NCBI RefSeq assembly: GCF_000012465.1
Contig: NC_007335.2
Span: forward strand, 1,230,001 to 1,262,000
Reading direction: 5' to 3'
DNA from: Prochlorococcus marinus str. NATL2A
Lineage (GTDB): Bacteria; Cyanobacteriota; Cyanobacteriia; PCC-6307; Cyanobiaceae
Length of the DNA stretch: 32,000 nt
Shown: positions 1 through 32,000 of the stretch, one piece after another
Numbering within the stretch: position 1 is the stretch's first letter
How the letters are laid out: each line of letters opens with the position of its first letter
Program-made: the position numbers and the translations under genes
The notes under the pieces: generated by a model
Databases searched by the model: none
Told to the model about the DNA's origin: nothing
What the model saw: the letters and a program-made list of their open reading frames with translations, nothing else

Positions 1-835
1 TGATCTAAACCTGCTATAGCTTGTGCATCTAAGGCAGCGACATGGTCAGCTTTAAATCCAGCCATCGCTTCAGTATCAAAAGCACCCATGTGCTGGTAAT
101 CAAAACCAGCCATGGCCATTGGATCAAAAGCAGCAACATGGTCTTTACCTAGACCTGCCATGTAGCCGTAATCAATCGCCGCAAAATGATCCGCATTAAA
201 CCCAGCCATCGCTGTTGGATCAAATGCAGCAAATTGATCTTGATCTAAACCTGCTATAGCTTGTGCATCTAAGGCAGCGACATGGTCAGCTTTAAATCCA
301 GCCATCGCTTCAGTATCAAAAGCACCCATGTGCTGGTAATCAAAACCAGCCATGGCCATTGGATCAAAAGCAGCAACATGGTCTTTACCTAGACCTGCCA
401 TGTAGCCGTAATCAATCGCCGCAAAATGATCCGCATTAAACCCAGCCATCGCTGTTGGATCAAATGCAGCAAATTGATCTTGATCTAAACCTGCTATAGC
501 TTGTGCATCTAAGGCAGCGACATGGTCAGCTTTAAATCCAGCCATCGCTTCAGTATCAAAAGCACCCATGTGCTGGTAATCAAAACCAGCCATGGCCATT
601 GGATCAAAAGCAGCAACATGGTCTTTACCTAGACCTGCCATGTAGCCGTAATCAATCGCCGCAAAATGATCCGCATTAAACCCAGCCATCGCTGTTGGAT
701 CAAATGCAGCAAATTGATCTTGATCTAAACCTGCTATAGCTTGTGCATCTAAGGCAGCGACATGGTCAGCTTTAAATCCAGCCATCGCTTCAGTATCAAA
801 AGCACCCATGTGCTGGTAATCAAAACCAGCCATGG
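1..835. repeat. Base-perfect 240-bp tandem repeat, at least 3.5 copies, continuing off the left edge
   Basis: nt 1-240, 241-480 and 481-720 are identical base for base. 721-835 repeats the first 115 nt before diverging at 836. One unit is 5 x 48 nt, or 80 codons of the minus-strand CDS. Confidence 0.95.
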
Positions 836-2249
836 CTGCAGTATCAAAAGCAGCAACATGGTCTTTACCAAAACCGGCGACTGCGGTTGGGTCAAAAGCG
901 GCAAAGTGATCTCTACCAAAACCGGCGACTGCGGTTGGGTCAAAAGCGGCAAAGTGATCTTTTCCAAAACCGGCGACTGCCGTTGGAGCAAACGAGGCAA
1001 ATTGATCTCTATCAAAATCGCTAACCAAAGAAAACTCAAGATTGGAAATATCTTCTTCACTAAAGGAATCTGGTCTTATTCCACCTATAAGTTCAGCTTT
1101 TGCCCTAGCTTCTGCCCTTCTCCCCATCTCTTCCGCCCTAGCTCTACCTTCTGGGGTATCTGAGTAGTCTTCAGGTGCTAGGCCTGCTGCTGCTGCTGCT
1201 GCCTCAAACTCATCTCTTTCAGCTAAATCTTGAGCACTTGGTCCTTCAGGAGGTTCAAATCCATAAATGCCTTGTCCTTCTCCAGCCAATGTCATTTGGG
1301 CTAAAGCTTCCTCTTCTACTGCTTGAGAATGTGCTCGTCCTTCTGCAGTGTTTGCCCAGTCCGCAACACTAAGCCCTGCTGCAGCTGCTTGCTGATCTGG
1401 GCTCAATAGACCAGAAGGAGAAGGGTCAGGAGGAGAGAAAACATATCCACCTTGACCATCAACAGCCCAATTTGCTGGGGGCATTAAGGATCCATCTTCA
1501 CCTCTTTGCCATCCATCAATTTCACTTTGGCTGGCTTGCTGACCTAGATTATTGCCCGGTGAAGGGAGTATTAGTCCTGCGGCTATGTCCCTTTCTTCTG
1601 CCCTTCTACCCATCTCCTCAGCTCTAGCCCTGCCTTCAGGAGTATCCGAGTAGTCCTCTAAAGCGAGGCCTGCTGCTGCTGCTGCTGCTTCTAACTCTGC
1701 TATATCAGCTAAAGCTTCAGCAGATAGTCCTGGTGGCTCTTCTCTTCGATGATTTCTATCAAAATCATTTTCTGCTTCTCCAGGAACATATTCTCCTGAA
1801 GCTATATCCATAGCCTCCTGCCTATCTGCAAACGCCATACCCTCTTCAGTCATTGCCCAGTCAGCTTCACTAAGACCTGCTGCTGCCGCTGCTGCCTGGC
1901 TCTCGTTTCTGGCAGCTAGATCTCGCTCACTTAGATCTGGTGGTACATATCCTGGGATTTCAGATGGTGGTACATATCCGGGATCTCCATGTGGTGGTAC
2001 ATATCCTGGGATTTCAGATGGTGGTACATATCCGGGATCTCCATGTGGTTGTCCGGAATTACCTGATGGTGGCGTATATCCTGCATCTCCTGATGGTGGT
2101 GGCGTATATCCTGAATCTCCTGATGGTGGTGGCACATATCCTGGATCTCCTGATGGTGGTGGCACATATCCTGGATCTCCTGATGGTGGTGGCATATATC
2201 CTGGATCTCCTGATGGTGGTGGTGAAATATTTTCAGGTGTACCAGTCAT
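1..2249 (-). CDS. Giant repeat protein, N-terminal 749 codons (C-terminus lies beyond the left edge); paralogue of 3746..8377
   Basis: Not in the ORF track because no stop occurs inside the window. Hand translation of the minus strand from ATG (complement of 2247-2249) is stop-free down to nt 3. It reads MTGTPENISPPPSGDPGYMPPPSGDPGYV..., then Ala runs with two copies of AAAAAAGL..EDYSDTPEGRARAEEMGRRAE, then FDPTAVAGFGKDHFAA-type 16-aa repeats. Track ORFs 749..1060, 762..1163, 1175..1372, 1931..2167 and 1940..2260 are other frames of the same DNA. Confidence 0.8.
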   Translation of the reverse strand, partial: MTGTPENISPPPSGDPGYMPPPSGDPGYVPPPSGDPGYVPPPSGDSGYTPPPSGDAGYTPPSGNSGQPHGDPGYVPPSEIPGYVPPHGDPGYVPPSEIPGYVPPDLSERDLAARNESQAAAAAAGLSEADWAMTEEGMAFADRQEAMDIASGEYVPGEAENDFDRNHRREEPPGLSAEALADIAELEAAAAAAGLALEDYSDTPEGRARAEEMGRRAEERDIAAGLILPSPGNNLGQQASQSEIDGWQRGEDGSLMPPANWAVDGQGGYVFSPPDPSPSGLLSPDQQAAAAGLSVADWANTAEGRAHSQAVEEEALAQMTLAGEGQGIYGFEPPEGPSAQDLAERDEFEAAAAAAGLAPEDYSDTPEGRARAEEMGRRAEARAKAELIGGIRPDSFSEEDISNLEFSLVSDFDRDQFASFAPTAVAGFGKDHFAAFDPTAVAGFGRDHFAAFDPTAVAGFGKDHVAAFDTAAMAGFDYQHMGAFDTEAMAGFKADHVAALDAQAIAGLDQDQFAAFDPTAMAGFNADHFAAIDYGYMAGLGKDHVAAFDPMAMAGFDYQHMGAFDTEAMAGFKADHVAALDAQAIAGLDQDQFAAFDPTAMAGFNADHFAAIDYGYMAGLGKDHVAAFDPMAMAGFDYQHMGAFDTEAMAGFKADHVAALDAQAIAGLDQDQFAAFDPTAMAGFNADHFAAIDYGYMAGLGKDHVAAFDPMAMAGFDYQHMGAFDTEAMAGFKADHVAALDAQAIAGLD
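1938..2222. repeat. 30/27-nt coding microrepeats (PPPSGDPGY[MVT] x5, then alternating PPSEIPGYV / PPHGDPGYV)
   Basis: Direct reading shows tgatggtggtggc(a/g)(c/t)atatcctg(g/a/c)atctcc repeated head to tail. It encodes the Pro/Gly/Tyr-rich N-terminus of the 1..2249 gene. Confidence 0.85.
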
Positions 2250-2578
2250 TTAAGTATTAATTTGAAAATAAATTGAATGAAAAGATAGCAGATCTAGCAT
2301 AGTTATACAAAATTAAGGCTTGAAATATTAAGAAAAAGTTAAAGCAAGAACTGATTGATGTGATTTTTGTTTCTTATCGATGAACGAACTCACAATCAAT
2401 TCAACTAATCAGATAAAAATAATTAATTCGTACCAGCAGATTTACTAATTCCCTTTGAAAAAATTTTGGTGTGTTTACCCATCCGATATATCTGATTTAG
2501 AAGCTAAATTCCATTTGTCAGATTTTTTATCTGATCTTATTTATTGCTCTCTCGAGCAAATACTTAACGCTCTTTTTC
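2250..2578. promoter_or_regulatory. Divergent intergenic region that must hold the psbA promoter/5' UTR and the promoter of the 1..2249 gene
   Basis: A 329-bp AT-rich spacer lies between divergently oriented start codons. I could not pin down -35/-10 hexamers with confidence, so only the region is called. Confidence 0.35.
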
Positions 2579-3661
2579 ATGACCACCATTCAGCAGCAGC
2601 GTTCTTCGTTGCTCAAAGGTTGGCCACAATTCTGCGAGTGGGTTACTTCCACCAACAACCGTATCTATGTCGGTTGGTTCGGTGTTTTGATGATCCCTTG
2701 CCTTCTTGCGGCAACAACTTGTTTCATCGTTGCATTTATCGCTGCTCCTCCAGTTGATATCGACGGTATCCGTGAGCCAGTAGCTGGTTCATTCATGTAT
2801 GGAAACAACATCATTTCTGGTGCTGTTGTTCCTTCAAGTAACGCTATCGGCCTTCACTTCTACCCAATCTGGGAAGCAGCAACTCTTGATGAGTGGCTAT
2901 ATAACGGTGGCCCTTACCAGCTTGTAATCTTCCACTTCCTTATCGGTATCTCTGCATACATGGGACGTCAGTGGGAGCTTTCATACCGTTTAGGTATGCG
3001 CCCATGGATCTGTGTTGCTTACTCAGCTCCTGTATCAGCAGCTTTCGCTGTATTCCTTGTTTACCCATTCGGTCAGGGTTCATTCTCTGATGGTATGCCT
3101 CTAGGAATTTCTGGAACATTCAACTTCATGTTCGTTTTCCAGGCTGAGCACAACATCTTGATGCACCCATTCCATATGGCTGGTGTAGCAGGTATGTTCG
3201 GTGGTGCTTTGTTCTCTGCAATGCATGGTTCTTTGGTTACTTCATCACTTATCCGTGAGACCACAGGACTTGATTCACAGAACTACGGTTACAAGTTTGG
3301 ACAAGAAGAAGAGACATACAACATCGTTGCAGCTCATGGCTACTTCGGTCGTTTGATCTTCCAATATGCAAGCTTCAACAACAGCCGTAGCCTTCACTTC
3401 TTCTTGGCTTCATGGCCAGTGATTTGTGTTTGGTTGACATCTATGGGCATCTGCACCATGGCGTTCAACTTGAACGGTTTCAACTTCAACCAGTCTGTAG
3501 TTGATACTTCAGGCAAGGTTGTACCAACCTGGGGTGACGTACTTAACCGTGCAAACCTTGGTATGGAAGTAATGCACGAGCGTAATGCTCACAACTTCCC
3601 ACTTGACCTAGCAGCTGCTGAGTCTACTTCTGTAGCTCTTGTTGCACCTGCAATCGGTTAA
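2579..3661 (+). CDS. psbA: Photosystem II reaction-centre protein D1
   Basis: The 360-aa product is unmistakably D1: [40 protein letters not shown]..., [39 protein letters not shown] precursor tail. Confidence 0.98.
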
Positions 3662-3681
3662 GTCTTTAACTTGATTTTCTT

Positions 3682-3710
3682 AAAGCCCTCTTTTTGAGGG
3701 CTTTTTTTTT
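3682..3710. terminator. Rho-independent terminator between convergent psbA and 3746..8377, possibly bidirectional
   Basis: aaagccctc-ttttt-gagggcttt hairpin followed by a T9 run. An A-rich tract on the other side could serve the minus-strand gene. Confidence 0.75.
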
Positions 3711-3745
3711 GACCTTTTTTTAGTGTCTATATATTTGATTAATCC

Positions 3746-6700
3746 TCAAAACAGGCCAGTCACCTCACTAAATAAAGCCTTATTCTCTAACGACTCAGCA
3801 AAACCTAATAACAATTCTCCTCTATTTTCTTGCCCACTGTCTAACTGCTCAACCCAATAATCATAACCACCTTGATCTGCATCTCTACCAAGAATATTTT
3901 TATATAGATTGTTCACATACGTTCCTGTGTCAACATCAGCTCCATAAGTAGATTTAAACTCTTCAGAACCTAAGAAAGAATCAGCTACTTGACGGTTACT
4001 ATTTTCACCAGACGAGTTTTTATCAATCCAATATTCAAGTCCATCAGAATCAGGGAATCTTGCAAAAGCAGCGTTGTAAACCCTAAACATTTGTCCCGTT
4101 GAATCATCTTTCGATTTCACCTGATCAAACGTCTCTTTAATATCGCTAATTCCACTAAAAGATTTATCATTAAACTCCAGTTTTGGAACGCCAGTAATAT
4201 CATCGAATCCATCCTCAGTCTTAACTTCTATTGTTCCATCTTCTCTTTTAAAGAATTTAAAGTCTTTACTATCACCCGTATATGTTTTAACAACATCTAG
4301 TTTAGAAACGTCTACCTTCTGATCGGCGAATTGAATATATTCGACATTCTTTAAAGTGTCATTTCCATCATTCAGTCCCTCTCTTTGATCTTGAATCGCA
4401 ACTGTATCTTTTGTTCGATCAAACTTATAATCAGCAAAATTTCCGGCATAGAACGCAACATCTTCTCCTTCTCCTCCATCAATAAAGTCTGACCCCAAGC
4501 CACCAAAAATCTTGTCAGAAGTCTCGCCTCCTTCCAATCTGTCATCACCGTCATCTTTACTCTTTACTAGCGACGCCCAATGGCTTGTCGAATCCAATTC
4601 AGCTCCATCTCCTTGGGGTTTCTTTAAATCATCAATTTCTTGCCATGGATAAGCGACTTCACTAATGGGTTTTTTATCTAAAGCAACTGCCGTTGGATCT
4701 AGAACTGTAGCGTCTTCTGTTCCAGATGTTGCTGCCTCTTTAATGGGATCCGTAGTCGCTCCCCAGTAACCCGCTGTTTTATTCGCCTCATTATCTAGTG
4801 ACGTATCAAAATGCTTGGCATCTGTCACCCAAGCACCATTAGTAGCCTGATACCCTCCTGCTGATTTGATTTCTTCCGCTGTAATCCCTTCTGGAATTGC
4901 AGGCTTTACTTCTCCTTCTGGTGCTTTCCATCCATCTTTCTCAAAATCTTCTGATTTCACCCATTGGCCAAATGGATCCCAAAAACCTCCATCAGTTTTA
5001 ATATCCGTCGCTGCAGGTGGTGCCCAGGCAACAGTTTGAGCATCCGCGCTTCCTTCTCCAAAATGAGCTACGGAAGAAACCCATTTTTTATCGGCATCAA
5101 AATATCCACCGTTCTTTTTAATTTCATCGGTTTCAGGAACAGTTCCCGTGTTATTCAAAAACTCCTTGGATGTGACCCACTTACCATTGGGGTTTCTAAA
5201 ACCACCATCTTTTTTAATCAATTCATCTGGAGGGACAGTCCATCCAGCTGATGATGGATCTTTGAAATAATCGTCTTCTTTAACAAACGTTCCATCAGAT
5301 TTTGTAAAGCCTCCTGATTTAGCAATTGCATCTGCTTCTGGTGGAGTCCAAACAGTCGTTTCTGCTGGTTTATCTCCAGTTGTTCGTTTGCCAAAGAAAG
5401 AATCTGCTGTCATCCATTCACCATCAGGTCCCCGTAGACCGCCTTCCCAGCGAATGATCTCGTCTTTTGGAAGCACCCAATTTTTAACTGCTGCCGCAGC
5501 ATCAGGTGCCATTTTTGCTAATTGATCCGGAGTAACCGCAGCAAATGATTCTGGATCAAGTTCTTTTAAGGTCTGACCTTTAAATCCAGCCATTGCTTCT
5601 GCGTCAAACGCTGCAATGTGCGTTGGATCAAATCCCTCCATCGCCAAGGGATCAAACGCTGCAATCTGATCTTTTCCAAAGCCTGCTACTGCAGTTGGGG
5701 CAAAGGATTTGAAATGATCTTTTCCTAGACCTGCCATGGCATTTGGATCAAATCCAGCGACCTGATCTTTTCCTAGCCCTGCCATCACGGTTGGATCAAA
5801 AGCTGCAACCTGCTCCTTTCCAAAGCCAGCCATTGCAGTTGGAGCGAAAGCCGCAACTTGATCTTTCCCAAATCCAGCCATCGCCATTGGATCAAATCCT
5901 GCAACTTGATCCTTTCCAAAGCCTGCCATTGCGGTTGGAGCGAAAGCCGCAACTTGATCTTTACCAAACCCGGCCATCGCCATTGGATCAAATCCTGCAA
6001 CTTGATCCTTACCAAAGCCTGCCATTGCAGTTGGATCAAACGCTGCTAAATGGTCTTTCCCAAAACCACCCATCGCAGTCGGATCAAATCCTGCAACTTG
6101 ATCTTTATCAAAAGCAGTCATTGCAGCAGTGTCAAAAGCCGCTAAATGGTCTTTTCCAAAACCACCCATCGCCTCCTTATCAAAGGATTTGAAATGATCT
6201 TTGCCTAAACCAGCCATCGCCATTGGATCAAATCCTGCAACTTGATCCTTACCAAAGCCTGCCATTGCAGTTGGATCAAACGCTGCTAAATGGTCTTTCC
6301 CAAAACCACCCATTGCAATCGGATCAAACGCTGCGACTTGATCCTTATCAAACGCTGCCATTGCAATTGGATCAAACGCTGCAACATGGTCTTTCCCAAA
6401 GCCACCCATCGCAGCATTATCAAAGGATTTGAAGTGATCTTTCCCTAATCCAGCCATCGCAGTTGGGTCAAATCCTGCTACTTGATCCTTACCAAAGCCT
6501 GCCATTGCAGTTGGATCAAACGCTGCCAAATGGTCTTTCCCAAAACCACCCATTGCAATCGGATCAAACGCTGCGACTTGATCCTTATCAAACGCTGCCA
6601 TTGCAGTTGGATCAAACGCTGCAACATGGTCTTTCCCAAAGCCACCCATCGCAGCATTATCAAAGGATTTGAAGTGATCTTTCCCTAATCCAGCCATCGC

Positions 6701-8377
6701 AGTTGGGTCAAATCCTGCTACTTGATCCTTACCAAAGCCTGCCATTGCAGTTGGATCAAATGCCGCTAAATGATCTTTTCCAAAACCTGCCATCGCAGTT
6801 GGATCAAATCCTGCAACTTGATCCTTATCAAACGCTGTCATTGCAGCAGTATCAAAAGCCGCTAAGTGATCTTTTCCAAAACCACCCATCGCGTCCTTAT
6901 CAAAGGATTTGAAGTGATCTTTCCCTAATCCAGCCATCGCATTTGGATCAAATCCTGCTACTTGGTCTTTACCTAGGCCTGACATAACAGTTGGATCAAA
7001 AGCCGCTAAATGGTCTTTACCAAAACCACCCATTGCAGTTGGATCAAATGCTGCAACTTGATCCTTACCAAAGCCCGCCATTGCAGTCGGATCAAATCCT
7101 GCAACTTGGTCTTTACCAAAGCCTGCCATTGCAGTTGGATCAAATGCTGCAACTTGATCCTTACCAAAACCACCCATCGCAGTCGGATCAAATCCTGCAA
7201 CTTGATCCTTACCAAAGCCCGCCATTGCAGTTGGATCAAAGGCCGCCATTTGGTCTTTGCCAAACCCTGCCATTGCTTTGGCATCAAAGGCTGCAACTTG
7301 ATCTTTTCCTAAACCTGCCATTGCAGTCGGATCAAATCCTGCAACTTGATCCTTACCAAAGCCTGCCATTGCAGTTGGATCAAATGCGGCCAATTGATCC
7401 TTACCAAAACCAGCCATTGCATTGGCATCAAAAGCCGCAACTTGATCTTTTCCTAATCCTTTAACTGCATTTGGATCAAATGCCGCAACCTGATCTTTTC
7501 CAAAGCCTGCCATCGCAGTCGGATCAAATGCTGCCATTTGATCTTTCCCAATTCCTCCAATGGCATTGGCATCAAAAGCAGCCACCTGATCCTTCTTGAA
7601 GCCAGCCATTGCTGTTGGATCAAATGCTGCCATTTGGTCTTTACCAAAACCGGCCATTGCATTGGCATCAAAAGCCGCAACTTGATCTTTTCCTAATCCT
7701 TTAACTGCATTTGGATCAAATGCCGCAACCTGATCTTTTCCAAAGCCTGCCATCGCAGTCGGATCAAATGCTGCCATTTGATCTTTCCCAATTCCTCCAA
7801 TGGCATCCTCACTAAAGGCTGAAGCTTGATTAACGTCAAAAGAGGCAAATTGATCTTTTGTAAAATTCCCCATTTGAGAGGCATCTACCTGTCCGGCAGC
7901 AATACCTCCTATTTGCCCTGCTTTCGTTGGGTCACCCTTAGGTCCTTCTGGCATGAAACCATGACCCATTGGAGGCGGGTTATCACCTCCACCTAGTTCT
8001 CCTTCAGGCTTTACGTCTGCACCTTTAGGAGATCTATCTTCGCCCATTGGAGGATTATCACCGCCGCCCATTGGAGGATTATCACCGCCGCCCATTGGAG
8101 GATTATCACCGCCGCCCATTGGAGGATTATCACCGCCGCCCATCGGGGGATTATTACCGCCACCGCCGCCCATTGGAGGATTATTGTCGCCGCCACCGCC
8201 GCCCATCGGGGGATTATTACCGCCACCGCCGCCCATTGGAGGATTATTGTCGCCGCCACCGCCCATTGGAGGATTATTGTCGCCGCCACCGCCGCCCATC
8301 GGGGGATTATTACCGCCACCGCCGCCCATCGGGGGATTATTACCGCCACCGCCGCCCATTGGAGGATGATTACTCAT
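3746..8377 (-). CDS. Giant modular repeat protein with C-terminal DUF4214-type module (putative secreted/surface protein)
   Basis: Single 1543-codon ORF. From N to C the modules are: 12 x PPMGGG(GG)(D)NN; about 48 x 16-aa FDPTAMAGFGKDQVAA; 6 x ~35-aa W..P..DEIKK.GGF....G.WV....F; one RTX-like Gly/Asp stretch (GGLGSDFIDGGEGED); a linker FKFFKREDGTIEVKTEDGFDDITGVPKLEFNDK; and a DUF4214-type pair ending LLGFAESLENKALFSEVTGLF. There is no N-terminal hydrophobic signal peptide. Confidence 0.9.
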   Translation of the reverse strand: MSNHPPMGGGGGNNPPMGGGGGNNPPMGGGGGDNNPPMGGGGDNNPPMGGGGGNNPPMGGGGGDNNPPMGGGGGNNPPMGGGDNPPMGGGDNPPMGGGDNPPMGGGDNPPMGEDRSPKGADVKPEGELGGGDNPPPMGHGFMPEGPKGDPTKAGQIGGIAAGQVDASQMGNFTKDQFASFDVNQASAFSEDAIGGIGKDQMAAFDPTAMAGFGKDQVAAFDPNAVKGLGKDQVAAFDANAMAGFGKDQMAAFDPTAMAGFKKDQVAAFDANAIGGIGKDQMAAFDPTAMAGFGKDQVAAFDPNAVKGLGKDQVAAFDANAMAGFGKDQLAAFDPTAMAGFGKDQVAGFDPTAMAGLGKDQVAAFDAKAMAGFGKDQMAAFDPTAMAGFGKDQVAGFDPTAMGGFGKDQVAAFDPTAMAGFGKDQVAGFDPTAMAGFGKDQVAAFDPTAMGGFGKDHLAAFDPTVMSGLGKDQVAGFDPNAMAGLGKDHFKSFDKDAMGGFGKDHLAAFDTAAMTAFDKDQVAGFDPTAMAGFGKDHLAAFDPTAMAGFGKDQVAGFDPTAMAGLGKDHFKSFDNAAMGGFGKDHVAAFDPTAMAAFDKDQVAAFDPIAMGGFGKDHLAAFDPTAMAGFGKDQVAGFDPTAMAGLGKDHFKSFDNAAMGGFGKDHVAAFDPIAMAAFDKDQVAAFDPIAMGGFGKDHLAAFDPTAMAGFGKDQVAGFDPMAMAGLGKDHFKSFDKEAMGGFGKDHLAAFDTAAMTAFDKDQVAGFDPTAMGGFGKDHLAAFDPTAMAGFGKDQVAGFDPMAMAGFGKDQVAAFAPTAMAGFGKDQVAGFDPMAMAGFGKDQVAAFAPTAMAGFGKEQVAAFDPTVMAGLGKDQVAGFDPNAMAGLGKDHFKSFAPTAVAGFGKDQIAAFDPLAMEGFDPTHIAAFDAEAMAGFKGQTLKELDPESFAAVTPDQLAKMAPDAAAAVKNWVLPKDEIIRWEGGLRGPDGEWMTADSFFGKRTTGDKPAETTVWTPPEADAIAKSGGFTKSDGTFVKEDDYFKDPSSAGWTVPPDELIKKDGGFRNPNGKWVTSKEFLNNTGTVPETDEIKKNGGYFDADKKWVSSVAHFGEGSADAQTVAWAPPAATDIKTDGGFWDPFGQWVKSEDFEKDGWKAPEGEVKPAIPEGITAEEIKSAGGYQATNGAWVTDAKHFDTSLDNEANKTAGYWGATTDPIKEAATSGTEDATVLDPTAVALDKKPISEVAYPWQEIDDLKKPQGDGAELDSTSHWASLVKSKDDGDDRLEGGETSDKIFGGLGSDFIDGGEGEDVAFYAGNFADYKFDRTKDTVAIQDQREGLNDGNDTLKNVEYIQFADQKVDVSKLDVVKTYTGDSKDFKFFKREDGTIEVKTEDGFDDITGVPKLEFNDKSFSGISDIKETFDQVKSKDDSTGQMFRVYNAAFARFPDSDGLEYWIDKNSSGENSNRQVADSFLGSEEFKSTYGADVDTGTYVNNLYKNILGRDADQGGYDYWVEQLDSGQENRGELLLGFAESLENKALFSEVTGLF
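5545..7860. repeat. 48-nt (16-codon) coding repeat array, about 48 units, with 240-nt higher-order periodicity
   Basis: ggatcaaa(t/c)gc(t/c)gc..-type units repeat every 48 nt. Blocks 6181-6420 and 6421-6660 differ by only a few bases. The start of 6661-6900 is identical to 6421. 7428-7565 is identical to 7668-7805 (240-nt offset). Confidence 0.9.
8040..8365. repeat. 27-36-nt coding repeats (PPMGGGGG(D)NN x12)
   Basis: cccattggaggattat(t)..caccgccgcc units read directly from the sequence. They generate the spurious track ORFs 8011..8349, 8047..8391 and 8184..8369 in other frames. Confidence 0.9.
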
Positions 8378-8697
8378 TGCTCAATTATTAATCTTTTTAA
8401 TTTTTAGCTTTAAAATTTCCAATTGGCAGAAATCTTTAAATTTTTTGATTAACTGGCAATTGATAAGGAAAGTCGATTTAGGAAAAGCATCAAAAGATAA
8501 TTTTTAAAAATAATTGATTAATTTCAGCTCCTCATTCTTGTCATAGAAGAGAAGTTCAAATAAAATTATATTAAATTCGTGAAATTTAAAACAATAAACA
8601 ATAGGTAATTTTATTTTAAAAAGAATTTCTTTCTGTAATTCTGGTAGTTTTTATCCAATATCCAATAATATAAAAAATAAAAGTAAAGATAAAGCAT

Positions 8698-9696
8698 ATG
8701 TTAAACGGAGAATGGGACGTATTAATATCAAAATTCAGAAATCTAGGAGGGGTCGCAGACAATATTTGCCAAAGAGACGGGAGTAAAGGCAGAGGTATTT
8801 TCCCAATCAAGGAGGGACTTAAGTCAAAAATCTTTACTCCTTCAAATTTAATAATTAAAAAGGATGATATTTTCTTAGACAATGGGAACGTGAGAATTAA
8901 AGAAGAAAAGAAAGAATACAATAATGAAACAAGGGAATTTTTTAATTATTATCAAGATAATTTTTCCTGGGGTGGAGGAGGCAGGGAAAATACAGAAGCT
9001 TTTGAGAATTCTCTAAGTCTATTTTCGTCGGAATTAAAGTCTTTACTTAAAGATAATAGATTAGTTGATATTGATCAAAGGCATAAAGGATCATGGAAAG
9101 ATGTAATATTGAGCCAATTTCTTTATGCAAGAGAATTTAACTTCAAAAACAAATTACAAATTGTTCCACTTTTAGAATTAGTTAATCATGATGTAATCTC
9201 ATTTCAATTCTATAAATCTGCCAAAGGTATTAGCAGCCCAAACTATCCACCAAATAATTCAGAATTAACATATACATATGCAAGTAAAGGAAGCCTAAGT
9301 TGCTTTTTTGATTATGGTTTTTTTAGTAAAGAAACAATGGTGTTTTCATTACCTTTTAATCTGCAGATAGAAAACCAAGGAATCACAATCATGTGTAAGG
9401 GTAATGAATTAAGAGATGATATAATCAAAATAAAAAGATCTGGTGAGTCAATACTTATAGACGGTCTTCCAATCGCAGATAGTAATTCACCATCTTTGCC
9501 AGAGGCTTATTTTAAAGAATTACTAAGTCAAATAGGAGAAAAAAATGTTACTATTGATTATTTATATAAAATAAAAAACTTTAATAAATTAATTAGAGAA
9601 AAGTTCTTAGATAATTTAAAATCAAAAAAAGATATAGCCTCCTCAATGTTTTTCAATGCAGTACTTCATGAACTTGATTTGATTTCAAACTTTTGA
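8698..9696 (+). CDS. Hypothetical protein, SET-domain-like (Rubisco-LSMT-type lysine methyltransferase fold suspected)
   Basis: 332-aa ORF. GRGIFP near the N-terminus, LQIVPLLELVNHD and SELTYTYASKGSLSCFFDYGFF resemble the GxG / NH(S/D) / ELxxxY...YGF signature blocks of SET domains. The call rests on motif memory only. Confidence 0.5.
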   Translation: MLNGEWDVLISKFRNLGGVADNICQRDGSKGRGIFPIKEGLKSKIFTPSNLIIKKDDIFLDNGNVRIKEEKKEYNNETREFFNYYQDNFSWGGGGRENTEAFENSLSLFSSELKSLLKDNRLVDIDQRHKGSWKDVILSQFLYAREFNFKNKLQIVPLLELVNHDVISFQFYKSAKGISSPNYPPNNSELTYTYASKGSLSCFFDYGFFSKETMVFSLPFNLQIENQGITIMCKGNELRDDIIKIKRSGESILIDGLPIADSNSPSLPEAYFKELLSQIGEKNVTIDYLYKIKNFNKLIREKFLDNLKSKKDIASSMFFNAVLHELDLISNF

Positions 9697-10637
9697 TTAA
9701 GAGAAAATGATCCAATTATTGACCATGGCCTTATTTTCATTATTTTCTTAGTACATTCAATCGCTTCTTCTTTCTTTCCAATAAATCTTAATATGTTGCC
9801 TAAATTATAATACGCCTCCACATAATCATCTTTTAGCTCTATAGCCTTTCTTGTTGAAGCTTCAGCTTCCAAAGGTTTGTCAAGATTTTTCAAAATTATA
9901 CCCAAGCTATTGTAGGCCTGTGGAAAAGAAGGTTGTATGGAAATAGCCTTTTTAACGGAAGATTCAGCTTCAGAATCTTTACCCAATTCCATATAAATTC
10001 TAGATAGATTAAAATGTGCGATAGAAGAGTTTGGGTCTAGTTTGATTGCTTTTTTTATGGATGATTCTGCTTCTGAGAAATTAGATAGATCCATATGGAC
10101 AGAGCAAAGGTTAAGGTATGCCTCTATTAAATTAGGATTAATAAGAATCGCTTTCTGAAGTGACATTATTGCTTTCGATAATATTCGAAGACCAATAAAT
10201 ATTAATCCTAAGTTAAAATGATAATCTGCGACATCTGGTTTTATATTAATTGCCTTCTCTATGGAAAACTGTGCCTCCTCTAACTTACCTTGGGATCTTA
10301 AAATATCGGATATAATTGCATGAGATTCTGGGTTATCAGGATATCGATCTGTTGATTTAATAAGAAGATCTAAAGCTTCATTTTCTCTCAGTGATTCTTT
10401 GCATAATATTGCATAATTTGAATAGACTTTTGGATCATTGAATCCTTTACTTATAAATTTTTTATAATATTTTTCGGCAGTTTTAAGATCCCCTTTAGAA
10501 TGGTTTTCGAATGCTTGGGCAATAAGCTTGTTTCTTAACAAATTATTTTTTTTGCTATTACGCTTATTTTTAGACTTATCTTTCATTTCACTAAATCCTA
10601 CCATACTCTTATTTTGATTTATTTTTTTATCATACAC
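9666..10637 (-). CDS. Tetratricopeptide (TPR) repeat protein
   Basis: 323-aa ORF with about seven consecutive 34-aa A..Y.NLG......(A/S)E.....KAI...P units (e.g. AHFNLSRIYMELGKDSEAESSVKKAISIQPSFPQAYNSLGIILKNLDKPLEAEASTRKAIELKDDYVEAYYNLGNIL). Its 3' end overlaps the 8698..9696 gene by 31 nt. The start could instead be the second Met, 11 codons downstream. Confidence 0.85.
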   Translation of the reverse strand: MYDKKINQNKSMVGFSEMKDKSKNKRNSKKNNLLRNKLIAQAFENHSKGDLKTAEKYYKKFISKGFNDPKVYSNYAILCKESLRENEALDLLIKSTDRYPDNPESHAIISDILRSQGKLEEAQFSIEKAINIKPDVADYHFNLGLIFIGLRILSKAIMSLQKAILINPNLIEAYLNLCSVHMDLSNFSEAESSIKKAIKLDPNSSIAHFNLSRIYMELGKDSEAESSVKKAISIQPSFPQAYNSLGIILKNLDKPLEAEASTRKAIELKDDYVEAYYNLGNILRFIGKKEEAIECTKKIMKIRPWSIIGSFSLNQKFEIKSSS

Positions 10638-11084
10638 TACTCTAAGGATAAGAGGACATTAAATAATTCAATAAGAATTTATTCATTGTAGGAATAAAAC
10701 TAGAGCTAGAAGATTAAAAATATTGATAAATTAATATCACCATAAATAATTTTGAAAAGTACCAAAGCTCTAAAACGATTTGCTTTTTATAGTTATCCAA
10801 ATCAAATCTGATCCATAGGTCATGATTAAATCTATAACAAAGAAAAAATGAGATTAACTATACAAATCAAGTCAGGTTGATATTGAGTAAGTAATCGAAC
10901 ATAAATCCTAGATAAAAAACATATAGTTGATTCGAGAGATAGACGAGTCAGCTCAATCTTAAGAAGTCTTTGATTAACAAAATCAACTTAGTCTCAAACT
11001 CTTCAATATATAAACCTGAAAGGATCTAAAGACAATAATCAAAAATTATTGTTATTATATAATTAATAATCTAGATACCTTTTT

Positions 11085-12440
11085 ATGAGTTCCTCAGCGC
11101 CTACCTTTACTATAAAAAATATATCTGATTCATCTTTATCTAATATTTTTTCTAAAGAACTTGATATTTTTGGACTAAAGGTTTTTGCAACAAGTGGTAC
11201 TTCTGATGAAGATATTATTCATGCTGGAAAAATATACGCTGAATATTTAGATAATAACAAAGATGGCATAGTAGACGATTCATTAGTCCTAGAAAAAATG
11301 ATCGCAAGTAAGGCTGTTTTAGGTATGACTAAAGATCAAAATGAAACAGACTCGTTAGATTTTGCCAGTCTTGAAAATTTAGGTTATCAAGTTCAAGATC
11401 TAAACGGAGTAGAAACAATTCAAAATTCATCAGAAATCAATAAATTTGATGCAACTTTAGAAGAAGTACTTCATCTGATTACAGACTATGGATATGGTAT
11501 GGCTTATTCAGAAGCATTTGCAACAAATCAGTTTCAAGGTTCTTTCTCTATAAATAATTCCTCATTATTAACTGAAGCAATGGATACTGCAAGAGGAGGC
11601 AAATTTCTAACGATTCCAACCTCCTACCCCTCATCAGCTTGGTACACGTTTTACGATGATACGGCAGATTATTCTACTCAAGCAACAGAATATTTTTATT
11701 GGGGGCTTACTTCAATATTAGGAGCCCAAAATTTTCCTGGTAGATATGAAGAAATAAAATCAGAATGGAAGTTAAATACAGCAGAGAAAGTAAAGGAAAC
11801 TGATTCTAAATTATATAATTTATTAACAGACTCTAAATATTCATTACCAACTAATATTCCTGATGGTAATTACTCAATAATTAGCAATTTAAAAACTTAT
11901 AACGGGGCTTTTAATGAATACACTTTTATCAATCAAGGAAATGATCAATATGGAATCAAGTTAGATTCTTCTTCAACAATAGACTCTTTAACTGGTCTTT
12001 CCACAGTTAAGTTTTCAGATAAGTCGGTCGATATCAATAAAGATGTTATTGGTACATTCAATCAAGTTACAGGGAAAGATGATGTCACTGGACGTATGTT
12101 TCGCCTATACAACGCTGCCTTTGCTCGTTTCCCTGATGCCGATGGTCTCAAATATTGGATCGATAAAAACGCTTCTGGAGAAAATAGCAATCGGGTGGTA
12201 GCTCAATCCTTTTTAGCTTCTGCTGAATTCGCTGAGCGTTATGGCAGTAATGTGACCAATGAGAAGTACGTCGAAACTCTTTATACAAATGTTTTAGGTC
12301 GAAACTCAGATATAGCTGGTTACAACTACTGGGTAGGCAATCTTAATAATGGCATCGAAACTCGATATGAAGCTCTCCTAGGTTTTGCTGAGTCAACAGA
12401 AAATAAAACTCTCTTTAGTGAAGTCACAGGCATAAATTAA
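11085..12440 (+). CDS. DUF4214-tagged protein with unknown ~230-aa N-terminal domain
   Basis: 451-aa ORF. The C-terminus is YTFINQGNDQYGIKLD..LTGLSTVKFSDK + MFRLYNAAFARFPDADGLKYWI... + LYTNVLGRNSDIAGYNYWVGNLNNG...LLGFAESTENKTLFSEVTGIN. The N-terminal domain is alignable by eye with the middle of 18028..19893 (LDIFGLKVFATSG / LDVYGLRLFAHGA; LEEVLHLITDYG / LEHLLHTFTDFA). Confidence 0.85.
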   Translation: MSSSAPTFTIKNISDSSLSNIFSKELDIFGLKVFATSGTSDEDIIHAGKIYAEYLDNNKDGIVDDSLVLEKMIASKAVLGMTKDQNETDSLDFASLENLGYQVQDLNGVETIQNSSEINKFDATLEEVLHLITDYGYGMAYSEAFATNQFQGSFSINNSSLLTEAMDTARGGKFLTIPTSYPSSAWYTFYDDTADYSTQATEYFYWGLTSILGAQNFPGRYEEIKSEWKLNTAEKVKETDSKLYNLLTDSKYSLPTNIPDGNYSIISNLKTYNGAFNEYTFINQGNDQYGIKLDSSSTIDSLTGLSTVKFSDKSVDINKDVIGTFNQVTGKDDVTGRMFRLYNAAFARFPDADGLKYWIDKNASGENSNRVVAQSFLASAEFAERYGSNVTNEKYVETLYTNVLGRNSDIAGYNYWVGNLNNGIETRYEALLGFAESTENKTLFSEVTGIN

Positions 12441-12523
12441 GAACAACAGTGGTAGATATATAAAATCTAGACTATCTAGTATAAAATAAATTAATACAAA
12501 GATAGGTAATAAAAAAAGGTCTA

Positions 12524-14626
12524 ATGACTCATGAACTCCATAAACCTAAGCCGGTCGAACTCGATCAAGCAAAAAACGATGATGACTTAAAATATGTGCC
12601 TGTATGGCAAGGTTTAGGGGATCGTGAAACACCTCCAAAAGGGTCAGTTCAATATCAAGAGGTTCTTGAGGCATTAGGAAAAGATGCCGATGAAGAACTT
12701 GCAGAGGATTTTGATTACACAGATTATTTGGCTTCTACAGGGCAAATAGTCTTTTCAGAGGATGATCCACGAGCTCAAAAATATGCCGATAACGAAAACT
12801 ATCAAGCCGCAGCTAATAGCCAAGTAGCTGAGGCTTTTAAAGGCAATGCTGAAAGGGAGAAGGAGAGAGAAGCAGAACAAATTCGAATTGAAAAAGATAA
12901 GGACTTAAAATATGTGCCTGTATGGCAAGGCGAAGGTGATGTTACTCGTATAATACCTACAAAAGGTAGTAATGAATATCAAGAGATTCTTGAGGAATTA
13001 GGAAAAAACCCCGATGAAGAACTTTCAGAGGATTTTGATTACACAGATTATTTGGCTTCTACAGGGCAAATAGTCTTTTCAGAGGATGATCCACGAGCTC
13101 AAAAATATGCTGATAATGAAAACTATCAAGCCGCAGCTAATAGCCGAGTAGCTGAGGCTTTTAAAGGAAATGCTGAAAGAGAGAAGGAGAGAGAAGCAGA
13201 ACAACTACGAATTGAAAAAGATAAGGACTTAAAATATGTGCCTGTATGGCAAGGTTTAGGGGATCGTGAAACACCTCCAAAAGGGTCAGTTCAATATCAA
13301 GAGGTTCTTGAGGCATTAGGAAAAGATGCCGATGAAGAACTTGCAGAGGATTTTGATTACACAGATTATTTGGCTTCTACAGGGCAAATAGTCTTTTCAG
13401 AGGATGATCCACGAGCTCAAAAATATGCTGATAATGAAAACTATCAAGCCGCAGCTAATAGCCGAGTAGCTGAGGCTTTTAAAGGAAATGCTGAAAGAGA
13501 GAAGGAGAGAGAAGCAGAACAACTACGAATTGAAAAAGATAAGGACTTAAAATATGTGCCTGTATGGATTAGTCCGACTGAGGAACGTGAAGCACCTCCA
13601 AAAAATTCAACTCAATATATTGAGATTCTTGCGGAATTAGGAATTGAAGAACTTGAAGAGGATTTTGATTACACAGATTACTTGGCTTCAACAGGGCAAA
13701 TAGTTTTCGCAGATTACGATCCACGAGCTGAAAAGTATGCAGAGAACGAAAATTATCAAGCCGCAGCTAATAGCCGAGTAGCTGATGCTTTTCATGTCAA
13801 AGCCGAAAAAGAAAGGGGTAAATATATCGATCCTAACGGCGGTATAATAAAGGCAATCTATATAGAAACCCCTCCCAAAGACATCCCCATAGAAGGAACA
13901 GATGAGTATAAGCTTTTATTGTGGGAGATAGGAGTTGACCCTGATTCTGGAGTTATCCCAGAAGACTTTGATTATAAAGAACATATTGCTAAAACTCGCA
14001 GGCCAAAAGATTATCCAGATTGGCTCGATCCTGTAGAAGATATTGATGATCGTTGGGTTGATCCACTTAAACTCAATACATCTAAAACTTTTGAAAAAGA
14101 ATTTGAGGAATACCAATTCTTCAGAAGAAGTGATGGATCCTTCGAGATCAAAACAGAAGAAGGTTTTGATGACATAACTGGTATTCCCAAGCTTCAATTT
14201 GCTGATAAAGCTGTTAGTGCCATTGCTGAAATAGAAGCAACCTTTAATCAAGTCACAGCCAAAGAAGACCATACAGGTCAAATGTTCCGTCTGTATAACG
14301 CTGCCTTCAATCGATTTCCTGATTCTGATGGACTTGAGTACTGGATTGAAAAAAATGGATCAGGAGAAAACACTGAAAGACAAGTAGCAGAGTCATTCTT
14401 AGCATCTAATGAATTCAAAGGAAAATATGGAGAAAACATCTCAAATGAACAATATGTAAAAACTCTCTATCAAAATATTCTTGACCGAGAATCAGATACA
14501 GAGGGATATAACTATTGGGTTGGACAACTAAATAATGGAGTAGAAGATAGGAGTGAACTTCTTTTAGGGTTTGCTGAATCAGCTGAAAATAAATCACTCT
14601 TTACTGAAATGACTGGTTTTGAATAA
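12524..14626 (+). CDS. DUF4214-tagged protein with four tandem ~106-aa modules of unknown function
   Basis: 700-aa ORF. It has four copies of DLKYVPVW...PPKGS.QYQE.LE.LG...EDFDYTDYLASTGQIVFSEDDPRAQKYADNENYQAAANS...EREKEREAEQ, one degenerate copy, and then the constant C-terminal module ending LLGFAESAENKSLFTEMTGFE. Confidence 0.9.
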   Translation: MTHELHKPKPVELDQAKNDDDLKYVPVWQGLGDRETPPKGSVQYQEVLEALGKDADEELAEDFDYTDYLASTGQIVFSEDDPRAQKYADNENYQAAANSQVAEAFKGNAEREKEREAEQIRIEKDKDLKYVPVWQGEGDVTRIIPTKGSNEYQEILEELGKNPDEELSEDFDYTDYLASTGQIVFSEDDPRAQKYADNENYQAAANSRVAEAFKGNAEREKEREAEQLRIEKDKDLKYVPVWQGLGDRETPPKGSVQYQEVLEALGKDADEELAEDFDYTDYLASTGQIVFSEDDPRAQKYADNENYQAAANSRVAEAFKGNAEREKEREAEQLRIEKDKDLKYVPVWISPTEEREAPPKNSTQYIEILAELGIEELEEDFDYTDYLASTGQIVFADYDPRAEKYAENENYQAAANSRVADAFHVKAEKERGKYIDPNGGIIKAIYIETPPKDIPIEGTDEYKLLLWEIGVDPDSGVIPEDFDYKEHIAKTRRPKDYPDWLDPVEDIDDRWVDPLKLNTSKTFEKEFEEYQFFRRSDGSFEIKTEEGFDDITGIPKLQFADKAVSAIAEIEATFNQVTAKEDHTGQMFRLYNAAFNRFPDSDGLEYWIEKNGSGENTERQVAESFLASNEFKGKYGENISNEQYVKTLYQNILDRESDTEGYNYWVGQLNNGVEDRSELLLGFAESAENKSLFTEMTGFE
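12584..13810. repeat. 318/324/318-nt tandem coding repeats (4 copies, the first three nearly identical in long stretches)
   Basis: gacttaaaatatgtgcc recurs at 12584, 12902, 13226 and 13544. Long stretches of copies 1 and 3 are identical at the DNA level. Confidence 0.9.
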
Positions 14627-14948
14627 CCAATGAAAACCTTCTTGCTTCTTGCTCTACCAACGACATTTCTCTTTCCTACTCCATAACAACCTGACACCAA
14701 TCATTTTGGTGCAGGAGGAGTCTTCGAATTAGATCTAGATGACAGCGAAATACCTTTGATAGCTAAGCAAGAGAGAGAACAAAATTTATAAAAGAACAGT
14801 TGAACAAAAAAAAGAATAATTATTTAGCTCGGTTTTCTGATTAACTACATATGTCTACTATTGGGATTAGAAAGGAAAAAATATAATCAGAAAATTAAAG
14901 TCAGTTGAGTCGAAATTCTCTTATATTAATGATTAAAGCAACCTTAGA

Positions 14949-16352
14949 ATGTGCTTCATTTGCTCACAATCAGGAGGATTTGAAACAGATATTGCAACAG
15001 TTATCGGACTTGCAAAACATTCTAAGCTGTTGGTGAACAACACAGTCTCAAACGAAAATCAATCAAAGAATTATTTAACTAATCCTCAAAAATCAACTTC
15101 ATTTAAGCCAATAGATCCTAAATATCTGATTATGGGATACGCAGATGGACGAGATGAAATTGCTATTAGAAAAGAATATGCTGGAAGCAATAGGCAGATA
15201 AAAGTTTATTTATCAAATGGTGGAGATGAATTGATAGATATTAATCTTGGAGAATCTGAAAGAAAGAAATACTATTCATTAAAACCTGAAAATTGGCAAA
15301 AGTCATACGTAATTGATTCTCTTGAAAAAATAAATGAATTTATTGATATCGACTTAAAGCTAGTTAGTAAAAAAGATGAAGCTGACTATACAATTGTGAT
15401 ATCTCCTTTAGCCGATAATAACTTTCTCTCAGCAGACCCTGAAAGAGGGAAGAGTGGAAATGTACTGTCTGTAAGTTATCAATCTGGACTGTATACAACT
15501 GAAACTAATTTAGATGTCCTTGATCACACTGATTTCAGCAGAAAGATGCAAAAAGCAACTTTCGTTCATGAACTAGGACACTTACTTGGATTAGAGCACC
15601 CATTTGATTTGATTGATGATGATGTACTTGATCCGTATTATCCAGAAAACTTTTCCTATCTCAGGACTGAACCATTATTTCCTTATGAATTCACACTAAT
15701 GGGGTGGAATGGTAGCTATGTAGACAAAACGAGCTATGAAAATATTTGGTTCAGAAATGCCGATATTAAATCACTAGAAGTTATATGGGATAAATCAAAG
15801 GTTCAATCTTTTTCAGATAAGAGTTATGACTATAAGTTTTACAATCTAGGAAATGATAATTATGGAATCAAAGATGAATCTTCGGAAACGATAGACCCTC
15901 TCACCGGAATAGACCTTTTAAAATTTAATGATCAAAATTTAAATCTTATTAACGACATCAAAGCAACTTTCGATCAAGTCACAGGCTTAAATACAGACTC
16001 AGGGAAAATGTTCCGTCTATATAACGCCTCATTTAAACGTCTACCTGACCCTGATGGACTGCGTTATTGGATTGGTAATTTCAGCTCTGGTAAAGACGAC
16101 GAAAGAGCAGTGGCATCATCTTTTTTAGCCTCTGCTGAATTTAAACAACGTTATGGAGAAAACGTCTCGGATTCAACCTATGTGAATACTCTCTACAAAA
16201 ACGTTCTTGGTAGAGATGCTGATACTGGTGGATTGAATTATTGGTTAGGTCAACTTAATAGCGGAGCAGAAACTCGCTATGAGGTTCTTTTAGGTTTCTC
16301 TGAGTCAGCGGAAAACAAAGGACTGTTTACTGAAATGACTGGGTTCGGTTAA
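14949..16352 (+). CDS. Metzincin-type zinc metalloprotease fused to the DUF4214-type C-terminal module
   Basis: 467-aa ORF. HELGHLLGLEH (15567..15599) fits the HExxHxxGxxH metzincin zinc site. The C-terminus is YKFYNLGNDNYGIKDE..LTGIDLLKFNDQ + MFRLYNASFKRLPDPDGLRYWI... ending LLGFSESAENKGLFTEMTGFG. The start codon is uncertain and there is no signal peptide. Confidence 0.8.
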   Translation: MCFICSQSGGFETDIATVIGLAKHSKLLVNNTVSNENQSKNYLTNPQKSTSFKPIDPKYLIMGYADGRDEIAIRKEYAGSNRQIKVYLSNGGDELIDINLGESERKKYYSLKPENWQKSYVIDSLEKINEFIDIDLKLVSKKDEADYTIVISPLADNNFLSADPERGKSGNVLSVSYQSGLYTTETNLDVLDHTDFSRKMQKATFVHELGHLLGLEHPFDLIDDDVLDPYYPENFSYLRTEPLFPYEFTLMGWNGSYVDKTSYENIWFRNADIKSLEVIWDKSKVQSFSDKSYDYKFYNLGNDNYGIKDESSETIDPLTGIDLLKFNDQNLNLINDIKATFDQVTGLNTDSGKMFRLYNASFKRLPDPDGLRYWIGNFSSGKDDERAVASSFLASAEFKQRYGENVSDSTYVNTLYKNVLGRDADTGGLNYWLGQLNSGAETRYEVLLGFSESAENKGLFTEMTGFG

Positions 16353-16462
16353 AGAACACAACTTTTAGGTCACTTAAAAGACAAAAACACCCTATAAATT
16401 CATTAAAAGTTAGAACAACTTAAGCTGGACACTAAACTTACAGCAATCCTATCCATTTGTAG

Positions 16463-17032
16463 TCATACAAGATTTTTAACCTCCACTGCGTTTAGAAAAG
16501 CTTCATTTAATGGCTCTAAAGAGCTGTTAGTCCAATCAGATAGAGCACTTCTCATGCCACAAGACCCATTCCTATAGGCATCTGTCATTTCTAAACCTGT
16601 TAATACATGATTTCCCAAGAGGAGTTCAAAGACTAGTTCAGGTTGACTATCATAATTACCAAGGCAAGTAGATAATTCTGCTAAAGCATCTTCCATAGAT
16701 AGTTTCTTTTTTATCCGATATAAATCAAACAGTTCTTTAGCCACCTCACCATATTTTTTTGCTCCACTATCAGAAAAAATAGTATTACTTTGCGTCGAGT
16801 TTTCTTCTTTATCAGAATGGAAATTATCTTTTAAATTCAGCAGTTTTTCTATTCTTAAGAGTCTCTGTTCAAGGATATCAATATCACTGGTTGCTTGAAT
16901 AGAACTTCGTTCTAACAGCTCAGAAACAAAAGCTGTTAGCGTTTTCCCACTCTTTATTGCCTTAGCCTTCACTTTAAGCAGGAGTTGCGGATCAATCTTG
17001 ATATTCAACTGAGACTTGTCTTCACTCTTCAT
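16463..17032 (-). CDS. Ribbon-helix-helix (CopG/Arc/MetJ-like) domain protein with uncharacterised C-terminal domain
   Basis: 189-aa ORF. The N-terminus LNIKIDPQLLLKVKAKAIKSGKTLTAFVSELLERS has the beta-strand/helix/helix pattern of RHH DNA-binding proteins. I do not recognise the remainder. Confidence 0.6.
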   Translation of the reverse strand: MKSEDKSQLNIKIDPQLLLKVKAKAIKSGKTLTAFVSELLERSSIQATSDIDILEQRLLRIEKLLNLKDNFHSDKEENSTQSNTIFSDSGAKKYGEVAKELFDLYRIKKKLSMEDALAELSTCLGNYDSQPELVFELLLGNHVLTGLEMTDAYRNGSCGMRSALSDWTNSSLEPLNEAFLNAVEVKNLV

Positions 17033-17223
17033 CTTCTTTTTATATTTCTTCTAGTATATCTATATTTTCTCAATAAAAATCAATTCCTTCCAGTCAGGAT
17101 CAAATCATTTTCTATGATTTATCAATTAAGGACTTCGCCAACAAAACGTGCTTAAAAGCTAAAACAAAGTTAGAATAGAAGCCTATTGAGAATACTGAGA
17201 ATCATTGGTATAACTTAACTGCC

Positions 17224-17245
17224 ATACGTTGAATAAAAACTCCAT
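17224..17245 (+). repeat. Copy 1 of the ychF 3'-end core (att-like), 22/22 match
   Basis: atacgttgaataaaaactccat is identical to 24552..24573. Confidence 0.9.
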
Positions 17246-17488
17246 CCAGACAAGTCATAACAACTAATTACAGCTAAATTTTAGGGTTAGACCAAATCGC
17301 TAAAAGTTAGACGGTTGTGAGAAATCTTGATATACGACCAAGATCTAAAAGTGAACATGAGAAATATATTCGCTAGTTTCTTTAGCCTTAGATCAAATCA
17401 TTAAGTTGATAAGTTCTTAATATTTGTTGCCTATTAAACAAAGCTCAGCTAGAAAAAGTAACATCAAATACATTCTTGGCTTCGACCC

Positions 17489-17626
17489 ATGATCAATGAG
17501 AACCTTGTAGAGATCCTTCTCGCTGCGATTCTTATCTCAAATACCTATGACAAGGATCAGCCTGTAATTAAATGGGGTGGAATAGTAATAGCCGTTGCTG
17601 GGATAGCTTCAGCTTTATTTGGTTAA
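17489..17626 (+). CDS. Small hydrophobic protein (45 aa), hypothetical
   Basis: Below the track cut-off. The hand-translated product is MINENLVEILLAAILISNTYDKDQPVIKWGGIVIAVAGIASALFG, with two hydrophobic segments. A clean terminator follows at 17683..17707. It is the only ORF in the 0.6-kb unit between core copies 1 and 2. Confidence 0.4.
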   Translation: MINENLVEILLAAILISNTYDKDQPVIKWGGIVIAVAGIASALFG

Positions 17627-17682
17627 CAATTAAAGCCCTTTTATTTTGGAATAATTCAAATAAATCAAAATTCTTTATATGA

Positions 17683-17707
17683 GCTGCAATTTTTTGCAGC
17701 TTTTTTT
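17683..17707 (+). terminator. Rho-independent terminator
   Basis: gctgca-attttt-tgcagc hairpin followed by T7. Confidence 0.65.
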
Positions 17708-17852
17708 GTATTAAATAAAGCACCTATTCATAAATTTATAGCAACAGGTTAGAACGAAAATATTGAGTTACAGCAAAACACCAAAAAGTTAAAACAACGT
17801 CAGACAAGCGTATAGTCGGATCGCCGAGAATGATTAGTATTACTAGTCTGCT

Positions 17853-17871
17853 ATACGTTGAATAAAACTCC
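17853..17871 (+). repeat. Copy 2 of the ychF 3'-end core (one A missing from the A5 run)
   Basis: atacgttgaataaaactcc versus atacgttgaataaaaactcc. Confidence 0.85.
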
Positions 17872-17929
17872 TATATATCAAGTCATAACAACGTATTTGA
17901 ACGATAATTTAGGGTTAGACCAGTACAAC

Positions 17930-18027
17930 AAAAAGTTAGACCATCCATTTGACAGGTGAGAATCAGTTGACTCTTCTCTGAACTGGTGAGACCAATTTTT
18001 ATTTAAAAGTATTAGAGGTTTCTTTCT
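17930..18027. repeat. Conserved 3'-flank/arm segment, paralogous to 20075..20173
   Basis: aaaaagttagaccat..gacagg(t/c)gagaatcagt..actct.ctctga...ttttattt(a/g)aaagtattagaggtttctttcttca aligns by eye with the segment downstream of 20174..22015. The alignment includes the stop codon context. Confidence 0.85.
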
Positions 18028-19893
18028 TCAGCCGAAGCCAGTCATTTCAGTGAAGAGAGCTTTATTTTCCGCTGATTCTGCAAAACCTAGTAGGACTTCG
18101 TATCTGGTTTCGGCTCCATTTCTCAAGTTCCCTACCCAATAGTCATAACCACCCTGGTCAAGTTCTCTATTAAGGACATTTATGTATAAGGTCTTGACGT
18201 ATTGATTGTCAGTGACGTTTTCTCCATATCGCAATTTAAACTCCTCACTTACGAGAAATGAAGAGGCAACAGTTCTTATATCATTTGCACCTGAACTAAA
18301 TTGCTCAATCCAGTAGGAAAGGCCACTTGCATCAGGAAAACGTCTAAAGGCTGCATTATATAAACGAAACATCCTTCCTGAGTCAGTATTTAAGCCTGTT
18401 ATTTGATCAAAAACACCTTTTACATCGTCAATAAAATCTAATGTCTTATCAACGAATTGAAGCGAGAATGATGAAAGTCCAGTCGAGTTAAAAGTATCAC
18501 TACTTGGAAAAAATTCTGTTTGAACTTTTCGACCTGTAATCTCATCAAAACTATCTTTAGCTTTTATTTGATAGTTATTATTACCTTTATTAATAAAATC
18601 ATAATTAATACTTTCACCCTTGAAAAGTACTCCTGTATCCTTATTAATTATTTTGGTATTATCAGTACTAGGGCTGCTTACATTTGAGACATAACCTGAC
18701 ATCCCAGAATCGTCATCCTTATAGATCTCTTCTAATCTTACACTTTCCGGCTTAGATATTACTTTTCTTATGTAATCATTATATAGTTGATGACCTAAAG
18801 GATTGGCCTGTTTAATACTTTCTTCTGTTAGATATTGATCTGACCACTCAGGATCTAAACTATAATCTTCTGTATATTTTGTTGTATAGCCCCACATAGC
18901 ATATGTAAGACAATAGAGGTATTCTCGCATTACGACCGATTTATATACATCTTTATATTGAGGATGATTTTTTCCAATCATATGTTTGTAGTCTTTATCG
19001 TCATAGACACCATTATTTATAGCTTCATTAGCAGCATCCCAAAGCAATCCTTTCCCTTGAAAAGTATTAAATTGTTCAGGGAAGGCACCTGGCAAGGCAA
19101 AGTCAGTGAAAGTATGAAGTAAGTGCTCTAGTTGTTGTGTTATTTGATACCTTTGAATAGGTGTGTGATTTAATTTCCAAGTGTAATCATTAGAATTATA
19201 TAAATCATTTATTTCATCATAGCCTTTAGGTCCGTCATTTAAACTTGGATTCTGATAGGCACTATGTGTATTAATTCCAATTCTTTGGATTGTACTTTTA
19301 GATTTCATATATTGAAGAGCTTTTTCTTGTGCTTCTTTATCGATAAACTCTCCATTTGGATTAAACATCAATTTAACTGTTTCAGCGGTTTTTTTGATGA
19401 ACTCATCGTCTACAGCGGGTAGTCCACTAAGAGCTCCATGTGCAAATAGTCTTAATCCATAAACATCAAGGTATTTTTCCCAAACTCCAAATGTTTCATT
19501 TGTAGAAACAACATCTCCACTTGCATAAGAGCTATTAATTTTCTGCAAAGAATTTCCCATAAAGGAATGATTCTTGCATTGATAAAACAACTTAATTGAA
19601 GTTTCAGCAGGAAGAGTTATCTCCGTATAAGCTCCTTCAGAGCCGGCGATACCACTATTAATTACATTGCTATTGAAGGTGCTTAATTTTTCTGAATCCT
19701 TATAAAATAATATTTGATGACCAAGATTACTAATATCGGATTGATCAAATCTATAAGTAACACCAGAGAGTAAGCTTAAACTTGGTGACTCTATTCCATT
19801 AATAAAATAGCCTTTTGCAGAACCTTTATTGCTATAAATATGATTGCTTGTTTTGAGATTTACAGTTACTACTTTATTGACTACCTTTGGCAT
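18028..19893 (-). CDS. DUF4214-tagged protein with N-terminal cupredoxin-like domain and the unknown ~230-aa domain shared with 11085..12440
   Basis: 621-aa ORF. H59 ... FYQC106KNH109SFM112G matches the amicyanin-style type-1 copper pattern H...C-x2-H-x2-M. The C-terminus is YDFINKGNNNYQIKAKDSFDEITG...LQFVDK + MFRLYNAAFRRFPDASGLSYWI... ending LLGFAESAENKALFTEMTGFG. Confidence 0.85.
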   Translation of the reverse strand: MPKVVNKVVTVNLKTSNHIYSNKGSAKGYFINGIESPSLSLLSGVTYRFDQSDISNLGHQILFYKDSEKLSTFNSNVINSGIAGSEGAYTEITLPAETSIKLFYQCKNHSFMGNSLQKINSSYASGDVVSTNETFGVWEKYLDVYGLRLFAHGALSGLPAVDDEFIKKTAETVKLMFNPNGEFIDKEAQEKALQYMKSKSTIQRIGINTHSAYQNPSLNDGPKGYDEINDLYNSNDYTWKLNHTPIQRYQITQQLEHLLHTFTDFALPGAFPEQFNTFQGKGLLWDAANEAINNGVYDDKDYKHMIGKNHPQYKDVYKSVVMREYLYCLTYAMWGYTTKYTEDYSLDPEWSDQYLTEESIKQANPLGHQLYNDYIRKVISKPESVRLEEIYKDDDSGMSGYVSNVSSPSTDNTKIINKDTGVLFKGESINYDFINKGNNNYQIKAKDSFDEITGRKVQTEFFPSSDTFNSTGLSSFSLQFVDKTLDFIDDVKGVFDQITGLNTDSGRMFRLYNAAFRRFPDASGLSYWIEQFSSGANDIRTVASSFLVSEEFKLRYGENVTDNQYVKTLYINVLNRELDQGGYDYWVGNLRNGAETRYEVLLGFAESAENKALFTEMTGFG

Positions 19894-20074
19894 TTAGAAA
19901 TAAAAACTTATTCTAGATTAGTTATTGAAATTTTGTGTTTGCATATCATTAAGCGTTTTTTCTACTCAAAAAATTGTTTTAAGCAAAACATGAGACAAAG
20001 TTGACCTAGTCGTAATTGGACTCTTAAGACCAAACCGTCTCAAAACTAACCATTTCGTCTCATAAGGTTAGACA

Positions 20075-20173
20075 AAAAGGTTAGACCATTTCTGCGACAG
20101 GCGAGAATCAGTCAACTCTACTCTGACCTCTTTTGAACCAAGTTTTATTTGAAAGTATTAGAGGTTTCTTTCT
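20075..20173. repeat. Conserved 3'-flank/arm segment, paralogous to 17930..18027
   Basis: See 17930..18027. Confidence 0.85.
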
Positions 20174-22015
20174 TCAGCCTAAGCCAGTCATATCAGTAAA
20201 GAGAGTTTTATTCTCTGCTGATTCTGCAAACCCTAATAGAAGTTCACTTCTATCCTCTACGCCATTATTAAGTTGTCCAACCCAGTAGTCATATCCCTCT
20301 GCATCTGGTTCTCGATCAAGAATATTTTGATAAAGCGTTTTTACATATTGTTCATTTGAGACATTTTCTCCATATTTTTCTTTGAATTCAGAGGAGGCTA
20401 AAAATGATTCTGCTACTTGCCTTTCAGTATTTTCTCCTGATCCATTTTTTTCAATCCAGTACTCAAGTCCATCAGAATCAGGGAACCGATTAAAGGCAGC
20501 GTTATAGACGCGAAACATCTTTCCTGTGACATCATCTTTTGCTTTGACTTGATCAAAGGTTGCTTCTATTTCAGCAATGGCACTCACTGCTTTATCGGCA
20601 AATTGAAGTTTTGGGATACCAGTGATTTCATCAAAACCTTCTTCTGTTTTGATTTCAATGGATCCATCACTTCTTCTGAAGAACTCATATTCTTCTAATT
20701 CTTTTTCAAAAGTTTTAGATGTATTCAGTTTAGTTGGATCTACCCAACGATCATCAATATCGACTACTGGGTCGAGCCAATCTGGATAATCTTTTGGTCT
20801 ACGAGTGGCGGCTATATGACCTTTATAGTTAAACCCTTCAGGAATTGCAGAACCAATCTCTTTTTCTATTAATTCATATTCTTTGGTTCCTTCTTTAGGC
20901 ATCTCTAAAGGAGCATTCAGTAAATAAACTGGCGATATTGTGTTGCCTAACGCATCTGTCCCTTCATAAATAAGTGATTTAGTTTCTTCCTCTTTAGTTA
21001 TCGTCGAGTCTCCATCGATAATATTGGGCATGTATAAAAGATTATCCTGATTAGTTCTGTTGCCTGCATATCCAGCAGTATCGGCATATTTCGCTGATCG
21101 TGGATCATCATCCGCGAATAGAACTTGTCCGGTTGCAGCCATATGGGCTTCATAATCAAATCCGTCATTAGCTGCTGCACCATCTGTTTGCTCTAAAAGT
21201 TGTTGATAGCCAAGTGTTCCTTTTAAGGGTGCAATTAATTCTCCTCCACTTTTTACTTCAGCAATAAATACTGGAAGCATTGGATCTTTTAGATCTGATT
21301 CTGGGATTGCATTTGGTCTATATAAAAGATCATCTTGATTAGCTCTGTTGCCTGCATATCCAGCAGTATCGGCATATTTTGCTGATCGTGGATCATCATC
21401 CGCAAATAGAACTTGTCCGGTTGCAGCCATATGAGCTTCATAATCAAATCCGTCATTAGCTGCTGCACCATCTGTTTGCTCTAAAAGTTGTTGATAGCCA
21501 AGTGTTCCTTTTGGGGGTGCAATTAATTCTCCTCCACTTTTTACTTCAGCAATAAATACTGGAAGCATTGGATCTTTTATTCTGATTCCCTCAATTGAAT
21601 CAGGAGTAGAAGTTGAATCTGAAGTGGGAGTTGGATCTGGAGTGGGAGTTGGATCTGGAGTGGGAGTTGGATCTGGAGTGGAAGTTGGATCTGGAGTGGA
21701 TGAAGATTCCTCTATGTTGGGCATGTATAACAGGTCATCTTGATTAGCTCTGTTACCTGCATATCCAGGAGCATCGGCATATTCAGCTGATCGTGGATCA
21801 TCATCTGCAAATAAAACTTGTCCGGTTGCAGCCATATGAGCTTCATAATCAAATCCTTCATTAGCTGCTGCACCACCTGTTTGCTCTAAAAGTTGTTGAT
21901 AGCCAAGTGTTCCTTTTGGGGGTGCAATTAATTCTCCTCCACTTTTTACTTCAGCAATAAATACTGGAAGCATTGGGTCTTTTGCTTTTGGAGAAGAGAT
22001 ATTTTCGTTGGTCAT
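20174..22015 (-). CDS. DUF4214-tagged protein with three tandem ~96-aa modules; inverted paralogue of 12524..14626
   Basis: 613-aa ORF. It has three copies of KDPMLPVFIAEVKSGGELIAPPKGTLGYQQLLEQT.GAAAN(E/D)GFDYEAHMAATGQVLFADDDPRSA.YAD, and a (T/S)PDP linker after the first copy. The last ~220 aa are nearly identical to the C-terminus of 12524..14626. Confidence 0.9.
   Translation of the reverse strand: MTNENISSPKAKDPMLPVFIAEVKSGGELIAPPKGTLGYQQLLEQTGGAAANEGFDYEAHMAATGQVLFADDDPRSAEYADAPGYAGNRANQDDLLYMPNIEESSSTPDPTSTPDPTPTPDPTPTPDPTPTSDSTSTPDSIEGIRIKDPMLPVFIAEVKSGGELIAPPKGTLGYQQLLEQTDGAAANDGFDYEAHMAATGQVLFADDDPRSAKYADTAGYAGNRANQDDLLYRPNAIPESDLKDPMLPVFIAEVKSGGELIAPLKGTLGYQQLLEQTDGAAANDGFDYEAHMAATGQVLFADDDPRSAKYADTAGYAGNRTNQDNLLYMPNIIDGDSTITKEEETKSLIYEGTDALGNTISPVYLLNAPLEMPKEGTKEYELIEKEIGSAIPEGFNYKGHIAATRRPKDYPDWLDPVVDIDDRWVDPTKLNTSKTFEKELEEYEFFRRSDGSIEIKTEEGFDEITGIPKLQFADKAVSAIAEIEATFDQVKAKDDVTGKMFRVYNAAFNRFPDSDGLEYWIEKNGSGENTERQVAESFLASSEFKEKYGENVSNEQYVKTLYQNILDREPDAEGYDYWVGQLNNGVEDRSELLLGFAESAENKTLFTDMTGLG
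20990..21990. repeat. 288-nt tandem coding repeats (3 copies; the third is offset by a TPDP-coding 12-nt microrepeat at about 21601..21700)
   Basis: gggtgcaattaattctcctccactttttacttcagcaataaatactggaagcattgg recurs at 21227, 21515 and 21920. Confidence 0.85.
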
Positions 22016-22329
22016 TCTTTATTTGAACCTTGTCATGTATAAAGAAACTTCTAACTTACTAGATAATTTATACGATCTATCTAACTGATTAAGGATCGTT
22101 AATCAGTGGAAAATAATAATTATGAAAGTCTGGCAGGTAACAAAATGACAATTTCTAACCTGTATGAGAAGTGTAAGGAAAGTGTTATCGAATAAACCTG
22201 CCACCCAACACTTGACTCTTAAGCCCAGCTTGTCTCAAAAACCGAGTTTTTCGTCTCAAAAAGTTAGACTAAACGGTTAGACCAAAGGTTAGTCTAACCT
22301 CTGAAAACCTTTGGTATGACTAACTTTCT

Positions 22330-22349
22330 ATACGTTGAATAAAAACTCC
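22330..22349 (+). repeat. Copy 3 of the ychF 3'-end core, 20/20 match
   Basis: atacgttgaataaaaactcc. The preceding t and the following t.a.cgtc also resemble the ychF context. Confidence 0.9.
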
Positions 22350-22543
22350 TTAGCGTCCAGTTATACCAGTTGATTACGAGCAAAAATCAGGGTTAGACGT
22401 AAGTTAGAAGAGTAGAACGAAGTTAGAATTCAGCAGTAAAGGGTGACTACTGGGAAGAGTCATGCAAGATTCACAATCATAGAAACCTTACTCGTTTAAC
22501 TTTAAAATCGAACTTCTCATCTTGGGATATACTTTATAGACAA

Positions 22544-22572
22544 GCTAGCCAGTGAAAAAGCTAGTGTTTTTT
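22544..22572 (+). terminator. Terminator-like hairpin plus T6, 11 nt upstream of the TTG start of 22584..24431
   Basis: gctagc-cagtgaaaaa-gctagt (one G-U pair) followed by g-tttttt. Confidence 0.4.
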
Positions 22573-22583
22573 GGGGTTAATCA

Positions 22584-24431
22584 TTGGCAACTTTTACTTG
22601 GACTGCGAAAGGAAATCAAGGTGCTACTTATGATGGGACTTTCCCAAGTCATTACAAGAAAGCTCAAGACAATTATTACGCGGGAAATCTAACGGTACTC
22701 TCTGAGAGTTTATTAGCTAATGGAAAGATTTCCTATTATATTTCTGGTAATTACAATTTAGATCTTGACTATAAAAATGTCAAATATAATGAACAAACAG
22801 GAACTATTTCTTATAATGGATACACTTTCGAATTAAAACAATATGGGAATCATATTGGCACTGGCGAAGCAGATGGCTATTTTGTTGAAAATCTATATGA
22901 TTTAAGCACAATTGGCTACCTGAATAAAGACAAGACATACTATTCAGAGACGGGAGTTGAAGAAGTAATAACCGGCACATTTGACTATGAAAAAATAGGC
23001 GAAAGTTTAAGCTCTCAAAGGACATATTATATAAGTGGAGATGATACATTTAATGGGAGTAAGAAAGATGATAAATTATATTCAGGGCTTGGAAACGATA
23101 TTATTTATGGGAACGAAGGTAATGATACGTTAAAAGGTGAATCAGGCTCAGATATCATTAAAGGAGGTGATGGCTTTGATAATATTTATGGAGGAACAGG
23201 AAATGATAGTCTCCACGGTAATGATGGCAATGATTATATTGATGGAGGCAGTGGTACTGATGTTGCCAATTATGAAGGAAACTTCAGCGACTATTCTTTT
23301 GTACAAGATGGTTCAAATTTAAAAGTTATTGATAACAGAATCGGCAAAGACAAATGGACTGACACTCTTGTATCAATCGAATTATTAGATTTCTTAGATA
23401 AAAAGTCAGTAACTCCTGTCAATGCACAAACCCTGCAAAATTCTGCTCAAGTTAATACTAGTCCTGACAATACATCTACCACTAATAGTGATACGTCTAA
23501 TTCAAACAACCTATCAAATCCAAACAATGCAACTTCAAGAGAATTACAACAACTATACATAGCTTATTTTAGTCGACCTAGTGACCCTTCAGGTTTAAAT
23601 TACTGGACAGAAAAGGGGATTAGTAGAAGTGCTTTCGCTGCCAATATGTACTTACAACCGGAATTTAAAGATGTAAATGGAAACCTATCTGTAGAAGCCC
23701 AAGTCAATCAAATCTATTTAAATTTATTTAATCGATCAGGTGATGTAGCCGGACTAACCTATTGGTCAAATCAAATAAATAATGGTTCCTTGCAACTTGC
23801 ATCGATTGCTAATGATCTTATTTGGGCAGCTGAAAACAATCCGGGAGGTTCTAGCGATTCAAAAACTCTTACTAATAAAACTGAAGCTGCAATTGCCTAT
23901 ACAGCAAAGCTCTCTTCGACTACTTCAGGAATACTTTCTTATCAACCTCAATCAACGAGTCCTTGGATTTCAGGCAAAATTTTCGAAGAGGCTAAATCTT
24001 TCATCTCGGAAATAAATCAATACACTACACATACTTCATCGAGTATTGAAAATAGTATTAGTAGGTTTGACAGCCTATCTTCATCAAGCAACTTCAAACT
24101 TTTAATTGATCCAAAGTTGAACAAAACAGACACAATCACTGGGATAGGCGTTCAAACTACAGAGACTAAAGCTTTTGAAGATACTTTTAGTGGACTGAAT
24201 TTAAACTCATCAGATCTCTTTGAAAACCACTCATCGCAAGATACAGATCACCATGATTTCGTATCTCATTTACATGAAGAAGTTCTTGATAGAAAGCCTG
24301 ATTCTATTGGCATGAACTATTGGCAAGGTCAACTTAATAGCGGAGCTGAAACTCGATACGAAATTCTTCTTGGTTTCTCTGACTCAAACGAGAACTTAGG
24401 ACTCTTTACTGAGATGACAGGGTTGGGCTAA
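22584..24431 (+). CDS. RTX (hemolysin-type Ca-binding) repeat protein with an internal DUF4214-like domain and a truncated C-terminal tag
   Basis: 615-aa ORF. TTG is the first possible start after an in-frame TAA, and there is no in-frame ATG for more than 150 codons. Nonapeptide run: GNDIIYGNEGNDTLKGESGSDIIKGGDGFDNIYGGTGNDSLHGNDGNDYIDGGSGTD. Internal domain: LQQLYIAYFSRPSDPSGLNYW. The C-terminus is only the second half repeat, VLDRKPDSIGMNYWQGQLNSGAETRYEILLGFSDSNENLGLFTEMTGLG. Confidence 0.8.
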   Translation: MATFTWTAKGNQGATYDGTFPSHYKKAQDNYYAGNLTVLSESLLANGKISYYISGNYNLDLDYKNVKYNEQTGTISYNGYTFELKQYGNHIGTGEADGYFVENLYDLSTIGYLNKDKTYYSETGVEEVITGTFDYEKIGESLSSQRTYYISGDDTFNGSKKDDKLYSGLGNDIIYGNEGNDTLKGESGSDIIKGGDGFDNIYGGTGNDSLHGNDGNDYIDGGSGTDVANYEGNFSDYSFVQDGSNLKVIDNRIGKDKWTDTLVSIELLDFLDKKSVTPVNAQTLQNSAQVNTSPDNTSTTNSDTSNSNNLSNPNNATSRELQQLYIAYFSRPSDPSGLNYWTEKGISRSAFAANMYLQPEFKDVNGNLSVEAQVNQIYLNLFNRSGDVAGLTYWSNQINNGSLQLASIANDLIWAAENNPGGSSDSKTLTNKTEAAIAYTAKLSSTTSGILSYQPQSTSPWISGKIFEEAKSFISEINQYTTHTSSSIENSISRFDSLSSSSNFKLLIDPKLNKTDTITGIGVQTTETKAFEDTFSGLNLNSSDLFENHSSQDTDHHDFVSHLHEEVLDRKPDSIGMNYWQGQLNSGAETRYEILLGFSDSNENLGLFTEMTGLG

Positions 24432-24549
24432 ATAACAAAACTTACAAGTCACTCAAAAGACAAAACACTCATTATAAATTTAATACAAAGTTAGAACAAA
24501 GTTAGAATAGCCATAAAAGTCGCTGAAAACCCGTGGTATGACTGGACGC

Positions 24550-25641
24550 TTATACGTTGAATAAAAACTCCATTACGTCTCCTTCATTCACTATATATTC
24601 TTTGCCTTCACTTCTTAGCCAACCTTTGTTTTTAGCTTCTACTAAAGATCCTGCTTCTAGTAGTTTTTTGTATGAGATTGTTTGAGCTCGAATAAATCCC
24701 TTTTCAAAATCTGTATGTATTACCCCAGCAGCTTGAGGAGCTGTCATCCCATCAGAAATAGTCCAAGCTTTAGTTTCTTTTTCTCCAGTGGTGAAATAAG
24801 TGCTTAAGCCCAGCAATCGATATGTAGCTTTAATAAGACTAATTAAGCCTCCTTCTTCAACTCCTAAACCATTTAAATAATCATCTCTTTCCTCCTCCCC
24901 CAATTCAATCAACTCAGCCTCAACTTGCGCTGAAATCTTCACACATTCAGAGCCTTCTTTCGTTGCAAGTGTATTTACTTCTTCTGAAAAGGAATTACCT
25001 TTCGCAAGTTCATCTTCACCAAGATTGGTTGCATAGATAATTGGTTTTTCAGTTAATAAGCCTAATGGTTTAATTAATTTTTTTTCTTCATTAGTTAATG
25101 AAACACTCCTAACTGCATTTTCATTTTCTAAGGCCTCGCTTAATTTTTCTAATACATCATCTTCTAACTTTGCGTCCTTACTAGTACTTATTTGTTTTTT
25201 TAGTCGAGTTCTACGTTTTTCTATCTGATTTAAATCAGACAATGCTAATTCTAAATTTATTATCTCAATATCTCTTGATGGGTCTACTGATCCAGAAACA
25301 TGAATAACATCATCATCACTAAAACACCTAATCACATGAACGATTGCATCCACCTCCCTTATATTTGCTAAAAATTTGTTACCCAATCCCTCCCCTTTAC
25401 TTGCTCCCTTAACAAGACCAGCAATATCAACAAACTCCATTCTCGTTGGAATAATTTGCTTACTATTACTAAGTTCGCCAAGCAAATTCAAACGTTGATC
25501 AGGGACTGAAACAGAGCCTACATTCGGTTCAATCGTACAAAAAGGAAAGTTTGCTGCTTGAGCTTGAGCATTCGCAACAAGAGCATTGAACAAAGTGGAC
25601 TTTCCAACATTAGGGAGTCCAACAATTCCGGCCTTAAGCAT
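24550..25641 (-). CDS. ychF: Ribosome-binding/redox-regulated ATPase YchF
   Basis: 363 aa. P-loop [17 protein letters not shown]; C-terminal YchF/TGS block [33 protein letters not shown]. Confidence 0.95.
24552..24573 (+). repeat. Copy 4 (genuine) of the core: last seven codons plus the first stop-codon base of ychF
   Basis: The complement encodes M-E-F-L-F-N-V-stop, the end of the 363-aa YchF ORF. Confidence 0.95.
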
Positions 25642-25806
25642 TTAAATGGTTCTTTAAAGGAACCCAGCTGATTAATCTGACTAAATTAAACCCAATCGTG
25701 CCCATTAACAGCGAAAATATTGTTATAAATCTCTTAAGGAAAGTTTTTAAGCTTTCCTTTACATCGTCCAAACTTCTAAAACTCTTGAGTATTTGATTTT
25801 CACAAA

Positions 25807-26880
25807 ATGATTTGGAAAAAATTTAAAAAGAAAAAATTTATAGGCCTTATTGCACTTTCGGTCATAAGTGTTGGCGGAATTAGTTTTAAACTTTCACAAG
25901 ACAACTCATCGAATAAAGACATAACTGAATTTACAATTGCTGCTGAGAGAGGCAGTTTGCCTGGTTTGATAACAGCAAGTGGTGAATTAAAAGCAAATAA
26001 AAGTGTAAATGTAAGCCCAAAAAGACAGGGAATACTTGACGAAATTTTCGTTGAGGAAGGAGATCAGGTTAAGAAAGGTGATTTAATTGCGAAAATGGAT
26101 TTTGGAGATTTGGAATTTAGAATTGACGAGATAAAAGCTAATTATGAGACTCAAAAAGCAAGCTTTAAAAGAAGGGAGATGCTTTTTAATGAAGGAGCCA
26201 TAAGTGCTGAAGAGTATGAAGAATATAAAAATAAATTTTTAAAAAGCAAAGCCAGATTCAAACAACTAGAAGTAGAAGAGAATGAAATAAGCATTAGAGC
26301 CCCATTTAGAGGAGTAATAACCAGCAGATACGCAGTACCAGGGGCATTCGTAACTCCTACGACCTCTGCTTCTTCCTCAAGAGAGGGTGGGGCCACAAGT
26401 TCATCAATAGTCAAACTTTCTCAAGGCCTTGAAATAGTCGCGAAAGTTCCTGAGAGTGATATTGGAAGAATAAAAACAGGGCAGGACGCAAGTATTAGAG
26501 TAGATGCTTTTCCTGATAAGCGTTTTAAAGCGGTTGTCTCCAAAATCTCTCCAAGTGCGATCAAGAATAACAACGTAACTTCATTTGAAGTTACGTTGTT
26601 ATTGGAAAATAGACCTGAAGATTTACGCCTTGGCATGACATCTGATATAAACTTTCAAACTGGAGCGACCAAAATCAGCACGCTTATTCCAACAGTCGCA
26701 ATTGTCACAGAAGAAGGGAAAACTGGGGTTCTAATAGTCGGGAATAACAATCAACCAGAGTTTAAAAAAGTTGAATTAGGTACAAGCAGTGGCAGTAAGA
26801 CTGCAATAATATCTGGATTAGAACCGGGAGAGAAAGTTTTTATTGATCTTCCTTCTTGGGCTAAAAAAAGAGAGCGTTAA
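25807..26880 (+). CDS. Efflux/secretion membrane-fusion (periplasmic adaptor) protein, HlyD/MacA/DevB type
   Basis: 357 aa. N-terminal membrane anchor (FIGLIALSVISVGG), lipoyl-like GDQVKKGDLIAKMD, coiled coil (EIKANYETQKASFKRREMLFNEGAISAEEYEEYKNKFLKSKARFKQLE), IRAPFRGVIT and C-terminal beta-barrel-like segments. Confidence 0.85.
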   Translation: MIWKKFKKKKFIGLIALSVISVGGISFKLSQDNSSNKDITEFTIAAERGSLPGLITASGELKANKSVNVSPKRQGILDEIFVEEGDQVKKGDLIAKMDFGDLEFRIDEIKANYETQKASFKRREMLFNEGAISAEEYEEYKNKFLKSKARFKQLEVEENEISIRAPFRGVITSRYAVPGAFVTPTTSASSSREGGATSSSIVKLSQGLEIVAKVPESDIGRIKTGQDASIRVDAFPDKRFKAVVSKISPSAIKNNNVTSFEVTLLLENRPEDLRLGMTSDINFQTGATKISTLIPTVAIVTEEGKTGVLIVGNNNQPEFKKVELGTSSGSKTAIISGLEPGEKVFIDLPSWAKKRER

Positions 26881-26906
26881 TAAATTAATCACACTTGGAC
26901 TGATTC

Positions 26907-29867
26907 ATGACAGAAATAAAAAAGCCAACTTTATTATTGGTTGATGGCCATTCATTAGCTTTTAGAAGTTTTTATGCTTTTAGTAAAGGTGGAGAAGGAG
27001 GTCTTACCACCAAAGATGGATTTCCCACGAGTGTTACCTATGGTTTTCTAAAAAGCCTTTTAGATAATTGCAAATCTATCGAACCCAAAGGGGTCACAAT
27101 TGCTTTTGACACTGCTGAGCCAACATTTCGCCACAAGGAAGATCCAAACTACAAAGCCAATCGAGATGTAGCACCAGATATATTTTTTCAAGATTTAGAT
27201 CAACTTGAAGAGATTCTCAAAGAAAGTTTGAATCTTTCAATCTGCAAAGCCCCGGGATATGAGGCAGATGATGTCTTGGGAACACTCGCAAATGATGCAG
27301 CTGAAAAAGGATGGAGTGTCAGAATCCTTTCTGGAGATAGAGACCTATTCCAATTAGTGGATGATGAAAGAGACATAGCTGTCTTGTACATGGGTGGAGG
27401 TCCTTATGCAAAAAGTGGAAGTCCTAAACTGATTAATGAAAAAGGCGTAAGGGAGAAACTCGGAGTCAATCCAAACAAAGTTATTGATCTGAAAGCCTTA
27501 ACTGGTGATAGCTCAGACAATATTCCAGGTGTTAAAGGAGTTGGTCCTAAAACAGCAATAAATCTTTTAAACGAGAACCTTGATCTTGATGGAGTCTATA
27601 AATCACTTCAAGAGTTAGAAAAAGAAGGCGAGAAAGCAAAACGAGGAGCGATAAAAGGAGCAGTTAGATTAAAATTAAAAGCAGATAAAGACAATGCCTA
27701 TCTCTCAAAAAAACTTGCAGAGATATTAATTAAAATTCCCATTGATCCAAAAGTAAACTATAACTTAGAAGGAATTAACGAATCAAAGCTAGCTGAAAAC
27801 CTTGAGAGGCTTGAGTTACATAGTTTATCAAAACAAGTTTCAACTTTTAAAGCTATATTTTCTAAAGATGGATTATCAAAAAAAGATTTAAATCCCTCAT
27901 CAAAAGAAATTAATATCGCTAACGATAAGACTAAAAATAGTGAATTGAGTACTCTTAATGAAACGAAAGAGATCCCCAAGATAGAACCCAAGATAATAGA
28001 CAATCTGGAAGAACTTAATAACTTTGTTGCACAAATAATGAAACATACTGATTCGACAAAACCAATAGCCATTGATACAGAAACAACGAGCTTGAATCCA
28101 TTTAAAGCTGAACTTGTTGGATTAGGATTTTGTTTTGGCGAATCGTTAAAAGATATAGTTTATATACCAATAGGACATCAAAATAAAGAGGGCGATTTAA
28201 TAAAAATTAATCAAATAAATCAATTAAAGATTGAAGAAGTTATCTTTGCACTTCAGGATTGGTTCTCTAGCAATGAAAATCATAAAACCCTACAGAATGC
28301 AAAATACGACCGACTGATTTTATTAAGACACGGAATTATACTAAACGGAGTTGTAATTGATACTTTACTTGCAGATTATATATTTGATGCAACCCTTAAA
28401 CATAGTTTAGATGAAATTGCTTATAGAGAATTTGGATTTAAACCCAAAAGTTTTTCTGATGTTGTCAAAAAAGGAGAAGACTTCTCTTATGTGGACATTA
28501 AGTCTGCGAGTATGTACTGCGGGATGGACGTTTATTTAACAAGAAAATTAGCAATTATTTATATTAATAGATTAAAAGAAACAAGTACAAAATTAATAAA
28601 CTTACTCAAAGAAGTTGAACAACCACTCGAGCAAGTATTAGCAGAAATTGAATCGACCGGTATCATTATTGATACTCCTTATCTAAAAGATTTATCTTTA
28701 GAGTTAACAAAAAAATTAAATACTATCGAGAAAGAAGTTTATAATATTGCAGGAAGTGAGTTCAACCTTTCATCACCTAAACAGTTAGGTGAATTACTTT
28801 TTGAGAAACTTGATTTAGATAGGAAAAAATCAAGAAAAACAAAAACAGGATGGAGTACAGATGTAGCTGTATTGGAAAAGCTGGAATCAGACCATCCCAT
28901 AGTAAAAATGATCATTGAACATCGCACTATAAGCAAGTTGCTTAATACTTATGTAGATGCTTTGCCTAAGCTTATTGAAAAAGAAACAGGAAGAGTACAT
29001 ACAGATTTCAATCAAGCCGTAACCGCTACTGGAAGACTAAGTAGCAGCAATCCAAATCTGCAAAATATCCCTGTCAGAACTGAATTTAGTAGACGAATAA
29101 GAAAAGCCTTTCTTCCGCAAAAAGATTGGAAACTTCTAAGTGCAGACTATTCACAAATTGAACTTCGTATACTCACACATCTTTCAGGTGAAGAAGTACT
29201 AAAAAATGCTTATTTAAAAAATGAAGATGTCCACTCTTTAACAGCAAAACTTTTGTTTGAAAAAGATGCTATTGACGCCGATGAAAGAAGAATAGGAAAA
29301 ACAATAAATTTTGGGGTTATTTATGGTATGGGGGCTCAAAGGTTTGCAAGATCAACGGGCGTTTCATTAATAGAAGCAAAATATTTTTTAAGTAAATTCA
29401 AAGAACGTTATCCAGCCGTTTTTAATTTTTTAGAATATCAAGAAAGACTTGCCTTAAGCCAAGGGTTTGTTGAAACATTGCTAGGGAGAAGACGATATTT
29501 TCATTTCAATAAAAATGGGCTTGGAAGACTTCTGGGAACTCCACCAAATGAAATTGATTTAACTACTGCCAGAAGAGCAGGGATGGAAGCACAACAATTA
29601 AGAGCCGCAGCAAACGCACCTATTCAAGGCTCAAGTGCAGACATAATTAAGCTAGCAATGATTCAGTTGCATTCAGCTTTAAGAGAGACTGGATTGGCAG
29701 CGAAAATTCTACTTCAAGTGCATGATGAACTCGTGCTAGAAGTTAATCCCAAAGATTTGGAGGAAACAAAACTTCTTGTCAAAAACACTATGGAAAATGC
29801 TGTAAAACTTAGTGTCCCTCTTATCGTTGAAACTGGCGTTGGAGTAAATTGGATGGAAGCAAAATAG
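26907..29867 (+). CDS. polA: DNA polymerase I
   Basis: 986 aa. 5'-3' exonuclease N-terminus (LLLVDGHSLAFRSFYAF), 3'-5' exonuclease block (IAIDTETTSL), and polymerase motifs (DYSQIELRILTHLS, RRIGKTINFGVIYGMG, QVHDELVLE). Confidence 0.97.
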   Translation: MTEIKKPTLLLVDGHSLAFRSFYAFSKGGEGGLTTKDGFPTSVTYGFLKSLLDNCKSIEPKGVTIAFDTAEPTFRHKEDPNYKANRDVAPDIFFQDLDQLEEILKESLNLSICKAPGYEADDVLGTLANDAAEKGWSVRILSGDRDLFQLVDDERDIAVLYMGGGPYAKSGSPKLINEKGVREKLGVNPNKVIDLKALTGDSSDNIPGVKGVGPKTAINLLNENLDLDGVYKSLQELEKEGEKAKRGAIKGAVRLKLKADKDNAYLSKKLAEILIKIPIDPKVNYNLEGINESKLAENLERLELHSLSKQVSTFKAIFSKDGLSKKDLNPSSKEINIANDKTKNSELSTLNETKEIPKIEPKIIDNLEELNNFVAQIMKHTDSTKPIAIDTETTSLNPFKAELVGLGFCFGESLKDIVYIPIGHQNKEGDLIKINQINQLKIEEVIFALQDWFSSNENHKTLQNAKYDRLILLRHGIILNGVVIDTLLADYIFDATLKHSLDEIAYREFGFKPKSFSDVVKKGEDFSYVDIKSASMYCGMDVYLTRKLAIIYINRLKETSTKLINLLKEVEQPLEQVLAEIESTGIIIDTPYLKDLSLELTKKLNTIEKEVYNIAGSEFNLSSPKQLGELLFEKLDLDRKKSRKTKTGWSTDVAVLEKLESDHPIVKMIIEHRTISKLLNTYVDALPKLIEKETGRVHTDFNQAVTATGRLSSSNPNLQNIPVRTEFSRRIRKAFLPQKDWKLLSADYSQIELRILTHLSGEEVLKNAYLKNEDVHSLTAKLLFEKDAIDADERRIGKTINFGVIYGMGAQRFARSTGVSLIEAKYFLSKFKERYPAVFNFLEYQERLALSQGFVETLLGRRRYFHFNKNGLGRLLGTPPNEIDLTTARRAGMEAQQLRAAANAPIQGSSADIIKLAMIQLHSALRETGLAAKILLQVHDELVLEVNPKDLEETKLLVKNTMENAVKLSVPLIVETGVGVNWMEAK

Positions 29868-29910
29868 TTGCTGACAAATTCAATAATTTCTCACATTCTT
29901 ATCTAAGAAA

Positions 29911-31413
29911 TTGTCCCTAAAATTCACAAACACCTTATCCAAAAAGAAAGAGGATTTTATTTCTATAAATCCTAATCAAGTTAAAATATATTGTTGTGGT
30001 GTAACTGTTTATGATCTTTGTCATCTTGGTCATGCCAGAAGTTACCTTAATTGGGATGTATTGAGACGGTTTTTAATTTGGAAAGGTTTTGAAGTTAAAT
30101 TTGTACAAAACTTCACTGATATTGATGACAAAATTATTAATCGAGCAAATAAAGAAGGATGTTCTACTGATGAATTAAGTGAAAGAAATATTGATGAATT
30201 CCACAAAGATATGGATACTCTTTCCATTCTTAGACCAACTAGCATGCCAAGAGCAACAAAATGCCTCCATCAAATTATTAATTTCATAGAAGAATTAGAA
30301 CAAAAAAAAGTAGCTTATTCATCAAATGGTGATGTTTATTTTTCAGTAGATAAACATAAAAATTATGGGAAACTTAGTGGAAGAGAAATTGAGGATCAGA
30401 TAGATAATGCAGCAGGGAGATTAAAAACAAATCAAAAAGAAAGTAAAAAGAACTCGCTTGATTTTGCCCTCTGGAAAAAGTCCAACTCAGGTGAGGTTAG
30501 TTATTCTTCACCTTGGGGAAACGGCAGGCCAGGTTGGCATATTGAGTGTTCAGCAATGGTTAAACAAGAATTAGGAGAAAGTATTGATATTCACCTTGGT
30601 GGATCAGACCTGATATTTCCTCATCATGAGAATGAAATAGCTCAATCTGAAGCCTGTAATGGGAAAGAGTTAGCAAAATACTGGCTTCACAATGGAATGG
30701 TTAATGTGGGGGGTGAAAAAATGAGTAAATCACTAGGAAATTTTACAACCATTAGGTCTTTATTAGAGGAAGATATTTCACCTATGACTTTGAGATTTTT
30801 TGTGTTACAAACTAATTACCGAAAGCCCCTAGATTTTACTGAAGAAGCGCTAAAAGCTGCTTCAAAAGGCTGGGAAAGATTAAATAATTGCCTGTCTTTT
30901 GGTTATATCTATAAAATTAAAGATCAATCTAAAAACGAAATCTTCCTAGATAAACCGATAAAAAAATCTGCCAACACTAAACTTGATAAAAACTCATTCA
31001 AATTATTATCAGACTTTGAAAAATATATGGATGACGACCTAAATACATCAGGAGCTTTATCTATTCTTTTTGAACTATCTCAACCAATTAGAAAGATCAT
31101 TAACTTCTTAAAAGAAAAAGATATTAATGAAGTTGATCAAGATGAATTAAATCAAGTTTTTAATAAATGGGAACTACTCTCTGAGTTAGCAGGAGTTCTG
31201 GGTTTAAAAGTAAATTTAAATCAAGAAAAACCAAAAAATAATCCTGAACTGGACACTAATAAAATTGAAGAACTTATAAAGAATAGATCCTTAGCAAAAG
31301 CTAATAAAGACTTTTTACTCGCTGATAAGATAAGAGCTGATTTGAAAAATATTGGAATTGATTTAATTGATAAACCTAAAGGGGTTACTGAATGGAAACA
31401 ACTTTCAGATTAA
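29911..31413 (+). CDS. cysS: Cysteine--tRNA ligase
   Basis: 500 aa with a TTG start as given by the track. HIGH-type motif CHLGHARSY; KMSKS motif (GEKMSKSLGNF); WHIECS zinc/cysteine-site block. Confidence 0.95.
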   Translation: MSLKFTNTLSKKKEDFISINPNQVKIYCCGVTVYDLCHLGHARSYLNWDVLRRFLIWKGFEVKFVQNFTDIDDKIINRANKEGCSTDELSERNIDEFHKDMDTLSILRPTSMPRATKCLHQIINFIEELEQKKVAYSSNGDVYFSVDKHKNYGKLSGREIEDQIDNAAGRLKTNQKESKKNSLDFALWKKSNSGEVSYSSPWGNGRPGWHIECSAMVKQELGESIDIHLGGSDLIFPHHENEIAQSEACNGKELAKYWLHNGMVNVGGEKMSKSLGNFTTIRSLLEEDISPMTLRFFVLQTNYRKPLDFTEEALKAASKGWERLNNCLSFGYIYKIKDQSKNEIFLDKPIKKSANTKLDKNSFKLLSDFEKYMDDDLNTSGALSILFELSQPIRKIINFLKEKDINEVDQDELNQVFNKWELLSELAGVLGLKVNLNQEKPKNNPELDTNKIEELIKNRSLAKANKDFLLADKIRADLKNIGIDLIDKPKGVTEWKQLSD

Positions 31414-32000
31414 GCAAATGTTTCTATTGTAGATAAGACTGTCAAATAAAGTCCAATAGCAATAACCGGTGGAGACACCCAGCGCAGCATAAACTTTAGA
31501 TACCTTCTAACTCTTAAATTAGCATTAGAATTTGCAAGATCCTCATCATAACGATTTGGAACAATCCAACCCAAAAGAATTGAAATTAGAAGGCCACCTA
31601 ATATCAAGAGTGTATTACAGATGGCATCGGACTTGCCTAAAAAGTCTGTAGAAATAGCAGACGGTATTCCAATCAAAAAGATCACTAATGTTGAAGTCCA
31701 AACGGCCTTCTTCCTACTCCAATTCAACCTGTCCATTAAAGAAGATACTGGTACTTCCATTAATGAAATCGAAGAAGTAATAGCAGCTATAAAGGCCAAT
31801 CCGAAGAAAACTGCAGCAATCAATCTCCCAAGCAATCCAAGATTTGCAAATCCAGTTGGAAGAGCGATAAATAAAGTCCCAACAGTTGATTCACTGATAA
31901 CATCTTTCAAACCAAAACTCATAACGACAGGGAATGTAATCAGGCCTGCAAGTAAACCCACAGCAGTATCCAAAGTTGCAACTCTCAAAGCTTCTTTAGG
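31410..32000 (-). CDS. Sodium-dependent SNF/NSS-family transporter, C-terminal part (N-terminus beyond the right edge)
   Basis: The frame stays open to nt 32000. The multi-helix hydrophobic sequence (GLLAGLITFPVVMSFG, LFIALPTGFANL, FFGLAFIAAITSSISLMEV) resembles the C-terminal half of bacterial Na+:neurotransmitter-symporter-family proteins. It overlaps the cysS stop by 4 nt. Confidence 0.75.
   Translation of the reverse strand, partial: PKEALRVATLDTAVGLLAGLITFPVVMSFGLKDVISESTVGTLFIALPTGFANLGLLGRLIAAVFFGLAFIAAITSSISLMEVPVSSLMDRLNWSRKKAVWTSTLVIFLIGIPSAISTDFLGKSDAICNTLLILGGLLISILLGWIVPNRYDEDLANSNANLRVRRYLKFMLRWVSPPVIAIGLYLTVLSTIETFA

What the first reader, a model, noticed from the sequence alone, without database searches (positions are those of the whole stretch)
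3746..24431. Multigene family defined by a constant C-terminal tag (linker + DUF4214 pair + invariant end) with swappable N-terminal passengers and no signal peptides
Six complete genes within 21 kb (3746..8377, 11085..12440, 12524..14626, 14949..16352, 18028..19893, 20174..22015) end in the same module. It has three parts: a ~45-aa Y.F...G...IK....D.(I/L)TG...L.F.DK linker; two DUF4214-type half repeats (MFR(L/V)YNA(A/S)F.R.PD..GL.YWI and LY.N(I/V)L.R..D..G..YW(V/L).(Q/N)L..G); and a nearly invariant extreme C-terminus LLGF(A/S)ES.ENK.LF(T/S)(E/D)(M/V)TG followed by two variable residues. A seventh gene, 22584..24431, carries only the second half repeat and the same end motif, with no recognisable linker next to it. 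The passengers are unrelated: 16-aa repeat solenoid-like arrays, a metzincin site, a cupredoxin-like site, RTX nonapeptides, 3-4 copies of an unknown ~100-aa module, and an unknown ~230-aa domain. None begins with a hydrophobic Sec/Tat-type signal. One member (22584..24431) has a clear run of RTX Gly/Asp nonapeptides, and a second (3746..8377) has a single weaker Gly/Asp stretch; such repeats are typical of type I secretion substrates, whose signal is C-terminal. DUF4214 has no established function. Hypothesis: the tag is an export and/or surface-attachment signal, conceptually like T1SS C-terminal signals, T9SS CTDs or PEP-CTERM, and the island is a shuffling ground for passengers. Island-encoded surface genes are known to set phage susceptibility in Prochlorococcus (Avrani et al. 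2011).
Basis: partly seen in the sequence, partly recalled or inferred. Interest (0 to 1): 0.8.

Follow-up and report, generated by a model that had tools for sequence, protein, structure and literature searches.

The report
Prochlorococcus secreted-protein family, shared DUF4214 tail
Seven neighbouring Prochlorococcus genes put unrelated protein "passengers" on one conserved C-terminal module, which most likely directs type I secretion and holds the proteins on the cell's sugar coat; this is a lineage-specific variant of a system just described in Pseudomonas.

Summary
All seven ORFs exist at the stated coordinates. Each hits Pfam DUF4214 (E 1e-32 to 1e-40). None has a signal peptide or TM helix, and all are acidic and nearly Cys-free.

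Six share a ~170-aa composite tag that is 50-63% identical (g3/g6 89%): a small beta domain, two 4-helix DUF4214 repeats, and the tail F(T/S)(E/D)MTG(F/L)x. An AF2 model has pLDDT 96; its only solved-structure relatives are phycobilisome-linker domains.

The tag is Prochlorococcus-wide, with 1-7 genes per genome. Its passengers are extracellular-type: RTX, cadherin, proteases, lectins.

The window holds no secretion genes; its HlyD-like gene is an RND adaptor. An assembly carrying the same island does encode, on another contig, a conserved cluster: Wzm / Wzt / secA | gmd / metzincin+tag (a paralog of g4) / rotamase / HlyB-type ABC with a Cys-less C39-like domain / HlyD-type MFP / large DUF4214 protein / glycosyltransferases. 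The Wzt-like polysaccharide-export ATPase carries a DUF4214-type module at its N-terminus, and the same module lies inside g7.

Best reading: these are T1SS substrates whose DUF4214 module binds surface polysaccharide. This matches the 2026 Psh preprint (an RTX-DUF4214 protein, T1SS-exported, proposed to bind O-antigen). The T9SS and PEP-CTERM analogies fail. Export and glycan binding are inferred, not shown.

The parts
3746..8377 (-). g1, 1543 aa. N-terminal NNPPMGGGGG repeats; about 39 copies of a 16-aa repeat (Pfam ALTTAQ_rpt); a short RTX stretch at aa 1275-1307 (nt 4457-4555); tag at aa 1375-1543 (nt 3749-4255).
11085..12440 (+). g2, 451 aa. Unknown ~280-aa passenger, weakly related to part of g5. 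Tag at aa 282-451 (nt 11928-12437). Its last 185 aa were modelled.
12524..14626 (+). g3, 700 aa. Four to five copies of a ~100-aa module shared with g6. Tag at aa 531-700 (nt 14114-14623).
14949..16352 (+). g4, 467 aa. Metzincin passenger with HELGHLLGLEH at aa 207-217 (nt 15567-15599). Tag at aa 297-467 (nt 15837-16349). Full-length paralog of the metzincin+tag gene that lies next to the T1SS ABC/MFP elsewhere in the genome.
18028..19893 (-). g5, 621 aa. N-terminal cupredoxin-like site (CKNHSFM, aa 106-112), seen by eye only, plus an unknown domain. Tag at aa 432-621 (nt 18031-18600), with a 20-aa insertion in the beta-linker.
20174..22015 (-). g6, 613 aa. Three to four copies of the g3-type module and a TPDP-rich spacer. 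Tag at aa 445-613 (nt 20177-20683), 89% identical to the g3 tag.
22584..24431 (+). g7, 615 aa (TTG start). RTX nonapeptides at aa 151-234 (nt 23034-23285). Internal DUF4214-type module at aa 297-497 (nt 23472-24074): 56% identical to the N-terminus of the T1SS-adjacent 1037-aa protein and 34% identical to the N-terminal extension of the Wzt-like ATPase. C-terminal half-DUF4214 plus tail at aa 543-615 (nt 24210-24428).
1..2249 (-). N-terminal 749 aa of a 1821-aa protein carrying the same 16-aa repeats as g1. A possible eighth member; its C-terminus lies outside the window.
   Evidence: not resolved

Best explanation
The seven genes encode type I secretion substrates that end up on, or are released from, the Prochlorococcus cell surface.

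The constant C-terminal module does two jobs.

1. Export. The last helices and the short acidic/hydrophobic tail, F(T/S)(E/D)MTG(F/L)x, act as the uncleaved C-terminal signal. That signal is read by a HlyB-type ABC transporter whose C39-like domain lacks the catalytic Cys (plus a cNMP-binding domain in orthologs). The ABC works with a HlyD-type membrane-fusion protein, both encoded elsewhere in the genome, and a TolC-like channel. T1SS substrates leave C-terminus first, so the compact DUF4214 helical domain would fold first outside the cell. In the five members that lack RTX repeats it could take over the Ca-RTX role as a folding nucleus and anti-backsliding plug.

2. Retention. The DUF4214 pair binds a cell-surface polysaccharide of O-antigen type, holding the variable passenger on the cell. 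Passengers include proteases, adhesin-like repeats and RTX.

Shown here:
- the domain calls and the conservation of the tag;
- the absence of Sec/Tat signals and the substrate-like composition;
- the extracellular-type passengers;
- conserved adjacency of a same-tag paralog to the ABC/MFP;
- a DUF4214-type module on the Wzt-like ATPase.

Inferred:
- actual export and which residues form the signal;
- glycan binding and retention versus release;
- any effect on phage or grazers.
For: Family and substrate properties:
- DUF4214 is present in all seven genes, and RTX in g7 and g1.
- None of the 7 window proteins, and none of 86 diverse representatives with the full tag at the extreme C-terminus, has a signal peptide or TM helix. 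All window proteins are net acidic, as are 85 of the 86 representatives; window proteins have 0-2 Cys and representatives 0-5.
- Passengers in those 86 are extracellular types: RTX 19, cadherin 9, Calx-beta 4, Peptidase_M10 4, RCC1 3, plus trypsin, subtilase, C-type lectin, FG-GAP and PPIases.
- The tags are old paralogs kept by purifying selection: third-codon identity 42-56% against 60-72% amino-acid identity. Tag DNA has uniform GC (36-38%) while passengers range 31-47%.

Link to a T1SS:
- In L078 (GCA_047285905.1, the assembly that also holds the identical g2-g6 island as L003), in L093 (XMU1403) and in L068 (AG-402-P18), the gene order is gmd / metzincin+full tag / ~60-aa ORF / PPIC rotamase / ABC / MFP.
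- The ABC scores 719.8 bits against TIGR01846 type_I_sec_HlyB (cutoff 725.6). This is its best family, ahead of the bacteriocin and NHLP exporters.
- No Cys is conserved between the L078 and L068 ABCs in their C39-like region, so it is a CLD as in RTX exporters.
- The MFP's best family is TIGR01843 type_I_hlyD.
- g4 is 34% identical over 418 aa (E 6e-61) to the T1SS-adjacent metzincin+tag protein.

Link to surface glycan:
- The Wzt/RfbE/TagH-like ATPase next to a Wzm-like permease carries an N-terminal DUF4214-type module in three genomes.
- That module is 34% identical over 173 aa to the inside of g7.
- The cluster is embedded among GDP-mannose dehydratase, epimerase and glycosyltransferase genes.

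Literature:
- Psh, an RTX-DUF4214 protein of P. putida, needs a restored T1SS for export and phage resistance, and is proposed to bind O-antigen (bioRxiv 10.64898/2026.09.02.748959).
- DUF4214 proteins are found in Serratia spent medium.
- RsaA and Sap of Caulobacter are T1SS-exported and LPS-anchored (PMC3034196).

C-terminal position and motif:
- 136 of the best 150 representatives have their last DUF4214 within 25 aa of the C-terminus.
- Non-Prochlorococcus relatives commonly end in a GI(E/D)(F/Y)V-type acidic-plus-hydrophobic motif.
Against: - There is no T1SS gene in the window. The only HlyD-family gene (25807..26880) is an RND adaptor: TIGR01730 at 180.7 bits, above its cutoff.
- Only 1 of the 71 tag loci fetched has the ABC within 10 kb.
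- The ABC (719.8 vs 725.55 bits) and the MFP (143.8 vs 208.65 bits) both fall below the NCBIfam T1SS cutoffs.
- MIT0801 keeps the small-ORF / rotamase / ABC / MFP core without an adjacent tag gene, and a freshwater picocyanobacterial MAG keeps the rotamase / ABC / MFP part. The transporter's primary substrate could therefore be something else.
- Five of the seven proteins lack RTX repeats.
- AF2 places the extreme C-terminus in an ordered helix packed into a very confident domain (pLDDT 96). Classical T1SS signals are flexible, and substrates must stay unfolded in the cytoplasm.
- DUF4214-type modules also occur N-terminally (1037-aa protein) and on a cytoplasmic ATPase (Wzt). The domain as such is therefore not an export signal.
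- O-antigen binding by Psh rests on modelling plus indirect assays in a preprint.
- The presence of TolC was not tested here.
- No Prochlorococcus proteomic evidence was found.
Confidence: 0.55

Rival explanations
1. Anchor only. The DUF4214 tag is purely a surface-glycan or S-layer binding module. The proteins leave the cell by some route other than the HlyB-type T1SS, for example outer-membrane vesicles or another ABC exporter. The adjacency of one paralog to the ABC/MFP would then be incidental, or hold for that paralog alone.
For: - The DUF4214-type module occurs at N-termini and on the Wzt-like ATPase, so it is a binding module rather than a signal.
- 70 of the 71 tag loci have no T1SS gene nearby.
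- MIT0801 has the transporter without the adjacent tag gene.
- A MsbA/HepA-like 611-aa ABC exporter recurs ~5 kb from the conserved 595-aa member in at least 10 loci.
Against: - No signal peptide is present in any of 93 proteins examined, so a Sec-independent one-step route is needed.
- The tag sits at the extreme C-terminus in 186 of 263 retrieved relatives, with a near-invariant tail. A pure binding domain would not need that position.
- RTX repeats are present in 19 of 86.
- Psh export depends on a T1SS.
Confidence: 0.2
2. Signal and fold-nucleus only. The tag is a T1SS secretion and extracellular-folding module with no anchoring role, and the proteins are released as free exoenzymes and adhesins.
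For: - Proteases, lipase-like and PPIase passengers could act in solution.
- DUF4214 proteins are detected in Serratia spent medium.
- The tag is a compact, very confidently folded domain at the end that emerges first.
Against: - The Wzt fusion and the N-terminal position of the module in an S-layer-like protein point to a binding function independent of export.
- Psh protects only the producing cell, with no cross-protection, which implies retention.
- Many passengers are adhesin or cell-surface types such as cadherin and Calx-beta.
Confidence: 0.15
3. Intracellular role. Because the DUF4214 pair has a phycobilisome-linker-like fold, the tag docks these proteins to phycobiliprotein-like or other cytoplasmic partners, and they are never exported.
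For: The only solved-structure matches are phycobilisome linker domains, and they are weak: E 6e-3, TM 0.35-0.46. A DUF4214-type module sits on a cytoplasmic ATPase.
Against: - There is no sequence match to PF00427 or to any PDB chain.
- Passengers are RTX, cadherin, Calx-beta, secreted-type proteases and lectins.
- The proteins are Cys-poor and acidic.
- Synteny is with T1SS and glycan genes.
- DUF4214 is common in non-photosynthetic bacteria: 34,989 representatives.
Confidence: 0.04

Closest known systems
Psh (PP_1794) of Pseudomonas putida KT2440 with its AprD/HlyD/OMF type I secretion system (bioRxiv 10.64898/2026.09.02.748959, Sept 2026)
   Same: - DUF4214 lies at the C-terminal end of a protein without a signal peptide.
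- Export depends on a T1SS.
- The locus sits next to O-antigen and glycan genes.
- The protein is retained on the producing cell, and a phage-receptor masking role is proposed.
- The authors already note DUF4214 proteins with peptidase, cadherin, Ig-like and S-layer cargo in many bacteria.
   Different: - Psh is a single RTX-DUF4214 protein. Here a lineage-specific composite tag (beta-linker, DUF4214 pair, FTEMTGFG tail) is shared by 1-7 paralogs per genome. Most lack RTX and lie in genomic islands far from the transporter.
- The transporter here is a HlyB-type ABC of ~980 aa with a C39-like domain (plus a cNMP-binding domain in orthologs), not the shorter PrtD/AprD type.
- That preprint states that linkage to T1SS/O-antigen genes was not seen outside Gammaproteobacteria. 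Here it is seen in a cyanobacterium.
- Nothing has been tested experimentally in Prochlorococcus.
Caulobacter crescentus RsaA S-layer protein and Sap protease, with the RsaD/RsaE T1SS (reviewed in PMC3034196)
   Same: - Secretion is by T1SS through an uncleaved C-terminal signal.
- A separate module anchors the protein to smooth LPS.
- Sap combines a metalloprotease with the S-layer protein's anchoring region. This parallels g4 (metzincin + tag) and g7 (RTX + the N-terminal module of the S-layer-like 1037-aa protein).
   Different: - The RsaA anchor is N-terminal and is not DUF4214.
- Here anchor and signal are fused in one C-terminal cassette that is reused on many passengers.
Serralysin-type metalloproteases (AprA/PrtA) with the AprDEF/PrtDEF T1SS
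   Same: - A metzincin HExxHxxGxxH protease is encoded beside its ABC and MFP.
- A C-terminal acidic-plus-hydrophobic end motif is present.
- Some family representatives hit Peptidase_M10 and Peptidase_M10_C.
   Different: - g4 scores only 20.6 bits against NCBIfam Zn_serralysin (cutoff 500), so it is not a serralysin.
- It has no RTX beta-roll. The C-terminal domain is helical DUF4214.
Wzt carbohydrate-binding domain of O-antigen ABC transporters (E. coli O9a, Aquifex aeolicus). This comparison rests on my own knowledge, not on a tool result.
   Same: An extra domain on the ATPase subunit of a Wzm/Wzt-type polysaccharide exporter. In the known systems it recognises the capped glycan.
   Different: The known Wzt CBD is a C-terminal beta-sandwich. 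Here the extra module is N-terminal, helical and DUF4214-type. Its binding function is only inferred.
Phycobilisome linker domain (PF00427; e.g. PDB 3osj, 2ky4)
   Same: It is the only solved fold resembling the DUF4214 pair. According to the Psh preprint's InterPro listing, CATH places both in 1.10.3130.20.
   Different: The similarity is weak (TM 0.35-0.46, 14-25% identity), with no sequence-level match. The biological context is entirely different.

Membership tests
DUF4214 (Pfam PF13946) | Match to the Pfam model above the gathering score (23.2 bits) | tested here: met
   All seven proteins score 110-136 bits, covering the full 72-position model at the C-terminus. g7 also has an internal copy.
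Type I secretion substrate | No N-terminal Sec/Tat signal and no TM segment | tested here: met
   By hydropathy scan only, since no SignalP was available. Best 12-aa KD mean is <=1.22 in the 7 window proteins and <=1.65 in 86 relatives.
Type I secretion substrate | Uncleaved secretion signal within the last ~60 residues | not testable with these tools
   A conserved extreme C-terminus exists (logo from 186 proteins). Whether it functions as a signal needs fusion or deletion experiments.
Type I secretion substrate | Cognate ABC transporter and membrane-fusion protein in the same genome, typically linked to a substrate gene | tested here: met
   L078 comes from GCA_047285905.1, the assembly that also carries the island (L003). 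It has metzincin+tag / rotamase / HlyB-type ABC / HlyD-type MFP. The same order is seen in L093 and L068. Caveats: both transporter proteins score just or well below the NCBIfam T1SS cutoffs, and the window's own assembly was not itself retrieved.
Type I secretion substrate | TolC-like outer-membrane channel present | not tested
TolC-dependent protein secretion is documented in other cyanobacteria (PMC7459746).
RTX protein family | Tandem GGxGxD nonapeptide repeats upstream of the C-terminal signal | tested here: not met
   Met by g7 (five motifs, Pfam E 1.3e-19) and marginally by g1 (two motifs, E 1.2e-5). Absent from g2-g6. Across relatives, 19 of 86 have RTX. The family as a whole is therefore not RTX.
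Psh-type RTX-DUF4214 phage shield | N-terminal RTX domain with C-terminal DUF4214, next to T1SS and O-antigen genes; binds O-antigen and blocks phage | tested here: inconclusive
   The architecture is met only by g7 and g1. T1SS/glycan linkage is seen for paralogs elsewhere in the genome, not for the window genes. Binding and phage effects cannot be tested here.
T9SS C-terminal domain (CTD) cargo | ~80-100-aa beta-sandwich CTD plus an N-terminal Sec signal, in organisms with a T9SS | tested here: not met
   The tag is a 50-aa beta unit followed by nine helices. There is no Sec signal.
PEP-CTERM / exosortase cargo | C-terminal PEP motif, TM helix and basic cluster, plus an N-terminal signal peptide | tested here: not met
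   The proteins end in ...LFTEMTGFG. There is no hydrophobic helix (best 19-aa KD <=1.13) and no signal peptide.
Serralysin (NCBIfam NF035945) - for g4 | Score above the family cutoff (500 bits); M10 catalytic domain plus RTX beta-roll | tested here: not met
   g4 scores 20.6 bits. Pfam Peptidase_M10 (17.9 bits) and Reprolysin_3 (19.1 bits) are below cutoff. Only the HExxHxxGxxH motif is present.
Phycobilisome linker (PF00427) | Sequence match to PF00427 | tested here: not met
   No Pfam or PDB sequence hit. There is only weak fold similarity.

The most novel reading that the evidence does not exclude
The DUF4214-type module is a glycan 'address label' used on both sides of the envelope.
- On the Wzt ATPase it selects the cell's own surface polysaccharide for export.
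- On T1SS-exported proteins it re-binds that same polysaccharide outside the cell.

Prochlorococcus would then have a modular, plug-in surface-display system. Island-encoded passengers (proteases, adhesin-like repeats, PPIases) could be swapped without changing export or anchoring. Tag and glycan would co-evolve under phage and grazer pressure. In the members that lack RTX, the C-terminal helical domain would replace Ca-RTX as the extracellular folding ratchet of type I secretion.
Probability: 0.3. Interest if true: 0.8.

Novelty: new variant of a known kind. Interest (0 to 1): 0.58.

Why it matters
Prochlorococcus is the most abundant photosynthetic cell in the ocean. Its genomic islands are thought to control phage and grazer susceptibility, yet most island genes are 'hypothetical'.

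This result assigns a whole island, and a family of 1-7 genes per genome across the genus, to one testable route: type I secretion followed by glycan anchoring.

It also points to a specific transporter locus and a specific polysaccharide exporter as partners. It extends the very recent Psh result (a T1SS-exported DUF4214 protein that shields phage receptors) from one Pseudomonas protein to a modular multigene system in a cyanobacterium.

The Wzt-DUF4214 fusion gives the first independent genomic hint that DUF4214 is a glycan-binding domain. DUF4214 has about 35,000 representative clusters in public data and is still officially of unknown function.

The tag could also serve as a secretion and display handle for picocyanobacterial biotechnology.

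Tried and rejected
- **Window HlyD-family gene (25807..26880) as the T1SS partner.** Rejected: NCBIfam calls it an RND adaptor (TIGR01730, 180.7 bits, above cutoff), and it scores below cutoff for type_I_hlyD.
- **Recurring 611-aa ABC exporter ~5 kb from the conserved 595-aa member.** It is a generic MsbA/HepA-like exporter, below all cutoffs, with no MFP beside it. I did not treat it as the secretion system.
- **Recent gene conversion or shuffling between tags.** Not supported: the longest identical DNA runs are 11-23 nt (53 nt for g3/g6) and third positions are near saturation.
- **T9SS CTD and PEP-CTERM analogies.** Rejected on structure and hydropathy.
- **Retrieving the C-terminus of the 1821-aa neighbour.** All three attempts failed:
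  - the psbA look-up returned other psbA copies;
  - the exact g1 protein is not on record;
  - a 50-nt pattern found nothing in metagenome contigs.
- **Cyanophage carriage of the tag.** None was found in IMG/VR. BFVD has a few generic DUF4214 phage and giant-virus proteins.
- **Breadth of the Wzt N-terminal module.** The word-indexed search returned only 10 hits, so it says little about breadth.
- **Literature.** I found no Prochlorococcus proteomic data for these proteins and no paper naming DUF4214 in Prochlorococcus.
- **Linker as a post-RTX cap.** The resemblance of the ~45-aa linker to the post-RTX 'Y.F...D.L..IE.L.F.D' segment of g1 and g7 is visual only; the HMM hit has i-E 9.1.

Full report
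**What is there**

The window is a Prochlorococcus chromosome segment. Identical copies of g2-g6 lie on 1.84-Mb contigs of NATL2A-type assemblies. The flanks are core genes: psbA, ychF, polA and cysS.

Each ends in a Pfam DUF4214 domain, E 4.7e-32 to 3e-40.

Six of them (g1-g6) share a ~170-aa cassette with 68 invariant positions. Pairwise identity is 50-63%, and 89% for g3/g6. The seventh, g7, has only the second DUF4214 half-repeat and the tail at its end. A six-frame HMM scan finds no further copies in the window.

None of the seven has a signal-peptide-like or TM segment. All are acidic, with 0-2 cysteines.

RTX repeats are clear in g7 and marginal in g1. g4 has a metzincin HExxHxxGxxH site.

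The passengers are mostly unrelated. The exceptions are g3/g6 (shared module), g1/g7 (RTX region) and a weak g2/g5 match.

**Anatomy of the tag**

An AlphaFold2 model of the last 185 aa of g2, built with 126 aligned relatives, is very confident: pLDDT 96, pTM 0.90. It shows:
- one connecting helix;
- two four-helix repeats, which are the DUF4214 pair;
- a tail that forms part of the last helix.

The only solved structures resembling it are phycobilisome linker domains, and only weakly: Foldseek E 6e-3, TM 0.35-0.46. No PDB chain matches by sequence.

Most of the 'invariant extreme C-terminus' is the last helix of the Pfam model. Only ~7 residues, (T/S)(E/D)(M/V)TG(F/L)x, lie beyond it.

Tag-coding DNA has uniform GC (36-38%), while passengers range from 31 to 47%. 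Third-codon identity between tags is only 42-56%. The tags are therefore old paralogs held by purifying selection, not products of recent gene conversion.

**Distribution**

A profile of the tag finds 34,989 representative clusters at E<=1e-3 and 2,632 at E<=1e-30 in 1.84 billion proteins, so DUF4214 is very widespread.

Among the best 150 representatives, 86 carry the complete Prochlorococcus-type cassette at the extreme C-terminus. A scan of species-representative genomes with tag-specific patterns returned 71 loci. All are Prochlorococcus, apart from one 'Pelagibacter' MAG contig that is probably misbinned. Each genome has 1-7 distinct tag genes.

Those 86 representatives again lack signal peptides and are acidic and Cys-poor. 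Their passengers are extracellular types:

| Passenger family | Members of 86 |
|---|---|
| RTX | 19 |
| Cadherin | 9 |
| Calx-beta | 4 |
| Peptidase_M10 | 4 |
| RCC1 | 3 |
| Trypsin, FKBP, FG-GAP, C-type lectin | 2 each |
| Subtilase, cyclophilin | 1 each |

It comes out in favour of an extracellular role.

In more distant DUF4214 proteins the domain is also almost always terminal: 136 of the best 150 have it within 25 aa of the end. It is commonly followed by an acidic-plus-hydrophobic end motif of the GI(E/D)(F/Y)V type. From my own knowledge, this recalls the terminal motif of PrtDEF/AprDEF-type T1SS substrates.

**Link to a secretion system**

The window contains no T1SS gene. Its HlyD-family gene (25807..26880) is an RND adaptor by NCBIfam.

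Among the fetched tag loci, however, one (L068) has a ~980-aa ABC exporter 1.1 kb downstream of a tag gene. That ABC scores 719.8 bits on TIGR01846 type_I_sec_HlyB (cutoff 725.6), which is its best family.

Its NATL2A ortholog (P0331) lies on GCA_047285905.1, the same assembly that carries the identical island (L003). The locus there has this conserved order:

Wzm / Wzt-like ATPase / secA | GDP-mannose dehydratase / 392-aa metzincin with the complete tag / 60-aa ORF / PPIC rotamase / ABC / MFP / (-) 606-aa and 1037-aa proteins / epimerase / glycosyltransferases.

The same order from Wzt to the MFP occurs in XMU1403 and AG-402-P18.

Further details of this locus:
- No Cys is conserved between the L078 and L068 ABCs in their C39-like region. 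It therefore resembles the substrate-binding CLD of RTX exporters, not a bacteriocin-leader peptidase.
- The MFP's best family is type_I_hlyD, although below cutoff.
- g4 in the window is a full-length paralog of the T1SS-adjacent metzincin+tag protein: 34% identity over 418 aa, E 6e-61.

Caveats:
- MIT0801 lacks the tag gene at this position, and a freshwater picocyanobacterium keeps the rotamase-ABC-MFP core. The transporter may therefore have other substrates.
- TolC was not checked.

**Link to surface glycan**

The 459-aa Wzt/RfbE/TagH-like ATPase sits beside a Wzm-like permease. It carries an N-terminal ~175-aa DUF4214-type module in three genomes.

The same module forms the N-terminus of the T1SS-adjacent, S-layer-like 1037-aa protein. 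It is 56% identical to the inside of g7; the Wzt version is 34% identical.

So DUF4214 is not in itself an export signal, since it occurs on a cytoplasmic ATPase. In known Wzm/Wzt systems the ATPase's extra domain recognises the polysaccharide to be exported (my own knowledge). The fusion therefore suggests that DUF4214 binds that glycan.

This fits three lines of literature:
- the Psh preprint, where a P. putida RTX-DUF4214 protein needs a restored T1SS for export, protects only the producer from phage, and is proposed to bind O-antigen;
- DUF4214 proteins in Serratia spent medium;
- the Caulobacter RsaA/Sap precedent of T1SS export plus LPS anchoring.

**Most likely mechanism**

These are T1SS substrates. 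The C-terminal end of the cassette serves as the uncleaved signal, and the DUF4214 pair serves as a glycan anchor. I put T1SS export at roughly 0.7, glycan anchoring at roughly 0.45, and both together at about 0.55.

T1SS substrates exit C-terminus first. The compact helical domain could therefore also replace Ca-RTX as the first-folding extracellular element in the RTX-less members. This last point is inference.

Rivals are anchor-only, signal-only and an intracellular role. They are listed separately, with their refuting experiments.

**Comparison and novelty**

The general kind is now known: a C-terminal DUF4214 on T1SS-exported, surface-retained proteins (Psh). New here are:
- a lineage-specific composite cassette;
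- its reuse on a multigene, mostly RTX-free family concentrated in Prochlorococcus genomic islands;
- T1SS/glycan-gene linkage outside Gammaproteobacteria, which the preprint did not find;
- the Wzt fusion.

No open-access paper mentions DUF4214 or PF13946 in Prochlorococcus. I therefore rate this a new variant of a known kind. Interest is moderate to high for marine microbiology, but everything rests on genomic inference.

Noticed in passing
window 1-2249 (-): N-terminal 749 aa of a 1821-aa protein (length taken from other assemblies). It has PPSGDPGY-type repeats, Ala-rich repeats and the same 16-aa AAFDPTAMAGFGKD(Q/H) repeats as g1, in DNA of 47-49% GC within a ~35% GC genome. Whether it ends in the tag is unknown.
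   Followed up: partly
window 2579-3661 (+); L089, L091, L092: A psbA copy sits between the two giant repeat proteins. In other LLI-clade genomes the identical PsbA protein borders differently filled islands. Those islands contain other DUF4214 genes, TPR-sulfotransferase genes and glycosyltransferases, so this is a hypervariable island next to psbA.
   Followed up: partly
L004-L006 versus window 12524-14626 and 20174-22015; L001/L002 versus window 3746-8377: Other assemblies and metagenomes show repeat-number variants. g3 is 700, 698 or 356 aa; g6 is 613, 418 or 322 aa; g1 is 1543, 1538 or 1536 aa. This could be real copy-number variation of passenger modules or assembly collapse.
   Followed up: no
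L078 2178-3557 (-); L068 3771-5153 (-); L093 1-535 (-): A Wzt/RfbE/TagH-like polysaccharide-export ATPase with an N-terminal ~175-aa DUF4214-type module, next to a Wzm-like permease and secA. This places a DUF4214 domain on a cytoplasmic protein.
   Followed up: partly
L078 8996-10004 (+); L093 6011-7004; L094 6061-6980: A conserved ~60-aa ORF (weak DUF6447 hit) and a PPIC-type rotamase without a signal peptide always precede the HlyB-type ABC, even where no tag gene is adjacent. They may be an accessory or chaperone pair, or an alternative substrate, of this T1SS.
   Followed up: no
L078 14486-19432 (-): Adjacent 1037-aa and 606-aa Thr/Gly/Asp-rich proteins downstream of the MFP. The first has an N-terminal DUF4214-type module and RTX-like GGxGxD motifs. 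This may be one S-layer-like gene split in two. XMU1403 has a single 1859-aa DUF4214+RTX gene at this position (L093).
   Followed up: no
L024 8705-10492 (+), and 595-aa ORFs in at least 10 other loci: A conserved 595-aa family member (cadherin-like + cyclophilin PPIase + RTX + tag) recurs across many Prochlorococcus single-cell genomes. It lies ~5 kb from a 611-aa MsbA/HepA-like ABC exporter and a glycosyltransferase.
   Followed up: partly
BFVD hits A0A6J7WLN3, A0A6J7WVP4, A0A3G5A8A4: DUF4214-fold proteins occur in uncultured Caudovirales and giant viruses. No Prochlorococcus-type tag was found in IMG/VR contigs.
   Followed up: no
window 9666-10637 (-), 8698-9696 (+), 16463-17032 (-): A TPR-repeat protein and two ORFs with no Pfam hit (332 aa and 189 aa) are interspersed among the tag genes. 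A 45-aa ORF called in other assemblies (L001 16405-16542) recurs next to psbA in other strains.
   Followed up: no
window 25807-26880 (+): The HlyD-family gene flanking the island is an RND-type periplasmic adaptor with no transporter partner beside it; polA follows directly.
   Followed up: yes

Follow-up and report, generated by a model that had tools for sequence, protein, structure and literature searches.

Genomic islands anchored on tRNA genes were reportedly recognised in Prochlorococcus by Coleman et al. in 2006. A preprint by Hackl et al. attributes the islands at tRNA and tmRNA genes of this genus to tycheposons, lists seven such sites, and describes how tRNA-anchored islands contain degraded elements and partial target genes in repeated copies (bioRxiv 10.1101/2020.12.28.424599). 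The interval between psbA and ychF considered here differs from these islands in its protein-coding target, ychF, which is not among the seven sites listed there, and no tRNA was found in the window (the whole stretch of Prochlorococcus DNA that was analysed, 32 kb). Unlike tycheposons, the modules at ychF measure 0.6–3.7 kb, none has the tyrosine recombinase or the replication genes that are the hallmark of tycheposons, and their sites have long arms in which GTTAGA heptads occur, a feature for which text searches of the Hackl et al. preprint gave no counterpart. The resemblances lie in the shared genus, in island growth by what appears to be one site-specific insertion after another into the 3′ end of a conserved gene, in copies of the target end left between insertions with newer ones pushing older ones inward, and in a cargo of flexible niche or cell-surface genes.

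In staphylococci, SCCmec and other SCC elements, ccr-less pseudo-SCC elements included, build up composite islands where rlmH (orfX) has its 3′ end. These elements are typically tens of kb long; their large serine recombinases, CcrAB and CcrC, are known and are carried by some elements, and the many that have no recombinase of their own depend on one in trans. As is proposed for ychF, the attB extends over the 3′ terminus of a conserved housekeeping protein gene and is restored with every insertion; tandem elements are separated by direct repeats of that gene end, and inverted repeats lie just inside the direct repeats. The two systems differ in that SCC elements are much larger and involve neither a homologous enzyme nor periodic arm repeats, and phylum and cargo are unrelated. 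CIMEs, such as the ICESt1/CIME family of streptococci, arise from a cognate, integrase-encoding ICE and occur alongside it, and IMEX and pdif modules are small cargo serviced by a host-encoded recombinase (dif modules being Xer-dependent). The ychF modules resemble the former in being integrase-less, att-flanked and putatively mobilisable only in trans, with accretion at one attB, and the latter in small cargo and a recombinase that may be encoded by the host. Unlike CIMEs, they were seen with no cognate integrase-encoding ICE, and unlike dif modules their core shows on inspection no XerC/XerD palindrome with a 6-bp spacer.

With integrons and CALINs (attC clusters that have no integrase) the locus shares an array built from very small cassettes, mostly of a single gene, with one recombination site each, apparently polar insertion at one anchor and the lack of a recombinase inside the cassettes, and its GTTAGAC motif happens to fit the GTTRRRY core-site consensus. 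It differs in that neither intI nor attI was found in the limited flanks sampled, and in that its units share a central sequence that is the host gene end, whereas attC sites are structure-only hairpins. Where GTTAGAC and GTCTAAC co-occur they are ordered in the reverse of R″...R′, with no covariation; cassette genes point in both orientations; and interior units decay, unlike active attC sites. The first-pass annotation had read the locus as an integron-like cassette array serviced in trans. The structural part of this reading is supported by breakpoints at the units, recurrence, tiny recombinase-free modules and exchange at the core, while the likeness to integrons holds only at the level of function.

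The terminal 20-mer of ychF, ATACGTTGAATAAAAACTCC, occurs in exact copy at 17224–17243, 22330–22349 and 24552–24571, always on the plus strand; shuffled sequences had a mean of 0.01 copies, and at least three copies were found in 0 of 100 shuffles. The 22-mer made by adding AT is exact at 17224 and 24552, and the fourth copy (19 nt, in unit 2) has one A missing. The copy at 24552–24573 is the reverse complement of ATG GAG TTT TTA TTC AAC GTA T, the codons for MEFLFNV followed by one base of the stop codon of ychF, whose product is 96% identical to that of Prochlorococcus SAG AG-402-K04. Repetition of the ychF end, which the first-pass annotation had reported, is therefore confirmed as a single-strand pattern beyond chance. 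The left context that it gave, GTTAGA[A/C] ... TGGTAT[G/A]ACT, with TAGTATTACT at copy 2, was found as described, and so were the genes that it listed between the cores and, on the right, CAAGTCATAACAAC ... GGTTAGACC ... GTTAGAC, which is less clear at copy 3.

Table 1. Features of the psbA–ychF island within the window, in order of position
Feature	Positions	Strand	Description	Motifs	nhmmer match
DUF4214/metallopeptidase-like gene (Pfam)	14949..16352	+	3′ flank common to 24277–24465 (family D5)
Second core-less fused unit	16395..16440	+	First GTTAGAAC of type-A arm joined to distal end of type-Y right arm	AAAGTTAGAACAACTTAAGCTGGA
RHH-like gene	16463..17032	-	189 aa; RHH-like N-terminus, all-alpha C-terminal domain
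Unit 1	17150..17320	+	Type-A2 left arm; type-Z right arm (GGTTAGACCAAATCGCTAAAAGTTAGAC)	IR-left TGGTATAACT 17206–17215; core 17224–17245; IR-right AGTCATAACA 17253–17262	17166–17302, E=6e-33
Cassette 1	17246..17852	+	45-codon ORF 17489..17626 (+); partial unit 17713–17783
Unit 2	17740..17990	+	Degenerate left arm; type-X right arm (GGTTAGACCAGTACAACAAAAAGTTAGACC...GAGAC)	IR-left TAGTATTACT 17835–17844; core 17853–17871; IR-right AGTCATAACA 17881–17890	17796–17931, E=4.8e-30
Cassette 2, X...B type	17872..22329	-	Genes 18028..19893 (-) and 20174..22015 (-), both DUF4214 proteins (Pfam)
Core-less fused unit	20042..20129	+	Start of type-B left arm joined straight to end of type-X right arm
Unit 3	22220..22430	+	Type-B left arm GTCTCAAAAA..CGTCTCAAAAAGTTAGAC..GGTTAGACC..GTCTAACC; type-Y right arm GGTTAGACGTAAGTTAGAAGAGTAGAACGAAGTTAGAA	IR-left 22312–22321; core 22330–22349; IR-right AGTTATACCA 22359–22368	22274–22409, E=2e-34
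Cassette 3, Y...A type	22350..24551	+	Lone gene 22584..24431 (+), RTX/DUF4214 protein, 615 aa (Pfam HemolysinCabind + DUF4214)
Unit 4, attR-like, P-core-B′	24476..24573	+	Type-A left arm; right side is ychF coding sequence	GTTAGAAC/GTTAGAAT at 24490 and 24501; IR-left TGGTATGACT 24534–24543; core 24552–24573	24498–24579, E=7.6e-17, model positions 2–86 only
ychF, anchor gene	24550..25641	-	363 aa; Pfam YchF-GTPase_C 8e-36, MMR_HSR1 2e-22

Each copy of the last seven codons of ychF lies within a conserved, recombination-site-like unit of about 200–250 bp. An inverted repeat of 10–15 bp, TGGTATGACT(GGACG)/(CGTCC)AGTCATACCA, which the first-pass annotation had missed, brackets the core at a distance of 8–9 nt, so that the half-sites are about 47 bp apart centre to centre, which is not the classic geometry of a tyrosine-recombinase core. 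Both arms contain direct GTTAGA(A/C) heptads, often 11–13 nt apart, which are candidate arm-type or accessory-protein sites; the plus strand of the window has 17 of them against about 5 expected, 16 of the 17 within 16409–24501, and GTTAGAC by itself was observed 11 times against 2.1 expected, a count matched by 0 of 100 shuffles. Outer inverted GAGAC/GTCTC pairs are present in the X/B cassette family. Across the aligned units conservation is 0.94 for the core, 0.94/0.87 for GTTAGAC, 0.80–0.86 for the inverted repeats and 0.51–0.68 for the spacers; 17 of the 36 units were found with a pattern including part of the core and IR-right, whose conservation is thereby overstated. The core and inverted-repeat region is the longest conserved stretch, and RecA crossovers concentrated there could mimic the arm linkage pattern described below. 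The inverted repeat shows no base-pair covariation (pairing in 78.1% of cells, where shuffles give 76.5%), and no Rfam family matched the units or the window. Folding z-scores are about +0.5 for units 1 and 3 (+0.49 to +0.78) and -2.3 for unit 2, the latter from a fold in which the two inverted-repeat halves do not pair with each other.

Two core-less fused units and the partial unit in cassette 1 had escaped the first-pass annotation. In the fused unit of cassette 2, 20042–20088 resembles 22238–22284 (81%, family D18) and 20075–20129 resembles 17930–17984 (80%, D16), the IR-core-IR centre being absent and presumably deleted between direct GTTAGACC repeats; cassette 2, with repeat families D7, D16 and D18, is probably two fused cassettes. 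The other fused unit, for which the right arm of L123_1391 served as reference (D5, D14), comes after a conserved DUF4214 3′ flank, and the metallopeptidase-like gene is probably an older cassette with the core gone from its unit; no unit was detected to its left in the window. A DUF4214 C-terminal domain occurs in four of the five genes that the first-pass annotation named (Pfam). The RHH-like gene has no Pfam or NCBIfam match, a weak PHROG HicB-like match (E=0.014) and an AF2 model (mean pLDDT 75) with no significant match in a PDB fold search; elsewhere it forms a Y...A2 cassette with units on both sides (L098, L113, L123), and it is missing from the MIT1011 interval. The 45-codon ORF of cassette 1, which is conserved at the protein level and adjoins psbA in L097, L098, L099 and L132, is accompanied by a terminator-like hairpin at 17681–17702 (terminator scan), and a homologue of the RTX/DUF4214 gene was found in L119 within a different unit context.

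The array is present in all eight low-light (LLI-type) genomes that were sampled (the window strain, L001, L097, L098, L099, L129, L132 and L133) and on 17 metagenome contigs. Each locus has 2–9 units, always co-oriented, between modules of 1–3 genes and 0.6–3.7 kb with unrelated cargo, and a profile search of the sampled sequence found units only in the psbA–ychF island and in one orientation. The ychF-proximal unit is an exact half unit running into ychF coding sequence in 8 of 8 genomes. Alignment of the intervals among relatives bore out the prediction that inter-strain breaks fall at the core units, colinearity stopping about 30 nt beyond the unit core; identity is 96% through an ATP-grasp cassette in L097/L099 and 94% through a metallophosphoesterase cassette in L001/L098. 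The latter cassette borders ychF in L001 and L098 and is interior in L129 and L123, flanked by cores each time, and the rank of the 45-aa ORF cassette also differs between strains. Moving away from ychF, unit scores run 115, 66, 78, 78, 16, 25, 18 and 17 bits in L098 and 117, 100, 87, 98, 29 and 7.5 bits in L097, a fall that, judged from sequence, is an age gradient. Since units decay with distance and cores can be lost by deletion, interior sites are not all maintained, and many may by now be inert scars, no longer active. Beyond the LLI-type group, relatives (ychF 75–80% identical) do not have their own ychF end repeated. No empty/occupied or excision variants were found within a strain, assemblies of the same strain sharing one architecture, and no circular cassette junctions were seen in the data sampled.

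Arm subtypes locate the point of exchange. Across the cargo, right arm X pairs with left arm B in seven cases and with A/A2 in none, and right arm Y pairs with A/A2 in eleven cases and with B in none (Fisher p=3e-5, rising to 3e-4 when only distinct cargos are counted), whereas across the core arm types are independent (p=0.66). The 8–9 nt on either side of the core track their own arm type, so the linkage switches within the 18-nt ACGTTGAATAAAAACTCC, and the cassettes are therefore discrete modules joined by core exchange.

As the first-pass annotation had noted, no sizeable ORF of the window has a recombinase domain. Searches of the window, island flanks and metagenome contigs, rather than of complete LLI genomes, likewise found no integrase or recombinase in the flanks of eight genomes, in about 100 kb of related islands, in 20 ORFs adjoining metagenomic units or in the 11 ychF-proximal, newest cassettes (0.8–3.7 kb), nor integrase fragments among about 40 sampled cassettes; IMG/VR contigs and phage genomes gave no match to core and arms. 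With no recombinase found nearby, the evidence points to cassettes serviced by an enzyme whose gene lies elsewhere, and on balance we favour a series of site-specific insertions into an attB that overlaps the 3′ end of ychF, with a putative recombinase supplied in trans.

These same absences bear on the idea that the units are relics of integrase-bearing, tycheposon- or prophage-like elements whose integrases were lost by genome streamlining, the units being scars and present-day change in the island proceeding by homologous recombination. Decay with distance and the dispensability of units seen in the core-less fusions agree with it, as do the degraded elements and partial target genes that Hackl et al. 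report for tRNA-anchored islands. We nevertheless think it unlikely, given that the newest cassettes sampled are as free of integrase fragments as the rest and that the IMG/VR contigs and phage genomes searched lack the core and arms; many single-gene cassettes of 0.6–1.4 kb have complete, matched P′ and P arms, and the same small cassettes recur with unchanged limits from genome to genome and from rank to rank.

Still less probable, in our view, is an island, additive or replacement in kind, shaped with no site-specific enzyme, by DNA uptake and RecA-dependent double crossover with ychF and the ~200-bp units as portable homology. The units are 70–85% identical over more than 130 bp with a near-perfect centre of 18–50 bp, homologous recombination would also favour a linkage switch at the most conserved stretch, and no recombinase was found. 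This account leaves unexplained, however, why it should be exactly the end of ychF that is repeated, why units are strictly co-oriented and polar, why short motifs (half-sites, GTTAGA heptads, GAGAC pairs) are conserved against drifting spacers, and why two cassette families keep matched ends; moreover, 18–21 bp of identity is no more, and perhaps less, than RecA usually needs for efficient exchange. That the unit is a non-coding element (MITE-like, a terminator or insulator, or an ncRNA gene) which propagated itself or was duplicated, spreading along with genes or between them, with an incidental likeness to ychF, is very improbable and largely refuted, for although inner and outer inverted repeats make the unit quasi-palindromic and one arm hairpin scores terminator-like, its arms are independent within the unit and tightly linked around cargo, the opposite of whole-unit copying, it was seen in one orientation and in this island only, its ychF-proximal half ends in coding sequence, and the folding scores, missing covariation and want of an Rfam match speak against a structured RNA.

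Under the favoured reading of serial insertion at ychF, small circles with 1–3 cargo genes and one attP-like unit of about 200–250 bp would recombine site-specifically with an attB over the last seven codons of ychF, crossing over inside ACGTTGAATAAAAACTCC. Each newcomer would supply a fresh ychF end and shift older modules toward psbA, and an interior unit would therefore be a hybrid that combines the left (P) arm of the older cassette with the right (P′) arm of the newer one; core, inverted half-sites TGGTATGACT/AGTCATACCA and heptad arms together may be likened to a complex recombination site. We infer that a dedicated site-specific recombinase is at work on circular cassettes, and its action in trans we infer from absence: the sampled cassettes are all without a recombinase, and the enzyme would have to come from elsewhere on the chromosome or from a rare helper element. 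The psbA–ychF interval of LLI-type Prochlorococcus would then be an accretion array.

The interval between ychF and psbA is hypervariable in every LLI-type genome that we reached, and in each it holds a co-oriented array of units, repeats of about 200 bp around a core formed by the last seven codons and first stop base of ychF, standing between gene modules. A ychF search gave at least three Prochlorococcus loci, and more were reached through homologs of ychF and of a 189-aa protein encoded in the window; on each metagenome contig there are two or three units, with cassettes (the cargo between cores) of 0.63-3.7 kb and one to three genes. The source of the window is a low-light, LLI-type Prochlorococcus, whose ychF shares 96% identity with the gene in SAG AG-402-K04. 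Read on the plus strand, the 20-mer ATACGTTGAATAAAAACTCC spans the last seven codons of ychF; it is found in the window three times without mismatch, a count that none of 100 shuffles reached, and a further copy lacks one A. All four are co-oriented, as the first-pass annotation had described, and the conserved flanks it had reported on both sides of the core were seen again. On the plus strand GTTAGA(A/C) was observed 17 times against about 5 expected, 16 of the 17 being intergenic, between 16409 and 24501. Neither tRNA nor tmRNA genes were detected in the window by ARAGORN, and no Rfam family was found in it.

Coordinates of the features discussed, in the window and in related loci (L-numbers, in locus coordinates)
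Feature	Locus	Coordinates	Strand	Remark
ychF	window	24550..25641	minus	anchor gene
exact cores	window	17224; 22330; 24552	plus	units 1, 3 and 4
core short of one A	window	17853-17871	plus	unit 2
coreless junction, B to X	window	20042-20129		
coreless junction, A to Y	window	16395-16440		
189-aa protein gene	window	16463..17032	minus	
terminator-like hairpin	window	17681..17702		
psbA	window	2579..3661		
giant repeat-protein genes	window	3..2249; 3746..8377	minus	
DUF4214 genes with tandem repeats	window	12524..14626; 20174..22015		
HlyD-family gene	window	25807..26880		
units	L097	1789 (ychF), 5527, 7789, 8632, 9807		also 12928, decayed
units	L098	828 (ychF), 3505, 6968, 8835, 10700		also four decayed
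units	L099	5040 (ychF), 8775, 9768		
units	L001	11071 (ychF), 13749, about 14850		
units	L129	2426, 5116		
units	L132 (MIT1011)			four units
units	L133			two units
ATP-grasp/alpha-E operon	L132 (MIT1011)	18706..21092		
type-B-like stretch	L134	11063..11143		
189-aa protein homolog	L130/L131	10001..10555		

At every junction the direct repeat is the ychF-end core, in one orientation, and the proximal copy overlaps ychF itself. The first-pass annotation had expected variable regions of relatives to break at the core, and this was borne out: between strains sharing the same ychF-proximal cassette, colinearity (96% identity for L097/L099, 94% for L001/L098) stops about 30 nt past the next core. 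The metallophosphoesterase cassette adjoins ychF in L001 and L098 and is interior in L129 and in L123, a further locus with units. In the window the 45-codon ORF cassette is placed between cores 1 and 2; in L097, L098, L099 and L132 it adjoins psbA, and in L098 a decayed unit stands next to it. Unit scores drop with distance from ychF, which makes the array polar, with the newest cassettes adjoining ychF. The layout is that of successive insertions at one site, with copies of the target-gene end between them and older ones displaced inward. No ychF-end repeat was found in relatives whose ychF is 75-80% identical. Among same-strain assemblies (L081-L096) no cassette gain or loss was seen, and these differ in intragenic repeat copy number alone.

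When 36 non-ychF units were aligned, with five genomes and 17 metagenome contigs as their sources, conserved blocks stood out with drifting spacers between them. Majority fractions are 0.87 for the left GTTAGA block, 0.80 for both CTGAGAAC and the left inverted repeat (IR-left, TTGGTATGACT), and 0.94 for the right block GGTTAGAC, against 0.51-0.68 for the spacers; the core TATACGTTGAATAAAAACTCC reaches 0.94 and IR-right AGTCATACCAA 0.86, both values being inflated because 17 of the 36 units were fetched by a pattern that contained part of the core and IR-right. The inverted half-sites TGGTATGACT are separated by a gap of 37 nt (about 47 bp centre to centre) and are complementary, with 78% of cells paired as against 22-40% when slid. 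Column shuffles give 76.5%, so that there is no excess of compensatory change, and half of the units carry mismatches at the variable positions. Single-strand folding of window units 1 and 3 is unremarkable (z about +0.5), and the fold of unit 2 (z = -2.3) leaves the two IR halves unpaired with each other. This lack of covariation, together with folds that are either unremarkable or do not pair the IR, makes it look like a pair of putative protein half-sites rather than a selected hairpin.

The left arms of the units comprise types A (AAAGTTAGAACAAAGTTAGAATAG..ATAAAAATCGCTGAAAACC), A2 (..CTATTGAGAATACTGAGAAC) and B (GTCTCAAAAA..CGTCTCAAAAAGTTAGAC..GGTTAGACC..GTCTAACC), and the right arms types X (GGTTAGACCAGTACAACAAAATGTTAGACCATTTTTGAGAC..GAGAC) and Y (GGTTAGACGTAAGTTAGAAGAGTAGAACGAAGTTAGAA) and two further subtypes, Z and W. 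Heptads within the arms are often spaced 11-13 nt apart, which in our reading would fit cooperative binding to one face of the DNA. In L134, from a clade with ychF 80% identical and a single ychF end, a stretch downstream of ychF bears a weak likeness to the type-B arm (TTTAGAC...TTCTAAC, nhmmer E=0.001), and may represent the vestige of a site or its ancestral form.

Had units been copied whole, the two arms of each unit should match, whereas crossover in the core should leave matching arms around one cargo and make the units hybrid. Within cassettes, X accompanies B seven times and A or A2 never, and Y accompanies A or A2 11 times and B never (Fisher p=3e-5, or 3e-4 with identical cargos counted once), whereas within units the type of the left arm is independent of that of the right (p=0.66); the junctions are thus hybrid, with element-specific arms on either side and the crossover in the core. 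The 8 nt directly right of the core track the right arm (TATACATC with X, TTAGCGTC or ATAACGTC with Y, NTKCAGAC with Z) and the 9 nt directly left track the left-arm type; as each flank follows its own arm, the linkage switches inside the 18-mer ACGTTGAATAAAAACTCC. This pattern is the outcome expected if P-core-P' circles (P and P' being element arms) recombined with a P-core-B' site at ychF (B' being the ychF-side arm), which would yield hybrid units. On the account that is best supported, and that we think reasonably probable, elements have inserted one after another and site-specifically at an attB that overlaps the 3' end of ychF, through an enzyme provided in trans. Long site identity and arm repeats characterise the heterobivalent tyrosine integrases, and half-sites with a gene-end target characterise large-serine systems such as SCCmec. 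By analogy with these systems, the long identity and arm repeats seen here would point to the former, and the half-sites about 47 bp apart and the gene-end target to the latter.

Two junctions in the window have lost their centre: in one a B-arm start runs straight into an X-arm end (repeat families D16 and D18), and in the other, compared with L123, the first A-arm heptad runs into a Y-arm end. We read both as probable deletions between direct heptads. Such a loss would explain the two-gene 'cassette' 17872-22329, and, judging by the coreless junctions, the DUF4214 gene 14949..16352 seems to be a cassette of earlier date; to the left of this gene no unit remnants are detectable in the window. 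A strong terminator-like hairpin (GAGCTGCAATTTTTTGCAGCTT then a T-run) lies 3' of the 45-codon ORF and, because the two are kept together in other strains, the ORF is probably a real gene, for a predicted membrane peptide.

The absence of a recombinase across the 32 kb, claimed in the first-pass annotation, holds for the domains of every sizeable window ORF. Around ychF or the 189-aa gene, out to 10 kb, eight genomes showed no recombinase domain, and no recombinase was found across some 100 kb of related islands, in 20 ORFs adjoining metagenomic units or in the 11 ychF-proximal cassettes sampled. That the cassettes are decayed elements which once bore an integrase we regard, beside these searches, as unlikely. 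IMG/VR held no match to the exact 20-mer, the 18-mer, the core with right arm or three arm patterns; an IR-only pattern gave 12 unrelated matches, by chance, and two units searched by blastn against 50,697 phage genomes gave none. A phage or satellite attP was rejected on these grounds, and the att site of P-SS2 proved unrelated to the unit.

The 189-aa 'RHH' gene was likewise rejected as recombinase or dedicated cofactor, there being no recognisable recombinase in it and no obligatory tie to the array. Its product belongs to no Pfam or NCBIfam family and has only a weak HicB-like PHROG match; the AF2 model (mean pLDDT 75) has no significant fold match in the PDB, those to RHH-type Arc, AtaR and NikA being insignificant. 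A 61%-identical homolog in L130/L131 stands without ychF cores and essentially without GTTAGA, so the family is wider than the array, and since the MIT1011 array also lacks the gene the two are not obligatorily linked. The surroundings of that homolog are different, with many small ORFs. Speculatively, the protein may bind the heptads.

Homologous recombination alone, with the units serving as portable homology, is a rather improbable source of the array whose arms are linked across cargo. A MITE, terminator or ncRNA is hardly credible, being contradicted by the independence of each unit's two arms and, for a MITE, by units confined to the island in a single orientation across all loci examined; an ncRNA or hairpin was also rejected on the lack of an Rfam family, of covariation beyond shuffles and of supportive folds.

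The portion of the tycheposon preprint available to us lists seven tRNA/tmRNA integration sites and has islands 'usually' adjoining a tRNA (bioRxiv 10.1101/2020.12.28.424599). The tycheposon-built tRNA islands of this genus are likewise accretion islands in function, but their target is a tRNA or tmRNA with partial tRNA copies, whereas here the coding end of ychF is repeated in a window devoid of tRNA; their hallmark, a deep-branching tyrosine recombinase, whether or not accompanied by replication or packaging genes, was found in none of about 40 cassettes. Closest in structure are the SCC composite islands at rlmH with their recombinase-less pseudo-elements, and the one-orientation attB-core repeats and hybrid junctions of SCC/pseudo-SCC and CIME-type accretion both occur here. 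Accretion of that type also relies on a cognate recombinase, encoded by a helper element or the chromosome, to excise and integrate the modules.

Integrons, to which the array had first been likened, offer a parallel in small cassette size and in the presumed trans-servicing; attC-type sites and co-oriented genes are lacking here. They comprise an IntI gene with adjacent attI and a Pc promoter, which may be absent in CALIN, and intI was not found in the stretches sampled. The attC site is an imperfect palindrome, R''-L''...L'-R' (RYYYAAC...GTTRRRY), conserved in structure and not in sequence, whereas the centre of the unit is the ychF end, conserved in sequence (0.94, the inflated value), and its IR lacks compensatory change. 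GTTAGAC, which fits GTTRRRY, was rejected as part of an attC: its repeats are direct and, where GTCTAAC is present, the order is GTTAGAC...GTCTAAC, so that both orientation and order are wrong. Integron cassettes are mostly promoterless and co-oriented, whereas genes here lie on both strands (window, L097). The dif-like sites of Xer-dependent modules (IMEX/pdif) are 28 bp long, with two 11-bp inverted arms and a 6-bp spacer, and by inspection this palindrome is absent from ACGTTGAATAAAAACTCC and its immediate flanks. On the features tested, the array would thus belong with neither tycheposons, integrons nor Xer-dependent modules. The literature searched, including the available portion of the tycheposon preprint as distinct from its final journal version, makes no mention of a ychF-anchored island or array.

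Cargo differs unrelatedly between cassettes, and includes an ATP-grasp/alpha-E/transglutaminase operon, a CobW-like gene with two metallophosphoesterases, TPR-sulfotransferases and glycosyltransferases (TPR-glycosyltransferases), FkbM methyltransferases, pilins, a T2SSE ATPase, YHYH, an M48 peptidase and DUF4214/RTX proteins. Genes for secretion, glycosylation and the cell surface predominate, a kind thought to shape interactions with phages and grazers. In L097 and L099 the ATP-grasp/alpha-E operon forms a ychF-proximal cassette. The MIT1011 copy is placed beyond psbA and outside the interval from ychF to psbA, and no unit is detectable alongside. In the window psbA sits between two giant genes, both with ALTTAQ-type repeats ('GFGKDQVAAFDPTAMA'), the larger ending in DUF4214 and also carrying PPMGGGG repeats and an RTX motif; the GC content at these genes is 40-49%, against about 33% elsewhere. 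Seven island genes (3746..24431) share a DUF4214 C-terminus (...GFAESxENKxLFTEMTGFG), and the plus-strand ones have about 70 nt of 3' flank in common, running into the type-A arm. The HlyD-family membrane-fusion gene just past ychF hints at a link between these genes and type I secretion. Two of the DUF4214 genes contain tandem repeats of about 290-320 nt whose copy number differs among same-strain assemblies (L088-L092; products of 700 versus 698/462/356 aa and 613 versus 418/322 aa), which could be real variation or assembly collapse.

Prochlorococcus is among Earth's most abundant organisms, and how its islands acquire genes is a long-standing question, for which tycheposons account for the tRNA-anchored islands. 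The ychF locus is a non-tRNA island of equally ordered, polar and site-bounded architecture, with modules far smaller than those built by tycheposons and without a recombinase of their own. It offers a concrete site (an 18-nt crossover window, half-sites and heptad repeats) as a handle for enzyme and circle searches, and if a trans enzyme acts on single-gene circles this would be a new cassette-capture system in a hugely abundant organism. Tentatively, LLI Prochlorococcus might possess a new gene-cassette platform in which single-gene circles are taken up and released at ychF by a trans-only recombinase. Its site might be the composite of about 200-250 bp formed by the ychF-end core, inverted half-sites and GTTAGA heptad arms, its recombinase might be encoded on the chromosome or a helper element, and it might parallel integrons in function while being unrelated to them, each of which we hold just as tentatively. 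If true, the platform would serve a streamlined genome, devoid of plasmids and conjugation, as a dedicated means of shuffling genes for cell-surface and secreted proteins.
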